Positions 1 through 64,000 of a stretch of DNA of 64,000 nt are shown piece by piece. The notes below the pieces were generated by a model. It was given only the letters and a program-made list of their open reading frames with translations, had not been told where the DNA came from and did not search any database. Both the position numbers and the translations under genes were made by a program. Each line of letters starts with the position of its first letter. Within the stretch, counting starts at the first letter, position 1. Location of the stretch: NCBI GenBank assembly GCA_963751455.1, contig CAVVUN010000002.1, positions 611,505 to 675,504 on the forward strand, in the 5' to 3' direction. The stretch is from Nitrospirota bacterium (GTDB lineage: Bacteria; Nitrospirota; UBA9217).

Positions 1-1
1 G

Positions 2-1375
2 GCCGATTGTGGTTTGCCCGGTTGCACCGGGTCTTTCCACTCGCGCTGGCGGCGGGGTTTGGGATTGCCCGTTCCTGGTCGGCGTCTCAACGCGCAGACG
101 GTCGGGTACCCGCTGCCGCTGCTGTTCATGTTCCTCCCGGGGGATGACAATCACGGGGTGTTTCGGCCGGTCCCGGGGAGGCACAACATGGACATCTGTC
201 CGGTTCTGCTCGCGCTGCTGCTTCATTTCAAGAAAGGGATTTTCCCTTCGCACCGGCACTCGCTTGCCGGTCCCGAAGCTTTCGCGGTTCACTACGGTCA
301 CTGAATTATTGACCCGGGCATTGCTGTAATTCCGGTTCACGACCACCGTATTTACGGTTGTAATGTTGACGCTCCCCGGGCCGTAATAGCCATACCCGTA
401 ATAGATTTCACCCGGTGCAAGCGGAACCCATGCGACGTACGAAGGCGTCACTATCCATCCTACGAACCCCGGGCTCCAGTAGACCGCGCCTATGGCGGGC
501 GGCACCCAGCACCAGCCGCGAGAGCCGACAAAGGCCCAGCGGCCGTAATGCGAGGGCGCCCAGCCCCACGGATCGTAGTCTATCCAGACATAATTGCCCC
601 TGATCCAGACCCAGCTTCCATAGCTGTACGGAGCCCAGCCCGCGGGCGCCGCGGTAGGGAGCCAGACATAACCGTAGTCGCTTTCATACTCCCATCGGCC
701 GTAGCGATCGAAATCCGAGGCATATTCGTGCAGGTCGTCCGGAAGGTAGCGTGAGCTTTCGCCCACGGACGCAAGATACCGGTCGCGTTCCATGTTCCAC
801 TGTTCCCAGTCGTCGGGCGGGCCAATGGGAGCCACTTCAGCGCTTTGTTCGCCCCGCATCGTGAGCGTATTTCCGGCGCTTACGCGGGTGGCGCCGGCCC
901 TGCTCTCGGCATACACATAACCTTTGAGCACGGAGACTTCCGCTATGCCGTCGTGCGAAACGTCGACCATCATCACGGAATTATCATACGTTCTGAGCGA
1001 CGATATGGGCGTGTCCACCTGGACTGTTCTGATACCGCCGCGCCGGTTGTTGATATATATATGTCCCTCGTCCAGATACAGCTGTGCGGAATCGTGGCTC
1101 ACGGTGAGAATGTCGAGCGCCGTATCATGATCACCACGAACGAACACTCCTCCCCGGATCTGCAGCTCCGCCTGGCTATGGTCCGGGACCCACAAGCGGT
1201 CGCCTTCGTTCATCGGAAGATTGACGGCCGCGTCCGTCCAGTCGGTTGTATCCTTGATCTGGACCTGGACGTCGCCCTCCGTCAGGCTCAGCCGGACTTC
1301 TCCAAGGTCGTCTGCAAAAACAAAGGCTGGGACGAGCAGGATACCGGTAACAATCAAATATCTCAATAATCGCAT
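2..1375 (-). CDS. FecR-domain / DUF6600 exported protein, 3' end runs off the window
   Basis: Not in the ORF track. ATG at 1375 with GGAGGT RBS. MRLLRYLIVTGILLVPAFVFA signal peptide, then LSLTEGDVQV...NLPMNEGDRLW (FecR-like), WGWAPSHYGRW...GWCWVP...WVPLAPGE (DUF6600-like) and a low-complexity tail. Confidence 0.8.
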   Translation of the reverse strand, partial: MRLLRYLIVTGILLVPAFVFADDLGEVRLSLTEGDVQVQIKDTTDWTDAAVNLPMNEGDRLWVPDHSQAELQIRGGVFVRGDHDTALDILTVSHDSAQLYLDEGHIYINNRRGGIRTVQVDTPISSLRTYDNSVMMVDVSHDGIAEVSVLKGYVYAESRAGATRVSAGNTLTMRGEQSAEVAPIGPPDDWEQWNMERDRYLASVGESSRYLPDDLHEYASDFDRYGRWEYESDYGYVWLPTAAPAGWAPYSYGSWVWIRGNYVWIDYDPWGWAPSHYGRWAFVGSRGWCWVPPAIGAVYWSPGFVGWIVTPSYVAWVPLAPGEIYYGYGYYGPGSVNITTVNTVVVNRNYSNARVNNSVTVVNRESFGTGKRVPVRRENPFLEMKQQREQNRTDVHVVPPRDRPKHPVIVIPREEHEQQRQRVPDRLRVETPTRNGQSQTPPPARVERPGATGQTTIG

Positions 1376-1620
1376 AGAAGACCTCCCTGGTACCATAATC
1401 TGTATTTTACCTCTTTGACCGCAGATGCAACAATATTATTTAACCTGTTTTTCGGGCAGCTGGTTAGGGCGTCTGTAACAGATCTTTTCCGTTGATGGGG
1501 GAACGTTCATGATAGTAATGACACCGTAGGGAGGGAAAGGTTTAAAGCCCACCTGCGTTTGTAATGGGGGTTGACTTTGCTTTCCGGGTGCGCAAAAATT
1601 GATGCATGAACAGGAATGAT

Positions 1621-2235
1621 ATGCGTCTCTACGCGGCCATAGGGTTTGCAATGATACTTTGTTCGTGTGCCCCGGTGTTGAACAGGGACGTGATGCGGGA
1701 AGGAAGCCGCGAGGTTTCCTTTGCTGCTCTCAGGGAAAATCCGAAACCATACATGGGAAGGCTTTACATCCTGGGAGGAATCATCGTGGAGACGTCGTTC
1801 ACGGCATCAGGGTCCGAGATGGAAGCAGTACATATACCGGTAGACGGATTAGGCTATTTTAGAGAGAGCGGCCAGTCCGAGGGACGTTTTCTCGCGGTCC
1901 TGTCGAAGGACGCACAGATGCTTGATCCCGAAGTGTACGGCCGCGGGAGAAGAGTCACCCTTGCCGGAGAATTTGTTGCAACGCGGAGCGGAAAAATCGA
2001 GGACATAGATTACCGTTACCCTGTGTTTCAGATTCGGCAGCTATACCTCTGGCCCAGGCAGCGAAACTATAATCCTCCACCCAACTATTACGACCCCTGG
2101 TTTTATCCGTTTCCTTATTTTTACGGCGGGCCGTGGTGGAGCTATTATTACTATGAATCAATACGGCCGGTCCAGAAACGCACGCAGCCCGAAGGCCCCC
2201 GGCCGCGCGGGCAAAGGGAGCCGGTGCGAAGATGA
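1621..2235 (+). CDS. Slp-family outer membrane lipoprotein
   Basis: Lipobox LCSC; GG.I, SEGRFL, LDPEVY..GRRVT.AG and Y.YP...LW motifs; Pro/Tyr-rich tail. Alternative start at 1606. Confidence 0.85.
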   Translation: MRLYAAIGFAMILCSCAPVLNRDVMREGSREVSFAALRENPKPYMGRLYILGGIIVETSFTASGSEMEAVHIPVDGLGYFRESGQSEGRFLAVLSKDAQMLDPEVYGRGRRVTLAGEFVATRSGKIEDIDYRYPVFQIRQLYLWPRQRNYNPPPNYYDPWFYPFPYFYGGPWWSYYYYESIRPVQKRTQPEGPRPRGQREPVRR

Positions 2236-2259
2236 AAAAGGCGCCAAGGAGGGCACATC

Positions 2260-3099
2260 ATGAACAAAACCTTCCAGACTATCGCCCTGGTGTTGTGTTT
2301 GCTCGTTATTCCGCTGACTGCAGCCGCGCCCGGTAAAAAGGTGGTGCGCCTCAGCGACGGCAAGACGGTAGCGTTTGCCGAGATGATCAGCGATCTTAAA
2401 AAGGCGGACATAGTTTTTGTAGGCGAAGTTCACGACAGCACCAAGAACCATCAGCAGCAATTAGACGTGATCAGGGCATTGCATGAATCGAACAAGCCCG
2501 TAGCCGTCGGCCTCGAAATGTTCAGGAGGAACAGCCAGAACGCACTGGATCAATATGTCCGGAAGGAACTCTCGACCGAGAAATTCATACCCGTTTACTA
2601 CAATAACTGGAGCATGCCCTGGCCGCTTTACGGCGGCATCTTCGAATATGCGCGGGAGCAGGGCATAGCGCTGGTGGGCCTGAATATTCCGGACGAGATA
2701 GCCAGGAAAATAGCTCAACAGGGTTTTGAGTCGCTGAGCGATGCAGAAAAAAAAGAGCTGCCCCCGGGAATCAGCTGCAACGTGGACCCCACATACATGG
2801 AATTCATCAAACGGGCGTACGCCGGGCACGCGATGCACGGCGGCGATTTTGCGAATTTCTGCCAGGCCCAGATGGTATGGGACAAGACCATGGCGTGGAA
2901 TCTGATGAATTATCTCAAGAAGAACCAGGGCACGACCATGATCGTTCTGGCAGGTGTGGGACATGCCTGGAAACGGGGGATTTCAGGCCACGTCGAGGAC
3001 GAATCCAACTTGAGCTACAGGGTGGTCCTGCCGCTTCTTTCAGAAGCTCATGAGAGAACGCTGACGACGGAAGACGCGGATTATGTGCTCCTGGACTAG
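2260..3099 (+). CDS. ChaN-family (Tiki superfamily, putative haem uptake) protein
   Basis: VFVGEVHD, GLEMF, AQMVWD..MA and LAGVGH motifs; signal peptide; AGGAGG RBS. Confidence 0.85.
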   Translation: MNKTFQTIALVLCLLVIPLTAAAPGKKVVRLSDGKTVAFAEMISDLKKADIVFVGEVHDSTKNHQQQLDVIRALHESNKPVAVGLEMFRRNSQNALDQYVRKELSTEKFIPVYYNNWSMPWPLYGGIFEYAREQGIALVGLNIPDEIARKIAQQGFESLSDAEKKELPPGISCNVDPTYMEFIKRAYAGHAMHGGDFANFCQAQMVWDKTMAWNLMNYLKKNQGTTMIVLAGVGHAWKRGISGHVEDESNLSYRVVLPLLSEAHERTLTTEDADYVLLD

Positions 3100-3204
3100 A
3101 AAGCTTTGAACAAAGCAGCCACGAAGGCCAAGCCACGAAGAGTATCACGTTCTTCGCGCCTGAAAGTCTTCGTGGCACATTTATCCTTTGTCTTCGTTGA
3201 AGGA

Positions 3205-3489
3205 TCACTTGATTTTCTTTACAAAATCCTCGATCGAGATTGCAGGGAACGTGATGAGCTTGACCGATCCGCGTGACCCTATCTCGACGGACATCTTCAT
3301 TACGGTCTCGTTGTCCGGAGCTTCAACGAAGTTGACGAAATCGTAAGCGCCCAAAAGAGCGTATTGTTTGTTGATCTTCACGCCCATCGTTTCTATTTCC
3401 CGGTTCACCTCCATGATGCGCTCAGGTCTCTCTTTGAGTGTTCTGCGGCCCTCGTCCGTCAGCGTGCTCAGGATAATATAACTCGGCAT
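3205..3489 (-). CDS. GYD domain protein
   Basis: 94 aa with LGAYDFV...EAPD; AGGAGG RBS. Confidence 0.85.
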   Translation of the reverse strand: MPSYIILSTLTDEGRRTLKERPERIMEVNREIETMGVKINKQYALLGAYDFVNFVEAPDNETVMKMSVEIGSRGSVKLITFPAISIEDFVKKIK

Positions 3490-3508
3490 GTCGCTTTCCT
3501 CCTTTCAG

Positions 3509-3673
3509 CCTAAAAACGGCATTTGAACACGGATGAACACGGAAACAGCGGATCAAAACAATGTGATAGAGCAAAAAGCCATCTCGCCTTTTGGGTGAAT
3601 CCATTACTGTTCGTAACTTCCCTATAAATCCGTGTTGATCAGATTTTATCCGTGTCCAACTGCTTTTTTCAGG
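3509..3673. mobile_element. MITE with CCT...AGG ends, copy 1, enclosing a 10-mer repeat palindrome
   Basis: Ends CCTAAAAA / TTTTCAGG; 5-bp direct repeat TTCAG on both sides; inner arms AACACGGATG / ATCCGTGT. Confidence 0.75.
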
Positions 3674-3771
3674 TTCAGCCAATAGTACGGTCCTCGTTCT
3701 ATTATGCGAACCAACTCCTTTATAATAATTATATCTTTATTTTCAGTATCCGGCATGGTACAGTATGCCGC

Positions 3772-4752
3772 ATGAAAACACCGGCAGCGCGGCTGATAAT
3801 TGTTTTCTTGTTCATTCAGGCTTTTATGTCCCCACGTTCTTCGGTGGCCTTTACCTTCGAAGGCCCTCTGCAGGTGAAGAACCTGTTTCCTCTTTTCATC
3901 CCGGCCGCGCAGCCGTACCTCGAACAGGCATCCCTCCACGATTCCTTTTCCGCCAATATTTCCCATGCAAGCGTCTATATGACACGGGAATCGCCCGCGT
4001 GGAGTTCTCACATGGACCTTGAGTTGACCGAGCTTAACCTCAGGCTTCGGAAAAATTTTCCGGGGCTGTTCGAGGCCGGTGTTGATGTGCCCGTGCTCCG
4101 GGCAACCGCCGGGTTCATGGACCGGCCTCTTGCCTGGTATCATGAGACCTTTGGCTTTCCGGATTACGGTAGAAAGAAGCGGCCGCACAATGAATTTTTG
4201 TATGATATACGAAGAGGCGGCCTGCCGGTTATCCAGGGCAAGAATGACAAAACCGGCTTCGGCGACGTCAGATTAACGTTGAAGAAAGAGATAACACACC
4301 AGGACCCGGCGCTCAGCATTCTGGCGTTCACAGAGCTGCCGACCGGAGATGCGAAGATTGGCTACGGCAGCGGAAGTTTTGACTGGGGTTTCGCAGCTCT
4401 GCTCGATAAGCAAGTGATGACGGACGCCAGGATATACGCGAACCTGGGCGCATTTTTTCCCGGCGATTTGAAAGCGCACCAGACAGTCAAGTTGAACGAT
4501 TTCTACTACGCGGGCCTGGGAGTGGAATATTTTGCATTTCAGAACCTGAGTCTGTTGGTGCACTGCCTGGCGCAGACTTCTCCCTATCCCCACACCGGCA
4601 TTTCAAAAATCGACAATACCGGAATGCTTCTTGTCTTCGGCGGCAGAAAGTACACACGATCGGGCAGCTATGAACTGTCCCTGAGCGAGGACTTGAGCAC
4701 GGCCGGCGCGCCCGACTTCATCTTTAACCTTTCCTACATCACCCGATTTTGA
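3772..4752 (+). CDS. DUF3187-family outer membrane protein
   Basis: Signal peptide, GPL.VKN.FP, GFMD..L.WYH..FG, GFGDV.L, ELPTGD and EDL...APD motifs; ends in F. Confidence 0.75.
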   Translation: MKTPAARLIIVFLFIQAFMSPRSSVAFTFEGPLQVKNLFPLFIPAAQPYLEQASLHDSFSANISHASVYMTRESPAWSSHMDLELTELNLRLRKNFPGLFEAGVDVPVLRATAGFMDRPLAWYHETFGFPDYGRKKRPHNEFLYDIRRGGLPVIQGKNDKTGFGDVRLTLKKEITHQDPALSILAFTELPTGDAKIGYGSGSFDWGFAALLDKQVMTDARIYANLGAFFPGDLKAHQTVKLNDFYYAGLGVEYFAFQNLSLLVHCLAQTSPYPHTGISKIDNTGMLLVFGGRKYTRSGSYELSLSEDLSTAGAPDFIFNLSYITRF

Positions 4753-5183
4753 TTCCGCGAAAAATTTGTTGATCTTCTGCTTCCGCCTTCAGTAGCACCC
4801 AATCGAAGACTTATAAATAAATTGGATTAATTTTGTATGAGGGCTGCCCGTATATCAGTCTTTATACGGACAGATTGTTGCCACCCGTGAGAGTGAGTGT
4901 TATTCTTTTACCAGCGTGATGCATGGAGCATCAGTCAGTGCATTCATACGCCTAGCTCTTCACCATCCGGAAGCATGAGTGTTCTTCCGGATACGCAGCC
5001 GCTTTACCAGATTCTCGCATTATTATTTGACAGAAAAAACTAACCGTCGTTATCAAGACCGGCTCAACACGCCAGAAAGAGAGTGGAGGCCGGGAAGAAA
5101 GGAGGGATGAAAGGAAATATTCTCAGAAACGTTTGTTTAAGTCTCTTCAGAGAGTCTCTTCGAACAGGATGGAAGGAGGAACC

Positions 5184-6491
5184 ATGTTTAAAAAAATAAT
5201 CATAGTTTCAAGTCTGTTGTTTATCGCCTGGGTGCTTTTCCCTCCGACGAACGGTAATGCCATGCCGAATTTTGCGCGAGAATACGGCGCGGACTGCACT
5301 ATGTGTCATACCAATATTCCGAAATTGAACAGGACCGGATATGAATTCAGGCTGGCCGGCTACCGGTTACCTTCAGAGATCGGGAAGGAAGAGAAGCCCT
5401 TCAATCTCGGAGATTTCTTTGCAGCGCGGTTCCAGGACCAGTTTCGTTATGCGGTATCAAAACCGGCCGTCGGAGAAAAAAGCACCACCAACCAGCTCGA
5501 GTTCCTCGAATTCACAATGTATCCGCTGACCGGTTCCTGGGGAAGAAACTTTGCATCGATAGGGGAACTTTCGATGGCCCCGGATGACGTATTCGAATTT
5601 GAAAATGCTTATGTTCGGGGTGCGTACGGAAACGACGCAGGGTGGTTCCAGGCAAAAGTCGGCATCATGCATCCATGGGAAGGCTTCGGAGCCTCCGACC
5701 GGCCGATCGGAACGGTCCGTCCGCTGTTCCAGAGGCAGAAAACGGCGGCCTCGCCCTTCGTCCTGTGGAACCTGGACGAGTCGGCCGTAGAAGTGGGCTA
5801 TCATATCGGAGCAAGCGGGACGTCGATAGCCGGCCGTCTGAGCAACGGAATCATGTGGAAAGGAGACCAGTCAGGCAATGCAGAGCCTGCGCAGGGAGGC
5901 GCATTATCCAAGACCGAGAATGGAAATACCCTGGGTGTCGACCGCAAGAATTATCAGTTTTTCCTGAACCAGTTCTTTGCCCGGGAGTCGGCAGTGACGT
6001 TGTATTATTACCGCGGGGTTATTCCGTTTGTGGATACCAGCCTTGATACAATATCCGGGAACACCCTTGAAACCTTTACCCGTTATGCGGCATACGCGAA
6101 TTTCTGGGTGGTGCCATCAAAAGTGAACCTTCTTGCGGGTTATGCGATGGGGAAGGACTCCCCGGACGATGGTACGCTGGTTGCTACCGGTGTAACCGAG
6201 GACGGAACCGTGAGGACCTTCAATGCCGCCAATGCCGGGAAAAGCAAAGGCGCCTTCGGCGAAGTGGATTTCCATGCTTCTCCGAAAGTGGCTTTTGCCG
6301 GCCGCTATGACACTTTTGATCCCTCGGATAAAACCGGAAGGGACAAGCTGACAGCAGAGACCGTATCCGCAAACTGGTATATAGTGAGCGGCCTTCAGCT
6401 GATCGCCGATTACCAGCATAAGGATACGGAGAAAACTGCGGGAAAAACTAAAGACGACTTGTATCAGGCACGCATGATTTTTATCTGGTAG
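5184..6491 (+). CDS. cyc2: Cyc2-like fused monoheme cytochrome c / beta-barrel porin
   Basis: After the signal peptide: AMPNFAREYGADCTMCHTNIPKLNRTGYEFRLAGY, matching the Cyc2 pattern P.FAR..G..CxxCH...P.L...G..F...G. Then about 380 aa of amphipathic strands ending in W; AGGAGG RBS. Confidence 0.75.
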   Translation: MFKKIIIVSSLLFIAWVLFPPTNGNAMPNFAREYGADCTMCHTNIPKLNRTGYEFRLAGYRLPSEIGKEEKPFNLGDFFAARFQDQFRYAVSKPAVGEKSTTNQLEFLEFTMYPLTGSWGRNFASIGELSMAPDDVFEFENAYVRGAYGNDAGWFQAKVGIMHPWEGFGASDRPIGTVRPLFQRQKTAASPFVLWNLDESAVEVGYHIGASGTSIAGRLSNGIMWKGDQSGNAEPAQGGALSKTENGNTLGVDRKNYQFFLNQFFARESAVTLYYYRGVIPFVDTSLDTISGNTLETFTRYAAYANFWVVPSKVNLLAGYAMGKDSPDDGTLVATGVTEDGTVRTFNAANAGKSKGAFGEVDFHASPKVAFAGRYDTFDPSDKTGRDKLTAETVSANWYIVSGLQLIADYQHKDTEKTAGKTKDDLYQARMIFIW

Positions 6492-6514
6492 CACGGAAAG
6501 CGTTTGCGTAAAGC

Positions 6515-6545
6515 AGCCGGGCCCCCAAAAGGACCTGGCTTTTTT
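6515..6545 (+). terminator. Rho-independent terminator
   Basis: AGCCGGG...CCTGGCT stem followed by a T run, just after the stop. Confidence 0.7.
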
Positions 6546-6928
6546 GTTTCCTGCTGCTGAATTTCAACGGCTCTCCCCGGTCGAACAGCTGTCCAGCTCA
6601 TCAAAGAAGCATGCCCCTTGATTTTGACGCGGATGTATGCTATAGAAGAATAGTAATGACAAAAGATGAGATGGGTCTCAGCCATGAAACAGACAGCAGA
6701 TAAACAGAGAAAACAGCAGACGACCTCCGCCAAACCGTCTAAGCCGGCATGTGGAACGCTCATCCACATCGCCGAATGCCGGGGGAGCTTTTGGAAACCA
6801 GGTTCCATACGGTGGCAGGGCGCGGCCGACACGACGAACAGGACCGTCAGAAAATACAGGGTCGACGGATAAACTTCTGTTCCGTTGTTGTTTCCTTAAT
6901 TTTCTAACGCGTACCGGAAAGGCAAGCC

Positions 6929-7120
6929 ATGTGCGATCTTAAGGCATATGTCGCAAAAAACGGGAAAGAGGAGTTGGTCCTCGAATCCGTGAACCAGGTC
7001 GTTGCGGATGGAGATGAGATCGTCATACGCAACCTTTTCGGAGAAGAGAAACGTGTGCGCGGCGCGGTAAAGGAAGTTTCCCTTTCCAGGAGCCGTCTTG
7101 TTGTCGAGCAGGGTAAATAA
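6929..7120 (+). CDS. cooT: CooT-family nickel-binding protein
   Basis: 63 aa beginning MC; E.VLESV and NLFGEEK.V.G.VKEVSL pattern. Confidence 0.8.
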   Translation: MCDLKAYVAKNGKEELVLESVNQVVADGDEIVIRNLFGEEKRVRGAVKEVSLSRSRLVVEQGK

Positions 7121-7246
7121 CGGCTATCCGGTTCTTGTTTATTCCGCAATACAACCCACCCAAAAAAAACGCACCAGGCCTGAACCACCGTATCAAAAAT
7201 CGATTGACATAGCCGTCGAGAGGGATTAATTTACTGTATCTAAAGT

Positions 7247-8695
7247 ATGTTTAACTATTTCCAAAACATCCCGTTAGTCTATCCTATCTATTTTTTCTAC
7301 GGCTCAGCATTCCTTTTTTTAGGCTTTTCAATCTTTATCAAGGACATGAAGGGCAGCAATTTAAAGCTGGCAGACAGCCTCTGGCTCCTTGCGTTGTTCG
7401 GTATCACGCACGGCATCAACGAATTCCTGCAGTTGTATCCGCTGATCGAAGGCGACCATCTGACCCTGTCCCAGATATTCAATGCACGATTGCTTTCGCT
7501 GGTTGTCATGGTGGCATCATATTTTTTTCTGCTCGTGTTCGGCCTTGTTTTAATACTCAATCCCGGCGAAAAACCGCCCCTCTGGATGAAGCTCATTCCG
7601 GGAATTATTTTTTCCATCTGGATTGTGTTTGTGGCGAAACAGGGCTTCAGCAGAAGCATGAGTTTCCTGGCACAGGCGGAGCTCGGCGCCCGGTATACCT
7701 TCGGTTTGTCGGGTGGGCTTATGGCTGCCTATTCCCTGATTTCTTATTCCAAAGAGGTGCGCGTTTTAAGCCAGCGGGTATCGCGTCATTTGAGATACGC
7801 CGGTATAACTTTCGTTCTGTATGCCGTTTTTGCAGGCGTTTTCGTTACCGCGTTCTTCCGGCTAGTCAGCTTTCCATACGCAATCGAGCTTCTGCGGGCT
7901 GTGTGCGCGATGATTATTACGTATTTCATAATCAGGGCGCTGAACATATTCAACATCGATACCCGCAGGAGGATTGAACAGCAGATGAAGCATCTTGCCC
8001 AGACCGAAAAGCTGAGCTCGCTCGGACAACTGGCAGCGGGCATAGCCCACGAAATCAACAACCCGCTGACCAATGCATCACTGGGCATCGAAACAATACG
8101 GCAGAAGCTCATTTCGAACAGCGGCGACCCGGAAATGATCAACAAGCTGAACGCGGTCGAGCGGAACATCGACAGGGCGTCATCCATAGCCCGCGAACTG
8201 CTGCAGTTGTCCCGGCAGAAAGAGTGTGAATTTGTTCCGGTTGATATCAATTCAGTGATCCAGGCCACCTTGACGCTGATGAAGCACAGGCTCGAAGACT
8301 TCAAACTCAAGCAAAACCTGATGCACGTTGCAGAGATCATGGGCGACCCGGGAAAAATGGAACAGGTTATTATCAATGTTTTGTCAAACTCGATTGAGGC
8401 GATGCCTGAAGGGGGAGCTATTACGATCTCCTCGTTAAGGAGTAATGATTATGTCAAGGTGCAGATCGCGGACAGCGGAATAGGGATACCCGAAAAAAAG
8501 ATATCGAGGGTATTCGATCCCTTTTTTACCACGAAGGAGCTGGGAAGAGGAACCGGCCTTGGTCTGACGATATGCTACGGCATCATTCAACAGCACCATG
8601 GATCCATACAGATAGAGAGCACTGCAGGAAAGGGCACGACCGTTACGATCAAGATCCCGACGAGGGAGCATTATGAAAAATATACTTATCGTTGA
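7247..8695 (+). CDS. Multi-pass membrane sensor histidine kinase
   Basis: Hydrophobic N-terminal half; [17 protein letters not shown]-box; N, D/F and G boxes (DSGIGI, PFFTTK, GTGLGL). Confidence 0.95.
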
Positions 8696-9326
8696 TGATG
8701 ACCCGGAAATCCGGACACATCTTGCTGACATATTAAGGGGCGTAGGTTACCGGACCGAGCAGGCAGCATCCGGCAGCGAGGCGGTAAACAAAGCTTCTGC
8801 AGAAGAGTATGACGTTATTCTCCTGGACATGATCATGCCGAAGGGCGGAGGCGCTGAAGCCCTGGTTGAGCTGAACAAGATTTCGCCGCGGTCCAAAGTC
8901 GTGATGATTACGGCCTTCGCAACCGTGGAAAATGCAGTGGATGCCATGAAACGAGGCGCATCAGATTATATTTCGAAGCCTTTCAAAATAGATGAACTGC
9001 TTACAACCATCCGGCGCGTGATAGAGGAGACGCGGGTCGAAGAATGCTGCGCGACAAAAGACCTGGATGGTCTCTTCGGCTCGCTCTCGAACCCGACCCG
9101 GACAAAGATCATGCGCTTAATTGCGTCGAGAAAATCGATGCGGCTCATGGAGCTTGCGCGCGAACTCTCGATAGAGGACCACACAAAAGTCATTTTTCAT
9201 CTCAGGATTCTTAAGGAAGCCGGAATAATAAGTCAGAACGACGACAAGGCTTATATCCTCACTGCTCAAGGCGAGAAAACCGTGAGCTGCCTAAAGATAA
9301 TCGATAGACACCTGACCAGACAGTAA
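8673..9326 (+). CDS. Response regulator (REC plus ArsR-like winged HTH)
   Basis: ILIVDDD, LLDMIMP, KPF; C-terminal LSNPTRTKIMRLI...ELAREL...FHLRILKEAGII; overlaps the kinase stop. Confidence 0.9.
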   Translation: MKNILIVDDDPEIRTHLADILRGVGYRTEQAASGSEAVNKASAEEYDVILLDMIMPKGGGAEALVELNKISPRSKVVMITAFATVENAVDAMKRGASDYISKPFKIDELLTTIRRVIEETRVEECCATKDLDGLFGSLSNPTRTKIMRLIASRKSMRLMELARELSIEDHTKVIFHLRILKEAGIISQNDDKAYILTAQGEKTVSCLKIIDRHLTRQ

Positions 9327-9426
9327 TTCCAATAGTTTTTCTCGTCTCACACCACTCTCTCGCTTCAGCAGATATATTGCCCGCAAATTAGTTTCCTCCT
9401 CTTTCCCAAAATTATAATTCGGCAGC

Positions 9427-9446
9427 ATGTGAAATTCGGTTCACAT
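9427..9446. promoter_or_regulatory. Palindromic operator candidate upstream of the octaheme gene
   Basis: ATGTGAA-ATTCGG-TTCACAT. The spacing fits neither canonical CRP nor Rex; regulator unknown. Confidence 0.4.
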
Positions 9447-9642
9447 TCAGGACAGTACTGTGAACACAATGTTACTTGACGAAATTGCCTTGCCGGTTAT
9501 TATAAACAATTACAACTATAGTATATGACAATTGGTATCTGAGATGGAATTGCAACGATTTTAGCAACTTAAAGGAGGTGAGGGCGCACCACGTTATATT
9601 GCTACCGGCCCCCGTATCTCAATTATTGAAAGGAAGAGGAAA

Positions 9643-11132
9643 ATGGTTAAAAAAAATTGGATCTTGTTTGTTTTGTGTGTGGCTGTCGCAACAACAGCCA
9701 TGGTTCTGGGAGGCTGCGGAAAGGACAAATCCAGCGGTTCCGGGGCTGTCTTAAGCGCGCCTACTTTTACGCCAATTGACGGCGGCTATGCCGGCACTGA
9801 CACGTGTTTGTATTGCCATGACGGCATAAAAGCCTCCGACAAGAGAAGCTTTAAGCAGTCAGGCCATCCGTATAAGTATACGCACATAGGCGGCGTTGCG
9901 CCGGATTCAACACTGATTCCGAGCTTGTTCACCAGACCAGGAGCTACAAATACGGATTATCTCAACACCTTGAGCATAAACGGTTTAATGGTTGCGGACG
10001 GCAGCGATCTTCTTGACTGGTCGGTCATAAATTATACGATCGGCGGCTACGGCTGGAAGATCCGATGGGGCGTCAAGGACAATGTGAAGAGCGGCGGTAC
10101 TGACTCAACGGGTTTCGTATGGGCAGGAAACAAGGCCCAATATAACATCCGGGACGGTTCATGGTCAAAGTATCCGACCACCGTTCCGGCTGACAAAAAG
10201 TACGAGTGCGCAATATGCCACAACACGAACGGCATCGTCTTTACGTCCGGCTATTCCTGCTATACGGACCCGACAACAACTGCCGGCAGCCGCACCCAGC
10301 CCTGGGCGAAGAATGCCGGTATGACTGCTACCGGCTCCCATGGCGGCTATTACAGCTCCTGGACCTTTGACGGTGTTCAGTGCGAGGCATGCCATGGTCC
10401 CGGCGAGACCCATGCAAAATCATACTCCACGAAGCAAAACGTGCTTACATTGGCAGGCGGAACGTTGAAATCTGCGCCAAGTGCCACATCAGGGCTGAAA
10501 ACACAACGGGTGTCGGCGCTGAATGCGGAGGGGATTCAGATTCCAGAGTCCTGACTAACGGCGCTGTGGCATCGGGGACGACACCAACAACCGAGTTCAT
10601 TTCTCATCACGAGCAGTATAACGAGCTGGTCGGTTACAACGGCGACGGCGCACACGCAGCGCGCAAATGCACGGATTGCCATGATCCGCACAAGAGGTCA
10701 ACTAAAGTTGTAAGTTCAGTAGCCGCGCTGCTCGGTATCACCGATAACAATGATTCCGGGGAAACCAGAGGCGCCATCAAGGTGAGCTGCACAAGTTGCC
10801 ATGCCGGCTACAAATCATCGGGTTCCGGCAGCACCATGTCAAGCCTCGCTTGCATCGATTGCCACATGGCCGAGGCTACCAAATCGGCCACCGGCAAATC
10901 CGGAACATGGGGCGTCAAAGGCGATGTCAAGACCCATATCTTCAGAATCAGTACGAGTCCGACTGTAACGACCATCTTGAGAAAGAACGCTGACGGAAAA
11001 ACAATTGCGACCAACTACCTCACGTACAGATACGCATGCGGCAAGTGCCATGACACCAGTATAGGCGGCACAGTCAATATGAGCGAGGATGCAGTCAAAA
11101 CAAAAGCCGTGAACTACCACGGAACAAAGTAG
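9643..11132 (+). pseudogene. Octaheme c-type cytochrome lipoprotein, split by a one-base frameshift near 10436-10440
   Basis: Lipobox LGGC. CLYCH, CAICH, CEACH in ORF 9643-10554; CAKCH, CTDCH, CTSCH, CIDCH, CGKCH in ORF 10380-11132. One extra A in CAAAAC joins them. Confidence 0.85.
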
Positions 11133-11172
11133 AGCGCCGGCGCAAAAGCAAAATCTATATATAGCTCATTAT

Positions 11173-11203
11173 ATAAGGCGGGGGGAACCCCGCCTTATTT
11201 TTT
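11173..11203 (+). terminator. Rho-independent terminator
   Basis: ATAAGGCGGGG / CCCCGCCTTAT stem followed by a T run. Confidence 0.9.
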
Positions 11204-11375
11204 GCCCAGGCGGCATTATGCTCTGTTAGCCGCTTCAAAGATATAAATCTTCCTGTCAGAACTCTTTCCGGGCACGTCCTCCCGTTGCATCACGGTGACT
11301 CGCGCGGTATGCTTAGTAGCAGAAACGTGCCATTGACTTCAAATCAGATCTTTCCGTAAAACAGGAAGCACAGCC

Positions 11376-11792
11376 ATGAAGTTTTTGCAGCGCATATTAT
11401 TGTCCGTGCTCGTTGCAGTCACCATGATTGTCATGTACGTCCTGGACGGCAACTGCAAAGATAATTATTCGGTCGAGATCAGGAGTAACAAGGAACTGGG
11501 ACGGTACCTGGCCGATGCAAAAGGTATGACACTGTATTATTTTCAAATGGATGCAAAAGGGAAAAGCGCGTGCGCCGGCGACTGCGCAAAGCAATGGCCC
11601 CCTTTTTATGCGGAAAAACCGTTACCGAATCCGAACCTGGAGGCATCAGACTTGGGACTGATAACAAGAGAGGACGGCAAGAAACAGTCCTCCTATAAGG
11701 GCATGCCGTTGTATCGCCATTCCCGCGATCAAAAGCCGGGCGATACAAAAGGCCAGGGTAAATACGGCATGTGGTTTGCTGCAACACCATAA
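11376..11792 (+). CDS. COG4315-type secreted repeat protein (Y-X4-D, Lipoprotein_15)
   Basis: GMTLYYFQMD..C.G.C...WPP and YKGMPLY....D..PGD.KGQG...W repeats. Confidence 0.85.
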   Translation: MKFLQRILLSVLVAVTMIVMYVLDGNCKDNYSVEIRSNKELGRYLADAKGMTLYYFQMDAKGKSACAGDCAKQWPPFYAEKPLPNPNLEASDLGLITREDGKKQSSYKGMPLYRHSRDQKPGDTKGQGKYGMWFAATP

Positions 11793-11887
11793 ACAGAATG
11801 ATGGCACATTAGACGAAAAACAGCAGAACAAGCCATATATAAGATTTTACCTCTCAGTTACTTTTCCAGCAAAGGAGGTTGAGCGAC

Positions 11888-12382
11888 ATGACGCCGTTAT
11901 CGACAAAAGACGCCGGAAATAGGAAGATGAAACGATCGAATATCATCGTTCTGGCCGTAATCGCGGGCTTCATTGCCATTGCCGTGGTAATATTCCTTCT
12001 GCACGGTCCGCCTCAGCTGCTGGCAAAGTCTGAGTCGCCTGATTTCTGCTCGCAATGCCATGTAATGGAGTCCCAGTACGAGTCGTGGATGCACCAGGGT
12101 GCGCATAGAAGAAAACTCTGCGTTGATTGCCATTTGCCCAACGATAATGCGGCGGTCCATTATGTGTGGAAGTCCATTGACGGGTTGAAAGACGTTTTAT
12201 TCTTCTATTCGGGTATGACGCCTGAGCATATAGAACTCTCTTCTCATGGAGCGGACGTCGTGCGTGCAAACTGCATACGGTGCCATGAAAGCACCGTATC
12301 CATGATAAGCCATGAAAGAAAATGCTGGGATTGTCACCGTCGTATCATGCACAAGCGCAGCGGGTCGATTGAAACGGTTTAG
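11888..12382 (+). CDS. nrfH: Cytochrome c nitrite reductase small subunit (tetraheme)
   Basis: N-terminal TM helix; CSQCH, CVDCH, CIRCH, CWDCH; directly upstream of nrfA. Alternative start at 11926 region not excluded. Confidence 0.93.
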   Translation: MTPLSTKDAGNRKMKRSNIIVLAVIAGFIAIAVVIFLLHGPPQLLAKSESPDFCSQCHVMESQYESWMHQGAHRRKLCVDCHLPNDNAAVHYVWKSIDGLKDVLFFYSGMTPEHIELSSHGADVVRANCIRCHESTVSMISHERKCWDCHRRIMHKRSGSIETV

Positions 12383-12448
12383 TCCTGATCATAGGATGAC
12401 TTCAGCCGGGGCGTGAAGCCCGGATTATGCCGACAAGGAGGGGTAATC

Positions 12449-13912
12449 ATGAAAAAAGTCAACTATCAAGTCCTTATTGCACTGGCAATGATCATGACCG
12501 TCATATTCATTATCGGCTGCTCTTCACCTAAAAGCGAACAGGTCAGGCCGGTAAAAATATCTGACGGCGAGATGGACCCGGGCGTTTGGGGGAAGGCGTA
12601 TCCCGATGAATATGAACTGTGGAAAAGGACCGGCGAACCCACGCCGGCAGATAAGAGTAAATACAAAAAGGGGTACGATGCGGACAAGGTCGTGTACGAT
12701 AAGCTTGCAGAATTCCCCTATATGGCGCTGCTGTTCAACGGATGGGGGTTTGGCGTTGAATACAATGAACCGCGCGGACATCTATTCATGGTAAAGGACC
12801 AGCTTGAAGTCGATCCGTCACGGGTAAAGGCGGGGGGCGTCTGTCTCAGCTGCAAATCTCCCTATGCAGCCGGTCTGGAGAAATCCATGGGCCGGGATTA
12901 TTATTCCGGGCCGTATAAGGAAGTCCTCGGCCGGATTCCCGAAAAGCACCGACAGCTCGGCGCAGCATGTATAGATTGCCACGACAACAAGGATATGTCG
13001 CTCAAGATCTCCCGCCAATTCACTCTTGGCGCAGCCTTGAAGGATATGGGAGTGGAGGAGGACAAACTCACGCGGCAGGAGATGAGGACGGCCGTCTGCG
13101 CGCAGTGTCATGTCACGTACGTGGTGGGCAAGGACAAGGACATGAAATCCGTTTCGGTCTTTTTCCCGTGGCAGGGAAGCAAATGGGGCGGCATCAGCAT
13201 CGAGAATATCATCAAGAAAATCCGGAGCGATCCCTCCTACGGGGAATGGAAACAGAACGTAACCGGTTTTAAACTTGCATTCATACGGCATCCGGAATTC
13301 GAGATGCTGTCGAATAACAGTGTGCACTGGAAAGCGGGCGCATCGTGCGCCGACTGCCACATGCCGTACACCAAGATAGGGGTCAGCAAGGTCTCGAACC
13401 ACCGCGTCATGAGCCCGCTCAAGAACGGCATGCGGCCGTGCATGCAGTGCCATACTGAAACTGCCGAATGGCTTACCCAACAGGTGACTGCCATCCAGGA
13501 CAGGACCGCAGCGCAGATGATCCGGTCCGGGTATGCGACCGCAACGGTTGCCAAGCTTTTTGAAATGACGCACAAGGCAAAGGAGGCCGGCAAGAAGATT
13601 GATCAGGGTCTGTATGACAAGGCAAAGGACTATTACGAAGAGGCATTTTACCGCAGCGTTTTTGTGGGTGCTGAGAATTCCGTCGGTTTCCATAATCCAA
13701 CCGAGGCCATGAGGATCCTCGCGGACTCTACTGCATTTGCGACGAAGGCGGAAGCGCTTCTTCGCCAGGCGCTGACAGTCGCAGGAGTAGACGTGCCGAT
13801 ACAGGTCGACCTTGAACTGCATAAATATCTCGACAACAGGGGAGAAAAGAAACTGAAGGGGAACCCCAAATTCGAGATTAAGGACCCGACCGGGGTGCAG
13901 TATATGTTCTAG
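12449..13912 (+). CDS. nrfA: Ammonia-forming cytochrome c nitrite reductase
   Basis: YNEPRGH, CLSCK (Lys-ligated heme 1), CIDCH, CAQCHVTY, RHPEFE, CADCHMP, CMQCH, ENSVGFHNP. Confidence 0.96.
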   Translation: MKKVNYQVLIALAMIMTVIFIIGCSSPKSEQVRPVKISDGEMDPGVWGKAYPDEYELWKRTGEPTPADKSKYKKGYDADKVVYDKLAEFPYMALLFNGWGFGVEYNEPRGHLFMVKDQLEVDPSRVKAGGVCLSCKSPYAAGLEKSMGRDYYSGPYKEVLGRIPEKHRQLGAACIDCHDNKDMSLKISRQFTLGAALKDMGVEEDKLTRQEMRTAVCAQCHVTYVVGKDKDMKSVSVFFPWQGSKWGGISIENIIKKIRSDPSYGEWKQNVTGFKLAFIRHPEFEMLSNNSVHWKAGASCADCHMPYTKIGVSKVSNHRVMSPLKNGMRPCMQCHTETAEWLTQQVTAIQDRTAAQMIRSGYATATVAKLFEMTHKAKEAGKKIDQGLYDKAKDYYEEAFYRSVFVGAENSVGFHNPTEAMRILADSTAFATKAEALLRQALTVAGVDVPIQVDLELHKYLDNRGEKKLKGNPKFEIKDPTGVQYMF

Positions 13913-13916
13913 CTAG

Positions 13917-14122
13917 TGTAGTGTCTCTTAAATGGATGGTGTTATATGATCATTTCTCATCGAACTTATCTTCGCATAAATATTTGCTGATGAATTTGTA
14001 GGGCGACCCTTTAGGGTTGCTGCTGTTCCGGCGCTTTCAGCAAGGCTAAAGCCTTGCCCTACAAGTTTGGCTGCGGCCTACTGCCGCGCTATGATAACAC
14101 CAGTCGTTTGTGAGACACTACA
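13917..14122. mobile_element. MITE with TGTAGTGTCTC TIRs, copy 1 of 3
   Basis: Near-identical to 44910-45113 and 48837-49040. CTAG on the left only. Encloses the GTAG-REP doublet GTAGGGCGACCCTTTAGGGTTGC / GCAAGGCTAAAGCCTTGCCCTAC. Confidence 0.9.
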
Positions 14123-14214
14123 GTAAATCCAACAGTTCTTCACTTATTTTTCTGTCATCCTGAACGAATCGAAGAATCTCATGTATATGAAAAAGCGAGG
14201 TTCTTCCTTCGGAA

Positions 14215-14274
14215 GGCGTGGACGCGCCAGTATGGGTCGATCTGGAGCAGCAGAAATACCTGGACAACAGGGGA
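14215..14274 (+). pseudogene. Relic of a second nrfA 3' end
   Basis: Translates as GVDAPVWVDLEQQKYLDNRG versus GVDVPIQVDLELHKYLDNRG in nrfA. Confidence 0.7.
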
Positions 14275-14358
14275 GCGGAAGTGCTTCTGCGGCAGGAGCT
14301 GCTGCCCCACGTGAAAATCCCTAAATTGTGTCAGATTTTATTTAATGCGTTCCTGCGC

Positions 14359-14398
14359 AAAAAAAACCCGGAAAGCAGAAGCTCTTTCCGGGTTTTTT
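14359..14398. terminator. Bidirectional terminator
   Basis: A8-CCCGGAAAG...CTTTCCGGG-T6 between convergent genes. Confidence 0.85.
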
Positions 14399-14412
14399 AA
14401 CTCCAGCGATGA

Positions 14413-14754
14413 TCACATGCAGATAGTATAGCCGCCATAGATAGAGCAGTTTGTGAAGCCATAGGTTGCACAGGTCTGGCCGCCATGAAACACGCCCGAC
14501 ATATAGCCGCAGGTCGCCTCGTCAACGCCCTCATAACAACCCCAGCTGTTGACTATACAGGCCCCTGTTCCGCCGCCACCCCCGCCACCTCCACCGCCAC
14601 TGCCGGCATCGTTCGTTCCGGTGCCACTACTGACGATATCATCGATGGTCGTGCGAGGCGCAGTCATCTTATCTCCAGTGCCGCAGCCGAGAGCGAGGAG
14701 CAGCAAGGTGAGGGTGATCAAAATCATTAAAAAAAATACAATTTTATTCGGCAT
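14413..14754 (-). CDS. Small lipoprotein with a poly-Gly linker and Cys-rich C-terminal domain
   Basis: AAGGAG RBS, lipobox ALGC, long Gly run, six Cys in GACIVNSWGC...TICM. Confidence 0.7.
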   Translation of the reverse strand: MPNKIVFFLMILITLTLLLLALGCGTGDKMTAPRTTIDDIVSSGTGTNDAGSGGGGGGGGGGTGACIVNSWGCYEGVDEATCGYMSGVFHGGQTCATYGFTNCSIYGGYTICM

Positions 14755-14832
14755 GGTTTCTCCTTTTGCGCTCGCTGATCCGGGTCGTTTATGCTTTATG
14801 AGCAGTTCCCGGAACAACGCCGTCGGCTTTTC

Positions 14833-15369
14833 CTAGAAATAGAAATTCGCGTTCACGCCGACAGTACGCGTGCCGAAATAGTTCGAATCAGTATCGGCGT
14901 TATCATCGCTGATCAGCCCAAACCCGACGCCCACGGCGCCCTCGAGGCTGAATTGCTTGCCAAGGAAATATTCCCCGCCGAAAACAGCGGATACATCAAC
15001 CTGGGTCAGGTCTATGCCGGCATTGTCATCTTCAAACATGGCAAGGGACAATTTCGCGCCGACGAAGGGAGCAAAATCATCGACCTTCAGATACTTGCGT
15101 ACGCCGCCTGCAAGGCTCAGATAGGTGGCGTCAGCGTCTCCGCCATCAACCCGAAGTCCGAACCCGGCGATGATTGCCATGTCTTTGGTTATTAAATAGC
15201 GCGCACTGAGATCAACGACATCAGCGGCATTTCCAACGGTCCCCACAACACTGTCTCCCATTCCCACGCTGATGCTGGTCTTTCCCTGCTGCAGGCTGTT
15301 TGCTGCAAATGCGCTTCCGATTCCGATTGCCAGGACGAGTGCGACTGTGATTACGATAATTCTTTTCAT
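14833..15369 (-). CDS. Small outer membrane beta-barrel protein
   Basis: Signal peptide ending AFA, alternating strands, C-terminal NFYF; AAGGAG RBS. Confidence 0.85.
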   Translation of the reverse strand: MKRIIVITVALVLAIGIGSAFAANSLQQGKTSISVGMGDSVVGTVGNAADVVDLSARYLITKDMAIIAGFGLRVDGGDADATYLSLAGGVRKYLKVDDFAPFVGAKLSLAMFEDDNAGIDLTQVDVSAVFGGEYFLGKQFSLEGAVGVGFGLISDDNADTDSNYFGTRTVGVNANFYF

Positions 15370-15706
15370 GTATTCTCTCCTTTAAACATTAGTTTGTGAT
15401 GTGTGAAATTTGGAGAAAAAAGCAAAACTGCGACATAGCTAGTGTTCGGAGCTTATTAGCCCACCTCCTTTCAGGTGATTGCACAATACTGCAGAATTTA
15501 ATTAATTCTAAAGTATTGCAATTAATATTATATAGTACCGAAGCTGTGTTTTTGTCAAGGTCATTTTTCAACTATTTTTTGTTTTTTTTTGGTAAGTTTT
15601 TGGCTTTTGATCAAAGAATAATGCGTGCATGCAACCAAAAATAGCTTGTGAGACTACGAAATATGGAAGCAAAATTAACGCGGGGTTATCAGCAGGACTC
15701 AAAAAT

Positions 15707-16702
15707 TTAATAGTGGTAGGCCTGACTTCCCACCTTGCCGCTGAAAATAATATAGCTGTATACCGTATAACCGATAACGATCGGCAGAATAATTGCGGCT
15801 CCCCAGAGTGTAAACTCAAGAGTTTTTATCTGAGCCGCAGCATCGACGAACGTCACATCAGGCGGAATGGCATAGGGATACACAGACGCAAACAACGAGA
15901 TATATCCGGCGAAAAAGAAGGACACACTGAAAATAAACGGCATGCGTTCACGGCGCACGCGGATGCTTTTGATAATCCCGTAAAAGGATAACACGCTGAG
16001 TGCAGGAAGAAGCCAGAGAAAATAGATTCGCGGCAGCGAAAGCCAGTTTGAGAGCACCATCGGGTAATGGAAAGGCGTCCAAACAATCATCACGATTTGA
16101 AAGATCAGCACGACACAGGCTGACCAGAAGGCCTGATGAAACGCCCTTTCCTGCACTCTTCCCGTTGTTTTGAGGATGAGATACGTGGAGGCGAGAAGAA
16201 CATAGCCTGCTATCAACCCGGTTGCAGCGCAAATTGAAAAAAGATTCAGCCAGTCTAAAGAACCGCCTGAGAAGCTGCTTTCAGCCACCCGGATTCCGGA
16301 CAGGATCCCGCCGAGTGTAAGCCCCTGGGACACCACTGCGGTCAGGCTGCCCAGGAAAAATGCCCTGTCCCATCTGCTTTTTCGTGAAGCATTGCTCCGA
16401 AATTCGAAAGAAACACCGCGGAAGATAAGGCCGTACAAAAATGTAAAGAGAGGAACATACAGGGCGCTGAAGAGCACGGCGTACATCATCGGAAATGCGA
16501 CAAAAAGGCCGCCTCCGCTGAAAACAAGCCAAGTCTGGTTGGCGTCCCAGACCGGCGCTATGCTGTTCATAAGCGTGTTGCGTTCTTCCTCGCTTTTCGT
16601 GAACGGAAACAACAGCCCGATTCCGAGGCCGAAGCCGTCCAGGATTACGTAGAGGATGAGGGCAAGCCCAAGAAGGGCGATCCAGATGTTGACAAGGTCC
16701 AT
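15707..16702 (-). CDS. cydB: Cytochrome bd oxidase subunit II
   Basis: LYVILDGFGLGIG, PVWDANQTWLV, RGVSFEFR. Confidence 0.95.
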   Translation of the reverse strand: MDLVNIWIALLGLALILYVILDGFGLGIGLLFPFTKSEEERNTLMNSIAPVWDANQTWLVFSGGGLFVAFPMMYAVLFSALYVPLFTFLYGLIFRGVSFEFRSNASRKSRWDRAFFLGSLTAVVSQGLTLGGILSGIRVAESSFSGGSLDWLNLFSICAATGLIAGYVLLASTYLILKTTGRVQERAFHQAFWSACVVLIFQIVMIVWTPFHYPMVLSNWLSLPRIYFLWLLPALSVLSFYGIIKSIRVRRERMPFIFSVSFFFAGYISLFASVYPYAIPPDVTFVDAAAQIKTLEFTLWGAAIILPIVIGYTVYSYIIFSGKVGSQAYHY

Positions 16703-16779
16703 GAATACCGCCAAAGAAGTGTCAGAGTGTCGAAGTATCAAGTGTCACAGTGTCGATTCGTCGAAGAAACTCTGCCTAT

Positions 16780-18141
16780 TTATGATAGCGGCCTCATCCC
16801 GGCGGGCCGCTGTACAGCCGGTATGGGACTGGAAAGGTCCGGTCCCCGCTGTATTATCTTGAGAACGTAATATGCATAGATTGAACCGATGGCCGCAAAG
16901 ATGATCAGAAAAAGGGTCAGGGACCAGACAACATTGCCGGCAGGGATAGGAGAGATGCCCTCAGCGGTCCTCATCATATTGTATACGAGCCAGGGCTGGC
17001 GGCCGACTTCGGTCGAGATCCATCCTGCTTCTACTGCTACAAAACCGAGGGGATGCGTGATCAGGAGCGTCCGGAGAAAAGGGCGGTGTTCGAAAAGCCT
17101 CCTTTTTCTCAGGAGCAGCACTGCCCATACCATGACGAGAAAATACAGCGTTCCGATTCCTATCATGATCCTGAACGCCCAGAACAAGACCGGGACATAG
17201 GGCCGATTTTCTCTCCTGACTTCCTTCAGTCCGCTTACCCTGCCTTTTAAGGAATGAGTGGCCAGGAGGCTGAGTCCGCTCGGTATGGAAATCTCAAGGA
17301 TGTTTCGTTCAGCCTCCATATCAGGAAAGGCAACGACTGCGAAGTCAGCTCCCCGGTCGATGTTCGTATCCCAGTGACCTTCCAGGGCCGCCAGCTTGAC
17401 GGGTTGATGCGTGAACACGCTCCGGCCGCTCATGTCGCCCAGTACGATCTGAAGCGGCGCAAATACCGCGGCCATTGCGAGCGCAAGCCCGAGGGAACGA
17501 CGGAAGAGCCTTATGTGGGAGTTGTTCAGCAGGTAATACGCGCTGACGCCTGCGACCACGAATACGGAGGTTTCGAGCCCCGCCATGGTCATATGATACA
17601 CGCGGACCCAGGTGGAAGGATTCAGGATTGCACTATTAAAATCAATGACGGTGAATCTGCCATCCATCACAGCAAACCCCGCAGGCGTCTGCATCCAGGA
17701 ATTTGCGGCAAGGATCCAGAACGAGGAAATGATTGTCCCCGCTGCCACAAGGCATGTGGCAAGGAAATGCATGTGACGGCTGACCCTGTTCCACCCGAAC
17801 AGCATGATGCCGAGAAAGCCCGATTCGAGAAAGAACGCGGTCATGACCTCGAAGGCCAGAAGAGGGGAAATCACGTTGCCCGCCATCTGGGAAAAACGCG
17901 AAAAGTTTGTGCCGAATTCAAATTCGAGCACGATCCCGGTGACGACGCCGACTCCGAAATTGACAGCGAAGAACCTCGTCCAGAAGCGGTACATACGGTA
18001 ATACAGCTCTTCCCTGGTCCTGAGCCAAAGAAACTCAATGACAACAAGGTAAACCGAAAGCCCGATGGTCAGCGTGGGGAAGAGAATATGGAACAGCGTT
18101 GTTACTCCGAATTGTATCCGGGAGAGCAGAACGGTATCCAT
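16780..18141 (-). CDS. cydA: Cytochrome bd oxidase subunit I (short Q-loop)
   Basis: SRIQF...FHILF, GVVTG..LEFEFGTN, FFLE, NSWMQTP, QPVKLAALE, EVGRQPW. Confidence 0.96.
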   Translation of the reverse strand: MDTVLLSRIQFGVTTLFHILFPTLTIGLSVYLVVIEFLWLRTREELYYRMYRFWTRFFAVNFGVGVVTGIVLEFEFGTNFSRFSQMAGNVISPLLAFEVMTAFFLESGFLGIMLFGWNRVSRHMHFLATCLVAAGTIISSFWILAANSWMQTPAGFAVMDGRFTVIDFNSAILNPSTWVRVYHMTMAGLETSVFVVAGVSAYYLLNNSHIRLFRRSLGLALAMAAVFAPLQIVLGDMSGRSVFTHQPVKLAALEGHWDTNIDRGADFAVVAFPDMEAERNILEISIPSGLSLLATHSLKGRVSGLKEVRRENRPYVPVLFWAFRIMIGIGTLYFLVMVWAVLLLRKRRLFEHRPFLRTLLITHPLGFVAVEAGWISTEVGRQPWLVYNMMRTAEGISPIPAGNVVWSLTLFLIIFAAIGSIYAYYVLKIIQRGPDLSSPIPAVQRPAGMRPLS

Positions 18142-18420
18142 GCAATGCCTCGCAGTGAAGGTATATCATTAATGATAGCACGAGCGGATTTAGTCAGTTA
18201 CAAGTCAAATTCTTCTCAAAATGGGGAGAATATTTACCGCGAAGGCGCGAAGAACGCGAAGGACATCAAAACAAAGAGGATTTTGTTTTAATTCAAGACT
18301 TGCAAGGTTTTCTTCGCGACCTTCGCGCCTGGTTTATTGCTGTCAAGTATTTTTATTCTTTTTTATGTTTTATCTTTCTTCAAGCTTTGGCTTAAAAGAA
18401 TGACTTCGATCTTAGGTGCG

Positions 18421-18573
18421 GCACCTCGCCCAATCCTGGTATTAGAGGGTCTCGACAGAGCCCAAACCTTGCTTTATTGGGACTAAGGTGCAAGCGGGGA
18501 GTTATGTAAGCTTTGCGAGAAGGTCGGCATAGCCGCCTTAGATGGCGCGAACGATAATCTCCCCCGCCTGCAC
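18421..18573 (-). ncRNA. Putative IS110 bridge RNA (target-binding loop, then donor-binding loop)
   Basis: Two stem/internal-loop/hairpin units. Loop segments TTCGCGCC and TCGCAAAG match the target; AAAGCAAG and AATACCAG match the circle junction. Confidence 0.8.
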
Positions 18574-18588
18574 GCTAAAACATTTGAG

Positions 18589-19848
18589 TTACGCAGCCTC
18601 GAGCTGAAACGATTTTTTTATGTAATCTTCTTCGTAAACGCTATGATCACGTACGACGGCAAATATGATTCCGAGAAGCTTCCGCGCGACAGCGATCAGC
18701 GCTTTGGTCTTGATCATTCCACGATCGAGATACCGCCGATACTGTTGGTGCATTACGCCGTCTTTGCGAACGGTATTGAGCGCGGCAAAGTACAGAAGTT
18801 TCCGGAGCAGCGGCCGGCCTCGCTTGGAAATGCGGCGCGTCCCTCTATGCTTGCCCGAGCTGATCTCAAAGAGGTCAAAACCGGCGAGCTTCATGATCTC
18901 CCCGAGGGTGCTGAACTTTCGGAAATCGCCCACTTCGCCGATGAGACCGGCAGCGGTGACCTCGCCGATCCCTTTGAACGAAAGAATCGAGTTGCTGTAG
19001 GGAATCTGCTGAAGTTGAAGAACCATCTCCGCTTCCAGTTCGGAGTTAAATTGCTCAGAGACCTCCATAGCGGCAAGAATCGCTCGGATCTCTCGGAGGA
19101 TGCTGGCTTGGCCTTCGGTTACGCCTACGGACGATTCTGCGGCCTCGTAGAGCGCTTGGGCTCGGTCTGCTCCAAGCTTGCCCCGGCTCACCTTTCTGAT
19201 CGTCTGGGTGAGCTTGTCAACGCATTGCGCCGCAATCTCCTTTGGTGTCGGGCAGTGTTTCAAAAGATGTTTCGCAGTTGCCGTCTTTACATCTTTCATT
19301 ACCTGCTTAAACTCTGGAAAAATGATCGCGATCAAGCCCTGAAGCTGATTCACCAATGCCGTGTGACGCTGGGTGCTCCTCTCTCTGGCCTGGGTCAGCC
19401 TCCGAAGCTCGGCGGCGGGACCTTCCGGGATCACCACGCTCAGGGCATGTCCAAGCTCTATGATGTCGGCAATGACCTTGGGGTCTTTCTGGTCCGTCTT
19501 GTTCGGAGAATTGCCCTGGAGCTCTTTAACTCTCTTGGTGTGCATGGGATTTACCTGTACAAGTCGCACGTCTCGCGCCCGCATGAAATGCACCAGAGCC
19601 TCGGCGTACGACCCGGTGGATTCGTATCCAAAGACAATTTCGTCGAGATTATGGATTTCCTTCGCCCGGGATATCCGCTGCCAGAATTCGTGGAAACCCG
19701 ACCCGTTGTTCGAGAAAGGAAAACTCTTCACGTCGGTTCCATCCGGACAGCGCCAGTACCCGTAATGTTTGTCTTTGCCCATATCAGCGGTCACGATAAG
19801 AGATTTTCCATTGACTACTCTAAACTTTTTTGTTTTAATCTTCTTCAA
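18589..19848 (-). CDS. IS110 DEDD recombinase/transposase
   Basis: TTG start with GAGG RBS; D(MGK), ESTG, KTDQKD, GIGEVTAAGLIGE, SSGK...ISKRG...LR, AVARKL. Confidence 0.95.
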   Translation of the reverse strand: MKKIKTKKFRVVNGKSLIVTADMGKDKHYGYWRCPDGTDVKSFPFSNNGSGFHEFWQRISRAKEIHNLDEIVFGYESTGSYAEALVHFMRARDVRLVQVNPMHTKRVKELQGNSPNKTDQKDPKVIADIIELGHALSVVIPEGPAAELRRLTQARERSTQRHTALVNQLQGLIAIIFPEFKQVMKDVKTATAKHLLKHCPTPKEIAAQCVDKLTQTIRKVSRGKLGADRAQALYEAAESSVGVTEGQASILREIRAILAAMEVSEQFNSELEAEMVLQLQQIPYSNSILSFKGIGEVTAAGLIGEVGDFRKFSTLGEIMKLAGFDLFEISSGKHRGTRRISKRGRPLLRKLLYFAALNTVRKDGVMHQQYRRYLDRGMIKTKALIAVARKLLGIIFAVVRDHSVYEEDYIKKSFQLEAA

Positions 19849-20056
19849 GGCTATACCTCTTTCTTCGGTTTGGATTACCAACTTGCCAGCTGGTTTCAAA
19901 TCGAGAAAGAGTATAGCCTTTTTTAAGTAAGGCTCAATTGCTTTCTGCAATATAGCAAGCTTCGCGGTTCCAAGGTTTTAGTTCCGGATTTCCCGGGTTA
20001 GGATCAGAAGCGCTTCTTAATCCCCGCAAAAGAGTCTTTGCCGCATGCTATTTGGA

Positions 20057-20446
20057 TCACCAACTGCTTCTTATGTCGACGATATCCTGGATAAGCGCCG
20101 AAAGTTTTCGAGCTTTTTTTTGCGGTCCGCTGTTCAATGCTTCAAGAAGCGGATCACAGAAATACCATGTGCATCTCCACGGTCTCAGCCAGCGGGGAGT
20201 AATACAGCCGTTCAGACCCATGAACTGGCACGGGCCGTCGGGGAGGAGGGAAGGATCGTACAGGGGGAGAGCCTGCCCAAGAGCCGAGACATAGCGGGCG
20301 TCCACGGCATCGAGGAGGCAGCGCCGCTGTTTGCAGCACACGTCACGGCAGTCCGGACATGTCCGGGCAGTGTATGCGTCTATCAGCGGTGATAGCTCGA
20401 TAAGCAGCGCTTTCAGCTTTTGGGCAATTGCTTGTTCTCCGGTCAT
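20057..20446 (-). CDS. Cys-rich putative Fe-S/Zn protein (CxxCxxxCC, YkgJ-like)
   Basis: CPDCRDVCC...CQFM...GC......RPWRCTWYFC; ATGA overlap with the cyoE stop. Confidence 0.7.
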   Translation of the reverse strand: MTGEQAIAQKLKALLIELSPLIDAYTARTCPDCRDVCCKQRRCLLDAVDARYVSALGQALPLYDPSLLPDGPCQFMGLNGCITPRWLRPWRCTWYFCDPLLEALNSGPQKKARKLSALIQDIVDIRSSW

Positions 20447-21311
20447 GGCATTTTGGGGAACACGCCCCGGATTATTACGACGGACATCAGGAGCACGACA
20501 TAGCCGTTCAGCATTGCGAATGCGGAGAGCGCGTGATCCGGCGTCGAGCGCGGAGTAACGAGCGAATGGCCTTTTATGACGATGTTGATGGCTGCAGGCA
20601 GAAGCAAAAAATAGAGGAGGCCGGGCTTGATCGCTCCGAAAACAGGAAGCAGAAGCGCCGAGGCGGCGGCAGAGCATATCCACGCGAAGGTGATGCGGGC
20701 TATCTGCTTTTTATCGAGCAGCTTGGTGAGCGACGGAAGGCCGGCCAGTTCATATTCCTCGCCGTGATGCAGGACCTGCAGCCAGAAATGGGGCACCTGC
20801 CACAGAAAAAAACGAAACAGAGGATGAGGAGCCGGGGATCGCTCAAACCGCCGCCGGCCGCGACCCACCCGATGGCAGGAGGGATCATGCCGACAAGCGC
20901 ACCAGGCACTGCGGCAAAAGCCGTCAGACGCTTCAGGTTCGTGTAGACGCCGTTGTAGCAGAATGCGGCACTCACGCCCAGTATGAAAGCGGCTTTTCCA
21001 AGCAATGAGAGCAGCGCGAGTCCGCAAAAAATAAGCATGAGCGCAAAGGCATGGGCCTGTATCGGAGAAAGAGCGCCTGAAGGCAGGGGACGTTGTTTCG
21101 TTCGGTCCATGCGGGCGTCGACATCCTGCTCCTGCCACTGGTTAAGCGCGGAAGCGCCGGCGCTCAACACGAAGACGGAGACCGCAGCAACCAGTCCGTT
21201 TGAAAAAGACGCGGGTGATTCCAGCAAATAACCTGCAAGTGCCGAAAAAGCGGCATATACTGCAATGGGAAATCTGCAAAGTCGCCCGTAGGTATTGAGA
21301 ATAGCAGTCAT
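20443..21311 (-). pseudogene. cyoE: Protoheme IX farnesyltransferase (heme o synthase), frameshift in a T7 run
   Basis: NQWQEQDVDARMDRTKQRPLPSG and YNGVYT.LKR in one frame, WQVPHFW...EYELAGLP in the other. T8 instead of T7 at 20806-20812 restores the frame. Confidence 0.88.
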
Positions 21312-22255
21312 TTCAAGTTTTTGATGTATGCGACGATCCGATCAATCTCTTTGTTCGTCAGCTGCCCCTGCTGCGAAGGCATGATCGGCGGATACCCCTT
21401 TACCCGGTCGAGCTCCGGATTCAGAAGCGTCTGCCTGATAAAGGCCTCGTCAACAACCACGCTGCGCTCTTTTCCCGTATTGATCACTGTTTCCTTTTTG
21501 CCGAACATCCCCTTGAAGGTCGGTCCTACGCTCGGCGTTCCGTCGATGCTGTGGCAGGAGATGCAGCCTTTTTCCCTGACAAGCTCCGCGCCGGATTCCG
21601 GCTCGGACGGTTCGGATGCGGCAGCGTGCTGCTCCTTCCCGGCCGCCGCAGCTTCTCTCCCGCCGTACCAGGCATTGAAATCCGCGAGGTTCATCACTTC
21701 CACTTTCGTGGTCATCCGTGCATGCGCGACCCCGCAGTATTCGGTGCAGAACAGATCGTAGGAACCGGTCTCATCAGGCTGGAACCAGAGATAGGTCTGC
21801 CTTCCGGGAACCGCGTCCTCCTTGATGCGGTATGCGGGGATGTAAAGACTGTGAAGTACGTCCTCTGATGTGATGAGCAGCTTCACCGGTTTCCGGAGCG
21901 GTACCCGGAGCACGCTGTCCTGTTTGCCGTTCTCATACTCGAACGTCCAGGAAAACTGACGTGCCGTGACCTTGATCGGCATCGCGTCAGGCGGGACCGT
22001 TCTCATATATTGAAAGCCCTTCCACCCGGCGAAAAAAATGAGCAGCACGAGGATCGTCGGGATAACGGTCCAGAGTATCTCGATCGAAACACTTTCCTTT
22101 ACGTCCTCGGGTTGCGGATTTCTCTTTCTGCTGTACCTGATCGTGAAGAAAATCATGACCCCGGTATTCAGTAACAGAAGGGTAAGGGAAATCCCGAGAA
22201 TAAAGAAGAAAACGCTGTCTGCGGGATTCGACATATTTGGCCAGCCGGTTAACAT
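21308..22255 (-). CDS. coxB: Cytochrome c oxidase subunit II with C-terminal cytochrome c
   Basis: EILWTVIP, DVLHS, CuA motif CTEYCGVAHARM, CISCH...MP. Confidence 0.95.
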   Translation of the reverse strand: MLTGWPNMSNPADSVFFFILGISLTLLLLNTGVMIFFTIRYSRKRNPQPEDVKESVSIEILWTVIPTILVLLIFFAGWKGFQYMRTVPPDAMPIKVTARQFSWTFEYENGKQDSVLRVPLRKPVKLLITSEDVLHSLYIPAYRIKEDAVPGRQTYLWFQPDETGSYDLFCTEYCGVAHARMTTKVEVMNLADFNAWYGGREAAAAGKEQHAAASEPSEPESGAELVREKGCISCHSIDGTPSVGPTFKGMFGKKETVINTGKERSVVVDEAFIRQTLLNPELDRVKGYPPIMPSQQGQLTNKEIDRIVAYIKNLK

Positions 22256-22268
22256 ATAATTCCTTTAA

Positions 22269-22358
22269 GAATTTCAAATATCAAATTTCAAATTGCAAAA
22301 TGCAAAGTAAGGATCAATTCAAACTCAATTTGCAATTTACAATTTGCACTTTGCAATA
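22269..22358. repeat. Inverted arrays of 7-mer repeats (TTKCAAA / TTTGCAA)
   Basis: ATTTCAAATATCAAATTTCAAATTGCAAAATGCAAA ... TTTGCAATTTACAATTTGCACTTTGCAAT; related array at 29820-29900. Confidence 0.8.
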
Positions 22359-22363
22359 TTCTT

Positions 22364-22645
22364 TTACCTGTACCATATGTCATAAAATGTGAGCCAGATT
22401 ATGATCGTTATGGTTCCGATGGGCACAAAGAACAGCAGTTTGAATATTCTTTTTTCATACTTGAGGTGCATAAAGAACCAGAGCACGAGGCTGGCTTTTG
22501 TCGATGCGATCAGCAAATTCATCGCCATGCTCCATTGACCCATGTGCATCCGTGCAGCCTGGATCGTTATCGCAGTCAGGCCGAGTAGGGCGATCCACGT
22601 AATCATGAACGTGCGTGCAGTGGCGTGCTCTTTGTTTGCTGTCAT
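22364..22645 (-). CDS. coxD: Cytochrome c oxidase subunit IV
   Basis: Three TM helices, KASLVLWFFMHLKYE. Confidence 0.9.
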   Translation of the reverse strand: MTANKEHATARTFMITWIALLGLTAITIQAARMHMGQWSMAMNLLIASTKASLVLWFFMHLKYEKRIFKLLFFVPIGTITIIIWLTFYDIWYR

Positions 22646-22660
22646 TGCGGCTCCTTCGTT

Positions 22661-22960
22661 TCAATCAAGTGTTCTATTGCAGTGCCTGCAGCGTTTCAGA
22701 GGAAGAAGGGACCAGAAAAATAGTTCCATTCCGCAGACGTTAAGGGGCCTGAGCAGTACCGGGACGCGGCAATCCGGACACCGGACAAGGAACGCATACA
22801 AAGTATATGCTATAACGGTCAGAGCCAGGTATGCCAGAACCATCAGGTGACCAGCCTGAAAATCCCAGGCCCCGAACCCGAGCAGAAAGAACAGGCCAAG
22901 CCAGCAGATGACGATTATTATATTTTTGGATCGCCGGTTCATGATGGCCGGATTCCTCAC
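22661..22960 (-). CDS. Hypothetical membrane protein with a CxxC...CxxC zinc ribbon
   Basis: Two TM helices, CPDC and CRHC; GTGA overlap with the coxC stop. Confidence 0.65.
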   Translation of the reverse strand: MRNPAIMNRRSKNIIIVICWLGLFFLLGFGAWDFQAGHLMVLAYLALTVIAYTLYAFLVRCPDCRVPVLLRPLNVCGMELFFWSLLPLKRCRHCNRTLD

Positions 22961-23568
22961 GTAATGAGATAGAAGAGCGGAAACAGGTATATCCAGATGA
23001 TGTCTACGAGGTGCCAGAACAGCCCGGTATTCTCAAGTTTTATATAGTCATTGCTCGAAATGACGCCCCGGCCGGTCAGTACGAGCGTAAACGCTATCAG
23101 GCCCGCGCCTATCAGAACGTGAACGGCATGAATGCCGGTCATCACGTAGTAGAGTCCGAAATACAGAATCTTTCCGTGGCTCATCGCGAGCAGTTCAGGT
23201 GAATTCGGGAACACGCCGTGCCGGATATGGCTGCTCCATTCAAAAAACTTGTCGACCAGGAAGGCGGCCGCCAGCACGAGAGTAAGGGCCTGGAAGAGCA
23301 TTGACAAACGCTTTTCGCCCTTTTTCACTGCCAATATGGAAAGGGCCATAGTCAGGCTGCTCGTCAACAGGATGACGGTATTGACAGCCCCGAGCGCTAC
23401 GTTCATGTCCTTCCCGGCTTCGTGAAAATCGGCCGTATGAACCGTCCGGTATACCGCGTACACCAGGAACATGCCGCCGAACAGCAGAATCTCCGTAAAC
23501 AGGAAAAGCCACATGCCGAGCTTTGCACCGACGTAATCACGATGTTCGATGTGAGAAGTTTCGTTCAT
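22957..23568 (-). CDS. coxC: Cytochrome c oxidase subunit III
   Basis: GMWLFLFTE, NTVILLTSS, TGIHAVHV, FWHLVDIIW. Confidence 0.95.
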   Translation of the reverse strand: MNETSHIEHRDYVGAKLGMWLFLFTEILLFGGMFLVYAVYRTVHTADFHEAGKDMNVALGAVNTVILLTSSLTMALSILAVKKGEKRLSMLFQALTLVLAAAFLVDKFFEWSSHIRHGVFPNSPELLAMSHGKILYFGLYYVMTGIHAVHVLIGAGLIAFTLVLTGRGVISSNDYIKLENTGLFWHLVDIIWIYLFPLFYLIT

Positions 23569-23582
23569 AAAATGGGATTATC

Positions 23583-23658
23583 GCAGAGAGCAGAGCGCAT
23601 AGCGCATGGGGTCAATATTTCGCACTTACGCTTTGCTCCATGCTCTATGCGCCATGCG
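23583..23658. repeat. Inverted arrays of 7-mer repeats (GCATAGC / GCTATGC type)
   Basis: GCAGAGAGCAGAGCGCATAGCGCAT ... CTTTGCTCCATGCTCTATGCGCCATGC; second copy at 47297-47380. Confidence 0.8.
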
Positions 23659-23660
23659 GG

Positions 23661-25247
23661 TCAGCTGAACTGATATGGCCCTTTCGTTACTTCAGGAATT
23701 ACTTCAAAATTATCCGCAGGCGGGGGCGAGGCTGTCTGCCACTCGAGCGATGCGCCGCTCCAGGGATTGTTGCCGGACTTCGGCCCGGCCCAGATCGAAC
23801 GGATCAAATTATAGAACATGATGAACAGGCCGGCCGCCAGGATCCAGGAACCGATTGTTGAAATAAGGTTCGGTGTATTGAACCGCGGCAGGTAGTCGTA
23901 GTACCGTCTGGGCATACCCTGCCAGCCGAGGACGAACATGGAAAAATAGAGCATATTGAACCCGACGAACAGAAGGTAAAAAGCCAGTTTGGCCAGGTGC
24001 TCTTCATAGAGCCTGCCGAACATCTTCGGGAACCAGTAATGGAGACCCGCGAAAAAGCCGAAGGCAGTGCCCCCGAACATTACATAATGGAAGTGCGCCA
24101 CAATGAAATGAGTGCCGTGAATATGCAGGTTCGTAGCCAGCGCTCCGTTCACCAGGCCTGTCAGTCCGCCGATGGAGAACAGAAAGATGAAGCCCAGGGT
24201 ATAGAGAAGCGGGGCATCAGTCGAGATTGAACCCTTGTAAAGGCTTGCGATCCAGTTGAAGACCTTTACGCCGCTCGGAACCGCAACGATAAACGTAAGT
24301 AGCGAAAAAAGCATCCGTGCGGTATCGCTCATGCCGCTCGTGAACATATGGTGGCCCCAGACGAGGTAGCCGACGAACGCGATGGCGAGGCTGGAGGCTG
24401 CTATCGCCGTATATCCGTAGATGTTTCGTCGGGCAAATACGGGAATAATGTCGGACACCACACCCATTGCGGGGATGATCATGATATATACGGCAGGGTG
24501 GGAATAGATCCAGAACATATGTTCGAACAGGATAGGGTCCCCGCCCTTGGCAGGATCGAAGAAACCGATACCGAAGAACCGTTCCATGATGATCAATAAA
24601 AGTGTTATTGCAAGCACGGGAGTGGCCAGGAGCTGGACCCACGAGGTCGCATAGATCGCCCAGGTGAAAAGAGTCATGCGTCCCCAGGTCATTCCAGGCG
24701 CCCTTAGCCGGTGGATCGTAGTCAGGAAGTTCATCCCGGTAAGCGTAGAGGAAAGGCCGATCAGGAAAACGCCGAAGACGGCAAGAGAGATATTGGTGCC
24801 CGTCCGGATACTGTACGGAACATAGAATGTCCACCCGGTATCCGGGGGGCCGCCGCCGGTAAAAAGGGATGTGACCGCGAGCGCAGCGCCGGCTATGAAT
24901 AGCCACCAGGAAAGAATGTTGATCCTGGGGAATGCGACATCGCGCGCACCGATCTGGAGGGGGATAATAAAGTTCCCGAACGCCGACGGGATGCCGGGGA
25001 TGATGAACAGGAAGATCATGACGACGCCGTGCAGGGTGAAGATCGCATTATACGTGGCCGGGCTGAACAGGTTCATGCCCGATTTGATCAGCTGCAATCG
25101 CAGCGTTAGTCCAAGGCAGACACCGACAAAGAAGAAGGAGAGCATCGTCGCCAGATAGAGCATGCCGATGCGCTTGTGGTCCGTGGTAAAGAGCCACCCG
25201 AATATGCCCGGGTATCCGCCGGGAGTTGTATAAAAGGATGTTTGCAT
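23661..25247 (-). CDS. coxA: Heme-copper oxidase subunit I, A2 type
   Basis: TDHKRIG, TLHG, GWTFY, FWIYSHPAVY (YS motif of A2), VWGHH, HFHY, GMPRRY. Confidence 0.97.
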   Translation of the reverse strand: MQTSFYTTPGGYPGIFGWLFTTDHKRIGMLYLATMLSFFFVGVCLGLTLRLQLIKSGMNLFSPATYNAIFTLHGVVMIFLFIIPGIPSAFGNFIIPLQIGARDVAFPRINILSWWLFIAGAALAVTSLFTGGGPPDTGWTFYVPYSIRTGTNISLAVFGVFLIGLSSTLTGMNFLTTIHRLRAPGMTWGRMTLFTWAIYATSWVQLLATPVLAITLLLIIMERFFGIGFFDPAKGGDPILFEHMFWIYSHPAVYIMIIPAMGVVSDIIPVFARRNIYGYTAIAASSLAIAFVGYLVWGHHMFTSGMSDTARMLFSLLTFIVAVPSGVKVFNWIASLYKGSISTDAPLLYTLGFIFLFSIGGLTGLVNGALATNLHIHGTHFIVAHFHYVMFGGTAFGFFAGLHYWFPKMFGRLYEEHLAKLAFYLLFVGFNMLYFSMFVLGWQGMPRRYYDYLPRFNTPNLISTIGSWILAAGLFIMFYNLIRSIWAGPKSGNNPWSGASLEWQTASPPPADNFEVIPEVTKGPYQFS

Positions 25248-25267
25248 AAAGTATTTGCTATGCTTTG

Positions 25268-25872
25268 GTAGCCGCAGGCTTCAGCCTGCGTGTTTTTGTT
25301 CGCTACATGATGCTATACAAAATACCATTCAGGTCACAACCGAGTGACCCGCTGTATGAGTAATCCCGCCAGTTAAGTACCAAACCTTTTCTGACCGGAT
25401 TGTCGAGAATATACCTTATGTGTACTTCTAATTTATCGTCGGACCGTATGATATGATCATAAAAATCTTTTTGCCATTTTAGCTCAGGCCTGTGCGACGA
25501 TAACCAGAACCCGGTTTGTTGTTTATAATTTATTGCCGTTTTCCATAGATCAGAAGCATCTGATTGACCACTTATCAGTAAGTGCAGATGATCCGGCATG
25601 AAACAATAAACCGGCACGATGCAATTTTCTTTCTCTATAGTCTTTCTGAGAATATCTTTGAACACGCTTACGATATTTGCCTCAGCGAAAGACGGCTTTT
25701 TATCCTTCATGCATAATGTGAATGATACGGACACCGGTCCCTTATACAATTCCCTGGGCAACCTATGATTTTTTTCCCGTATCGACATATTTATTATGAG
25801 GCGCAGGCTGAAGCCTGCGGCTACCAAGCATGTGTCTTCCGTGAACAAACGCAGGCTAAAGCCTGCGGCTAC
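25268..25872. repeat. Three GTAG-family REPs flanking the RAYT gene
   Basis: GTAGCCGCAGGCTTCAGCCTGCG at 25268-25290; inverted copies at 25802-25824 and 25850-25872. Confidence 0.92.
25303..25788 (-). CDS. REP-associated tyrosine transposase (RAYT, HUH Y1)
   Basis: YCFMPDHLH, WQKDFYDHIIR, YILDNPVRKGL; flanked by inverted REPs. Confidence 0.92.
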   Translation of the reverse strand: MSIREKNHRLPRELYKGPVSVSFTLCMKDKKPSFAEANIVSVFKDILRKTIEKENCIVPVYCFMPDHLHLLISGQSDASDLWKTAINYKQQTGFWLSSHRPELKWQKDFYDHIIRSDDKLEVHIRYILDNPVRKGLVLNWRDYSYSGSLGCDLNGILYSIM

Positions 25873-25883
25873 CGATTTTACCG

Positions 25884-26678
25884 TTATGTGTCTCTCTCGC
25901 GTTTTCTTCGTCCGGAAAGCATCAGATACGCAAAAAAAGACCCGATGAACAGGACCATCACTGTCCCGGTGATTTTCAGGATATTGAAGACATAGGACTT
26001 TTTTACCGGGTCATAGCTGAAACAGTACATAAGCGCACGGCGGGAAGGAGAGCCGACCTTGCCTTCGGCTGCTTCGGTCAGGGCCATGGTCATCTCGAAC
26101 GGCAAAAAACCCATGCCCTGGATGTAGCGGACGATCTTTCCGTCCCTGGTCGCGACGACGAGCGTGAGGGGATGTGAAAAATCGTGTTCGCCATCGCGCT
26201 GGAACCTGAAGCCGATCGAGTCGGTAACCGCTTTAATGTTTGAAGCGTCTCCGGTGACGAACTTCCAGGACTCCTCGGGAAACGGCTTGCCGATCGCCTT
26301 CAGATAATTTCTTTTTTTATCTCGAGCGATTTCGGGTGTGTCCCGCTCGTCAAAACTGAGCGCGATAACCGAGTAGTCGATGCCGGGCTTTACGAGCTGC
26401 ATCCTGCCCAGCACTTGTGCGAGGCTGTTCAGGAGCATGGGGCATTCGTGCAGACACCCGAAATATACCGGCGCGATGATCGTCGGCTTGTCGATCATGT
26501 CTTTTAAACGCATTTTTCGGCCGGCATCGTCCGTAAGCACGGCATCAGGGGCAACATATCCGTTCAATTTTTCATCGAGGCTCACGTCGGCTGTTGGTAT
26601 CACGCTTCCGTTGCCTGAAGCCTGCGAAGCTGGTGCCAGCGTTATCAACAAGAGCAGAATCGATATTTTCATGGGCAT
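25884..26678 (-). CDS. SCO/SenC copper chaperone
   Basis: YFGCLHECP, SFD..DTP, FSHP, YCFSYDP; first gene of the cox operon. Confidence 0.9.
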   Translation of the reverse strand: MPMKISILLLLITLAPASQASGNGSVIPTADVSLDEKLNGYVAPDAVLTDDAGRKMRLKDMIDKPTIIAPVYFGCLHECPMLLNSLAQVLGRMQLVKPGIDYSVIALSFDERDTPEIARDKKRNYLKAIGKPFPEESWKFVTGDASNIKAVTDSIGFRFQRDGEHDFSHPLTLVVATRDGKIVRYIQGMGFLPFEMTMALTEAAEGKVGSPSRRALMYCFSYDPVKKSYVFNILKITGTVMVLFIGSFFAYLMLSGRRKRERDT

Positions 26679-26733
26679 TTAATCCCGGATAAAACGATAA
26701 CTTAAGTATGAATAAATATAGTGAATAATCTTA

Positions 26734-26816
26734 AGAATAGCGGAAAAATCAAAAAAGTCAAGATACTGCATCAATTACAACGCCTCGCTTGACACTCACT
26801 CCACGCACTGTATCAT
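26734..26816. promoter_or_regulatory. Divergent sigma70-like promoters (sco / radical SAM)
   Basis: Plus strand TTGACA-16-TATCAT at 26789-26816; minus strand TTGACT...TATTCT at about 26761-26735. Confidence 0.5.
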
Positions 26817-26871
26817 TTATTTATAGGTATACCCACGTCACTTTGCCTCGCTTTCCGTACCACAGGATTAC

Positions 26872-28293
26872 ATGAACATTCTTCTGATCAATACGAACAG
26901 GAACTGCAACCCGGTTTCGGTCCTTCCTGCCGGCTTATGCATGGTCGCGGAGGCCGCAGAGCGAAAGGGGCATACGGTCAGGCTGCTCGATCTTCTGTTG
27001 GAGCGGGATCCGCTGGCAGCGACAAAGGCGGAAATCAGTAAGGGTTATGGCCTGGTCGGGTTGTCCGTCAGGAACATTGACAACAATGACATGCAAAGCC
27101 CTGTTTATTACATTAACGACGTGGCAGCGCTCGCTGATGCCATACGGTCGGCGTGCGATATCCCGATTGTGCTCGGCGGCGCTTCGCTCGCGGTCATGCC
27201 GGAACAGATCATGCGGGCGACCGGGGTACCGATGGCGGTGACAGGGGACGGAGAGATTGTTTTTCCCGCGCTCGTTGAAAGACTGGCCGCGGGCATGCCT
27301 TATGACGACCTTTCCGGCATCGCCACAATCAAGGACGGAATCTTTAGAGAAAATCCCCCTGTCCGTGACATTCCGTCAGGCTGCCGCGCCATTGATTACA
27401 CACGCTGGCTCGACTTGAAGACGTATTGCTCGCGCATGGCGACGGCGCCTATCCAGACAAAGCAGGGATGCCAGTTTCAATGTGTATACTGCACATACCG
27501 CAAAATTGAGGGCGCTCAGTACCGGTTGTCAGACCCGGCGGTTGTCGCTGAAACCGCCCAGAGGATGGCGAGGTCGGGCATGACGGACATTGAGTTTGTT
27601 GACAATGTATTTAACGCGCCCTACGCGCATGCACTGTCTATATGCGAGGAATTGATACGCGTAAAACCACGCGCCCGTTTCCAGTGCCTGGAGCTGAACC
27701 CCGCTTTTTTCGACCATGAACTGGTTGTTTCGATGGAACGGGCAGGATTCAAGGGCATCGGCATTACCGCGGAAAGCGCGTCAGACAGGGTGCTTACAGG
27801 CCTCAAAAAAGGGTTCGGCTCCCGCGAAGTGCACGCGGCAGCGGATGCAGTAAGGGCGAACAAAATACCGTGCCTCTGGATATTCATGCTGGGCGGCCCA
27901 GGGGAAACGCGGGAAACGGTCAGGGAAACATTGAGGTTCGCGGAGAAGGTAACGAGACCGAACGATGCTGCGTTCTTCGGAATAGGAATACGCGTGTATC
28001 CCGGTACAGAGCTGGAATCCATAGCGCGAAACCAGGGCGTGCTTTCACATTCTGCCGATAGCATGCTTGAGCCCGTGTTCTATCTTTCTCCGGACGTCGA
28101 CGCCCGCTGGTTGCTTCAGCAGGTGAAAAATTCCATGAATAATCATTTGAACTTCATAAGCCCCGATTCTCTCGGGTTTCGCTATCTTCCGCTCATACAA
28201 CGGCTTGGATGCCGGCTGGGAGTGAAGACCCCTCTCTGGAGATATACAGGTCGCATCCGGAAGGGACTCCGTTCCTTAGGAATGGATGTGTAG
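26872..28293 (+). CDS. Cobalamin-binding radical SAM protein (lipid-modification type)
   Basis: N-terminal B12 domain (GLSVRNIDN, VLGG, GDGE); QTKQGCQFQCVYC; FVDNVFN. Confidence 0.9.
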   Translation: MNILLINTNRNCNPVSVLPAGLCMVAEAAERKGHTVRLLDLLLERDPLAATKAEISKGYGLVGLSVRNIDNNDMQSPVYYINDVAALADAIRSACDIPIVLGGASLAVMPEQIMRATGVPMAVTGDGEIVFPALVERLAAGMPYDDLSGIATIKDGIFRENPPVRDIPSGCRAIDYTRWLDLKTYCSRMATAPIQTKQGCQFQCVYCTYRKIEGAQYRLSDPAVVAETAQRMARSGMTDIEFVDNVFNAPYAHALSICEELIRVKPRARFQCLELNPAFFDHELVVSMERAGFKGIGITAESASDRVLTGLKKGFGSREVHAAADAVRANKIPCLWIFMLGGPGETRETVRETLRFAEKVTRPNDAAFFGIGIRVYPGTELESIARNQGVLSHSADSMLEPVFYLSPDVDARWLLQQVKNSMNNHLNFISPDSLGFRYLPLIQRLGCRLGVKTPLWRYTGRIRKGLRSLGMDV

Positions 28294-28366
28294 GGTCAGA
28301 GCCTTGATCTGAAAGATCGGTGGGGACACAGTACACCAAAGAGCAGGTGGCAACAGGGTCGTCCAT

Positions 28367-28520
28367 CCTAAAAAGGCAGTTGGACGCAGATAAACGCAGA
28401 AACGTCGGATTAAATCGAAGACTTGGATCGAAACGAAAAGTCACCAAATGAAGTAATGGTTTTTTATTTATCTTTATCCGATGTTATCCGATTTTTCCGC
28501 GTCCAAACGCTCTTTATAGG
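28367..28520. mobile_element. CCT...AGG MITE, copy 2
   Basis: CCTAAAAAGGCAGTTGGACGCAGAT...GCGTCCAAACGCTCTTTATAGG; flanks TCCAT / TTCAT. Confidence 0.75.
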
Positions 28521-28565
28521 TTCATTGCATCCAGTTGCCGATTAGTCTGAAGAAAGGCATATTAC

Positions 28566-29624
28566 GTGAAACACGAAACCGCACATATTGCTTCCGTCGC
28601 TGTTGCGACGCCGGAGTATACGGTCAGCCAGGAAGAAACCGAGCGCGCCGTTCGAAAATTTTATACCGGCAAGCTCAGTTCGCGCAGCCTGTCGCTCATG
28701 CATACCCTGCTTGCGCATCCCAGCATAGTGAAACGCAGTTTTGCCGTGGATACAATAGGCCGTCTTGCGGAAGAGGACAGTGACGCCCGAATCGCCCGTT
28801 TTACAGATCAGTCGGCGGCGCTTTCCTCCAGGGTAATAGGGCTGGCATTGTCGCAGGCAGGGCTGGAAACTTGCGATGTGGATTCAGTCGTCGTAAACAC
28901 CTGTACCGGCTATATCTGCCCGGGCATATCCACGTATCTTATCGAAAAACTGAACTTGTCCCGTAACGTGCACGTTTACGACCTCGTGGGAAGCGGGTGC
29001 GGCGGAGCAATACCGAATCTCGAACTGGCCGAGTCGCTGCTTAGCCGGAACGGCGGCAAGCCCGTCGTGAGCGTTTCCGTCGAGATCTGTTCCGCCACCT
29101 TCCAGATGGCGAACGATATAAGTCTTCTGTTGTCGAATACGCTCTTCGGGGACGGCGCAGCAGCGGCGGTCCTCTGGACGAGGCCCGAAGGATACGAACT
29201 GGTGGACTCGGCGAGCCTATATGCTCCCGAACATCGCGATTCCATCCGCTATGTCCACAAACAGGGACAGCTCCATAATCAACTCTCGCTCAAATTGCCG
29301 GAACTGGTAAGAAAAGCTGCGGCACAGGTGGTTGCAGACGTGCTGAGCCGTCATTCGCTGAAACCGGCAGACATCCGGCACTGGGCCCTGCACAGCGGGG
29401 GCGAGAAGATCATCAACGCAGTGAGGGATGGGATAGGACTGTCGGAAAAACAGGTGCTCCCGGCGCGTGAGGTCCTCCGGAAACACGGCAACATGTCATC
29501 GCCCACGGTCTGGTTCGTATTGAGAGAGATTGAAAAGCGGGGGATCAGCCAGGGTGAATGGTGCATCATGGTCGCGTTCGGCGCGGGGCTTTCCGCGCAT
29601 GCGTTCCTGCTCAGGAAAAAGTGA
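28566..29624 (+). CDS. Type III polyketide synthase
   Basis: Catalytic triad GSGC(GG), HSGG, GNMSS; LFGDGAAA; FGAG. Confidence 0.93.
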   Translation: MKHETAHIASVAVATPEYTVSQEETERAVRKFYTGKLSSRSLSLMHTLLAHPSIVKRSFAVDTIGRLAEEDSDARIARFTDQSAALSSRVIGLALSQAGLETCDVDSVVVNTCTGYICPGISTYLIEKLNLSRNVHVYDLVGSGCGGAIPNLELAESLLSRNGGKPVVSVSVEICSATFQMANDISLLLSNTLFGDGAAAAVLWTRPEGYELVDSASLYAPEHRDSIRYVHKQGQLHNQLSLKLPELVRKAAAQVVADVLSRHSLKPADIRHWALHSGGEKIINAVRDGIGLSEKQVLPAREVLRKHGNMSSPTVWFVLREIEKRGISQGEWCIMVAFGAGLSAHAFLLRKK

Positions 29625-29646
29625 GAGGGGAAAATGTAAAAATAAA

Positions 29647-29814
29647 GTAACTACTCAGGTCATTTTTTTATCCGCAGATTACGCAGATTTCGCAGATAAA
29701 AACAAAACCAGAATTCCGGTTTTAGAATCTGCGTCAATCTGCGAAATCTGCGGATAGAAGGGCTTTTTCTTAGATTTGTCTTAATGCTGTTCTGAAAAGA
29801 AGCTGAGTAGTTAC
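29647..29814. mobile_element. MITE with GTAACTACTCAG TIRs and 8-bp TSD (IS66-like ends)
   Basis: Perfect 12-bp TIR; AAAATAAA on both sides; inner palindrome ATCCGCAGATTACGCAGAT / ATCTGCGAAATCTGCGGAT. Confidence 0.85.
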
Positions 29815-29916
29815 AAAATAAATTGCAAATTGCAAATATTAAAATTATAAAGAGCAGTTGTTCATTTCGTATCTTGCAAATTGCATTTTGTTATATGCAA
29901 TGACTTAATGATCCCG

Positions 29917-31920
29917 TCAGGCATCGGAATCAAGAACCTCTCTGACTTTGAGCAAGAGCGCAGTCGGAGAGACCGGCTTGGAAATGAAAAAACGTCCCAG
30001 CTCCATGATGCCTCTGTTGCTGACCACATCCGCGGTGTAGCCGCTGGTAAACAGCGCCTTGATGTGCGGCGCAAGGGCTCGAATCTCTTCATACGCTTCC
30101 TTGCCGTTTTTCTTCGGCATGATTACATCGAAAAGCAGAAGTTTGATCTCGTCCTTGCGTTCCTTGAACAGGCGGATAGCCTCGTCGCCGTCCCGGGCGA
30201 CTATGACCCTGTACCCGTGCCGCTCCAGCACGGAGCAACCCAGTTTTCGAAGGCTTTCATCATCTTCCGCGATCAGAATTGTTTCCGATCCTCTCCTCGC
30301 GGACAGCATGGTTGCGGGTATATCGTCCCCTGACGACTCGTCAATCAGCGGAAGATAACAGCTAAAGGTCGTTCCTTTACCGGGCTCGCTCACGCACTCG
30401 ATATATCCCCCGTTTTGCTTTACGATCCCGTAAACGATCGAAAGGCCCAACCCCGTTCCCTTACCCGATTCTTTTGTCGTAAAGAACGGTTCGAATATGC
30501 GCTCGCGCGTAGCCTCGTCCATTCCGGTTCCGGAATCGGCGGTGTGTATGACCGCGTACTCTCCGGCTTTTCCGAAGCGGTGCGTCCCGAGGAAACCCTC
30601 GTTCATACTGAATTTTTCGGTGGTGATCTTCAAGGTGCCGCCGCCGGGCATCGCGTCCCGTGCGTTGGTCGCGAGGTTAAGCAGCAGTTGCTCAAGCTGG
30701 CCGCGGTCCGCAAGAACCGTCAATTCCTTATCGGCGTACGAGGTTCGAAATTCGATGTCCTCGCCGATCACCCGCATAAGCAGTTTCTCTATTTTTGCGA
30801 TTACGGTGTTGAGCGACAGCGGCTTGGGGTCGATAACCTGCTTTCTGCTGAAGGCGAGCAGACTTTGTGTCAGATTGGCCGCGCGGTTTGCGGAGGCGAG
30901 CACTTCGGACGTATAGTTTGAGAGCTGGGCATTTCCCGACACTTTAGCCTGGATCAGAGAAGTATATCCGATGATGGCCGAAAGGATGTTATTGAAGTCG
31001 TGGGCGATTCCGCCCGCGAGCAGCCCGATTGCTTCCATCTTCTGAGAATGAAGCAGTTGTTCCTCAAGTTTCTTTTTCTCGGATATGTTGTTGACTATTT
31101 CAATGGCAGCGGTAACCTTGCCGGTCGAATCGCGCAAGGGGAAGCTCTTGGTTTCCACGTAGATGGATTCGCCGTGTTTGTTTCTATGAACATGGATTTC
31201 CGTATGTGATCCTTCGGTCTCGAACGTTCGCTTGACCGCGCACGGGTGGTTTTCCTCGAAGCAGGGTCTGCCCGCCCCGTGCGAGACCTCATGACATTTT
31301 CTGCCGACCACCTGGTCGCTGCCGATCCCGACCTGGCTGCAGTATGCCTTGTTCGCGGACAGGATCTTGAATTCCCGGTCGATAACGATGAATCCCTCGT
31401 CAACCGTCTCGAGTACGTTCCGGATGAATTCTTCTGCTGTCTTCCGCTTTTCCTCGCTCTCCCGGAAAGATTGCTCGATTTTCAGTTTATCGGTAACATC
31501 CTTCACGTGCTCCAGAACGGCTATTACATTGTCCCGGTCATCGAAAACAGGATAGCTGTATATTTCTGCTTTTGTCGGGGAATGGAAGGTATAAGAAGGT
31601 TTCTTTGTGTCGAAGGTCTTCTTGACGGCGCAGTCGGGACAGCTCTCCCTGCTGTTTCGGAACACTTCGTAGCAGAGCCTGCCTTCCAGGTTGTTTCCGT
31701 ATTTCTGACCAGCCGTCCTGTTATAGCTTACAATGCGGAAATTGCGGTCTACAACCATCAACCTGTCGGTAATGGCATCGTATATTTTCCGGAAATGTTC
31801 GTCGTTCCAGGTTATTTTCGGGTGGGCACCGCTGCTCTGAACCATGTCGCCGTGCAATCCCGTGAAAGCCGGATAGGCTGGATCTTTTTGTTCGCTGCCG
31901 GTTTGCAATTCTGACTTCAT
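29917..31920 (-). CDS. PAS-PAS hybrid histidine kinase / response regulator
   Basis: Two PAS_4-like domains with C..C motifs; [22 protein letters not shown]; C-terminal REC. Confidence 0.95.
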
Positions 31921-32206
31921 ACGGGGCCCTTGTTATTTGGGATCAGCGCAGCCAAAAAGCGTTGCATATTGGTTTTGCATAATAATCATTGCTTGTGCTT
32001 GTTTTTGCACAAAACCGCCTCATTATATCATAAAAATGAAAGATTGTGTCCAGCTTTATTTGTTTAATTTTTGGGAATGAGGGTGTCATTCGAAGAGATT
32101 TTTTTGCGACGCGGCAATATCTATTTTTTACCAGGTAGCCGCATCCTTTAAAAACCTTTACTTCGCATTATCTTTAAATTTGAGTTTTTGAGAAGCTAAA
32201 AAGCAT

Positions 32207-32437
32207 TTACCGCGAAGGCGCGAGGAGCGCGAAGGAAACCATACGACAAAATCTTATTTCTGGTTTAAACCAGTTTCAATTCCTGCTTTCCTCGCGTCCT
32301 TCGCGCCTTCGCGGTTCCAAGGTATTTTTTCATCGGTCTGAGGCCTTGCCTCGTTAAAGATTTTCTTACGCTTCTTTGCGGCTTTGCGCGAGACGCCTTG
32401 GCTTTGATCTTTTGGTTCCGGTTTGTCCGCGTTAGGG
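32207..32437. repeat. Empty 9-mer palindromic element plus adjacent repeat arm
   Basis: TTACCGCGAAGGCGCGAGGAGCGCGAAGG ... CCTCGCGTCCTTCGCGCCTTCGCGGTTCC; ends GGTTCCGGTTTGTCCGCGTTAGG. Confidence 0.85.
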
Positions 32438-32475
32438 TGCGTTTATGCTGCGAGAGGGACTTTTATGACAGCCTG

Positions 32476-33789
32476 TTAGACTTTTATATTCAGCATCGGC
32501 AGCCCAAGCCTCTGCCTGTTGTTCTCTCCCTTAAACAACGTCCCTCGTCTCTTCGGCACATCGCCGCGCTCGCCTTCGTGCTGTGCCTGCAATTTTGTGG
32601 GAAGGCTGGCAGCATGCCTGACCGTATGTTTGCCGTATTTTCGGGAGAGTTCGTCCACGCACTCGTAGATCCTGGCCATCTTCTCGATCCTGGCAGTGTC
32701 ATCGAAAAGGGTGTATTGGATCCCGCTTTCGGGCACGAGGCCGCCGAGCACGACCCCGGTCTGGCGATACAGCGTGCGCGGCAGGTAGACATCTTGAAAA
32801 CCGCGGCGCAGGAGGCCGAAGAGTTCGACCGGATAGGCTGTGGGGCGGCTTAGTTTGAGCTCGACGCCGCTGCTCGTAAAGTCCTGCTTCCTCAGAAATA
32901 CGATCAGCCGCGTTGCCGCAAGGTTGTACCGCCGGGCCTTGATGCAGGCGCTTTCAAGGTTCTTTGAGACCTGCGCGAACACAAATGCCTCGTCCTGCGA
33001 CGCGGGGGTGAACGTCTTTGCCTTGCTGATGGACTGGTAACTGCTCTTGGTTTCGGTCGTAACGGGGTAGACGCTCCTGCCGTTCAACTCGTGCCATATC
33101 TCGCGATAGGGTTTGGACAGGTGCTGCTCGATAAAGCGTTCGTCTTTGCGTGCGAACTGGAGCGCTGTTGTGATCCCGTGTTTTCCGAGAAATGCGGCGG
33201 TATTCGAGCCGATGCCCCAGACCTTCTCCACGGGCAGTTTTTCGAGATAGAGATGAATGTCGCGTCCCGGTATGATCGTAAGACCGTCGGGTTTTTTGTG
33301 CTTCGATCCGATCTTGGCGAGGACCTTGGAAAGGCTTATGCCCGCGGACACGGTGATGCCCAGTTCCTGTTTTATGGTCTGACGCATTTTCTCGGCGATC
33401 ATGCCATAGGAACCGTGATAAGAGCGCCTGAGACCGGTAAGGTCGACGAAGGCCTCGTCAATGGAATATTCCTCCACATCCGGCGAGAACCTGCGCAGGA
33501 TTTCGAACATCCGGACCGAAAACAAGCTGTACGTCTCATAATCAGAGGGAAGGATAACCGCGTCGGGACAGATCTTTTTTACGTCCCACAGCCGCACCCC
33601 CCGCTGGACCCCACGGGCCTTGGCTTCGTAGCTTGCAGCGGCAACGATGCCGCGCTCCTTGCCGGTCACTACGGGCCTGCCCCGAAGTTCGGGATGGATC
33701 GCCTGTTCGCACGAGGCGAAGAAGGCGTCTGCATCCAGGTGAAGGATGGCCTGCGGCCAGGAGGAGATGGTAAGCGGCTGGTTCGTCAT
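32476..33789 (-). CDS. dinB: Y-family DNA polymerase (Pol IV / UmuC-like)
   Basis: LHLDADAFFASCE, ASYEAKARGV, YSIDEAF, KPDG, VWGIG. Confidence 0.93.
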   Translation of the reverse strand: MTNQPLTISSWPQAILHLDADAFFASCEQAIHPELRGRPVVTGKERGIVAAASYEAKARGVQRGVRLWDVKKICPDAVILPSDYETYSLFSVRMFEILRRFSPDVEEYSIDEAFVDLTGLRRSYHGSYGMIAEKMRQTIKQELGITVSAGISLSKVLAKIGSKHKKPDGLTIIPGRDIHLYLEKLPVEKVWGIGSNTAAFLGKHGITTALQFARKDERFIEQHLSKPYREIWHELNGRSVYPVTTETKSSYQSISKAKTFTPASQDEAFVFAQVSKNLESACIKARRYNLAATRLIVFLRKQDFTSSGVELKLSRPTAYPVELFGLLRRGFQDVYLPRTLYRQTGVVLGGLVPESGIQYTLFDDTARIEKMARIYECVDELSRKYGKHTVRHAASLPTKLQAQHEGERGDVPKRRGTLFKGENNRQRLGLPMLNIKV

Positions 33790-33882
33790 GGGAAACCTCG
33801 AAAAATTAATATGGATCAGCACGGACAAACCCGGATGAACAGTTGGTAGGTTGGGTAGAACGAAGTGAAACCCAACTCTTTA

Positions 33883-35400
33883 CCTTAACGTTGCATAAAA
33901 AATCGCTATGCGGCCCGTTGCAATCGGTCGAGATAATGCAACAACCCCTTTTTGACTCGTGGATTGGCGTTCATTGTCAGAGTTAGCTTGCCGCCGGGCT
34001 GTGTCAGGCGGCCGGCACGCTGTATAAGTGTTCTTCGCAGGGTATTGGGCTCCGTGAACTCCCAAAGAGCGGCCCGTTTTTCGGTGGTGCCCCGGTCGGG
34101 TTCATGCGCGACCATGTGAAGTTCCTTCAGGAGATTGTGCGAGATGATCGCCGACATCATGTATAGCTGATTTCCGTGCAATCTTCTCACAGCCACGTAA
34201 TCCATATTGCACTGGGACTTTAGCTCTCCAAGGATGTTTTCCTGAGAACCGCGGCCCTGATGGAAGTTCAGGACTTTCTTCACCGTCGTTGTTTTGTTTG
34301 TAACGATCACCTTGAAGTCAAACCCGTATTCGTGCGGCGTGAACATATCAAGCTGCACCGGCTCTTTTGACTGCTTTTTGGCTTTTTGACGAATAAAAAG
34401 AAAGCGGAACCGGCTGTCCCAGCTTTTCGGCTTCCAGGGTGTGTCGAAATAGGAAACAACGGAATCGTAACGCCTCCAGCGTTTTTTGGCTTCGATCATG
34501 TGCTTGAGTTCGGAGAACCGCTCAAAGGGGACCGAGATGGTGAACTCAATTCCGTCGCGCTCCAGCGCGCCGACGATTTCATCGCTGAAGAAAGCGCTGT
34601 CCATGCGCACTTCGATGACGATATCCGAACAGGTTGCACGCACCTGTTCGATGCACGCAAGGATGAACGCCCGGGCGCCGTTGGAATCATGTACGTTACC
34701 CGAACGGGGCAGGACGTCAAGGACCATGCCCAACTGAGCGATCATGCAGAAAAGCGGATAATAGCTTCTCTGCCCTTTTTTCTTTTTGTTGAAGCCTACG
34801 GCGGCACCCTCAGCCCATCGGGAGGTCGAGAGCACAGAGCCGTCGAAATCAAGCGTCACGCGACGAAGCTTCAAACCCTGTATGCGGGAGAGCGACATTT
34901 CCCGGCAGAACCGACGAAGATTCAAAATGTCCTTTGCGTCGACCGTCATCAATGCCCGGCTGATCGTGGAAACGTCCGGCATTTTTCGGAGGCCCAGAAG
35001 ACGAAGCGCCATAAGGTCGTCCTGATAGTATTCGATGTCGCGGAGTTTCCGATAACCCAGCATCAGATGCACGATCAGCACGAGCGTAATGACGTGATTG
35101 CCGAAGATGGCGCTCGACGGTAGATGATCAAAGCAGCTTTTCAAGCGGGCTTTCAGATTCAGCTTCGTGAAGAATGCCTGAATGATAGCAAGGCCCGCGT
35201 AGGAAGTGAGCTGTTGATCCTCGAACTTCAGTTCCGGTATTTTGTGAACGCGGCTTAGAACCTGTGCTTTACTGGACTTCACTTTCAGTGGCCTCCTGCT
35301 TGAGTGAAATAATGATATCGCAGGAGCACTATATCCAATAATGAAGCCTGTTTCCAGAGGTTTCTGCATATTTTCAAGAAATGTTTATGCAACTACAAGG
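33883..35400 (-). mobile_element. IS1380-family insertion sequence
   Basis: TIR CCTTAACGTTGCATAAA / CCTTGTAGTTGCATAAA (14 of 17 match); TTTA duplicated on both sides. Confidence 0.92.
33906..35282 (-). CDS. IS1380 DDE transposase
   Basis: GTG start after AGGAGG; LTSYAGL, LDFDGS, YYPL, R.GN.H, RMDSAF, RG..EN...ELK. Confidence 0.92.
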   Translation of the reverse strand: MKSSKAQVLSRVHKIPELKFEDQQLTSYAGLAIIQAFFTKLNLKARLKSCFDHLPSSAIFGNHVITLVLIVHLMLGYRKLRDIEYYQDDLMALRLLGLRKMPDVSTISRALMTVDAKDILNLRRFCREMSLSRIQGLKLRRVTLDFDGSVLSTSRWAEGAAVGFNKKKKGQRSYYPLFCMIAQLGMVLDVLPRSGNVHDSNGARAFILACIEQVRATCSDIVIEVRMDSAFFSDEIVGALERDGIEFTISVPFERFSELKHMIEAKKRWRRYDSVVSYFDTPWKPKSWDSRFRFLFIRQKAKKQSKEPVQLDMFTPHEYGFDFKVIVTNKTTTVKKVLNFHQGRGSQENILGELKSQCNMDYVAVRRLHGNQLYMMSAIISHNLLKELHMVAHEPDRGTTEKRAALWEFTEPNTLRRTLIQRAGRLTQPGGKLTLTMNANPRVKKGLLHYLDRLQRAA

Positions 35401-35514
35401 TTTACACACTCTTGCCACCACTTACAATCTACAATCTGATGGCCGGTGGCAATAATCAAACCTGTCGGGTTTCGCGTCCCGCTCTACCCGACCTACGGAA
35501 CTACGAAACTTTTG

Positions 35515-36450
35515 TTAGCCATCAATGCAGTGAGATTGTCCGAACCGATAGTTCCATCCGTTTGCCGGATTATAGGGAAAGGCGTCAAGAAACAACTCCT
35601 TCTCGCGCTGAAAACTCGTTGAAAAATTCAGCGCATTATCGGTTCCGAGTACGACGGGCGAGGTGTGCTCAGGATACACTGTCTGAACGGGATGATCCTG
35701 ACCATTCCTCCAACATCCAAGATACCGGTGACATGTGGGGCATATTTCTATAGGCAGGTGATGCTTGCGGATGATGTGTGTATGCTCCTCTGCCAAAAAA
35801 ATCGCATGTCCAAGTCGAATCTTCCCCACACAAGTCGTCAGGGGATGCCGCAGCAACCAGCGATCAATGGCCGTTAACGCGGCGGTGTTATCTCGCTGAT
35901 CTTTTTCACTCTCCAATTCCCCCACGTGGATGGCCAAACCCAACGGGCTGTCCAGGATGGTTTCAATGCACACGCCTAGGTCGTCTCCTTGCAAGGTGCG
36001 AATCCCCCGGGGATTAACACCGGAAATATCAATGCCGACAATACAATCGGGATACTCCAGCGCAAGTGTGATGATGTCTCGCGCAATGATTAGATCGTGT
36101 TTATAGCGATCAATACTGAGTAGTCCCTTGGCCTTGTCAGGGTGTCGACGCAAGGCCGACACAAATGCTTCTATATAAGGACGAAACGATCGCTCCGAAG
36201 AAAATTCCCGGGGAGTGCTCCGAATTTCCAAATAATCAGCAGTACTTGTGGTGATTACATCTTCTGTCGCGATTTCAATCCGCTCCGATGACTGCATAAG
36301 ACGATGAACGACCTTAAATAACGTCAGCACATCGGCTTCAGCCAGCGCATCAAGCGCGTGCTGGTCATGATCTGATTGGGCAAACCGCCTCACCAACTCC
36401 TGAGAAATGCTTCCTCCCAAATGGAGATGTAAATCACAGTATTTGTTCAT
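35515..36450 (-). CDS. Adenosine/N6-methyl-AMP deaminase-like metallohydrolase (cassette 6)
   Basis: LHLHLGGS, YLEIRSTPR, LLSIDR, GIDISG, IHVGE, RLGH, EICPT, GTDN. The stop lies inside GGCTAAC. Confidence 0.85.
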   Translation of the reverse strand: MNKYCDLHLHLGGSISQELVRRFAQSDHDQHALDALAEADVLTLFKVVHRLMQSSERIEIATEDVITTSTADYLEIRSTPREFSSERSFRPYIEAFVSALRRHPDKAKGLLSIDRYKHDLIIARDIITLALEYPDCIVGIDISGVNPRGIRTLQGDDLGVCIETILDSPLGLAIHVGELESEKDQRDNTAALTAIDRWLLRHPLTTCVGKIRLGHAIFLAEEHTHIIRKHHLPIEICPTCHRYLGCWRNGQDHPVQTVYPEHTSPVVLGTDNALNFSTSFQREKELFLDAFPYNPANGWNYRFGQSHCIDG

Positions 36451-36605
36451 ATTTCACCTTTGGAGCAGAATCTCGATCAATCGTTGGCAATGTGATTTTT
36501 TTACCCCTGCTGAATAAGGCTTTTCAATAGGTGGTTGAGGGATGCCCCTCGCGATGTCTGCGGTGGCAATGATGTCAATATCGCAGACACCTGATTTCAC
36601 AAACT

Positions 36606-36663
36606 GGCTAACACGACGCTGAGGGGCGTGTTTTCAGCGCCCCTCTCGAGCGTTTTGTTATCA
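36606..36663 (-). other. attC site (58 bp)
   Basis: Minus strand TGATAAC...GAGAGGGGCG-loop-CGCCCCTCAG...GTTAGCC; imperfect palindrome. Confidence 0.85.
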
Positions 36664-36687
36664 ATTCATTTTAAATTTTACGAAATG

Positions 36688-37282
36688 CTATTGAAGCTCA
36701 AGTGAATGCAAATTTTCCATCATCAACCAGCCCTGAGGCTTCTCTTTACTTGTTATCCTTATCCACCATTCGTAATCTGGTTCTTGATCCTGCTTGTAAT
36801 CGTCACTATTGCCATACCAAAAACAATGTTCAATCCAGATTATTTGATTCTGCCACTTAGGAGCCTTCTGGCGCATGATGCAATTCTTCAAAACTGTCAC
36901 CCCTCTTGAATACAAAGCTTTTCAAGGCATCAGAGCCATATTTGAGGTTAGGGTCGAGAAACGGGGCATTGTATTTTTCATTGGAAAGATATTCAATATT
37001 GCCGTAGCTTACTCCTTCGAGTTCGACTTTTCGCGCTTTGATAAGAACCGAGCTGCTCTTAAGCGTTCGAGTTCTGCTTTTATCAAAGGAGATAACCTCG
37101 CCTTTCTTTATACGAAATTTATTAATATTTGGAGAATTATTGAAAGGCTTCGTGTGCAAGGATAAGACATCATTTTTCGTTACCAATATGCGATTAAGTT
37201 CGATGGGGACGAGTTCAGACTCAAAAGAGTATGCTAGGGAGCAATAAAAGAATACGATCATCAAAACAAATAGAGTTCGCAT
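36688..37282 (-). pseudogene. Exported hypothetical protein, frameshifted near 36860 (cassette 5)
   Basis: AGGAGG RBS and signal peptide; ORFs 36857-37282 and 36688-36915 overlap in different frames and together fill the space between two attC sites. Confidence 0.6.
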
Positions 37283-37295
37283 TCTTCCTCCTTAT

Positions 37296-37355
37296 AGATA
37301 ACCGCGCGGGTCACGCGCCGCCTTTGGCGCGTCACAGTGGACCCGCATGTTGGCA
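37296..37355 (-). other. attC site (60 bp)
   Basis: Minus strand TGCCAAC-ATGCGGGTC...GACCCGCGCG-GTTATCT; similar to the site at 39902. Confidence 0.85.
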
Positions 37356-37448
37356 TGCGATTTTATCGAAGGCTCTCTGCCAGGTCAAACTGAAAGCACT
37401 CTGTGAACCAAGTGTCCCCAAACGCCTTCAAATAGAAACTACTAGAAA

Positions 37449-37898
37449 CTACGTTCCGGAGACGCGTCCCGGAGACGTCTCTTGTAGTTTGCCGTTCCAA
37501 TACTCGATGTAGGCTACATAAGACTTTTTACCGGCCAGGAAGCTCATATGCTGCTCGGCATTCAGTTTGTATGCACGCATAGAACGCATTCCCAGCCTGC
37601 GCGCTTTTTCCATTCTATGGTTGCCGTCGATCAGGTTATATCGTCCAGGGGCTATTTCCGCCAATATTACCGGCCTGGAAATCTGCACTGAATCCATATG
37701 AGACTCGTTGATAGATGAAAACTCCTTGTGAAAATCGCTTACCGCTACGTCCTCAAGTGCAATGCCCTCAGGATTTGCCTGAATGTATTCTGTCATCTTT
37801 GTGATATTAAACACGAAAATGCCGTTTGGATACAGCTCGTCTCCGGTAGCAACAGGGCATGGAGCGAAATTATTATCGACCTTCAGTATTTTTGCCAA
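37449..37898 (-). CDS. ParB/Srx N-terminal domain protein (cassette 4)
   Basis: RPVILAE...YNLIDGNHR..KA..LG; GAGG RBS. Confidence 0.75.
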   Translation of the reverse strand: MAKILKVDNNFAPCPVATGDELYPNGIFVFNITKMTEYIQANPEGIALEDVAVSDFHKEFSSINESHMDSVQISRPVILAEIAPGRYNLIDGNHRMEKARRLGMRSMRAYKLNAEQHMSFLAGKKSYVAYIEYWNGKLQETSPGRVSGT

Positions 37899-37962
37899 TG
37901 AGAATTCCTCTCTAGAAAGAGATCATCGTATCTTTATCGCTGATTGTTGTTTGGGCTCCAGC

Positions 37963-38352
37963 TTACCACCTGCGCCGCCACTTATCGCGGTAGTTCGGCG
38001 GCTCGGGGATAGGTTCGCTCGGCTCCGTCGTTCTCTCTGCTACAAAAGTGCTTTCATCACCGTCTTTAATCCTGAACCTGCCCATCAGGCGTCCATCCTT
38101 GCGAAGCTTCACGCTCCCGGATCCGGAGACAGGGTCGTATTCCCACGCACCCTGCCATGAAAACGACACGCCCGCCTTGGTGGGCTTGCAGTTCACGTGA
38201 GCGAGAAGAGCGAACATCCTCAATCGATCATCATATCCCGTCAGCGAAATCAGCGCCGTCCCGATTTCGTCGATGCTGTCGTTAGCCCATTGTGATGTTT
38301 CAATGATCCGCCACCAACCATAGTACTCGTAAGGTATGTCTATGTCGGCCAC
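37963..38352 (-). CDS. Hypothetical beta-rich protein (cassette 4)
   Basis: GTG start after GGAG; GWWRIIE...FSWQG...VSGSG...DG.L.G pattern. Confidence 0.65.
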   Translation of the reverse strand: MADIDIPYEYYGWWRIIETSQWANDSIDEIGTALISLTGYDDRLRMFALLAHVNCKPTKAGVSFSWQGAWEYDPVSGSGSVKLRKDGRLMGRFRIKDGDESTFVAERTTEPSEPIPEPPNYRDKWRRRW

Positions 38353-38394
38353 TGGAATTTTTTCTCCGTAGAGAGGGACAAGAGCATTTTCGCC

Positions 38395-38425
38395 GCCGAA
38401 CACCCTCTGAACGGCGTGGTTGGGA
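38395..38425 (-). other. Internally deleted attC
   Basis: Minus strand TCCCAAC-CACGCCGTTCAGAGGGT-GTTCGGC. Both cores are present but the site is only 31 bp. Confidence 0.5.
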
Positions 38426-38611
38426 CAATGTGTCGGTTTTCGTTCGTCTCTACCCGACCGACTGACAACTTGAAACATCTGAGTATTCGCTACGCACGTC
38501 ACTAGATCACAGGAGGCAAAATGCGAAAATCAATCTTGTCTTATGATGTGATCCGTGTCTTAATGCATTTATCCTATCCAGGTTAAAGCGAAATCAATGG
38601 TAAATCCCCGG

Positions 38612-38947
38612 TTATGGCTCATCATCCTCTAAAGAATCGCCAACAAGATCAAGAATGACTGTATGAAATTCCAACTCGAACCATTTTTTAAACATATCAA
38701 CATCTCGTTTCCGCGGCCAGCTTTCCTCCTCAGTATGCCATTCACTCAACTGCTCTTCAAAAATACGCTCATAGAACTGCTGAAGCAGCTTTTCATTGGT
38801 AGTACCATCAAAACTATCCGGCAGGAGATAAACCGTGCTATCCTCATCTATGTCATTACGGGTAACATGTTCAGATTCAGGAAGAGATAGTATCCAATCA
38901 ATAAAAGGTTGTTTTGCTTTTATAGTCACTGCCGACCGATTCAGCAT
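38612..38947 (-). CDS. Conserved acidic hypothetical protein (cassette 3)
   Basis: NRSA..IK.KQPF.DW...VYL.P...IFE..L..W...WP...F..WF pattern. Confidence 0.75.
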   Translation of the reverse strand: MLNRSAVTIKAKQPFIDWILSLPESEHVTRNDIDEDSTVYLLPDSFDGTTNEKLLQQFYERIFEEQLSEWHTEEESWPRKRDVDMFKKWFELEFHTVILDLVGDSLEDDEP

Positions 38948-39025
38948 TTTTCAAGTACCGTCACTTTCATCAGACTATGCAACTTGTGGAGTCCTTGTGC
39001 CGTGATTGAATTTCGCGAGATACTC

Positions 39026-39084
39026 ATACAACACCGACGTGAGGGGCGCGATTTTTGCGACCCCTCTCGACGGAGTCGTTAGTT
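39026..39084 (-). other. attC site (59 bp)
   Basis: Minus strand AACTAAC...GAGAGGGGTCGC-AAAAAT-CGCGCCCCTC...GTTGTAT; begins 2 nt after the gene stop. Confidence 0.87.
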
Positions 39085-39086
39085 TT

Positions 39087-39884
39087 TTAATCGGCTGTTT
39101 TTAGTGGTTCGATAATCCTTTTCTGGATTCTCTTTGATACGTCCGCATCTATTTTTGCAACATCCATACGCTTCATTTCACGAAACAACTCACGTGAGGG
39201 ATATTTATTATTATGAAGAAGGCCTCTGTGAATTACGGATATAAGTGTGTTTTTATAAAAAATTAGCTGTAATCGGGGCATGGGAGACAAATCGTATAGC
39301 GTATTTTCATGAATAAAGTAGTCTTCGATCTCCTTGTCCTTTACAACGGACCAGTTTTGAAAAGCATATTTATCGAGGAGTTGTTGAAGTTCACTCTTCT
39401 GAATTGTAGTTTCTCTGCTGTCAAGCAACGCAGCCAATTCGGTTTCAGGAATACTACTTGCCTTTATATTGCCTTTGTGGGTACATATATGGTTGATGAC
39501 AACTCCGACCCGACCATTATTTTCTCCTATATCCCAATCAGCTTTAATATCTTCTAATGTCTTGCCGATAATCTGCCCTTGTTCATTCAATAGGTTGCTG
39601 TTCGCTCTCACCGCTCCGCTCTCAGCAATGTAGAAACGCTTCTCAACATAGCCAATAAACACGATAGAATACCAAACCTTGTCCAGGACATAGGGCGGGT
39701 ACATTTCAACTTCAACGTTGTTATTTAGTACCGCAATTACTTTTCCATTGGGCTTATCTCTTAAATTAGCAGGTCCGTCAATGACCTCTGCAAGGGCAAA
39801 TGATCCGTGAAAGAAGCAAACAAATGCAATTAGGATAATAAATGTTTTTGAACGGCTCAGTGACTTTCTTCGTTTGCAGGTCAT
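39087..39884 (-). CDS. Exported hypothetical protein with an SH3-like N-terminus (cassette 2)
   Basis: Signal peptide, ANLRDKPNGKVI..L; low GC; bounded by attC sites. Confidence 0.7.
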   Translation of the reverse strand: MTCKRRKSLSRSKTFIILIAFVCFFHGSFALAEVIDGPANLRDKPNGKVIAVLNNNVEVEMYPPYVLDKVWYSIVFIGYVEKRFYIAESGAVRANSNLLNEQGQIIGKTLEDIKADWDIGENNGRVGVVINHICTHKGNIKASSIPETELAALLDSRETTIQKSELQQLLDKYAFQNWSVVKDKEIEDYFIHENTLYDLSPMPRLQLIFYKNTLISVIHRGLLHNNKYPSRELFREMKRMDVAKIDADVSKRIQKRIIEPLKTAD

Positions 39885-39901
39885 TATATTATGCCTTTGC
39901 A

Positions 39902-39961
39902 GACTAACGCGCGGGTGAGACGCGCGTCTCTTGCGCGTCGGTCTCGACCCGCTCGTTATCG
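39902..39961 (-). other. attC site (60 bp)
   Basis: Minus strand CGATAAC-GAGCGGGTCGAGAC...GTCTCACCCGCGC-GTTAGTC; overlaps the TAA of the cassette 1 gene. Confidence 0.88.
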
Positions 39962-40417
39962 TACCATTTGTTTTCGATATAAGAATCGCAGTTCAACATA
40001 GATCAGCAAACCTAATAAAAGAGAATTCAATAAATTTACTGCGTAGTCGATCATTAACCCCTGAGTTCGGAATTGCTCACGGGTCATCTCTTTGGCAATG
40101 ACCTTACTCATTTGTTGTTTTCTTACATCTTTCAGTAGGGGGGTAATTAACGGCCGTGCTGGTAATGAAATTAATAGCTGAGGAGTTCTCCAGCTTTTGC
40201 TAATTTCATCACGCTTGTTTTCCATATTGTGGTAGATTCTGGTTGCTTCGTCATTTGATTTGCCCGGATTTAGACTGGACTCTATCAAACCATCCGAGAC
40301 TATCTTGCCCATTTCGGTTCCAATTTGAACAGAAATATAATGGCCGATGAACGATGTAAGAACGAAATGAATTAGCGCAAGAGAAACCGTGATGATTATG
40401 ATTTTTTTATTTGTCAT
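39956..40417 (-). CDS. Hypothetical two-TM membrane protein (cassette 1)
   Basis: AAGGTG RBS just after the attI core; hydrophobic segments at both ends. Confidence 0.7.
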   Translation of the reverse strand: MTNKKIIIITVSLALIHFVLTSFIGHYISVQIGTEMGKIVSDGLIESSLNPGKSNDEATRIYHNMENKRDEISKSWRTPQLLISLPARPLITPLLKDVRKQQMSKVIAKEMTREQFRTQGLMIDYAVNLLNSLLLGLLIYVELRFLYRKQMVR

Positions 40418-40431
40418 ATATCACCTTCAGA

Positions 40432-40454
40432 AGATAACAAGTTATTATCTAAAC
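40432..40454 (-). other. Putative attI site
   Basis: Minus strand AGATAAT-AACTT-GTTATCT (7-5-7 simple site) with no attC palindrome upstream; the core matches the attC of cassette 1 at 6 of 7 positions. Confidence 0.7.
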
Positions 40455-40494
40455 GGAAGCAGCCATCTATATGTATATGGAACCGTATACAGGT

Positions 40495-40627
40495 GATGAT
40501 CTCGTAAAAAGTCGTCTCCCCGGTGAAAACCGGGGTCCAGTGGTTATCGAACTTATTGAAAAGACTGGATACCGGCGTTCGCCGGTATGACGAAATTGGG
40601 TGTTTTCTGACTTCTTACGAATGCATC
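40495..40627. mobile_element. MITE with GATG..TCGTAARAAGTC TIRs and 6-bp TSD
   Basis: ACAGGT on both sides; encloses the CGTC-family REP pair CGTCTCCCCGGTGAAAACCGGGGTCCAG / CTGGATACCGGCGTTCGCCGGTATGACG. Confidence 0.85.
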
Positions 40628-40704
40628 ACAGGTATATAGATTCATCTACCTGTATATGGCGACCTTATATATACAGGTATATGCTTTTCCGGTTGAGCAA
40701 AACG

Positions 40705-41052
40705 TCATGATCCATCTACATATATATGCTTTTCGAGAGGTGTACCGGCGATATTGCCATACCTTACAAACCAGAGTCTCTTCTCCGGATTCCACCTTCC
40801 GCCTGCTGTTTTAGCCTGGAACCGCATCGGCATGTCTGAAGCATTGATGTGGAGAGGAACAAGGGCGTCCGCAGCGTATTGCGGCGAAGACGGTGTCCAG
40901 TCGGTCCTCTCGACAACCAACTCGATTGTTTTCAGCCGCTGCCGGAATTTCGCATCATACCTGAAACGAACGCAGAGCAGGGCATCACCGTACTTTTTCG
41001 CCAGGCCTTTAGTGCCCGGCTGCCCCGGTTTGAGAATCAGCCGCGTTTTCAC
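40705..41052 (-). CDS. Small basic hypothetical protein upstream of attI
   Basis: GGAGG RBS with GTG start; LKPGQPGTK.L...YGD.L.CVR.RYD...R.KT.ELVV and GGRWNPEKRLW. Confidence 0.8.
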   Translation of the reverse strand: MKTRLILKPGQPGTKGLAKKYGDALLCVRFRYDAKFRQRLKTIELVVERTDWTPSSPQYAADALVPLHINASDMPMRFQAKTAGGRWNPEKRLWFVRYGNIAGTPLEKHIYVDGS

Positions 41053-41093
41053 TCAACCTCCGTAAAAAATGGTACTCGGTTCGGCCACGACTA

Positions 41094-41930
41094 CTATACA
41101 GAACAGACTTCAAATAATCTCGCTGTTCTCTCAGCTTTACCGCTTGTTTCTGATTCGCATGTGACGGTTCCTTTTTTAATGTGATACTCAATCTTACGAG
41201 AAACGCAAAAATCCATGACCTGCCGGCTCAGTTCGTTATAGAAGGATTTATATTCCGGATATTTTGTGACCATCGCATTGTAGTTCAATCTTCCGAAAAT
41301 AATCTTGTCAACGAACGAGACAATTTTCAAAATATCGTAAAAATTCTGGCTCACTATGTTCGGCGTAGGGTAGGGCTCAATACTTACCCATGTTTTGATG
41401 CCCTTTTTGTGCAACTTATAGAGGCTGTCGATACGGTCCTCATATCGCGCTGATCCTGGCTCGTATTTTTTTCTGAAATCTTCATTAAGTGAAACCAATG
41501 TGATTCCGAATTCGTTTTTCTTGCTTAAGGATGTGAGGTCCAACGGCAGCGTCCCTTTTGTCAACGCAGTACATCTGATATCCGCATCATTAAGCATTGT
41601 TATGAGCTGGACGCTTAAGTCCGATATTTCCTGGTAACCGTGCATAAACGGATCGGTGCTGAAGCATAAATGCACGAACTTTATCTTGTCCCTGGTTTTA
41701 GGAATTTCCTTTCTGAGCAAATCCACGGCGTTGCCGACTATCTTTGGCTCGATCCATTCTTCATAGCTTTTCACTCTGCCGAACCTTTTGGCCATCATCA
41801 TGGCGTAACATGGGTACAAGCAACCATGAGAACAGCCTTCCACGTGGTTGATGGTATAGTCTCCATATTCAACAGCGGTTTTATAAAGAAGCGATTTCCG
41901 GGTTATAGTGGCGGCGCACCTGTTTCGCAT
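41094..41930 (-). CDS. SplB/COG1533-like radical SAM protein
   Basis: INHVEGCSHGCLYPCYA, FSTDPF, LTKG, EPG....R...L..L...GI.TWVSIEP. Confidence 0.85.
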   Translation of the reverse strand: MRNRCAATITRKSLLYKTAVEYGDYTINHVEGCSHGCLYPCYAMMMAKRFGRVKSYEEWIEPKIVGNAVDLLRKEIPKTRDKIKFVHLCFSTDPFMHGYQEISDLSVQLITMLNDADIRCTALTKGTLPLDLTSLSKKNEFGITLVSLNEDFRKKYEPGSARYEDRIDSLYKLHKKGIKTWVSIEPYPTPNIVSQNFYDILKIVSFVDKIIFGRLNYNAMVTKYPEYKSFYNELSRQVMDFCVSRKIEYHIKKGTVTCESETSGKAERTARLFEVCSV

Positions 41931-41945
41931 ACCTAAATCTTTCTC

Positions 41946-42131
41946 CTAACCCGGACAAGCCGGAACCAAAACCGTTGAACCGCCAGGGCGCAATGGTCGC
42001 TAGGAAGGCGCTCAAACCAAATACTGGATTTTTAATATCAAAAACGTTTTCCGGTTTCCTCGCGTCCCTCGCGTCTTCGCGGTAAATATTTTGTTGCCTT
42101 TTAGAGAAGATTTTCACTCGTAACTGAGTAA
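41946..42131. repeat. Empty 9-mer palindromic element
   Basis: CTAACCCGGACAAGCCGGAACC...AACCGCCAGGGCGCAATGG...CCTCGCGTCTTCGCGGTAAATATT...GTAACTGAGTAA. Confidence 0.85.
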
Positions 42132-42475
42132 TTTTGTATTTGCCAGTGCTTGCCTTTTTGCACAACAACATATGCAGCTTCAATGATCTTCCGGAAATTC
42201 TCCTTTGTTCCCGCCCAGTCGACGAGGTCCACCTTGAACGGCAAATCGGATTCGGTGAACGCTTCTTTGAGTTCCATCAATATCGAAGCAGGCACAGGCT
42301 CGCTTCCGATTATCGCCAGGTCCAGGTCGGAGAACGGCTTGACTTTCCCGGTCACCCGGGAGCCAAAGGCCCACACCTCCCGGTCGGGGATGTGGCGGCG
42401 CAGGATGTCCTGCACGGTTTTGAGATCTGCGGGGGCTATCAATGCATTGCGCAAGGATGAGACGTCAAGCGTCAT
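42101..42475 (-). CDS. Minimal nucleotidyltransferase (MNT antitoxin type)
   Basis: VWAFGSRVTG....SDLDLAI, SDLPFKVDLVD. The C-terminus reads into the repeat element. Confidence 0.88.
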   Translation of the reverse strand: MTLDVSSLRNALIAPADLKTVQDILRRHIPDREVWAFGSRVTGKVKPFSDLDLAIIGSEPVPASILMELKEAFTESDLPFKVDLVDWAGTKENFRKIIEAAYVVVQKGKHWQIQNYSVTSENLL

Positions 42476-42597
42476 GGTATTCCTCCGTATAGGCGATCAG
42501 CTTATCATCGTTCATTATTTTCCGCAAGATGGAACTTTCCGAATCCTTACCGCGAGGTCGCGAGGGACGCCAGGAAAGCCTTGAGTGCGCAATCACA

Positions 42598-42974
42598 TCA
42601 CAGGTTATTTACCATTCGCTTGATGCCGTCTTCATGCGTGGCACGTGCCAGTTCAATATAAATCCAAGTTTGCAATCCTTCATCTTAAGATAGGTCAGCA
42701 ATTGAGCCTCATGTATCGGGAGAAGCCGTTCCACGGTCTTGTGTTCGACAATTACGCAGTCATCGACGATCATGTCGATTCGGTATCCCGCTTCAATGGA
42801 GACACCTCTGTACAGAATCGGTAGGACCACTTCACACATCACCTGTGAGCCTTCCTGTTTCAGGTCATATTCCATGGATCTCTGATACGCTGATTCGAAC
42901 AAACCCGGTCCCAAGGCGGTGTGCACTCTCATGGCTGCGGCAACGATTTTACCAGCGACTGTTTCAATGTCCAT
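42598..42974 (-). pseudogene. GxxExxY protein (PD-(D/E)XK nuclease fold), one-base frameshift near the C-terminus
   Basis: VHTALGPGLFESAY, YRIDMIV...VEHK, HEAQLLTYLK. The usual DGIKRMVN tail is in the adjacent frame (shift at about 42631). Confidence 0.88.
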
Positions 42975-43060
42975 CGGCCCTGATCCCTTCCGGACTTCCT
43001 CGCGTCCCTCGCGCCTTCGCGGTTCCGAAGTTTTAATCCGGGTGTTTCCCGGGAAGTTAA

Positions 43061-43648
43061 TCATTTGTACTTCCTCACCACCGCCGTCACGACCCCGGCG
43101 ATCTTGAGTTCGTTCTTCGGCTTGATCGGCTTGTACTTCGGGTTCGCCGGCAGGAGCGTGACGCTGTCGCCCCGTTTTCTCAAAAATTTCATGGTCCACT
43201 GGCCGTCCACTTCCGCGATCACGATGTCGCCGCTCTTGGGCGTCTGCCCCTTGTCCACGATCACCATGTCCCCGGGAAGCACACCCGCGCCGGACATGGA
43301 ATCGCCGCTTACTTTGAGAAGGAATGTGGCTTCACGGTTCTGGATCAACAACTCGTCAAGCGAGAGCGTGTCCACGAGCTCTTCTTCGGCCGGGCTCGGA
43401 AATCCGGCCTCCACCGTGCCCAGGACCCGCACAGCAGAGCTGATCGAGCCGGGGATAAGCCTGCCTTTCGTGTCTTTTTTGAGGACCTTGAGCTCTTCGA
43501 GCCTCTGTACCAGTTTGAAGACTGCGTTCTTGGAGCGGAGTCCCGTCATCTCAGCAATCTCGGAAAAGCTGGGCATTCTCCCGTTTTTATTGTAAAACCG
43601 GGCAATGGCCCTGGAGCGCATTGTGTCGTCGGAAAGTGTTCGTGCCAT
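43061..43648 (-). CDS. lexA: LexA-family repressor (HTH plus S24 peptidase)
   Basis: MPSFSEIAEM.GL.SK HTH, V.AGFPSPA cleavage site, VSGDSM (Ser), TMK (Lys), PANPKY. Confidence 0.92.
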   Translation of the reverse strand: MARTLSDDTMRSRAIARFYNKNGRMPSFSEIAEMTGLRSKNAVFKLVQRLEELKVLKKDTKGRLIPGSISSAVRVLGTVEAGFPSPAEEELVDTLSLDELLIQNREATFLLKVSGDSMSGAGVLPGDMVIVDKGQTPKSGDIVIAEVDGQWTMKFLRKRGDSVTLLPANPKYKPIKPKNELKIAGVVTAVVRKYK

Positions 43649-43655
43649 GGTTGGT

Positions 43656-43684
43656 ATTATAGGTGAACGTACGTTCACTGTCAA
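43656..43684 (-). promoter_or_regulatory. Consensus sigma70 promoter with a LexA operator in the spacer
   Basis: TTGACA-17-TATAAT. The spacer holds the perfect palindrome GTGAACGTACGTTCAC (GAAC-N4-GTTC). ATG lies 7 nt after the -10. Confidence 0.9.
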
Positions 43685-43797
43685 GAGAATATATGGACCA
43701 AGCCATCCGTGATGGCGTAATTTAGGCGACGGCAATTCAAAGACAAAGGAAAAGCAATTTCGCGCAAAGCCGCAAAGTCGCAAAAATTGTTCATAAT

Positions 43798-43974
43798 CCT
43801 GAAAACGGCAGTTGGACGCAGATGAACGCAGATTTTCGCAGATAAAACCGGACATTCAGGTGTAAAGTAGCTTCACCACAAGGGTGAGCTTTTTTCAGTT
43901 TCAGAAGTATTTTTTTATCCAGTTTTTATCCGCGTTTATCCGATCTTATCTGCGTCCCAATCGCTCTTTTTAGG
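43798..43974. mobile_element. CCT...AGG MITE, copy 3
   Basis: CCTGAAAACGGCAG...CTTTTTAGG; ATAAT duplicated on both sides. Confidence 0.85.
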
Positions 43975-44045
43975 ATAATTAAATCTTCCCGGCTTATCCA
44001 TGTTGGAGCGAGTCTTAACTCAGGGACCAACATAAAATAAAGCTG

Positions 44046-44088
44046 TATGATGCTCATCATAGAAGGATGCCTGCCTTTGGTCTATACT
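44046..44088 (+). promoter_or_regulatory. Crp/Fnr-type box and -10 element (class II geometry)
   Basis: TATGAT-GCTC-ATCATA at 44046-44061; TATACT at 44083-44088. Confidence 0.6.
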
Positions 44089-44117
44089 GAAGGTACAGAA
44101 TCAGAGAGGAGGAGCGT

Positions 44118-44339
44118 ATGAACCAGCTTGATGTTACTACCGTAATACCGAGGGAGAGGCACCCGAAGATATTTCAGAAATTCGATGAACTGGAAAAAAG
44201 AGAAGGCTTCATCCTGGTCAACGATCATGACCCGAAGCCGCTGTACTACAGCTTCCTGCACGAACGGGAAGGGCAGTTCGAGTGGGAATATCTGGAGCAG
44301 GGACCCGAGGTGTGGAAGGTAAAAATAACGAAGAAGTGA
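44118..44339 (+). CDS. DUF2249 protein
   Basis: LDV..I.PRERH..IF..F..L...EGF.LVNDHDPKPL...YLEQGPEVW; AGGAGG RBS. Confidence 0.9.
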   Translation: MNQLDVTTVIPRERHPKIFQKFDELEKREGFILVNDHDPKPLYYSFLHEREGQFEWEYLEQGPEVWKVKITKK

Positions 44340-44348
44340 GAAGCTGCT

Positions 44349-44540
44349 ATGTTGGTTCCGAATATCGATTACGGTTTATGCAGGGGATGCGGCGGATGCG
44401 CGGAGACGTATCCGCTGCTCTTTGAGATGCGCGATGATAAGGCGTGGGTCATCAATCCCGAAAAATTCGACCCGGACCGGCACGACGGCGTTCTGACTAT
44501 TTGCCCTTATTACGCGATTACGCTTGAAGAGGGGCCGTAA
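44349..44540 (+). CDS. Single-cluster ferredoxin
   Basis: CRGCGGC....P..F and a distal CP..AI. Confidence 0.85.
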   Translation: MLVPNIDYGLCRGCGGCAETYPLLFEMRDDKAWVINPEKFDPDRHDGVLTICPYYAITLEEGP

Positions 44541-44604
44541 CCTTGTCTTTTGGGCAGCTCATCGCTTACGGCGGTGCAGAAGAAAAACAAGGATCGTGAA
44601 CATC

Positions 44605-44909
44605 CTAGTACAGCGTAAACTTAATTATTAAAGGTTCAACGCCGTCATTCCGGCGTGCTTTTCGCGGGTCAAACCAGAACCAATCAGATTGAACCGCGAG
44701 GGCGCAAAGGTCGCCAGGAAGGCGATACTTCTCTTACATATTACGGGAATTTCGCTTTCCTCGCGTTCCTCGCGACATCGCGGTAAATATTCTTTGCCGT
44801 TTTGAGATAAATTCTATTTGTAACTGACTACCGGAACCCGACTAATCATGCCGGGTGACGTGCAAGCAGAGGTGCAAAACTATCAAAAAACATTTTTACA
44901 GTGCACTAG
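44605..44909. repeat. Nested repeat block: CTAG-flanked element containing a CGTC-REP pair and a 9-mer palindromic element
   Basis: CTAG-TACAGCGTAAA...TTTACAGTGCA-CTAG; CGTCATTCCGG...CCGGGTGACG; inner element 44664-44830 ends GTAACTGACTA. Confidence 0.65.
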
Positions 44910-45113
44910 TGTAGTGTCTCTTAAATGGACGGTGTTATGATGATTTCATCGAAAACTTATCTTCGCATAAATATTTGCTGATGAATTTGTAGGGCGACCC
45001 TTTAGGGTTGCTGCTGTTCCAGCGCTTTCAGCAAGGCTAAAGCCTTGCCCTACAAGTTTGGCTGCGGCCTACTGCCGCGCTATGATAACACCAGTCGTTT
45101 GTGAGACACTACA
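44910..45113. mobile_element. TGTAGTGTCTC MITE, copy 2
   Basis: Perfect 11-bp TIR; CTAG on both sides. Confidence 0.92.
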
Positions 45114-45129
45114 CTAGAAGCTTATGGCT

Positions 45130-47277
45130 TCATGATTCTTTGTTTTGCCGCATCGGGTAAAACCGTTTTCCGGTGCGAGCCCTCTCAACGAGCGATTGCG
45201 GCGGCGTAAAACGGTCTCCGTATCGCCGGACGTATCCTTCGAGTTTCTCTATTACGACGCTCAAACCGATTTTGTCCGCGTATCTTAAAAGGCCCCCGCG
45301 GAAGGGCGGGAACCCGATGCCAAAAATAAGAGCTGCATCGAGATGGTCCGGCCTGTCGATTATGTTCTCGTCAAGGCAGAGCGCGGCCTCTTTTATCATG
45401 AGCAGAACAGGCCTCTCCACGATTTCGTCGTCGCGGATTTTCTCTCTATTCCCCGAAGCAAGCCCTGTACGGACATAACTATATATAGAAGGATCCGGTC
45501 CGAACCGCTTTCTTCCCTGGTAGAGATAAAATCCTTTGCCGTTTTTTTTGCCGTAATATCCTTCTTTATATACTATATCAAGAAGAGCCGCCGGTTTCAG
45601 GCGCCCGCTTAATCCCTGGTGCACGATTCCCGAAACCTTATGAGCTATGTCGATACCGACTTCGTCGAGCAGGATGAACGCACCCATGGGCATCCCGAAC
45701 CGGAGGAGCGCCTGATCTATTTCGTTGATCCTTGCGCCCTGTTCCAGCATTGCGATTGCCTCGCCGAGGTACGGCATCAGAATCCTGTTCACGAGAAAGC
45801 CGGGACCGTCGTTGACGATTACGGGCAGCTTGCCGATGCGGCGGGAGAGTGTTGCAATGGCCGAAACCGCCTCGTCCGTTGTTTCTTTGCCCCTTACTAT
45901 TTCGATTAGAGGCATCTTTTCCACCGGGTTGAAGAAATGCATCCCGACTACCTTGCCCGGCCGCCTCGATCCCGCGGCCATTTCCGTAATCGACAGCGAG
46001 GAAGTGTTCGACGCATACAGGGAGTTTTCTTTTGCAACTGCCTCAAAATCGCGCAGTACCGCTTTTTTTACGTCCATTCTCTCCACCACTGCCTCAATGG
46101 CTGTGTCAACGTTCGCAAAGCCGGTGTAATCCGTATTGGACGTGATCCGGTCGTAGCCGTCCCGCGCCTGAATTGCGGTCAACACCCCTTTTTTTCGCCT
46201 CTTGTTGAAAATGTTCCACGCTTCACGGAGCCCGGATGCCACTGCACGGGTGTTAATGTCCTTCATCCGTACAGAGATCCCTTTTTCAGCGAGGAGCTGT
46301 GCTATGCCTCCGCCCATGACGCCCGCGCCGAGCACAGCCGCGGTCTTGATTTTCAGCGGAGACGGAAGAGCGTCTTTTTTGAGCATTTCGTTCAGATAGA
46401 ACACGGAAATCAGGTTTTTCGATACCTCTGTGGGCGCAAGCCTGCCGAGGAGCGCTGCCTCGTTCTTATACCCTTCATTTGCAGAATGCTCCATTCCGAA
46501 GCGCACGGATTCGAGCGCCGCAAGAGGAGCAGGGTAATTGCCGTAAGTTTCTTTCAAAATGTTCTTTTCGGCCATGTGATAGATGAAGCGCCTCGTGATT
46601 GGATTGCTTTCGATGAGCCTGACCGCAAGCGGCCGTTGTGCCCGGATTCCCCTGGGTTTCGGTCTGCCGATTGCCTTTTGGGCCTTTCCGACGGCACGCT
46701 GCAGGACGAACTCTTTCGGGACCACCTCGTCGGCCAGGCCTGTTTTCCTGGCTTTTTTCGGATACACTGATTTGCCGGTCAGGATCATACCAAGGCTGTT
46801 CGAGAGCCCGATGAGGCGCGGCAGACGCTGGGTGCCGCCGAAGCCGGGCATAATGCCGAGCTTTACCTCCGGAAGCGCGAGCGCGGTTCTCTGATCATTG
46901 CTGATGACACGGTAGTCGCAGGCAAGGGCCAGTTCCATGCCGCCGCCCATGCAGGGGCCGTGAATTGCCGCGACTGTGGGGAAGGGAAGGGCTTCGAGCT
47001 TGTTCAGAACGGTCTGGCCCCTGCGCGCAAGCAGTTCGCCGGTTTTGGCGTCCGTGATATCTCTTATTTCCGCTATATCGGCGCCGACGATAAAATTTTC
47101 ATTTTTTCCGCTCCGGAATACGAGCGCCTTGAGCTCTCTTTTCGCGGCGAGCTCGTCGAGGAGCGTGCTCAGCTCCTCCATGACCGGCGTTGTCAGCTTG
47201 TTCATCTTTTCATGGGGAAGGTCGAAGGTGACGATTGCGATGCCGTCTTTGGTTATTTCATAGCTGAAAGCGGACAT
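45130..47277 (-). CDS. fadJ: Fatty acid oxidation complex alpha subunit
   Basis: FIVGADI, GGGMELALAC, PEVKLG..PGFGG, GAGVMGGGIA, ASNTSSL, GMHFFNP, GFLVNR. Confidence 0.93.
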   Translation of the reverse strand: MSAFSYEITKDGIAIVTFDLPHEKMNKLTTPVMEELSTLLDELAAKRELKALVFRSGKNENFIVGADIAEIRDITDAKTGELLARRGQTVLNKLEALPFPTVAAIHGPCMGGGMELALACDYRVISNDQRTALALPEVKLGIMPGFGGTQRLPRLIGLSNSLGMILTGKSVYPKKARKTGLADEVVPKEFVLQRAVGKAQKAIGRPKPRGIRAQRPLAVRLIESNPITRRFIYHMAEKNILKETYGNYPAPLAALESVRFGMEHSANEGYKNEAALLGRLAPTEVSKNLISVFYLNEMLKKDALPSPLKIKTAAVLGAGVMGGGIAQLLAEKGISVRMKDINTRAVASGLREAWNIFNKRRKKGVLTAIQARDGYDRITSNTDYTGFANVDTAIEAVVERMDVKKAVLRDFEAVAKENSLYASNTSSLSITEMAAGSRRPGKVVGMHFFNPVEKMPLIEIVRGKETTDEAVSAIATLSRRIGKLPVIVNDGPGFLVNRILMPYLGEAIAMLEQGARINEIDQALLRFGMPMGAFILLDEVGIDIAHKVSGIVHQGLSGRLKPAALLDIVYKEGYYGKKNGKGFYLYQGRKRFGPDPSIYSYVRTGLASGNREKIRDDEIVERPVLLMIKEAALCLDENIIDRPDHLDAALIFGIGFPPFRGGLLRYADKIGLSVVIEKLEGYVRRYGDRFTPPQSLVERARTGKRFYPMRQNKES

Positions 47278-47383
47278 GGGAACCTCATTGAAAACCAGCA
47301 TAGCGCATAGGGCATAGCGCATGGGCAAACCATAGAGCAAAGGGAACGATTCGCTATGCGCTCTGCGCCATGCGCTTTGCCGG

Positions 47384-48667
47384 TTACTTCCGCTCCACGA
47401 TCACGGCTCCGCCCTGGCCGCCGCCGATGCAGATGGTGGCCAAACCTGTGGAAAGGCCGCGCCGCTCCATCTCCTTGAGAAGGGTGATGACGATCCTGAG
47501 GCCCGAGGAGCCTACCGGGTGCCCGACGGCTATGGCTCCGCCGTTTACGTTCATGATGTCCCTTCGGAATTCACCGATCGGCTGCTCGCCCGGCAAATGC
47601 CCGGCAAAGTATTCTTTCGATGTGGCCGCCCGCTCCACCGCGATGATCTGGGCGGCAAACGCCTCATTCAGCTCTATCAGCTCGATGTCCTTCATTGTCA
47701 TGCCCGTCATTTTCAGAATTTTGTGCACGGCATAGAGAGGACTGATTCCCATCCGGGCCGGCTCGTAACCGGCAAAGGTGATGGCCTTGATCGTTCCAAG
47801 CGGCTTGAGTCCCTCAGCTTTTGCTTTTTCCGCGCTCATGATAATTGCCGCGGCCGCGCCGTCCGTAATCGGCGACGAGTTTCCGGCTGTCACTGTGCCG
47901 TAGCGCCTGTCGAAATACGGCGGCAATTTTGCCAGGGCTTCCATTGTCTGGTTCTTACGGGGACCGAGATCCTCTTCGACAGGATCGAATTTGGGCGGAG
48001 GGTAATAGGGGACCACTTCGTTCCTGAACTTACCGGCTTCGTTTGCCGCGGTCCACCGTTGATGGCTTGCGAGCGCATACTCGTCCTGCTCGCGGCGGGT
48101 GATTCCGAAGTCCCTGACGAGCACTTCCGCGGTCTCGCCCATGACCAGGCCGGAAACAGGGTCGGTGAGGCCTTGCATCAGGCCGCTGACCGGCACGAGA
48201 TCTTTCAACCGGAGCGAGGCGATCGCGGCTATTTTCGCGCTTATTTTTTTTGCTCGCTGCACGGTCGTGATGGTGTCGCGCAGCTTCGTTGTTATGGAGA
48301 AAGAATACCCGGACATGGATTCGACGCCAGCCACGAGCACCAGATTGCTCATGCCCGCAAGAATCTGAGCGTAAGCGCTCGCTGTTGCCTGCATGCCCGA
48401 CGCGCAATTGCGCTGAACGCTGTATGCCGGGACGCGCTCGGGAATGCCGGCGCGGAGTGCGATCACCCTGGCAATATTGGCAGCGTCGGCCGGCATGCCT
48501 GCGTTGCCGATGATCACCTCGTCGATAGCGTCCCTGTAAACCCCGGTCCTGGCGAGCACTTCTTTGACAATGGCTGCGCCGAGATCAGCCGCGTGGACGT
48601 CTTTGAATAGCGTACCGGCTTTTACATACGGCGTTCGAAACCCGTCTATGATGACGACTTCTTTCAT
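47384..48667 (-). CDS. fadI: Acetyl-CoA acyltransferase (thiolase)
   Basis: NCASG, NEAFA, NGGAIAVGHP, CIGGGQG. Confidence 0.92.
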   Translation of the reverse strand: MKEVVIIDGFRTPYVKAGTLFKDVHAADLGAAIVKEVLARTGVYRDAIDEVIIGNAGMPADAANIARVIALRAGIPERVPAYSVQRNCASGMQATASAYAQILAGMSNLVLVAGVESMSGYSFSITTKLRDTITTVQRAKKISAKIAAIASLRLKDLVPVSGLMQGLTDPVSGLVMGETAEVLVRDFGITRREQDEYALASHQRWTAANEAGKFRNEVVPYYPPPKFDPVEEDLGPRKNQTMEALAKLPPYFDRRYGTVTAGNSSPITDGAAAAIIMSAEKAKAEGLKPLGTIKAITFAGYEPARMGISPLYAVHKILKMTGMTMKDIELIELNEAFAAQIIAVERAATSKEYFAGHLPGEQPIGEFRRDIMNVNGGAIAVGHPVGSSGLRIVITLLKEMERRGLSTGLATICIGGGQGGAVIVERK

Positions 48668-48836
48668 CTGAACCTCTCCCTTGGAACGCAGATAAACGCG
48701 GATGAACGCAGAAAAAAAATTACTAAAAGAAGTTACCTTACAAGTGCCCCACAAAGAAAGCGGGCTTTAAAACTAATTCTTAATCTTTTTGCTTTCTTCG
48801 TGAAATCTGCGTACGAGTGGAGCCCCTTCCGGCTAG

Positions 48837-49040
48837 TGTAGTGTCTCTTAAATGGACGGTGTTATGATGATTTCATCGAAAACTTATCTTTGCATAAATA
48901 TTTGCTGATGAATTTGCAGGGCGACCCTTTAGGGTTGCTGCTGTTCCGGCGCTTTCAGCAAGGCTAAAGCCTTGCCCTACAAGTTTGGCTGCGGCCTACT
49001 GCCGCGCTATGATAACACCAGTCGTTTGTGAGACACTACA
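48837..49040. mobile_element. TGTAGTGTCTC MITE, copy 3
   Basis: Perfect TIR; CTAG on both sides; a few substitutions versus copy 2. Confidence 0.92.
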
Positions 49041-49549
49041 CTAGGCGCTTACGCCTATAACATCGACAAAAGATTGTCGATCTTTAAAAAGAATTTAATG
49101 CAAAAACAGGATTATATTGCGCTCGCAAAGGAAGGCCAAATCGCCGGGTTTAAAACCAGACTTAAAGCTACTTTACGAACCAACATCTTGAGTTTTTAGT
49201 CGAGTCAAAACCAAAACCCAATTTTCACACAAAGCCATGAAGCCACAAAGAAGAAAACTGAATTTTTTGTCTTTCGATTTTTTTGTCTTTCTCCGTGTCT
49301 TAGTGGCTTCGTGTGAGATCGTTTTAAGGTTTTACTTTTGCTTTATTGGTCTGAGGCGTAACCTCATAAAAGTTTTCTTTGCGTTCTTTGCGGCTTTGCG
49401 AGAGACGCCTTTGACTTTTTGTTGTTATTTCTGTCCCGAAGGGACCATGTCTGCCGGGCGAAGTCCCGGCCGACACGTAGGGACTTATCCCGTCGATTGC
49501 CGTAAATAATCTGCGTATATCTGCGCAAATCTGCGGCTAAAATGGATTT

Positions 49550-51247
49550 TCACGCTTTCTGCATCTTCTTCAGTTCTTCGTCCCGCAACAGTCTTCTGAG
49601 CACCTTGCCTACCAGCGTCTTCGGCAGTTCCTTCCGGAACTCGACTTTTTTGGGCACTTTGAACTTCGAAAGCTGGCCGCGGCAGAATTGGATGAGCTCT
49701 TCGGCTGTTCCGGTTTCATTGTCCTTGAGCACGATATACGCCTTGATCTCCTCGCCCATGAAGTCCTGCGGAATCCCGACAATAACGGCTTCCTTCACCT
49801 TCGGGTGGCTGAAAAGCACCTCTTCAACCTCGCGGGGATAAACGTTCTCTCCGACCGTCTTGATCATGTCCTTGATCCGGTCGACTATGAAAAAGTAACC
49901 GTCTTCATCCCTTTTTGCTATGTCCCCGGTATGGAGCCAGCCGTCCCGGAGCGCATGGGCGGTCTCCTCGGGTTTGTTCCAGTACCCTTTCATGACCTGG
50001 GGACCCTTGACCACCAGTTCTCCTGTCTCTCCCACGGGCATGGTCTTTTTCCCGGTCTCTATATCCACAATTTTCGCTTCCACATCGGGCCAGGGCAGCC
50101 CTATGCTCCCGATCTTGCGGTTGCCGAAGATCGGGTTTGCATGGGTAACCGGCGACGCCTCGGACAAGCCGTATCCTTCGACGATCCTGGCGTGGGTCAA
50201 GTGCTCGAACCGCTCCTGCACCTCGTGCATGAGCGGGCCCGCCCCGCTGATGGCGACTTTTATGGAGCTCAGGTCGTAATTGCTGACCTGCGGAAAGTTG
50301 CCTATGGCAAGATACATTGCCTGAATGCCGGGGAAGATCATCGGGCGATACGTATCGATGAATTCAAGCACCTGCTTGGTATGGAATTTCGGCAGCAGGA
50401 TCAGTTCCGCGCCAATGAGGATTCCGAGGTTCATTGCGATAGTCATGCCATATACATGGAAGAAGGGAATAACCGCAAGGAACTTCGACACTCCTTCTTC
50501 ATGCAGATTGAGCCACGCCCTGCTTTGTACGGCGTTTACGACAAGATTCCGGTGAGTAAGGACCGCGCCTTTGGGAATGCCGGTGGTGCCGCCGGTATAC
50601 TGGAAAAGGGCGATGTCTTCAGGGGAAACAGGCACATCCACCGGGGCTTCGGACTCGTGTCTCATGATATCGACAAAATCGTAGAGAGGAGGCACCCGCT
50701 TCACACTGATCCACTGTTTTTCAAGTCTTGCCTTCACCGGGTAGAGCAGGTTCTTCGGAAAGGGAAGAAAGTCCCGGATGCCGCACAGGATCGTGCGTTT
50801 GACGGCTGTCCGGGCAAGGACGCGTGAAATCACCGGATGGAACATATCGACCGCCACAAGGGTTTCGGCGCCGCTGTCCTTGAGCTGGACTTCTAGTTCA
50901 TGGTCCTGGTACAGCGGGTTTGTCGACACGACTATGGCGCCCGCCCGAAGCGTTCCGTAGTAGGCTATGACCATTTGCGGGATGTTCGGAAGCATCAGCG
51001 CCACACGATCACCCTTTTTCACGCCAAGACCGGCAAGCGCCCGGGCAAATCTATTGGCCAAATGATCGAGTTCGTGGTATTTAATTTTCTTTCCGTAGAA
51101 AAGGATAGCGGTATGCTCGGGGAACTTCTTTGCGGTCTCGGACAGCATTTCGCCCAGGGTCACTGCGGGGTAGTCAAGGGCGGCGGGTATTCCCGCCTCA
51201 TAGAATCTGGTCCAGGGATGTTCGGTTTGGGTCGTGAGAGCGCTCAT
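49550..51247 (-). CDS. fadD: Long-chain fatty acid-CoA ligase
   Basis: QYTGGTTGIPKG, EGYGLSE, GWLHTGD, LPKTLVGK. Confidence 0.95.
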   Translation of the reverse strand: MSALTTQTEHPWTRFYEAGIPAALDYPAVTLGEMLSETAKKFPEHTAILFYGKKIKYHELDHLANRFARALAGLGVKKGDRVALMLPNIPQMVIAYYGTLRAGAIVVSTNPLYQDHELEVQLKDSGAETLVAVDMFHPVISRVLARTAVKRTILCGIRDFLPFPKNLLYPVKARLEKQWISVKRVPPLYDFVDIMRHESEAPVDVPVSPEDIALFQYTGGTTGIPKGAVLTHRNLVVNAVQSRAWLNLHEEGVSKFLAVIPFFHVYGMTIAMNLGILIGAELILLPKFHTKQVLEFIDTYRPMIFPGIQAMYLAIGNFPQVSNYDLSSIKVAISGAGPLMHEVQERFEHLTHARIVEGYGLSEASPVTHANPIFGNRKIGSIGLPWPDVEAKIVDIETGKKTMPVGETGELVVKGPQVMKGYWNKPEETAHALRDGWLHTGDIAKRDEDGYFFIVDRIKDMIKTVGENVYPREVEEVLFSHPKVKEAVIVGIPQDFMGEEIKAYIVLKDNETGTAEELIQFCRGQLSKFKVPKKVEFRKELPKTLVGKVLRRLLRDEELKKMQKA

Positions 51248-51400
51248 TCGACACCTCCTTGCTCAACTTATCAATACGCGGCACCTCCGGCTTTTTCGCA
51301 AATAGCGGAAATATTTCAGATTGATTTTATCCGAATATTTTCGTCAATTAGATTATAGCACAGGTCTGCTACATTGGTATTGCACGGTGTCGAATGTTAA

Positions 51401-51534
51401 CGGGCTGTTGCCCAAACCCCCGTTCACCCTTCGACAGGCTCAGGGCGAACGGTGTAGCCATTGACTAGTACAAATAAATTTTTCCGTTCGTGCTGAGCCT
51501 GTCGAAGCACAAAATCGGTTTGGGCAACAGCTCG
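51401..51534. mobile_element. MITE with CGRGCTGTTGCCCAAACC TIRs and TTAA TSD
   Basis: TIR matches at 17 of 18; TTAA on both sides, the right copy containing the rhlB stop; encloses a CTTCGACAGGCTCAG / CTGAGCCTGTCGAAG pair. Confidence 0.88.
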
Positions 51535-52785
51535 TTAATGTTTTGCGCGTGAATGAACGTGGCGCTTCTGGGGAGTGTGAAGGCGGGTTGCGAGGCGCTC
51601 CTTATCGCTTCTTTGTTTTTCCTCGGCTGTTCTGCGGATTTCCCTGACGTACATGTTGTCCTCGGCCCATGCTACCGGGATCTTCTGGCCTATGAATTTC
51701 TCAATGTCCTCAAGCGAATAGACGTATTCCTCATCAGCAAGCGAAACAGCCTTGCCCGTTGCGCCGGCGCGCCCGGTCCGGCCGATCCTGTGCACGTAGT
51801 CCTCGGAGTCCTGGGGCAGATCGAAATTTATGACATGCGAAACGCCTTCGACGTGAATGCCGCGGCTTGCGACATCGGTGGCCACCATGATCGGGATTTT
51901 GCCTTGTTTGAACTCCTCGAGGATCCGCAGCCGCTTCTTCTGGATGATATCACCGGTTATCGCTTCCACCTTCCGGCCGTTGCGCTTCAGACGCTCAACG
52001 ACCATCTCGGCAGCCCGCCGCGTATTAACGAAGATGAGTGTGCGCTCGGGCGCTTCCTGTTCCAGGATGCCGAGCAGAAGAGAAAGCTTTTCGTGTTTCC
52101 CGACATGGTACAGCACCTGCTCGACCTGCTCGACCGTCAGCTTCTCCGGCGTGATGGAAATTTTTTCAGGCAGGTTCATGTGCTCGTAGGCGAGCTCCAT
52201 GACGCGGTACGACAGCGTCGCCGAGAAGAGCATGGATTGCCGCTTTGTAAAGGGGGGCATCTTTTTGATGAGGTATCGGAGATCGTCGATGAAACCCATG
52301 TCGAACATCCGGTCTGCCTCGTCTATGATGAGATACTTTGTCTTCTTGAGGGTATACACGCGCTGCTTGTAATAGTCGATCAGCCTGCCCGGCGTGCCGA
52401 TCAGAACATCGACGCCCTTTTGAAGCGTATCCATCTGTTTATGGTAATCGACCCCGCCGTAAACGGCCAGAAAACGGAAACCCGTATATTGGCCGAGCCG
52501 AAGTGCTTCATGGTAGATCTGGTCTGCCAGTTCCCGGGTAGGGGCAATGATGAGCGCCTGCGGGGATTCGCTGCAGTCTTGTACGGGGTTCCTGATCATG
52601 CGCGTAAGCAGAGAGATAAGGAAAGCCGCGGTCTTTCCGGTGCCGGTCTGAGCCTGCGCCGCGATATCTTCACCGCGGATAGATCGCGGGATTACTGCCT
52701 CCTGTACCGGAGTGGCGATGAGAAATCCGACATCATCGATTCCACGTTGTACTTCAGCAGGCAAATTCAATTCAGTAAAGTTCAT
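51535..52785 (-). CDS. rhlB: DEAD-box RNA helicase (RhlB-like)
   Basis: AQTGTGKT, PTRELA, TPGRLID, DEAD, SAT, HRIGRTGR. Confidence 0.9.
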   Translation of the reverse strand: MNFTELNLPAEVQRGIDDVGFLIATPVQEAVIPRSIRGEDIAAQAQTGTGKTAAFLISLLTRMIRNPVQDCSESPQALIIAPTRELADQIYHEALRLGQYTGFRFLAVYGGVDYHKQMDTLQKGVDVLIGTPGRLIDYYKQRVYTLKKTKYLIIDEADRMFDMGFIDDLRYLIKKMPPFTKRQSMLFSATLSYRVMELAYEHMNLPEKISITPEKLTVEQVEQVLYHVGKHEKLSLLLGILEQEAPERTLIFVNTRRAAEMVVERLKRNGRKVEAITGDIIQKKRLRILEEFKQGKIPIMVATDVASRGIHVEGVSHVINFDLPQDSEDYVHRIGRTGRAGATGKAVSLADEEYVYSLEDIEKFIGQKIPVAWAEDNMYVREIRRTAEEKQRSDKERLATRLHTPQKRHVHSRAKH

Positions 52786-53269
52786 ACCTCTCCGTGCGCC
52801 GTTATATTATTGAAGACTTTATGTCAACATAAAAGTTCCGACAATATAATACCATAACTTGCGATTTGAGAGAAGCATAAAGTTCGGAAGACTTATGGCC
52901 GCGTTATTAGATGCCCGGTATTGATCATTTCGTACCACATTGCTTCGGCTTGATGGCGGTGTGTTTCGAAAAAGCAATTTCAACTATTCGGGAAAGCAAT
53001 TGCCGCACGCGGAGAAAAAACACGCAACGCAGAAAATAATCGGCTTGTTTGCTGGAGTATTCTCTTGAAAATAAAAATATCGTCAGCGGGTCAATGTTAA
53101 TACGAATATTTTATTCCGGAAATGATATTTAACCCGCGCGACGGCAGCTGCAAGAAAAAATTGGGAAAATGTGCTTTTTACCATTAAATTTGTGACAAAA
53201 ATATTTTGTACCATTTTTGCTGTTGATAAATTGTCTAAGTCTCGGAAATATAATTTCTTATATTTTCTT

Positions 53270-53307
53270 GTTGACAAAACGTACACTATTGTTGTATATT
53301 TGTCTAC
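53270..53307 (+). promoter_or_regulatory. sigma70-like promoter overlapped by an inverted repeat
   Basis: TTGACA-18-TATATT; imperfect inverted repeat GTTGACAAAACGTACA / TGTATATTTGTCTAC. Confidence 0.6.
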
Positions 53308-53314
53308 GAGGTGA

Positions 53315-53887
53315 ATGATTGTGCTGACAAAACTCTTCTCTTCAACAAGAGCGGAGCTTTTGGGCCTGTTCTTTAATAATCCGGATGACAAGTTCTATTT
53401 AAGAGAAATCGCACGGCACATCGGCAAGGATGCTGCCGGAATCAAGCGAGAGCTTGATAACCTGGTTAAGATGGGACTGCTGGCCAGGGAGAAGAGGGGA
53501 GTCCAGAAATATTATTTCGTAAATAAGAACTCCCCGATCTATCCCGAGATGAAAGGCCTGATATTCAAAACCACGGGAGTGCAGGGATCCATGAAAGCGT
53601 CCCTGTCCAGGCTCAAAGGAGTTCGCACCGCGTTCCTCTATGGTTCTTATGCGAAAGGCTCTGAAAAAGAGGACAGCAATATCAATCTCATGGTTATAGG
53701 CCAGGCGAACATTACGGAATTAAACGATATGGTAATGATCCTGGAAGAAAAACTGCAGCGTGAGATCGATTATCTGGTCTTTGACGAACAGGAATACCGA
53801 AAGCGAAAAGAATCGAAGGATCCGTTCGTCCGGGAAATTTTGAAAGGCAAGAAAATTTTTCTCGTAGGTAAGGAAGATGAATTATAA
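53315..53887 (+). CDS. Winged-HTH plus nucleotidyltransferase-fold protein, catalytic Asp replaced by Asn
   Basis: LFSS.RA.LL..F...YLREIAR...REL.NL...GLL; LYGSYAKG....SNINL where SDIDL is expected. Confidence 0.85.
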   Translation: MIVLTKLFSSTRAELLGLFFNNPDDKFYLREIARHIGKDAAGIKRELDNLVKMGLLAREKRGVQKYYFVNKNSPIYPEMKGLIFKTTGVQGSMKASLSRLKGVRTAFLYGSYAKGSEKEDSNINLMVIGQANITELNDMVMILEEKLQREIDYLVFDEQEYRKRKESKDPFVREILKGKKIFLVGKEDEL

Positions 53888-54362
53888 CGCGCTCAAAGAC
53901 ATGGGGATAGTTGAAGAGCGGACTGCCGAGATCGCCGAGGTGATCGCCCTTGTAACCAGGGCAGAGCGGGATCTTGCGACGAGTAAATTTTTGCAGGAAA
54001 AGGACGAAGAATGGGCGTTTGCCGCGGCGTACCAGGCAATGGCGCGCTCCGCACGGGCGCTTATTCTGTCCGAAGGCTTCAGGCCAAAAGGCGTCCGCAG
54101 CAGGGACACGCATAAGACGGTCGTAACGGCATCGGGGATGCTTCTCGGCGAGCAGCATAAGAGCATGAACAACAAATTCGACCGTATGCGGAGAAAATAT
54201 CAAAGCTTCATGGAAGAAGCAGGCCGTATCATCTCCCGGTACGAGGCGGGGCAGGCTATAAAAGACGCCGAAGAATTCCTGTCCATCGTAAACGGCAGAA
54301 TACGGGAAAAATACTCGCAGATGTCACTGCTGAATGATGTTCCTCAGCTCGTTTCAAGATAA
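53877..54362 (+). CDS. HEPN-domain protein with a degenerate RNase motif
   Basis: AERDLA.....WAF..AYQAM...RAL....GFRP....H; FDRMRRKYQSFM lacks R-X4-H; overlaps the upstream gene. Confidence 0.8.
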   Translation: MNYNALKDMGIVEERTAEIAEVIALVTRAERDLATSKFLQEKDEEWAFAAAYQAMARSARALILSEGFRPKGVRSRDTHKTVVTASGMLLGEQHKSMNNKFDRMRRKYQSFMEEAGRIISRYEAGQAIKDAEEFLSIVNGRIREKYSQMSLLNDVPQLVSR

Positions 54363-54409
54363 GGCCGCTTAAGTCCGAACGCGGTATTCCGAAAGGGGGT
54401 GGAGCGATA

Positions 54410-54472
54410 ATGGCAGCCAAGAAGAAAGCGAAGAAGAAAGCGACCAAGAAGAAAGCCACCAAAAAGAAGTAG
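54410..54472 (+). CDS. 20-aa Lys/Ala-rich micropeptide MAAKKKAKKKATKKKATKKK
   Basis: AAAGGGGGTG RBS, ATG...TAG; GC-rich hairpins follow at 54481-54524. Confidence 0.65.
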   Translation: MAAKKKAKKKATKKKATKKK

Positions 54473-54625
54473 TTTTTATACCATTCCCCGGGATGGGGCA
54501 CGCCGGGGGGCAACCCCCCCGGCGAATTTATAAAAGCGGTATTGATCGATACAGGATTGTTCATGCGGCTTCATATGTTTGATGCTATCTAACCTACTTA
54601 TTGATGAAAGGGGGTGAAGATTATT

Positions 54626-54682
54626 ATGGCGACGAAGAAAGCCCCGGCAAAAAAAGCGAAGAAGACCACGAAAAAGAAATAA
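54626..54682 (+). CDS. 18-aa Lys/Ala-rich micropeptide MATKKAPAKKAKKTTKKK
   Basis: Same AAAGGGGGTG RBS; ATG...TAATAA. Confidence 0.65.
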   Translation: MATKKAPAKKAKKTTKKK

Positions 54683-54796
54683 TAACTCGACCACGGATTA
54701 GAAAGCAGCTGCGGTAACTATGAATTCTTACCACGAAGAAGGTCTTCGTGGTTTTGTTTTTCAGGCCCGGCGAGCGGTAAGATTCCAGGGAATACC

Positions 54797-55123
54797 ATGC
54801 GCAAGCGGAATTATGTGAAAAGCAGATCCAATGCAAATACTGCCCGCGGGAAGAAGCTGGTTTTCGCTGCCGGTATTCTTCTCGCGCTTTACCTGCTCGC
54901 AACATTCATTTTCGGCGAGATGGGGCTTGTCAAATATTACCGGATGAAGGCGCAGTCTGATCGACTGTCCGGTGAGATTGCGAAGCTGAAGCAGGATAAT
55001 GCAAAACTTGTTGGAGACGTTCACTCTCTCAGAACGGATCCCGCCCATCTTGAAAGAATCGCGCGCGACAAACTGGGCCTTGCGCGGCCCGGTGAGATAG
55101 TGTACTATTATAACGAACCGTAA
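54797..55123 (+). CDS. ftsB: Septum formation initiator (FtsB/DivIC)
   Basis: One TM helix, FGEMGL, coiled coil, LERIARDKLGLARPGE. Confidence 0.88.
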   Translation: MRKRNYVKSRSNANTARGKKLVFAAGILLALYLLATFIFGEMGLVKYYRMKAQSDRLSGEIAKLKQDNAKLVGDVHSLRTDPAHLERIARDKLGLARPGEIVYYYNEP

Positions 55124-55189
55124 ATTTATTCATCATCCCTTTGACTTAAACGGAAGACGCTCCGACCAGTTCAGCCGCACTGATATTCC

Positions 55190-57394
55190 ATGTCCGACCA
55201 TCCCCTCTCCATAGCGTTCGTCTGGCACATGCATCAGCCTTACTACAAGGATGATATTTCAGGCTCCTATATTCTTCCCTGGGTGCGCATGCACGGAATC
55301 AAGGATTACTACGACATGCCGGCGCTCCTGAACGATTTTCCCCAGATCCATCAGACCTTTAATCTCGTTCCTTCCCTCCTGAAGCAGATCCTCGATTATG
55401 TAGAGAATGGGGCCTCAGACAAGTTTCTTGCGCTCGCCGCCAAGCCTGCCGTTGACCTCGACCAGGAGGACAAGCACTTTTTATTGAAAAATTCATTCAT
55501 GGCGAACTGGGACACCATGATCAAGCCGTATGCCGGTTACTGGCAGCTGCTGGACCGCAGGGGATACAGCGTATCTCCGAACGATTTCCGGAACGCCACC
55601 CGCTATTATACGACCCAGGACTATCTGGACCTTCAGGTCTGGTTCAACCTTACCTGGTTCGATCCGCTTTTCAAGTACACGGACCCGTTCCTGAAGGGAA
55701 TGATCGAGAAAGGCTCCGGTTTCAGCGAGAATGAAAAGGCGCTTCTCATTCAAAAACAGCGGGACGTTATGGCCCTGATCATCCCGGAGTACCGGAAGCT
55801 TTCTGAAATGGGAAGCATTGAACTTACGACAACGCCTTTTTATCACCCGATTCTGCCGCTCCTGTGCGACACGGATCTTGCAAAGGCAGCGGCGCCGGAC
55901 ATACGCCTGCCGGCAAACAGGTTCGCGCATCCTGAAGATGCCCGCGCCCAGATCGAGCGTGCTCTCGAGTTTCATGAAAAACTGTTCGGAGCGAGACCGG
56001 CGGGAATGTGGCCGTCTGAAGGGTCCGTTGCCGAGGAGATCCTTCCGCTCATAGCTGATTCCGGCGTCAGCTGGATCGGGACCGACGAGGGCGTTCTTGC
56101 GCGCTCGCTTGGAATCCATATAGAACGCGACTTCGCCGGCGTCATGAAGAACCCGGACGTTTTGTACAAGCCATACCTGGCAGGCAAGCCGGATCGGCCG
56201 GTATCAATGGTTTTCCGCGATCATACACTTTCCGACCTCATCGGCTTCGTCTACTCGAAATGGGATTATAAAAACGCGGTTCACGATCTCATCGACCGGC
56301 TGCACCGCGTGCGCAAGAGCGTTTCCAACGGACCGCACCTGGTCTCGATCATCCTGGACGGGGAAAATGCCTGGGAATACTATCAGAACGACGGGAGGGA
56401 CTTCTTCCTCTATCTTTACGAAAAGTTGAGCCGCGAGCAGGGACTGCGCTGCGTCAGCGTGGGCGAATACCTGAAGGAACATCCGGCGCAGGCCCGGATC
56501 GAACGGCTCCATGCGGGGTCCTGGATCAATGCAAATTACCGCATATGGATCGGACACGAAGAGGACAACCAGGCATGGGACCTTCTTTCCATGACCCGCA
56601 ACGCTCTTACTGAATACGCTTCACGCAATGGCGAGCCTGAGGCGCTTGCAAAGGCATGGGAGGAAATCTATATCGCCGAGGGAAGCGACTGGTGCTGGTG
56701 GTACGGAGACGACCATTATTCCGAGAATGACGAAGAGTTCGACCTGCTGTTCAGAACGCATCTCATGAATGTGTACCGTATTATCGGTCTCGATGTGCCC
56801 GACGAACTGCAGATCTCCGTGCTCCGCGAGGACCGCCAGGCGCTGCCCACTGTGGAACTGACCGCTTTTATCTCGCCCATTATAGACGGACAGGTAACGA
56901 ACTATTTCGAATGGCTTCCCGCCGGATTCTACGACGTCAGCCAGGGCGGCGGCGCCATGCACCGGGGCGCTTCCATCATCTCGCATATCTACTACGGCTT
57001 CGATCTGAAGAACATGTTCATGCGTCTCGACGTCAGCGGGAACCTGAAGGACGAGAAGGTGACGGACCTCGCATTTTTCATCAATTTTTTAAACCCGAAG
57101 GGCTACGATCTCGAAATAGGGGTCGTACCCAGCGAACGCCGCGTAAGCGCCGCACTGTTCCGGTTCGAGAACGGAAAACGGAACCAGGCGGCGGCAATCA
57201 ATACCGTCGCGGCCAATGATATAATAGAAGTTGCCGTACCCTTCGAGCTGCTCGGTATAAAGCCGAACGACGACGTGCAGGTCTTTGTGACCGTGGAACG
57301 GGCCGGGTCGGAGATCGAGAAATGGCCATACCGCGGCTTTATCCAGTTCAAGGCTCCAACCGACGATTTCGAGGCCATGATGTGGCAGGTGTAG
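55190..57394 (+). CDS. Glycoside hydrolase family 57 (amylopullulanase type)
   Basis: WHMHQP, HPILPLL, WPSE, LDGENAWE, AEGSDW.WW. Confidence 0.93.
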   Translation: MSDHPLSIAFVWHMHQPYYKDDISGSYILPWVRMHGIKDYYDMPALLNDFPQIHQTFNLVPSLLKQILDYVENGASDKFLALAAKPAVDLDQEDKHFLLKNSFMANWDTMIKPYAGYWQLLDRRGYSVSPNDFRNATRYYTTQDYLDLQVWFNLTWFDPLFKYTDPFLKGMIEKGSGFSENEKALLIQKQRDVMALIIPEYRKLSEMGSIELTTTPFYHPILPLLCDTDLAKAAAPDIRLPANRFAHPEDARAQIERALEFHEKLFGARPAGMWPSEGSVAEEILPLIADSGVSWIGTDEGVLARSLGIHIERDFAGVMKNPDVLYKPYLAGKPDRPVSMVFRDHTLSDLIGFVYSKWDYKNAVHDLIDRLHRVRKSVSNGPHLVSIILDGENAWEYYQNDGRDFFLYLYEKLSREQGLRCVSVGEYLKEHPAQARIERLHAGSWINANYRIWIGHEEDNQAWDLLSMTRNALTEYASRNGEPEALAKAWEEIYIAEGSDWCWWYGDDHYSENDEEFDLLFRTHLMNVYRIIGLDVPDELQISVLREDRQALPTVELTAFISPIIDGQVTNYFEWLPAGFYDVSQGGGAMHRGASIISHIYYGFDLKNMFMRLDVSGNLKDEKVTDLAFFINFLNPKGYDLEIGVVPSERRVSAALFRFENGKRNQAAAINTVAANDIIEVAVPFELLGIKPNDDVQVFVTVERAGSEIEKWPYRGFIQFKAPTDDFEAMMWQV

Positions 57395-57494
57395 CGAAAT
57401 GTCGTCCCGTTTTCCCATGCTCATTCTCATGCGTATCATGTCAAAACGCCCCTCATAATAGTATCTTATTACCTTATAATAATTACTCTTTTTC

Positions 57495-57522
57495 TTGACA
57501 AGAGACTCGTTTTTTGTATAAT
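57495..57522 (+). promoter_or_regulatory. sigma70 promoter for glyQS
   Basis: TTGACA-16-TATAAT. Confidence 0.65.
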
Positions 57523-57583
57523 AACAATCTATTTTTTAATGTTCCGCGCTTGTCCGGACAGCCCCGGAAACAGCAGCAATAAT

Positions 57584-57757
57584 CCTGAAAACGGCAGCTG
57601 GACGCAGATGAACGCAGATAACCGCAGATCAAACAAAAGAATTTTTAGAGAAAAAAATTGACCCGCGGGGTGACTGCTTTTACGATACAAGAACGTTTTT
57701 TTATCCGACCTTATCTGCGTTTATCCGATTTTTCTGCGTCCCAAATGCTTTTTTAGG
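57584..57757. mobile_element. CCT...AGG MITE, copy 4, in the glyQ leader
   Basis: CCTGAAAACGGCAG...TTTTTTAGG; ATAAT duplicated on both sides. Confidence 0.85.
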
Positions 57758-57877
57758 ATAATCGCAATAATTTTTACACGGCAGCTGTCTTTGGCCTGCA
57801 GCAAAAACGAAGTAAAATCTAAAGTCAAATTCTGATAACAGAGACATCCGATTCTCTTTGCCGGGCAGGGACAATCA

Positions 57878-58747
57878 TTGACATTCCAGGATCTTATACT
57901 AACCTTACAGGAGTTCTGGGCCTCCAGGGGCTGTGTGATACACCAGCCTTATGATACTGAAGTAGGCGCCGGCACTTTTCATCCCGCAACCTTTCTGCGC
58001 GTTCTGGGGCCCGAGCCGTGGAAAACGGCCTATGTTCAGCCGTCGCGCAGGCCGACGGACGGACGGTACGGCGAAAACCCGAACAGGATGCAGCATTACT
58101 ATCAATTCCAGGTCGTTTTAAAGCCGCACCCTCAGAATGTTCAGGAACTGTATCTCGAAAGCCTCGTAAAACTCGGACTCGATCCGTTAAAGCATGATAT
58201 CCGTTTTGTTGAAGACGACTGGGAATCGCCCACGCTCGGCGCGTGGGGGCTGGGCTGGGAAGTATGGCTCAATGGTATGGAAGTCACTCAATTCACTTAT
58301 TTTCAGCAGGTGGGCGGGATCGATCTCAAGCCGGTTTCCGCGGAGCTGACTTACGGAATCGAGCGCCTTGCGATGTATCTTCAGGGAGTGAACAACGTGT
58401 TCAATCTCGAGTGGACAAAAGGAGTCAGGTACGGGGACATCCACCACGATACGGAGGTTCAGTTTTCGAAATATAATTTCGAGTTGTCGGACAAGGAGAT
58501 GCTGTTCCGGCAGTTCGAGTCCTATGAGCGCGAAAGCGAAAAACTTGTCAAGGCAGGCATTGTTTTTCCGGCGTACGACTTTTGCCTGAAATGTTCGCAC
58601 ACATTCAATTTGCTCGATGCGGCAGGCGCCATCAGCGTAACCGAACGCACGGGTTATATCGGCCGCGTCCGGAAACTTGCCCGGCTCTGCGCCCACGCGT
58701 ATCTCGCGGACCGGGAGGCAAAGGGCTTCCCGATGCTGAAGAAATAG
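57878..58747 (+). CDS. glyQ: Glycine-tRNA ligase alpha subunit
   Basis: [39 protein letters not shown]; TTG start. Confidence 0.97.
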
Positions 58748-58757
58748 AAGACTTGTA

Positions 58758-58883
58758 ACCACGGATAAACACGGTTGAAATCGGGGTTAATTCCCTAATT
58801 ATTCCGTTATTAGATTAATCTGCGCACACCTGTGTTAACCTGTGGTTGATAATCTTTTGTTTTTACCGTGTTCATCCGTGGTT
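58758..58883. repeat. 10-mer palindromic repeat element between glyQ and glyS
   Basis: AACCACGGATAAACACGG ... CCGTGTTCATCCGTGGTT. Confidence 0.75.
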
Positions 58884-58905
58884 ATTAGTTCGTGAGGAGT
58901 TTTGC

Positions 58906-60990
58906 TTGTCGAAAGAATTCTTACTAGAGATCGGGACTGAGGAAATTCCGTCCAGGTTCATCAACCCGGCCCTCCAGAAGATGAAGGAGCTTTTCACAGG
59001 GCTTCTTGCTTCAGGACGGGTGTCACTTGACGGCGAGATAAGGGTCTTCGGCACGCCGAGGCGTCTTGTACTGTACGCGGAAATAGCGGAACGGCAGCAG
59101 GATGTTTCGAAAGAAACTGTCGGTCCTCCCAAAAAGATCGCTTTCGACGCCGAGGGCAAACCGACGAAGGCAGCGCTCGTGTTCGCGCAGAAGAACGGCG
59201 TTACTACGGAAGCACTCCGGATAAAAACGACGGACAAGGGCGAATACCTTGTCGCCCGCATAGACGAAAAGGGCGGTCCGACCGGGGATTGGCTGAAGCA
59301 GGCGATGCCCGGCTTTATCCTTTCGATACCCTTCCCCAAAACGATGCGCTGGATGGACAGGGATATCCGGTTTGCGCGGCCGATTCACTGGATACTTGCC
59401 CTGCTCGGGGGCGCTGTGGTAGAGTTTGAATTGGACGGCATCAGGAGCGGCAGCCTTTCACGGGGACACCGGTTCATGAGCCCGGGAGCGTTCCTGGTCA
59501 AGGACTTCAAGTCCTATACCCAGCAGGCAGAGCCGAACTTTCTTATTATCGATCCTGAAGTGCGCAAACAGCGGATCGTGCAGCAGATCCGGGAACTGGC
59601 GCTGTCGAAGGGCGGAACGGTTCTGAACGATCCGGGGCTCGTTGAAGAGGTGGCCAATCTCGTCGAATATCCGGTCGCGGTGCTCGGAAGTTTTTCCGGC
59701 GAGTACCTGCGCGTTCCCAAAGAAGTTTTAATTACCGCAATGCGCGAGCACCAGCGGTATTTCAGCCTCATAACGGCCGACGGCGGCCTGCTCCCTCACT
59801 TCATCACTATAAGCAACACCCGGGCCGAGGACATGCAGGTCGTTCGGGCAGGGAACGAAAGGGTTCTTGCGGCGCGTCTCTCGGATGCGGCCTATTTCTT
59901 TGATCACGATTTAAAGACGCCTCTTGCAGACCGTGTCGAGGCGCTGAAGAAAGTAACCTATCAGGAAAAGCTTGGAACCATCCATGATAAGACCGAGCGC
60001 GTCGGGAAAATAGCCGTTTACCTGTCGCCCCATTTCGGGGCGGACCCCGATATAGCCCGACGGGCCGCGTATTTATGCAAGGCCGATCTGCTGACAGGAG
60101 TCGTCGGAGAGTTTCCGAAGCTCCAGGGTGTTATGGGAAAGTATTACGCCCTCTCTTCAGGCGAGGATCCCAGGACAGCGGAAGCGATTCTGGAACACTA
60201 CCTTCCGCGTTTTGCCGGGGACATCCTTCCGAAGACGGTCGAAGGCGTGTGCGTCGGCATTGCGGACCGGATAGATACGATTGCAGGCTGTTTTTCCGCC
60301 GGCCTGATCCCGAGCGGCTCCGAAGACCCCTATGGACTTCGAAGACAGTCGGTTGCAATCCTTGCCATCCTGTTTTACCGGAACAAGGGCCTTTCACTCA
60401 CTGCGCTTATAGCGGAGGCGGTGAAAGGACTGGGACTGACAAAGGAAAAGGCGAAGACCGTCGAGCTCGATACGCGCGATTTCTTTCGACAGCGCCTGGC
60501 GGGAATGCTTGCGGCCGAAGGACTCCGGTCCGACGTTGTTGATGCGGCTCTTTCCGTGGATTTCGATGATCCGCTGATCGCCCGTGAGAAGGTAAAGGCG
60601 CTCGACGGCCTGCGGACCTCCGAAGATTATGAGCCGCTTGTTACAGCGCTGAAGCGGGCCGGCAATATCCTGCCGCAGGACTTCAAAGGGAAAGTCACGG
60701 CCTCGCTTCTGAAAGAGGATGCCGAAAAAGCCTTGTACGAAGCGTTTACCGGCATCCGGGAACTGGTGAAGGAAAAGACCGGCAGACTCGACTTTCGCGG
60801 AGCGCTGGGCGACATCGCTTCGCTCAGAAAGCACGTGGACTCTTTCTTCAATACCGTCATGGTAATGGACAAGGACCCGGACGTGAAGAACAACCGGCTT
60901 GCGCTTCTTGCCGGCATTACAGGCCTTTTTTCCCGCATCGCGGACTTTTCGAGGCTTGTATTAAGCACTGAAGAAACGAAAAAAGCATGA
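58906..60990 (+). CDS. glyS: Glycine-tRNA ligase beta subunit
   Basis: TTG after GAGGAG; LLEIGTEEIP, TPRRL, F.RP..W, EFP.LQG.MG, DPYGLRR, NRLALL. Confidence 0.97.
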   Translation: MSKEFLLEIGTEEIPSRFINPALQKMKELFTGLLASGRVSLDGEIRVFGTPRRLVLYAEIAERQQDVSKETVGPPKKIAFDAEGKPTKAALVFAQKNGVTTEALRIKTTDKGEYLVARIDEKGGPTGDWLKQAMPGFILSIPFPKTMRWMDRDIRFARPIHWILALLGGAVVEFELDGIRSGSLSRGHRFMSPGAFLVKDFKSYTQQAEPNFLIIDPEVRKQRIVQQIRELALSKGGTVLNDPGLVEEVANLVEYPVAVLGSFSGEYLRVPKEVLITAMREHQRYFSLITADGGLLPHFITISNTRAEDMQVVRAGNERVLAARLSDAAYFFDHDLKTPLADRVEALKKVTYQEKLGTIHDKTERVGKIAVYLSPHFGADPDIARRAAYLCKADLLTGVVGEFPKLQGVMGKYYALSSGEDPRTAEAILEHYLPRFAGDILPKTVEGVCVGIADRIDTIAGCFSAGLIPSGSEDPYGLRRQSVAILAILFYRNKGLSLTALIAEAVKGLGLTKEKAKTVELDTRDFFRQRLAGMLAAEGLRSDVVDAALSVDFDDPLIAREKVKALDGLRTSEDYEPLVTALKRAGNILPQDFKGKVTASLLKEDAEKALYEAFTGIRELVKEKTGRLDFRGALGDIASLRKHVDSFFNTVMVMDKDPDVKNNRLALLAGITGLFSRIADFSRLVLSTEETKKA

Positions 60991-61093
60991 AACCGAAATG
61001 ATGCCGCCAAGGCGCGAACGCTCTAAGAAAACTTCGTGCTGATTTCTTTGCGGCAAAAACAGATACCAAACTTTTCCAGGGAGGGATAGTCAC

Positions 61094-63778
61094 ATGGCTA
61101 CAGGCAAGAAATACATTTATTTTTTCGGCAGCGGAAAAGCTGATGGGACAGGCACCATGAAGGACCTGCTCGGGGGCAAAGGCGCGGGCCTTGCCGAGAT
61201 GACCAACGCAGGCGTACCCGTGCCTCCGGGATTTACGATTACGACCGAGGTCTGCAACCTGTTCTACGAACTGGATAAACGCGTACCCGACGGTCTCGAC
61301 AGCGAGATGCGCGGGTACATGAAAAAAGTAGAAGACGCGCTGGGCGGCACTTTCAAGTTCGGCGATGTGGAGAACCCGCTCCTGGTGTCCGTGCGGTCCG
61401 GTTCGAAGTTCTCAATGCCCGGCATGATGGATACCGTCCTGAACCTCGGGTTGAACGACCAGACGATCCAGGGACTGATCCGCAGGACAGGCAATGAACG
61501 CTTCGCGTGGGACGCGTACCGCCGCTTCATCCAGATGTTCGGCAACGTCGTCATGGGCATCGAGAAGGACCAGTTCGAGCACATTATCCACGAGGCAAAG
61601 AAAAAGAAGAAGGTGAATCTCGATATCCAGCTTACCGCGCAGGACCTGAAGGCGATGGTCGACAAGTTCAAGGCCAGGGTAAAGCAGGTGGCCAAGCGCG
61701 AATTTCCGCAGGACACCTGGGAACAGCTGATAATGGCCCGGGACGCGGTTTTCGGTTCCTGGAACAACCCCCGCGCGATCACCTACCGCAGACTGAACGA
61801 CATACCGGGCAATCTCGGCACCGCGGTCAACGTCCAGGCGATGGTGTTCGGAAACATGGGCGACACCTCCGCCACCGGGGTGGGCTTCACGAGAAATCCC
61901 TCCACCGGAGCAAAGGAATTCTACGGAGAATATCTGACGAATGCCCAGGGCGAAGATGTGGTTGCCGGCATCCGTACGCCGCACCCGATCGTCGATCTTG
62001 AAAAGGAAATGCCCGAGGTGTACCGTCAGCTTCGCGACATTACGTCGCGGCTCGAGAAGCATTACCGCGACGTGCAGGATTTCGAATTCACGGTGCAGGA
62101 AAAAACGCTCTTCATGCTCCAGACCAGGACCGGAAAGCGCACGGCGCACGCGGCGGTCAAGATCGCGGTCGACATGGTGGCCGAGGGACTGATTTCGAAG
62201 GAAGAGGCGGTGCTCCGCGTAGAACCCGCTTCTCTGGATCAGCTCCTGCATCCCATCATCGATCCGAAAGCGAAGATCGAGGTAATCGCCAAGGGTCTGC
62301 CGGCTTCGCCGGGCGCCGCTTCCGGCAAAATCGTGTTCACGGCGGATGAAGCAGTGAAGATGGCAAAGAAGGAACCCGTTATCCTTGTCCGGCCGGAAAC
62401 AACACCCGACGACATACATGGTATGGACGCGGCCAAGGGCATTCTTACAGCCCGCGGCGGCATGACGTCGCATGCGGCCGTGGTCGCGCGCGGCATGGGC
62501 AAACCGTGTATTGCGGGATGCGAATCGATCAAGGTGGACCTCAAGGCTGAGAAGTTCACGGTCGGCAAGTATACGCTGAAGCTTGGCGATTATGTCACGA
62601 TCGACGGCGGCACCGGCCGCGTCATCATCGGCAAAGTTCCCACCAAGGACCCGGAGGTCAGCGGCGATTTCGGCACGCTTATGTCATGGGTCGACGAATT
62701 CCGGACGATGGGAGTGCGCGCCAACGCCGACATCCCGCGCGACGCAAAGATGGCGCGGAAATTCGGGGCAGAAGGCATCGGGCTCTGCAGGACCGAGCAC
62801 ATGTTCTTCGCCGAGGAGCGCCTGCCCATTGTGCAGCAGATGATCCTGGCAGATACTACGGAGGACCGCGAGAAGGCTTTGGCCAAGCTTCTGCCCATGC
62901 AGCGGTCGGACTTCAGGGGTCTTTTCGAGACCATGGAAGGCTACCCGGTGACGGTCCGGCTCCTCGACCCGCCGCTCCATGAATTCCTGCCCAAGCGCGA
63001 GGAACTTATGGTCGAGGTCGCGGTGATGCAGGCGAAGAAGGCCCCCAAGGCATCTATCACCAGGAAGGAAAAACTCCTCCATCGTGTGGAGTCGCTCCAT
63101 GAGCTGAACCCGATGCTCGGGCATCGAGGATGCCGCCTGGGAATCGTGTATCCCGAGATAACCCGCATGCAGACCAGGGCCATCATCGAGGCCGCCTGCG
63201 AACTCGCAAAGAAGGGCAAGAAAGTAGTGCCCGAGATCATGATCCCGCTTGTGGGAATCCAGAAGGAATTCCAGAACCAGAAGGACCTGATCAAGAAGAC
63301 CGCTGAAGAGGTGATGGAAAAGAAGGGCGTCAGGGTCGAGTACCTGGTAGGCACCATGATCGAGCTGCCGCGCGCAGCCATCATCGCGGACGAGATCGCG
63401 AAAGATGCCGAGTTCTTTTCGTTCGGCACGAACGATCTCACCCAGACCACCTTCGGGTTCAGCCGCGACGACGCCGGCAAGTTCATCGGCTATTATACCG
63501 AGAACAACATCCTTGAAAAAGACCCGTTCCAGACCCTGGACCAGGAGGGTGTCGGCGAGCTCGTAAAGATGGGCGTGCAGAAGGGCCGCAAAACGAGGGC
63601 GAACCTGAAAGTCGGCATCTGCGGCGAGCACGGCGGCGACCCGGCCAGCGTCGAGTTCTGCTACAAGACAGGGCTCAACTACGTGAGCTGCTCCCCGTTC
63701 CGGGTGCCGATCGCGCGCATTGCAGCGGCCCATGCCAAGCTCAACGAAAAGGGCGTAGGCGGATCGGGGACGAAGTAA
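61094..63778 (+). CDS. ppdK: Pyruvate, phosphate dikinase
   Basis: LLGGKGA, SMPGMMDT, GGMTSHAAVVARG, GLCRTEHMF, FSFGTNDL, GICGEHGG. Confidence 0.98.
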   Translation: MATGKKYIYFFGSGKADGTGTMKDLLGGKGAGLAEMTNAGVPVPPGFTITTEVCNLFYELDKRVPDGLDSEMRGYMKKVEDALGGTFKFGDVENPLLVSVRSGSKFSMPGMMDTVLNLGLNDQTIQGLIRRTGNERFAWDAYRRFIQMFGNVVMGIEKDQFEHIIHEAKKKKKVNLDIQLTAQDLKAMVDKFKARVKQVAKREFPQDTWEQLIMARDAVFGSWNNPRAITYRRLNDIPGNLGTAVNVQAMVFGNMGDTSATGVGFTRNPSTGAKEFYGEYLTNAQGEDVVAGIRTPHPIVDLEKEMPEVYRQLRDITSRLEKHYRDVQDFEFTVQEKTLFMLQTRTGKRTAHAAVKIAVDMVAEGLISKEEAVLRVEPASLDQLLHPIIDPKAKIEVIAKGLPASPGAASGKIVFTADEAVKMAKKEPVILVRPETTPDDIHGMDAAKGILTARGGMTSHAAVVARGMGKPCIAGCESIKVDLKAEKFTVGKYTLKLGDYVTIDGGTGRVIIGKVPTKDPEVSGDFGTLMSWVDEFRTMGVRANADIPRDAKMARKFGAEGIGLCRTEHMFFAEERLPIVQQMILADTTEDREKALAKLLPMQRSDFRGLFETMEGYPVTVRLLDPPLHEFLPKREELMVEVAVMQAKKAPKASITRKEKLLHRVESLHELNPMLGHRGCRLGIVYPEITRMQTRAIIEAACELAKKGKKVVPEIMIPLVGIQKEFQNQKDLIKKTAEEVMEKKGVRVEYLVGTMIELPRAAIIADEIAKDAEFFSFGTNDLTQTTFGFSRDDAGKFIGYYTENNILEKDPFQTLDQEGVGELVKMGVQKGRKTRANLKVGICGEHGGDPASVEFCYKTGLNYVSCSPFRVPIARIAAAHAKLNEKGVGGSGTK

Positions 63779-63830
63779 AAAAGCTGACTTAGTAAGTCAG
63801 ATTAACCTCTATCTAATAGTAAATCAAATC

Positions 63831-63857
63831 AAAGGGCGGCTCAAAGGCCGCCCTTTT
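63831..63857. terminator. Rho-independent terminator, possibly bidirectional
   Basis: AAAGGGCGGC-TCAAAG-GCCGCCCTTTT. Confidence 0.85.
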
Positions 63858-64000
63858 AGCTGTCGACATTCCTTTCTTTTATTTCAAAAAAGTGCAAGCT
63901 TTTCAGAGCAAGGATCCCCTCGCCATCATCCTCTCGATCTATCCGTTTCCACAGTCTTCCGGAGTACGAGAACCGGCTTTGGGCCGGCGTGCGCCCCGGA

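What the first reader, a model, noticed from the sequence alone, without database searches (positions are those of the whole stretch)
3509..57757. Five unrelated MITE families, each wrapping a REP-like palindrome
Seen: (a) four CCT...AGG elements with 5-bp flanking duplications (3509, 28367 imperfect, 43798, 57584); (b) three TGTAGTGTCTC elements at CTAG; (c) a GTAACTACTCAG element with an 8-bp TSD (29647); (d) a GATG element with a 6-bp TSD (40495); (e) a CGGGCTGTTG element with TTAA (51401). Each interior is an inverted pair of short repeats: GTAG-REP, CGTC-REP, CTTCGACAGGCTCAG or GCAGAT arrays. Some of these also occur without TIRs (48683-48811, 58758-58883). Known: CCT ends with 4-5 bp TSD fit IS1380, and GTAA ends with 8 bp fit IS66. 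Inference: palindromic repeats are repeatedly packaged between DDE-type ends and spread as composite elements. I do not know of a description of this as a general rule.
Basis: partly seen in the sequence, partly recalled or inferred. Interest (0 to 1): 0.8.

Follow-up and report, generated by a model that had tools for sequence, protein, structure and literature searches.

The report
Transposon ends ferrying REP hairpin pairs
This bacterium holds over 200 tiny non-coding elements in which the ends of five kinds of jumping gene enclose hairpin repeats that elsewhere flank unrelated small nuclease genes, so these repeats likely spread by hitch-hiking on transposases, apparently favoured when the element's length and a probable DNA-bending site let its two ends meet.

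Summary
Confirmed. All five families are real, at the stated coordinates. The genome holds 229 end pairs, 174 with a perfect target duplication.

The ends match IS1380-like, IS630, IS66, IS1182-like and (weakly) IS5-like elements, and only the terminal 12-29 nt are shared. The interiors are gene-less doublets of repeats that flank RAYT, Ssn (GIY-YIG) and GxxExxY nuclease genes. Eleven of 20 end-by-core combinations occur in this genome. Clean empty sites exist.

The rule is not universal: across GTDB 27 of 63 family-d and about 6 of 40 family-e elements carry such doublets.

New here: lengths of a, d and e elements are helically phased. In d and e an IHF-like motif sits at a fixed distance from the ends whatever the core, and also in hairpin-less elements.

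Best reading: type II MITEs selected for a bent, phased geometry, which repeatedly recruit REP doublets and spread them. One published MITE wraps a REP (QMITE2). This scan noted the shell-and-core pattern before in other genomes. New variant of a known kind.

The parts
3509..3673 (+). Family a MITE (164-bp lineage): IS1380-like 17-nt ends directly abutting a GxxExxY-type doublet
   Evidence: 5-bp duplication 5/5; ends 17/18 and 16/18 identical to the 1624-bp IS at G000:C3:259081
28367..28520 (+). Family a MITE, older 154-bp lineage
   Evidence: duplication 4/5
43798..43974 (+). Family a MITE, 177-bp lineage
   Evidence: duplication 5/5
57584..57757 (+). Family a MITE, 174-bp lineage, upstream of glyQ
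   Evidence: duplication 5/5; absent from the glyQ-upstream region of 9 of 9 relatives examined, which are too diverged to read the empty site
13917..14122 (+). Family b MITE (IS630-type ends) with GTAG-REP doublet at 13998-14062; right duplication broken
44910..45113 (+). Family b MITE, GTAG-REP doublet 44989-45053, inserted at CTAG
   Evidence: the same REP type flanks the RAYT-like gene at G000:C15:331964
48837..49040 (+). Family b MITE, GTAG-REP doublet 48916-48980
29647..29814 (+). Family c MITE (IS66-type 12-nt ends) with GxxExxY-type doublet at about 29670-29755
   Evidence: 8-bp duplication; ends 11/12 identical to 1725-bp IS66 elements L396 and L413
40495..40627 (+). Family d MITE, 133 bp (IS1182/ISNCY-like ends), with two Ssn-related-motif (CGTC REP) arms at 40513-40540 and 40565-40592
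   Evidence: 6-bp duplication; both arms match the published SRM pattern; ends 15/16 and 19/20 identical to the 1873-bp IS
40550..40561 (-). IHF-like motif in the spacer of the family d element, centred 61 and 72 nt from the two ends
   Evidence: same register in 24 of 38 d-type elements of 128-136 nt; IHF binding is inferred
51401..51534 (+). Family e MITE (IS5/IS1182-like ends) with doublet 51430-51506; this copy has no IHF-like match
   Evidence: TTAA duplication
48687..48811 (+). GxxExxY-type doublet without family a-e ends (degenerate)
58760..58880 (+). Free GxxExxY-type doublet between glyQ and glyS, unique flanks
25265..25873 (-). RAYT gene between GTAG-REP arms: a source cassette for one core class (this REP type also fills some family e elements)
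   Evidence: NF047646 over cut-off; arms
42545..43023 (-). GxxExxY (PD-(D/E)XK) nuclease gene between inward-facing short-repeat arms: a source cassette for the array cores
   Evidence: TIGR04256 over cut-off, PF13366; arms
41944..42130 (+). Sixth, asymmetric shell ('f', no terminal inverted repeat) around a GxxExxY-type doublet
   Evidence: 40 left ends genome-wide, with several different doublets; no partner transposase found

Best explanation
These are miniature non-autonomous transposons that keep only the terminal repeats of five insertion-sequence families and carry gene-less REP-type doublets from RAYT, Ssn and GxxExxY nuclease cassettes; they are likely moved in trans by the matching DDE transposases, and likely persist because their length and (in families d and e) a predicted IHF site bring the two ends together.
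Steps:
(1) Nuclease cassettes flanked by bare repeat arms, and hundreds of free doublets, are the source of cores. Shown by co-location.
(2) A doublet comes to lie between a pair of IS ends and the IS interior is gone. End state shown; route inferred (insertion into a mini-element followed by trimming, or repair of a hairpin break).
(3) Composites whose end-to-end length is in helical phase, and which in d and e have an IHF-like motif about 50, 61, 72 or 82 nt from the ends, are the ones that amplify. Pattern shown; selection through an IHF-bent synaptic complex inferred.
(4) The transposase copies the whole unit, duplicating the target. Duplications and empty sites shown; enzyme action inferred.
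The doublet is a frequent passenger, not a requirement.
For: Ends.
- Cognate IS in the genome for a (4 copies) and d (5 copies); in relatives or GTDB for b, c, e.
- Identity stops after 12-29 nt; no BLAST match of six window interiors to 16 IS or IS-end sequences.
Cores.
- Inward arms flank GxxExxY genes on both sides in 19 of 30 family loci (reversed control 8) and 52 of 79 GTDB loci (control 1).
- CGTC arms flank small GIY-YIG genes and match the SRM pattern of PMC11893778.
- GTAG arms flank RAYT genes.
Combinations: 11 of 20 end-by-core classes are complete in this genome; three more occur elsewhere (L051, L085, L496/L579).
Mobility: 9 of 174 emptied sites have a gap-free copy of at least 96% identity elsewhere in the genome. 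Three relatives hold the orthologous GIY-YIG gene without the d element and with one copy of the duplicated codons.
Geometry.
- Length phasing at 10.2-11 bp: d (35 lineages, 0/1000 null), e (20, 0/1000), a (14, 12/1000).
- Central IHF-like motif in 12 of 35 d and 5 of 20 e lineages, shuffled 0.5 and 0.2; same register with SRM cores, CTTCGAC cores and no core.
- Motif follows 21 of 30 SRM arms with a d end upstream, against 10 of 93 without.
- No enrichment of the strict consensus in free doublets: 26 of 185 vs 22.5.
- IHF alpha gene over cut-off.
Against: - No formation intermediate was caught and nothing was tested at the bench.
- No full-length IS with b, c or e ends was found in this genome; its own IS630, IS66 and IS1182 copies have other or weakly similar ends.
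- The relaxed IHF-like motif was chosen after seeing the d elements. With the strict consensus (at most 1 mismatch) the counts were 14 of 40 d lineages (shuffled 4.3), 2 of 33 GTDB e lineages (1.6), and 0 of 5 own d, 0 of 3 b, 0 of 4 c.
- The unfiltered GTDB e set showed no phasing (R 0.05 at 10.5 bp; 345/1000). It appeared only after requiring a target duplication and adding loci.
- b and c show neither signal (8 and 4 lineages); a has a central motif in 1 of 14.
- Lineages were split at 80% identity and may share ancestry.
- No clean empty site for e; no cognate gene found for the CTTCGAC core.
Confidence: 0.65

Rival explanations
1. A few ancient composites were inherited and diversified; shared lengths and the central motif reflect descent, not selection on geometry, and true captures were few.
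For: The family a composite is in 19 of 63 genomes of the family. d-by-SRM elements of 132-133 bp recur across many GTDB and metagenome records. A similar 17-nt linker follows one d end in filled and hairpin-less elements (by eye).
Against: Cores with no evident sequence relation (SRM, CTTCGAC, two GxxExxY arrays) all reach 131-134 bp in d shells. d and e shells share the 59-61/70-72 register. The four central bases of the motif vary while its flanks do not. d-by-SRM comes in two layouts (spacer 15 or 24 nt) with the same length.
Confidence: 0.15
2. The elements are deletion products of larger cassettes in which IS ends enclosed a whole REP-nuclease gene-REP unit.
For: The flanks of the GxxExxY gene at G000:C12:21596 resemble degenerate family a ends (by eye). 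Passenger-carrying non-autonomous elements are known (PMC4133298, passages).
Against: None of 109 GxxExxY loci (30 family, 79 GTDB), and none of the 16 of 18 GIY-YIG loci where a gene was parsed, is enclosed by two ends of shells a-e or by an f end. Larger family a copies in relatives contain nested repeats, not genes.
Confidence: 0.1
3. The direction is reversed: doublets arise inside MITEs, and free doublets are MITEs that lost their ends, as proposed for QMITE2.
For: 126 of 524 detected non-coding doublets outside a-f share flanks with other doublets, and many sit next to one decayed end. PMC5896051 section 8 reads small QMITE2 copies this way.
Against: The same arms flank nuclease genes across phyla with no shell. 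225 of 524 doublets have unique flanks. Free doublets lack the IHF-like enrichment and the 15/24-nt spacer classes of wrapped ones.
Confidence: 0.07
4. The interiors are ordinary subterminal repeats or RNA hairpins of the parent IS, unrelated to REPs.
For: MITEs commonly fold into stable hairpins (PMC3184786, PMC10969869, passages).
Against: The parent IS have no such arrays inside their ends (9 of 10 IS subterminal stretches fold at z above -3). The arms match nuclease-flanking repeats and the published SRM pattern.
Confidence: 0.03

Closest known systems
Type II prokaryotic MITEs (PMC10969869, passages)
   Same: Short, non-coding, similar to an IS only in the terminal repeats, target duplications, moved in trans.
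   Different: Here the core is recurrently a doublet belonging to an unrelated nuclease system, and the same core classes recur in several IS families.
QMITE2 of Coxiella burnetii (PMC5896051, section 8 and passages)
   Same: A MITE with terminal repeats and 7-9-bp direct repeats whose core is a GTAG REP; shorter end-less copies exist.
   Different: One family, one core, no IHF site reported; the authors read the REP as a truncated MITE. Here five or more shells, four core classes, parent IS identified.
REPIN-RAYT systems (10.1101/2021.07.10.451892, PMC3733652, PMC6006769; passages)
   Same: Inverted REP doublets with a variable spacer, and a cognate gene flanked by the same arms.
   Different: The mobile unit here includes IS ends and leaves family-specific target duplications. 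The bioRxiv text treats REPINs and MITEs as distinct classes with rates about 1000-fold apart.
Ssn nucleases and Ssn-related motifs = CGTC REPs (PMC11893778, passages; PMC3733652)
   Same: The d interior matches the SRM pattern on both arms, and such arms flank small GIY-YIG genes here.
   Different: In the passages I saw neither paper places SRM doublets inside IS ends ('MITE' occurs 0 times in PMC11893778). [quoted passage not shown]
IHF sites in Correia elements, QMITE1 and E. coli BIMEs (PMC2229807, PMC3184786, PMC5896051; passages)
   Same: An IHF site in a MITE core, suggested to aid transposition; IHF sites between REPs.
   Different: Those are single families. A fixed register to both ends, length phasing and persistence across exchanged cores did not appear in the passages or searches.

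Membership tests
MITE (type II) | Terminal inverted repeats, short, non-coding, multicopy | tested here: met
   229 end pairs, mostly 123-209 bp
MITE (type II) | Target-site duplication with single-copy empty site | tested here: met
   174 of 229 perfect; 9 clean in-genome empty sites (8 a, 1 c); orthologous empty gene for d; frame continuity for b; none clean for e
MITE (type II) | Similarity to an IS confined to the ends | tested here: met
   12-29 nt shared, no interior match
MITE (type II) | Mobilisation in trans by the cognate transposase | not testable with these tools
   needs a transposition assay
IS1380 family (shell a) | Cognate IS with IS1380-type transposase, CC ends, 4-5-bp duplication (end and duplication rule recalled) | tested here: inconclusive
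   PF13701 over cut-off; NF033539 E 2e-34 but 119 bits against cut-off 180; ends and 5-bp duplication fit
IS630 family (shell b) | IS630 transposase between the same ends | tested here: met
   10 elements of 0.93-1.2 kb among 125 loci; 2 of 2 proteins tested pass the NF033545 cut-off; no copy with these ends in G000
IS630 family (shell b) | TA duplication (recalled) | tested here: inconclusive
   CTAG target fits either reading; 4 off-target copies favour TA, 1 favours 4 bp
IS66 family (shell c) | IS66 transposase between the same ends with 8-bp duplication | tested here: met
   L396, L413: 1725 bp, PF03050, ends 11/12 identical, perfect 8-bp duplications; the IS66 in G000 shares only 8/12
IS1182 family (shell d) | Transposase over the family cut-off | tested here: not met
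   NF033551 171 bits against 270; DUF772 plus DDE_Tnp_1_6. IS1182-like only; the ISNCY ISDol1 group is a recalled lead
IS5/IS1182 clan (shell e) | Cognate transposase between the same ends | tested here: inconclusive
   L331 and L334 (1.3-1.5 kb); a 60-aa piece of L334 hits NF033581 at E 9e-17, below cut-off; L327 protein has no NCBIfam hit
REPIN (RAYT-associated) | GTAG-tagged inverted doublet whose arms also flank a RAYT gene in the genome | tested here: met
   b, some c and some e cores; RAYT-like genes at window 25303-25848 and G000:C15:331964
REPIN (RAYT-associated) | Duplication by RAYT, without IS ends | tested here: not met
   amplified copies include IS ends and IS-type duplications
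Ssn-related motif (CGTC REP) | Match to the degenerate SRM pattern and association with small GIY-YIG genes | tested here: met
   19 of 28 d copies match on one or both arms; arms flank GIY-YIG genes
Ssn-related motif (CGTC REP) | Cleavage as single strand by the cognate Ssn | not testable with these tools
   biochemical test
IHF-bent element | WATCAA-N4-TTR site (consensus as quoted in PMC5896051) at a fixed distance from the ends | tested here: inconclusive
   met for d and e with a relaxed, post hoc motif; not for b or c; a not central; binding untested
Rfam RNA family | Match to a covariance model | tested here: not met
   0 hits in the window and in 8 loci

The most novel reading that the evidence does not exclude
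IS ends, a phased IHF site and exchangeable hairpin cores form a general modular mobile element. Hairpin-cutting nucleases (RAYT, Ssn, GxxExxY) feed cores into IHF-bent mini-transposons, and DDE transposition of these composites, not the nucleases, is the main way CGTC/SRM and GxxExxY repeats multiply in these sediment-type bacteria.
Probability: 0.3. Interest if true: 0.75.

Novelty: new variant of a known kind. Interest (0 to 1): 0.58.

Why it matters
It gives a concrete route for the spread of CGTC REPs, which were reported to lack a dedicated transposase. Of 76 metagenome SRM doublets sharing one arm, 16 lie inside d ends alone and more inside other ends. It joins two classes that are treated as separate, slow REPINs and fast MITEs. 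It also turns an old suggestion, that IHF sites in MITE cores aid transposition, into a sharp test: fixed distances of about 50, 61, 72 and 82 nt and lengths in steps of about 10.5 bp. That may explain why type II MITEs have cores unrelated to their parent IS.

Tried and rejected
- Orthologous empty sites in relatives: the nearest genomes are other genera at about 80% identity. The element before glyQ is absent in 9 of 9, but the site cannot be read.
- Sequencing runs for polymorphic insertions: none was listed; this is no evidence.
- Frame restoration as a general empty-site test was too noisy; many controls also gave long frames. It was used only for two GIY-YIG genes.
- Of 30 emptied sites with a BLAST match across the junction, 21 were dropped as gapped, under 96% identical or self-overlapping.
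- The first doublet detector missed 149 of 229 catalogued elements; the second missed 70. Free-versus-wrapped counts are therefore rough.
- End-enclosed nuclease genes: 0 of 109 GxxExxY loci and 0 of 16 parsed GIY-YIG loci.
- Cognate gene for the CTTCGAC core: none in the loci printed from 30 fetched.
- Partner transposase for shell f: none at two candidate loci.
- Rfam: no hits.
- A collection-wide survey of family c ends was not done, so the variety of c cores outside this genome rests on 3 elements in stored loci.
- Literature searches found no description of the multi-family pattern or of phasing. The library lacks most subscription papers, and I read no supplements.
Full report
OBSERVATION. 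One of the three (b) copies, 13917-14122, has lost its right duplication. The window is G000:C2:611505-675504 of a 5.7-Mb assembly. Position matrices built from the terminal 13-19 nt only, so blind to the interior, found 229 end pairs: a 105, b 32, c 49, d 28, e 15. Of these 174 have a perfect duplication. By eye, all cluster representatives carry a repeat doublet except two short c elements (50 and 69 bp) and two probable chance pairs. An automatic motif classifier scored 216 of 229 (family a mostly on one arm, a class with false positives). Interiors fold at z <= -3 in 19 of 35 lineages, against 7 of 120 random non-coding windows.

THE ENDS.
Family a: a 1624-bp IS (4 copies) with a 519-aa transposase (PF13701; NF033539 below cut-off), a 5-bp duplication, and ends 17/18 and 16/18 identical to the 164-bp lineage.
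Family d: a 1873-bp IS (5 copies) with a DUF772/DDE_Tnp_1_6 transposase, a 6-bp duplication and ends 15/16 and 19/20 identical (same calls).
Family b: among 125 GTDB loci, 10 elements of 0.93-1.2 kb have these ends, and 2 of 2 proteins tested are IS630. The genome's own IS630 has other ends. Whether TA or CTAG is duplicated is unresolved (4 copies against 1).
Family c: two 1725-bp IS66 copies in relative G099 have ends 11/12 identical and perfect 8-bp duplications; the IS66 in G000 shares 8/12.
Family e: two GTDB elements of 1.3-1.5 kb with IS5-like frames. This assignment is the weakest.
In all cases identity stops at the end of the terminal repeat, and six window interiors gave no BLAST match to 16 IS or IS-end sequences. 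That is the definition of a type II MITE (PMC10969869, passages). I took that term and the shell/core wording from earlier scan note e1-9791850.

THE CORES. The 8-10-bp-period arrays flank GxxExxY nuclease genes, in the genome and elsewhere. Inward arms lie on both sides in 19 of 30 family loci (reversed control 8) and 52 of 79 GTDB loci (control 1). CGTC arms flank small GIY-YIG genes and match the Ssn-related-motif pattern. PMC11893778 (passages) shows Ssn proteins cutting single strands near such hairpins. GTAG arms flank RAYT-type genes, one of them in the window. No gene was found for the CTTCGAC core. Free doublets are common. Of 524 detected in non-coding DNA (reversed-genome control 36), 150 lie in shells a-e, 23 in shell f, 126 share flanks with other doublets and 225 have unique flanks; the detector missed 70 of the 229 catalogued elements.

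COMBINATIONS. Taking four core classes and five shells, 11 of 20 combinations are complete in this genome: a-Gx; b-GTAG, b-SRM; c-Gx, c-GTAG, c-SRM; d-SRM, d-Gx; e-CTTCGAC, e-GTAG, e-SRM. b-Gx, b-CTTCGAC and d-CTTCGAC occur elsewhere. The family a composite is in 19 of 63 genomes of the same taxonomic family and 0 of 237 others sampled from the phylum.

MOBILITY. Of 174 sites emptied in silico, 30 matched across the junction elsewhere in the genome, and 9 did so without gaps at 96% identity or more (8 a, 1 c). A d element interrupts a GIY-YIG gene whose orthologues in three relatives carry the duplicated codons once. A b element interrupts another such gene with the frame continuous across one duplication. 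The glyQ-upstream element is absent in 9 of 9 relatives, but the sites are too diverged to read. No sequencing run was listed.

NOT A UNIVERSAL RULE. Of 63 complete short d-type elements from 121 GTDB loci, 24 carry SRM doublets, 2 CTTCGAC, 1 Gx, 20 another hairpin core, 11 no hairpin (99-120 bp) and 5 something else (classes by eye). Of 40 short e-type elements about 6 carry REP-type cores. Of 13 b-type elements about 10 carry a REP-like palindrome. Conversely, of 131 metagenome matches to one SRM arm, 55 had no partner arm. Of the 76 doublets, 16 lay in d ends, 4 beside one d or a end, 13 in other inverted pairs (some spurious), 38 in none detected and 5 at contig edges.

WHAT IS CONSTANT. 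d lengths cluster at 99-101, 110, 120, 130-134, 143, 150-156 and 161-162 bp. After collapsing to lineages, phasing near 10.5 bp is significant for d (0/1000 jittered sets), e (0/1000) and a (12/1000), not for b or c (8 and 4 lineages). The unfiltered e set had shown none (345/1000). Hairpin-less d elements carry an IHF-like motif 49-51 or 61 nt from the ends. The same motif lies 61 and 72 nt from the ends in SRM- and CTTCGAC-filled elements, with its four central bases free (38 of 85; 24 of 38 elements of 128-136 nt). e elements show the same register. The motif follows 21 of 30 SRM arms that have a d end upstream and 10 of 93 that do not. Free doublets in the genome are not enriched for the strict consensus (26 of 185 against 22.5). 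Wrapped SRM doublets have spacers of mostly 15 or 24 nt, free ones 3-94. The genome has an IHF alpha gene over cut-off. Caveats: the relaxed motif was defined after inspection; the strict consensus gave 14 of 40 (d), 2 of 33 (GTDB e) and 0 of 12 own b, c and d lineages; lineages may be related.

MECHANISM. Shown: IS-only ends, foreign cores, duplications, empty sites, phasing and motif register. Inferred: transposases act in trans; on elements this short the two ends can meet only if the DNA bends in phase, so IHF-bent, phased composites amplify; REP doublets are an abundant filler, cut by their nucleases where that is known, that is repeatedly recruited. How a doublet first enters is not shown. 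The cassette-deletion route found no support (0 of 109 GxxExxY and 0 of 16 parsed GIY-YIG loci enclosed).

COMPARISON. QMITE2 is a published MITE with a GTAG REP core (PMC5896051, section 8 and passages). IHF sites in Correia elements and BIMEs, and the idea that they aid transposition, are in PMC2229807 and PMC3184786 (passages). [quoted passage not shown] 10.1101/2021.07.10.451892 (passages) contrasts REPINs with MITEs. PMC6006769 and PMC4133298 were seen as passages. Nine searches found no account of the multi-family matrix or of phasing. Subscription papers and supplements were not seen. Family rules for IS ends and duplication lengths are recalled, not taken from a call. This scan had noted shell-and-core MITEs and GxxExxY cassettes in other genomes; these are unchecked notes, not support. 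A look-up for the IHF and phasing reading returned nothing.

VERDICT. Real. A new variant of a known kind: type II MITEs that recurrently carry REP doublets, with a testable geometric rule behind them. Interest 0.58.

Noticed in passing
window 41944-42130; also 18191-20003, about 32170-32437, about 44610-44830: A sixth shell without terminal inverted repeats (small hairpin at one end, a different fixed end at the other) has 40 left ends in the genome and wraps several different GxxExxY-type doublets. No transposase found.
   Followed up: partly
window 18331-19959 (approx.): An IS110-like element sits inside one arm of a GxxExxY-type doublet in an f shell, recalling the known targeting of REPs by IS110 elements.
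   Followed up: no
G000:C7:13495 and G000:C2:424819: Two different MITEs (b and d) interrupt two different Ssn-like GIY-YIG genes at the same codons of the C-terminal half.
   Followed up: partly
L542, L520, L516, L352, L376, L360 and others: An unnamed hairpin core fills 20 of 63 d-type and many e-type elements in GTDB (150-162 and 122-127 bp). It has no Rfam hit and often contains a second internal copy of the end.
   Followed up: partly
G000:C12:655431-655499 and C1:44849-44898: Hairpin-less family c elements of 69 and 50 bp, single copies. The 69-bp one looks like a deletion between two T runs.
   Followed up: partly
G000:C2:134545, C3:347003, C2:156461 and similar: At least three more repeated shells around SRM or GTAG doublets; one resembles the ends of the genome's own IS630.
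   Followed up: no
G000:C2:305392-307257, C6:72474-72770, C15:1155001-1155348, C12:340857: Frequent nesting of these elements in one another, and of full IS in them.
   Followed up: partly
G000 family a and c arms; L157, L160, L574: Short extra hairpins are often inserted into repeat arms, lengthening elements by about 22-26 bp.
   Followed up: no
GxxExxY loci L187-L266, L442-L471: GxxExxY genes across phyla are flanked by inward 8-10-bp-period arrays. A full-text search for GxxExxY listed 2 papers, neither about this by title or abstract start.
   Followed up: partly

Follow-up and report, generated by a model that had tools for sequence, protein, structure and literature searches.

An IS110-family insertion sequence with a predicted downstream two-loop bridge RNA directed at a multicopy repeat in a Nitrospirota genome

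We describe an intact IS110-family insertion sequence from a Nitrospirota bacterium, the 3' non-coding end of which very probably gives rise to a two-loop bridge RNA predicted to steer the recombinase into a 14-base site within a host repeat. The element lies in a stretch of 64,000 nucleotides (contig CAVVUN010000002.1, positions 611,505 to 675,504), called the window here, to which all coordinates refer (Table 1). In dozens of relatives the letters of the guides change in step with the landing site, and it is therefore likely that the RNA does the aiming. The mechanism is known, and both a guide RNA downstream of the gene and the targeting of repeats are known in the IS110 family; the layout is mixed and the class of target new, in a little-studied branch of the IS110 kind.

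Results

The element and its recombinase

CT cores at 18329-18330 and 19960-19961 bound the element, the left junction, at 18329, reading CTTCGCGC-CT-GGTTTA and the right junction, at 19961, ATAGCAAG-CT-TCGCGG. Removal of the element rebuilds an empty site (30 nt, CT and 22 nt) that matches contig C9 at 54 of 54 bases without a mismatch, and both ends are thereby fixed. Insertion thus involves a short shared CT core and no target duplication beyond it, the empty site being restored exactly. In seven multi-copy groups, each from a single genome, the AG core is likewise the limit of identity among copies, the target consensus aside. The perfect subterminal repeat does not exceed 8 bp, and measures 4 bp in 68 of the 133 elements with both ends. 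The non-coding ends comprise 111 nt upstream of the gene and 258 nt downstream, and the predicted RNA lies in the latter. A preliminary description of the window had reported the CT core, the extent 18329..19961 and the downstream position of the RNA, all of which hold. By blastn, tblastn and a search with the RNA model, the element is single-copy in its own genome, so the same-element test rests on its relatives.

Table 1. Coordinates of the element, its predicted RNA and the host repeat within the window
Feature	Position	Strand	Remark
IS110-family element, including both CT cores	18329..19961	minus	AG on transposase strand
Recombinase gene, 419 aa	18589..19848	minus	TTG start at 19848 behind GAGG ribosome site; start common to relatives
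Subterminal inverted repeat, upstream copy TATTGCAG	19945..19952	minus	7 nt inside core
Subterminal inverted repeat, downstream copy CAGCAATA	18335..18342	minus	4 nt inside core
TTGACA, -35 half of predicted junction promoter	18341..18346	minus	
TATATT, -10 half of predicted junction promoter	19949..19954	minus	17-nt spacer across joined ends
Predicted target-binding loop	18488..18573	minus	stem / internal loop / hairpin unit
Left target guide UUCGCGC + core C	18544..18551	minus	8/8 to left target
Right target guide CGCAA + core AG (CGCAAAG)	18511..18517	minus	6/7, one A-C mismatch at right-target position 2
Handshake bases CU, target loop	18509..18510	minus	complementary to donor positions 6-7 (AG)
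Predicted donor-binding loop, simple internal loop	18421..18491	minus	stem / internal loop / hairpin unit
Left donor guide AAGCAAG	18468..18474	minus	6/7 to TAGCAAG
Right donor guide ACCAG	18436..18440	minus	5/5 to CT-GGT
Handshake bases GA, donor loop	18434..18435	minus	G complementary to target position 7 (C)
Left arm of host inverted repeat	18236..18261	plus	three 8-9-nt units; also unoccupied exact target at 18252(-)
Right arm of host repeat, part left of insertion	18312..18328	plus	holds left target TTCGCGC
Right arm of host repeat, part right of insertion	19962..19968	plus	holds right target TCGCG
Unoccupied exact target in gene-less repeat pair	32299..32314	plus	core at 32307
Unoccupied near-target in upstream arm of GxxExxY gene	43007..43022	plus	core 43015; one difference (one wobble more)

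A single open reading frame combines PF01548 (the DEDD domain) with PF02371 and scores 210.9 bits against NF033542, for which the cut-off is 140. The catalytic residues D22, E76, D119, D122 and S331, the last aligned with S241 of IS621, are present and are retained in 155-157 of the 157 family proteins; the SG of the motif is kept, and its P is replaced by L in 156 of the 157. At the position of the TTG start, relatives carry ATG, GTG or TTG. A longer reading frame from TTG 19950 was rejected as the start: it begins outside the predicted junction promoter and meets stops there in relatives. The 427-aa antisense frame (18643-19926) is taken as a shadow frame.

The insertion sequence sits between genes of a host region (11879-26678) that, to judge from translations, contains an NrfHA-like cytochrome c pair, cytochrome bd subunits and a heme-copper oxidase cluster. 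At their right ends, some relatives (seen among L007, L018, L077 and L001) carry 100-370 extra bases between the RNA and the end, which in a few of them include short inverted-repeat inserts.

A predicted two-loop RNA

The predicted bridge RNA is roughly 155 nt long, has two loops and lies 3' of the recombinase gene. An alignment of 41 diverse 3' ends of relatives resolves it into two units, each with an outer stem, an internal loop and an inner hairpin. In this alignment 97% of the cells are paired and 29 of the 39 pairs show compensatory change, more than in any of 500 shuffles (12.7 pairs) and compared with 7-13 in slid controls, over which the structure has the advantage of having come from the same alignment. 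Taken alone, the single-sequence fold is moderately unusual (z -3.2 over 258 nt; z -1.9 over 166 nt, with 7 of 200 shuffles equally good), so that the support for the structure comes from the alignment. A search of Rfam with the RNA gave no match at the gathering score, and no standalone promoter or terminator for it stood above chance.

Upstream of the gene, a site of the form TTGAGC-16-TATACT (19910-19937, minus strand) overlaps a small hairpin and lies within chance. Its GGCTATACT part is common to most relatives, and it could drive low expression from integrated copies.

Guides follow the insertion sites of relatives

Four guide motifs are found on the minus strand, at 18551-18544, 18518-18511, 18475-18468 and 18443-18436, inside the loops 18573-18488 and 18491-18421, as had been described; when the first 200 nt of the 3' end were dinucleotide-shuffled 5000 times, no shuffle had all four in this order and spacing. 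Relatives were taken from two scans (the best 80 of 132 and the best 80 of 510 candidates), giving 160 loci with 51-93% identity to the protein, mostly from Nitrospirota, Deltaproteobacteria and Planctomycetota, and their ends were placed by conserved end motifs, with no use made of the guides. Of 161 sequences, 153 yielded a target loop that could be parsed, the other eight being cut short or interrupted; 32 were dropped for a missing flank, which left 121 loci with both flanks and 73 distinct guide pairs.

Across these guide pairs, the guide agrees with its own insertion site at 10.08 of 13 positions, compared with 5.04 on permutation and a maximum of 6.07 in 10,000 permutations. Left positions 1-7 match at 0.68-0.88 and right positions 1-5 at 0.78-0.96, and the concordant states include all four bases at nine of the 12 guide positions. 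Right position 6 matches at only 0.12 (0.21 when permuted), and the target is thus delimited as 7+2+5 = 14 nt, the layout of IS621. For the same reason the right target guide is set at 7 nt: the position, core and right-target pairing assigned to it in the preliminary description are retained, and the eighth base that it had included is rejected, one mismatch then remaining in the pairing.

To remove the effect of shared ancestry, pairs were counted on branch-disjoint paths of a FastTree tree over the 12 positions. Both members follow their guide in 174 of the 268 tree-disjoint pairs and 38 more lean to their own guide (212 in all), with 49 ties and seven pairs against. The 13th position, used as a negative control, gave no pair that follows, three that lean, 14 ties and six against, out of 23. 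Guides also change about 5.6 times faster than the scaffold, with 79 of 360 guide sites differing among 30 close pairs and 165 of 4278 scaffold sites. Near-identical elements on contigs from three other studies differ in the left guide at 18545, 18547 or 18549, together with a change of the handshake base 18435 from G to A. The reading as a bridge RNA of IS621-type two-loop layout, for which a check of fold and covariation across homologues had been proposed, is upheld by both the compensatory pairs and the guide matches.

The guide fit is poor on the right side in L009 and L061 and on both sides in L067. In 11 of the 121 insertions the left guide fits best 1-2 nt out of register; these include the closest of the relatives listed, L081, in which the full 8-mer to the left of the core is read by the guide. 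In L081, L113, L124, L128 and L151 the shift is of one base and is found where the repeat has a 9-nt unit junction instead of an 8-nt one, which suggests that target position 7 can be paired by the core-C position of the left guide. L003, L004 and L005 are copies of one element that differ in register: in L004 the left guide and the handshake base fit exactly, and L003 and L005 have two extra bases beside the core.

Donor guides and handshake bases

The donor guides proposed for the element hold at six of seven bases on the left and, on the right, at all five (ACCAG). Among relatives they are near-constant, and rare variants of the ends are mirrored in them (CACG twice, GTAAG once, ATAAG eight times, ACAAG five times and ACTAG twice). 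Nearly all are concordant, the exceptions being one discordant left end and three imperfect right guides; in a second count, the right donor guide was located by seeking each element's own end.

The handshake rule was defined by Hiraizumi et al. (PMC11208158). Of 85 distinct combinations, 64 have a donor-loop handshake base that pairs with target position 7, in 13 a handshake A faces a target C, and none has a handshake C, the base that would pair with its own donor. Over ten tree-disjoint pairs, seven follow the target and three tie. In the target loop, C occupies the handshake position in 84 of 98 and G in none. At the right end of L075, the first eight bases of the flank repeat that element's left end exactly before the sequences part, as would be expected from a donor-loop-only ('half-match') insertion.

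Across the joined ends, the -35 and -10 boxes of the predicted junction promoter stand 17 nt apart in all 133 elements with both ends, a spacing that is partly built in because the ends were found with patterns for conserved end motifs. The circle junction was absent from the contigs of seven runs; one raw run had no coverage.

The host repeat and other landing sites

The 5.7-Mb genome contains 24 exact copies of the 16-mer site, where 0.009 are expected, in keeping with the multicopy repeat that had been named as the aim. Of the exact sites, which number at least 25, a single one is occupied. Two unoccupied sites already pointed out, at 32307 (exact) and at 43015 (one difference), were recovered, and a further one lies at 18252(-). 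Nowhere in the genome is the guide matched by Watson-Crick pairs throughout; among the 116 genome sites with at most one non-wobble mismatch, the natural site is the most frequent, with 24 (about 0.1 expected for the 14-mer). Allowing two mismatches from the 16-mer, 131 genome sites are found, which group into 95 elements; 35 of these are inverted pairs, in most cases separated by 50-110 bp. The arms of the repeat are runs of 8-9-nt units.

Nine GxxExxY loci (TIGR04256) read in the genome mostly show mirror-image unit arrays on both sides, and arms of the target's subtype frame two of the nine, one being 42598-42974. A GxxExxY gene lies within 500 bp of only one of the 95 repeat elements and in the flank of one of the 161 sequences searched (L118, 46 bp from the insertion), many flanks being short, and the target is therefore best described as gene-less copies of GxxExxY-type arms. 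The attribution of the target to a GxxExxY-type repeat is accordingly right as to the repeat class, as the framed locus and L118 illustrate, but seldom extends to the gene itself, and many relatives aim elsewhere.

A mapping of other copies, which had also been suggested, gave none in the element's own genome; among relatives, 69 of the 121 insertions (66 by pattern and three by eye), about 57%, fall in this repeat class. They are spread over the tree with at least 14 class changes, a count that weakly resolved forks may inflate. The remaining insertions lie in other repeats or sites. L008 and L096 target the repeat found on either side of the Y1 transposase gene at 25303-25848, and at the insertion sites of two sub-clades, the L001 and L066 groups, no repeat is evident. 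For the motif classes other than GxxExxY the labels are provisional. The repeat is likely to be a harmless and abundant landing site between genes.

The two repeat types can also be seen around genes within the window. At 42510-43030 a GxxExxY (PF13366) gene on the minus strand lies between mirror-image arrays of 8-9-nt units and carries a frame shift about ten codons before its usual end, either real or an assembly error. Most GxxExxY loci of the genome have their own variant of mirror arms, and gene-less arm pairs are common. At 25268-25872 three copies of a 23-nt palindromic GTAG repeat, a RAYT/REP-like unit, frame a Y1 (IS200-like, PF01797) transposase gene.

Discussion

Comparisons with published systems refer to the parts of the cited papers covered here. 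It is scarcely credible that the guide matches are leftovers of target DNA captured in the non-coding end, or chance, with the protein doing the targeting. Such a reading can appeal to the single copy of the element in its own genome and to a guide RNA predicted from sequence, but it leaves unaccounted for the concerted changes that recur along separate branches for both strands and both loops, as well as a scaffold with compensatory pairs, and RNA guidance has been shown for both IS110-family groups (PMC11208160, PMC11187229). A different matter is whether pairing, although necessary, is sufficient, or whether the hairpin or tandem structure of the repeat acts as a second recognition element, in which case the aim would be structured repeats rather than a 14-mer. 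ISPpu10 does require a target stem-loop, and an inverted repeat of at least 10 bp is present at 35 of the 105 rebuilt empty sites compared with 7 of 86 control positions. Nevertheless, the other 70 rebuilt sites have no such inverted repeat within 120 bp, and the L001 and L066 groups insert where no repeat is evident, so a general need for structure, while conceivable, seems to us somewhat unlikely. A rule that all targets are palindromes, considered in the course of the analysis, is unsupported by the same 35 of 105 sites.

It is also unlikely that only the target loop guides, as a seekRNA of 70-100 nt, with the donor loop belonging to a precursor or serving only some steps and the ends being recognised mainly by the protein, through the short inverted repeats. 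Short RNAs of the target loop are the predominant form in ISEc11, ISPa11 and ISKpn4 (PMC11187229) and make up 90.4% of the reads in CazIS110-1, in which, however, full transposition required the full RNA. In the present element, the GCAC at 18491-18488 is common to both loops, so that the outer stems compete, and donor guides vary little; yet the donor loop has compensatory stems of its own and its guides follow the variants of the ends. Moreover, the donor-loop handshake base follows the target, which implies that the donor loop must be present at strand exchange.

With both loops of the bridge RNA guiding, the reading that we prefer, a working model can be proposed. The element would leave as a circle, by excision or copy-out, by analogy with work on IS621 and IS1111; which of the two routes applies is disputed for the IS110 family. 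The joined ends would form a TTGACA-17-TATATT promoter, from which the recombinase gene and then the RNA would be transcribed, the RNA being cut out of the transcript. Four recombinase subunits would bind the two loops, with the target loop opening TTCGCGC-CT-TCGCG and the donor loop TAGCAAG-CT-GGTTT; Ser331 and the DEDD site would cut next to CT, and the handshake bases would favour insertion. The one mismatch of the guide coincides with a position at which copies of the repeat differ, which would widen the set of usable copies.

Bridge recombinases have been described for IS621 and ISCro4 (Durrant 2024 PMC11208160; Hiraizumi 2024 PMC11208158). With IS621 the element shares a recombinase of the DEDD and Ser type, the CT core, the 14-nt target as 7+2+5, the order of target loop and then donor loop, each with a simple internal loop and with the left guide before the right, the handshake bases after each right guide, the predicted junction promoter and insertion into an intergenic repeat. 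The donor geometry on the CT strand, ATA-7 nt-CT-4 nt-TAT, is also the same. In contrast to IS621, gene and RNA are reversed relative to the CT strand, which places the RNA behind the gene and gives the IS1111 order of matches. The protein has 419 aa rather than 326 and is weakly similar (E 1.7e-9), no 5' stem-loop is seen, the repeat differs, and the left guides cover one core base or none.

ISEc11, ISKpn4, ISPa11 and IS4321 of the IS1111 group (Siddiquee 2024 PMC11187229) share with the element a long downstream non-coding end, a top-strand match 5' of the bottom-strand match on the transposase strand and a 7-nt extension at the upstream end, and ISPa11 likewise targets a repeat. Unlike these, the element and its relatives have inverted repeats of 4-8 bp, not 11-13, placed in the element 7 and 4 nt inside the cores rather than 7 and 3 nt from the ends; its protein exceeds the 330-350 aa of that group and reads G--L----SG instead of GL-P----S(t)G; and the donor loop has the form of a simple internal loop where theirs is a multi-loop. 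In a 20-row tree with unresolved deep forks, in which IS4321 is the only named IS1111-group reference, the protein falls outside the IS4321/ISShdy1 clade. Filing as IS1111 was rejected on repeat length, protein size and the tree. The element also departs from the canonical IS110-group layout, with its long non-coding end and RNA upstream, but agrees with that group in its short subterminal repeats, in a length within 315-455 aa and in a G--P----SG-type motif with L for P. Judged by sequence, the protein groups with long IS110-type enzymes, whereas the position of the RNA and the order of the guides are IS1111-like.

The family could be a separate IS110 lineage, one that arrived at an IS1111-like layout with its ends flipped, kept the full guide grammar of IS621 and has become a specialist parasite of the repeat arms of other small selfish elements, re-aimed often, its handshake re-tuned, its left guide sometimes slipping and the structure of the repeat perhaps needed; this is a tentative proposal, which we hold to be a little short of probable. 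If true, one 155-nt scaffold would have been re-aimed many times between GxxExxY arms, RAYT-type REPs and other repeats. The element shows that the pairing rules of IS621 apply also in a lineage whose gene and RNA are arranged the opposite way, a point relevant to the divergence of IS110 and IS1111. It also marks a family of intergenic repeats as a preferred landing site. The element represents a distant, naturally re-programmed family of bridge recombinases in which all four guides and both handshake positions can be read, and which therefore lends itself to direct testing as an editor beyond the IS621-like clade to which screens have so far been confined.

Some IS110-family members are known to carry a 3' non-coding region, and natural re-aiming has been reported (Siddiquee 2024 PMC11187229). 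From the text descriptions, the element can be likened to the 3'-non-coding IS110s ('group highlighted in green', PMC11187229 Fig. 1b), with which it shares a long IS110-type protein and a downstream end, and to the minority with a downstream end, of the same layout, in Durrant 2024 Fig. 6b (PMC11208160); the parts of the two papers covered contain no guide map or RNA model for this group. Repeat targeting by IS110s has been recognised since 2006, as in the REP-targeting ISPpu9, ISPpu10, ISPa11 and ISRm19 (Tobes and Pareja 2006 PMC1525189; PMC12288879). Fixed-base insertion into a multicopy extragenic inverted repeat, with AG/CT at both ends, is common to these and to our element, whereas the target here is a repeat of 8-9-nt tandem units like the arms of GxxExxY (PF13366), and sister elements of the family target several other sequence types. 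We found neither the RNA of this clade nor this repeat or GxxExxY as an IS110 target described in the literature searched. A 2026 preprint (bioRxiv 10.64898/2026.10.21.760802) has modelled 32,190 bridge RNAs with 86 models, and its supplements, as well as Durrant Supplementary Table 5, may include the clade. A search by motif for an ISfinder relative, within the part of the tree table covered, found none.

The nearest relatives with named records are Bacillota IS110s at 32-35% identity (Sporomusa, Clostridium, Cytobacillus, Lachnospira and Anoxybacillus), which form one supported clade (99/98) with the family of the element. The RNA model of the element's own clade gave no match in these Bacillota relatives. 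By eye, the long IS110s of Bacillota (L179-L182 and L186) have a different conserved tract 3' of the gene, in which a donor-guide-like GGAAT/GGAAG motif mirrors their upstream end, and they are likely to constitute a sister bridge-RNA family.

Follow-up and report, generated by a model that had tools for sequence, protein, structure and literature searches.

The GxxExxY gene located behind lexA in the window (the whole stretch of 64,000 nt of Nitrospirota DNA analysed here) is enclosed by a pair of inverted arms built from repeated short words, and the resulting arm–gene–arm cassette is likely to be a mobile element not described so far, with an enzyme that recognizes the ends of the element itself.

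The cassette behind lexA

The cassette is 479 bp long (42547..43025, minus strand). Its 5′ arm (42995..43025, minus strand) starts with a GAAC end followed by three CGCGARG-type words at spacings of 8 and 9 nt, and its 3′ arm (42547..42578, plus strand) has a TTAC end and the three-word array inverted. The first-pass annotation of this DNA had already placed the gene between such arms, correctly; the 9 nt periodicity that it ascribed to them is only partly right, the spacing of the words being 8 then 9 nt instead of 9 and 9. Between the arms lies a gene of the GxxExxY/PDDEXK_3 nuclease fold (42598..42974, minus strand), which matches TIGR04256 (E = 5e-37; 126.8 bits for a curated cut-off of 35) and PF13366 (E = 7e-34; 117 bits for a curated cut-off of 22). 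Its catalytic-type residues are intact, and a frameshift of 1 nt is found near position 42630, about ten codons before the end of the gene. A public contig of 228 nt with approximately 99% identity has one more base at this position; the frameshift is therefore either a lesion of the strain or an assembly error.

The cassette lies downstream of the stop codon of a lexA-like gene (43061..43648, minus strand), on the same strand. The leader that separates this stop codon from the 5′ arm (43026..43060, minus strand) is a degenerate copy of a CCGG-hairpin shell end and is missing from the orthologous cassette L040. Immediately upstream of lexA, the palindrome GTGAAC-N4-GTTCAC (43663..43678) resembles GAAC-N4-GTTC, which we take to be the LexA box. 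Behind the cassette, a promoter-like motif, TTGCGG-17-TAAGCT (42499..42527, minus strand; read as a promoter by eye), has similar sequences in most lexA loci, whether or not they hold a GxxExxY gene, and thus marks the far side of the slot. A remnant of a toxin gene was also considered for the sequence that follows the 3′ arm, but the promoter-like motif was preferred.

Arms around GxxExxY genes in general

We gathered GxxExxY genes by their protein alone and scored their flanks for inverted repeats (threshold 14). In a sample that leans towards the window's family plus one other phylum, arms flank 98 of 111 distinct near-full-length genes from the genome samples (four having been dropped for short flanks; one unpublished genome was excluded throughout) and, in the metagenome set, 48 of 64 genes (from 80 loci, with 13 dropped for short flanks and three for coverage or duplication). 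Detectable arms are thus missing at 13 and 16 genes, respectively. Among the controls, arms are found around three of 300 long ORFs of the window's genome and in 78 of 1289 mismatched flank pairs. GxxExxY genes are therefore generally enclosed, as the first-pass annotation had supposed.

The word common to these arms is CRCNRAK. Across the family, the spacer between words measures 1, 2 or 3 nt (48, 48 and 14 of 110, respectively), and the first spacer has the same length in both arms in 108 of 110 cassettes. Cassette and upstream gene share a strand in 76 of 98 cases according to crude ORF calls (13 opposite and nine uncalled), with a median of 12.5 nt between that gene and the arm. Flanking direct repeats of at least 5 nt are present at 27 of 130 cassettes, compared with 22% in controls: there is no excess, and no target duplication. 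At L200 and L211, each side of the gene has arms joined head to head, which gives the appearance of arm units in tandem arrays. At one GxxExxY gene of the window's genome (contig C15, position 1702995) the arms are built from a word very unlike the others (GGAGAAAT-like), and an archaeal record (L103) has inverted flanks without periodicity.

The GxxExxY protein

PF13366 is a very large family, as indicated by the 7997 of 8000 scored candidates that passed; its function is given as ‘Unknown’ in a passage of PMC3424549. Close homologues of the window's protein mostly have 125 residues. In the alignment E25, D65, E75, K77, Q89, Y93 and R118 are nearly invariant, and there are no conserved Fe–S cysteines. 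Profile searches returned only the PF13366 and TIGR04256 matches for the protein, with no HUH motif, and no DDE transposase in the cassette. The PDB sequence search gave a single irrelevant match and the ESM Atlas search no usable one. A structure model built from 108 aligned sequences reached a pLDDT of 97 (the single-sequence model, with a pLDDT of 37, was unusable). The best Foldseek rows are Cas4 (PDB entries 4r5q, E = 0.0035, and 4ic1), LHK-exonuclease, lambda exonuclease and Hjc, none of them at an E value of 0.001 or better. The modelled fold is Cas4/lambda-exonuclease-like and a nuclease function is predicted, with a QxxxY motif of the RecB/Cas4 type that presumably points to DNA as the substrate. 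A PD-(D/E)XK-type fold such as this one cuts strands and has no known strand-transfer activity, so that any movement caused by the nuclease would need host repair. dN/dS amounts to 0.03–0.09 in eight of nine unsaturated pairs and to 0.24 in the ninth (nine further pairs being saturated), which shows that, as judged from substitution patterns, the gene is under purifying selection.

Arm words and the C-terminal tail

The arm word tracks the protein clade, a co-variation that had been proposed as a check on the link between gene and repeat. On a quick tree the word class changes 48 times, compared with a shuffled mean of 78.6, and none of 200 shuffles was as low. T-ending words are confined to one side of the deepest split, and most G-ending words are located on the other side. 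The C-terminal tail also differs between word classes in the 93 of 175 genes that could be used (52 were without a callable arm and 30 without a callable tail): cassettes with CGC words have a long tail in 37 of 37 cases (at least five residues after the conserved arginine), and those with CAC words a short one (fewer than five residues) in 47 of 56. On a weakly resolved tree built without the tail residues, independent pairs drawn on all branches (our own pairing; modal outcome of 200 runs) gave 14 pairs in the same direction, none in the opposite direction and six without a difference; restricted to starred branches, about five were in the same direction and none opposite (p = 0.06). This co-variation suggests that the protein reads the word directly. 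Recombination with later homogenization of the arms could mimic such co-evolution, because the tail and the 3′ arm are neighbours.

The unit at other loci and turnover of sites

Cassettes of the window's clade are located behind lexA, fchA, purH, an exopolysaccharide export gene and lpd. Compared with four cassettes of this clade at other loci (L195, L196, L275 and L277), the DNA identity of the window's cassette is 69–74% from arm end to arm end. The similarity sets in and breaks off no more than about 3 nt away from the ends of the arms, so that the recurring unit is 42547–43025. Of the gene-carrying element put forward by the first-pass annotation, what stands is this arm–gene–arm unit, present at unrelated loci with homology ending at the arms.

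We compared 18 loci with a lexA 3′ end (20 were fetched and two were unusable), eight of which hold a GxxExxY gene. The filled loci carry three clades, with CGCGARG, CACRAAG or CGCAAAG arms, and at two of them a former arm, made of a different word, persists outside the present one. Two unfilled loci have orphan arms, and the remaining unfilled ones are without arms. The purH junction holds a cassette in one genome (G020), a decayed hairpin in a second genome of the same genus (G004) and no arms in three others. At the patatin–ubiA and gspL-like junctions filled, hairpin-only, orphan-arm and bare alleles are all seen, and same-clade cassettes persist across genera at the gspL-like and ubiA junctions. 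The search for filled versus empty orthologous sites that had been advised at the outset thus yielded filled, hairpin-only and empty alleles of the same junction. At two loci (L146 and L169) the final codons of the gene are still present next to an arm, which marks some hairpins as products of deletion. It may be that every hairpin-only allele arose by deletion and that none has served as a target. Recent gene-bearing duplicates are absent, the highest protein identity within a genome being 65% (136 pairs). As far as these comparisons tell, the cassette moves, but rarely, since it changes locus and yet no copies above 65% identity are found within a genome.

Gene-less hairpins and their shells

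The arm pattern has 116 matches in the window's genome and none in a reversed control. With one mismatch allowed, there are 51 arm pairs in this genome, of which 48 are short (80–120 bp) and gene-less, with fillers of about 41 nt (median, for the cut chosen) and 38% GC. The TTAC/GAAC asymmetry described earlier is real, the GAAC end being on one side only in 48 of the 51 pairs, and the four gene-less copies reported for the window are all present. The right arm of the one at 18234..19969 (plus strand) is split by an IS110-family element. The second (32207–32317) lies within a unit of about 205 bp flanked by TTAA (32152..32353, plus strand), the third (41977–42085) within a non-inverted shell without target duplication (41945..42130, plus strand) and the fourth (44691–44786) within a 297 bp MITE-like shell with CTAG on both sides (44609..44905, plus strand).

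Five near-identical subfamilies, which share sequence past the arms, account for 33 of the 48 gene-less copies, and two of these subfamilies have 4 bp duplications. Shells of the type found around the 44690 hairpin measure 260–298 bp, and 11 of the 12 complete copies are flanked by CTAG left and right; the unit of about 205 bp around the 32207 hairpin has TTAA on the left in seven of seven copies and on the right in six of seven. The non-inverted outer ends noted in the first-pass annotation belong to a separate shell and not to the arm unit; this shell is also found around hairpins built from other words, and with no hairpin at all. Among relatives, the hairpins that it encloses are made of four other words, and at L282 it is seen with the arm-to-arm unit cleanly absent. 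One shell position can hold different hairpins or none, and hairpins therefore also come and go independently. The recent multiplication of gene-less hairpins in this genome is likely to reflect capture in shells moved by other transposases; its attribution to the GxxExxY protein is not supported, as the multiplied copies lie in larger shells, two of them with 4 bp duplications. Because IS-derived shells amplify repeats, the abundance of gene-less repeats is not evidence of nuclease activity, and tests of the GxxExxY system need caution over shell-amplified repeats.

The fillers of this family have no similarity to the inside of filled cassettes (23.1, compared with 21.7 when shuffled), and no remnants of same-clade cassettes were found among them. 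An enrichment in IHF sites was rejected (2 of 20 fillers, compared with 1.3 in shuffles). A TTTAAA-type core is present in 10 of 20 distinct fillers of the window's genome, compared with 2.3 in shuffles (maximum 7). A search for an ISAzo13 transposase as the partner of the GTAAC-ended shell gave no match, as did its control, and the shell end has no exact match in viral contigs.

The co-occurrence of repeats and genes was followed across 41 genomes, several to many of whose assemblies are fragmented. Of the 21 genomes that have a GxxExxY hit, 19 contain at least seven matches to the CACRGAG arm, as do two of the 20 genomes without one; for the window-family arm a same-clade gene is found in five of eight genomes with at least 20 matches and in one of 33 with fewer; in both comparisons kin are not independent. 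The association expected from the first-pass annotation appears strong but is not strict, and repeats are also abundant where the cognate gene was not found: the window's genome has 62 CACRGAG arms and no gene with a CACRGAG word was found in it, and two genomes (G015, with 28 matches, and G038, with 32) have arm repeats and no GxxExxY hit.

The IS110-family element (1629 bp, 18331..19959, minus strand; transposase 18589–19950, NF033542), with its CT core repeated, is present as a single copy in the genome and splits the right arm of the gene-less hairpin at 18234. Parasitism by an IS110 had been proposed for the gene-carrying element; an IS110 does sit in an arm, but in that of a gene-less copy and not of the gene-bearing one. 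In the 3′ non-coding region of this element (18331–18590), two 8 nt matches to the invaded arm lie in the loop of a predicted stem. They are possibly a target guide; being near chance level, they are not counted as evidence.

A sister hairpin with the word CGCAGAT lies in an IS1380-type MITE with the 5 bp duplication ATAAT (43798..43974, plus strand; further copies at 3509, 28367 and 57584). The sister family comprises 85 complete MITE copies (two nested pairs being counted twice), 78 of which have a 5 bp duplication with at most one mismatch, and eight additional left ends without a right end found. Their ends match those of a 1624 bp IS1380-like element, which is present in four copies in the same genome and whose protein is over the PF13701 cut-off and under that of NF033539. 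The sister hairpin family is an IS1380-type MITE. The IS1380 family has CC ends and makes a 5 bp duplication. IS1380 elements with their MITE and TMo derivatives, as characterized in parts of PMC9330008, account for the sister hairpins with their matching ends and 5 bp duplications; the gene-bearing cassette differs in having no DDE transposase, CC ends or duplication. One of ten near-identical 1.5 kb copies of another IS1380-family element, with ends unlike those that bound the hairpin MITEs, lies at about 33900–35400.

A CGCAGAT hairpin is also enclosed by a third kind of MITE-like shell, about 168 bp long and with GTAACTAYTCAG inverted ends, of which the window's genome has 30 copies (for example at position 641151 of contig C2, about 29650 in the window). 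In most of the copies inspected, a 4 bp duplication appears, displaced by two variable bases to the left and to the right; the search for a partner transposase gave no match. An element of about 45 bp ending in GCAGGGYA is inserted into arms in a number of hairpins of this genome (among them C9:64512, C12:654939, C15:1127559 and C15:1289690), and a similar one in an arm of L033. A 224 bp repeat with inverted ends, CTAG flanks and a GTAG-type REP-like palindrome inside is present at 13915, 44906 and 48833, and its copy at 44906 abuts the shell of the 44690 hairpin.

Possible mechanism and alternative explanations

The account to which we give about even chances is that of a slow selfish cassette, whose Cas4-like nuclease would bind the arm words and cut, and which host repair would copy into arm-pair junctions. 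The cassette would be expressed by read-through from the host operon, here that of lexA, and hence possibly under SOS control. The protein would recognize the arm word, with its C-terminal tail reading the second base, and its substrate would be DNA, either duplex or cruciform, instead of an RNA stem, with cuts made at or near the arms. Host repair would then copy the cassette into junctions that already carry an arm pair. Gene-less hairpins would be in part deletion products (as at two other sites) and would also serve as landing sites, with IS-derived shells spreading hairpins as a second layer. We extend this more tentatively, at somewhat below even chances, to GxxExxY cassettes as a whole: they may be a widespread mobile class without a transposase or recombinase, in which a 125-residue Cas4-like nuclease recognizes a 7-base word specific to its clade, in part by its C-terminal tail, and cuts arm pairs. 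Host repair would copy the cassette into landing pads formed by hairpins downstream of stop codons, the gene-less hairpins being both relics and targets and the IS-derived shells a source of new pads.

The gene could instead have been domesticated in the manner of RAYTs, being retained because it benefits the host (it might, for example, resolve or trim DNA in cruciform or hairpin form, possibly in the course of an SOS response) or only because it sustains the gene-less hairpins in trans, with changes of locus that are rare and passive. We regard this as unlikely, although the strong purifying selection, the persistence of same-clade cassettes at one junction across genera (gspL-like and ubiA), the absence of recent duplicates, the position behind lexA with a LexA-box-like palindrome upstream and the resolvase Hjc among the weak fold matches would all agree with it. 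It is harder to reconcile with one clade occupying at least five unrelated junctions with homology that ends at the arms, with three clades replacing each other at one site, with the 28 of 109 GxxExxY hits in 41 genomes that are partial or broken (some of which may be assembly errors) and with the 20 of these 41 genomes that have no hit. The arms could also be passive, the nuclease being inert on them and everything being moved by unrelated enzymes (IS1380-like, IS4/IS5-like, IS110 and tyrosine transposases) together with recombination between repeats. The filled cassettes argue against this, being without duplication and without IS-like outer ends, with homology that stops at the arms; moreover, the same shell position is found with different hairpins or none, and neither the co-variation of word and tail nor the near-universal link between gene and arms would be accounted for. 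We therefore consider it improbable, even though it describes well the 85 sister hairpins that are complete MITEs (78 with a 5 bp duplication) with ends matching the 1624 bp IS1380-like element, the CTAG on both sides of 11 of 12 shells of the 44690 type and the presence of repeats where the cognate gene was not found.

An action on RNA is the reading that we rate lowest. The arms would pair in the operon transcript with the gene looped out, and the protein or a host RNase would process the stem, as for an intervening sequence. Same-strand insertion just behind stop codons would suit such an element, as would tRNA splicing endonucleases among the weak fold matches and the predicted fold, which pairs the two arms (z = −2.3, with DNA parameters). 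An RNA stem would, however, favour G–U over A–C mismatches, and in the sense strand the arm mismatches comprise 124 G–T and 114 A–C (p = 0.56), which shows no G–U bias and gives no support for an RNA stem. Rfam has no match in 17500–46000, and the RecB/Cas4-type QxxxY motif is taken to point to DNA. The spacers are kept complementary, as an RNA stem would also have them: they are identical between the two arms in 44 of 95 cases, compared with 22 when partners are deranged within a word class (maximum 35 in 3000). This symmetry of the arms beyond the words fits symmetric DNA sites that would be homogenized or extruded as a cruciform.

Comparison with known systems

Free-standing homing endonuclease genes, including those of PD-(D/E)XK type, resemble the cassette in that they encode a lone small nuclease, make no target duplication and decay frequently. 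Filled and unfilled alleles of the same site are found in both systems. However, a GxxExxY clade occupies many junctions and three clades share one, instead of a single conserved site, and the sequence shared between sites consists of the cassette's own arms (about 30 bp), which are kept in the filled allele. A cut-and-copy model must therefore account for how the filled allele avoids being cut by its own enzyme. Like DDE insertion sequences, the cassette is bounded by terminal inverted repeats, but it has neither a DDE transposase nor a target-site duplication. With Cas4, RecB and lambda exonuclease the protein shares the core fold and the E...D...ExK...QxxxY residues; it differs from them in its size (about 125 residues), in having no conserved Fe–S cysteines and no CRISPR context, and in being tied to inverted arms.

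The closest parallels in layout are REPIN–RAYT systems. In the published accounts consulted in part (10.1101/2021.07.10.451892; PMC3116915), a conserved nuclease gene is flanked by repeats that are also dispersed as extragenic inverted doublets of about 100 bp with a variable spacer, a feature that recurs here in the 48 short pairs of 80–120 bp; several gene–repeat families per genome, purifying selection, the absence of recent gene copies and insertion of IS110 into the repeats are also common to both. The GxxExxY protein has a PD-(D/E)XK fold and neither an HUH motif nor a catalytic tyrosine. Its arms consist of a non-palindromic 7-mer in tandem repetition, while a REP is described as a palindrome of about 14 bp in itself, and its gene lies inside a single arm pair and changes locus (at least five junctions), whereas RAYTs are described as staying at one site. 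The RAYT/REPIN analogy drawn by the first-pass annotation is thus apt for the layout, but not for a gene that changes locus or for arms that are word arrays. TIRtrons, or TIRYT elements, likewise have a small nuclease gene within long terminal inverted repeats that also form dispersed families; they encode HUH tyrosine transposases, and neither GxxExxY proteins nor CRCRRAK word arrays appear in the descriptions compared (portions of PMC3733652 and PMC6006769). We found no description of GxxExxY genes with these arms in a literature search of main texts, mostly outside subscription journals; the repeat families listed in the supplementary files of PMC3733652 may bear on this point.

The cognate arms give the PF13366 family a defined candidate substrate and a testable recognition rule, which relates tail length to the second letter of the word. 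Should the enzyme prove to move the cassette, mobility would depend on a lone Cas4-like nuclease together with host repair and would belong to none of the DDE, HUH, serine, tyrosine and IS110 classes, and the enzyme would be a very small sequence-specific nuclease with natural specificity variants.

Surroundings of the lexA junction

An MntA-like nucleotidyltransferase ORF is present at 42101–42475 (minus strand). Its first 12 residues or so match the start of a separate upstream ORF of 139 amino acids in L041, which is presumably a HepT-type partner; the partner gene seems to have been deleted here, leaving a fusion behind. Differing small gene pairs are located behind the conserved promoter-like motif downstream of lexA, both in the window (40700–42530) and in L040–L053, and those of the relatives look, by eye, like toxin–antitoxin modules. 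The region downstream of lexA may be a cassette hot spot. In distant relatives lexA is followed by a gene that we take, from its motif, to be DinB-like. Integrase-like 3′ remnants adjoin three of the same-clade cassettes at other loci (L196, L275 and L277).
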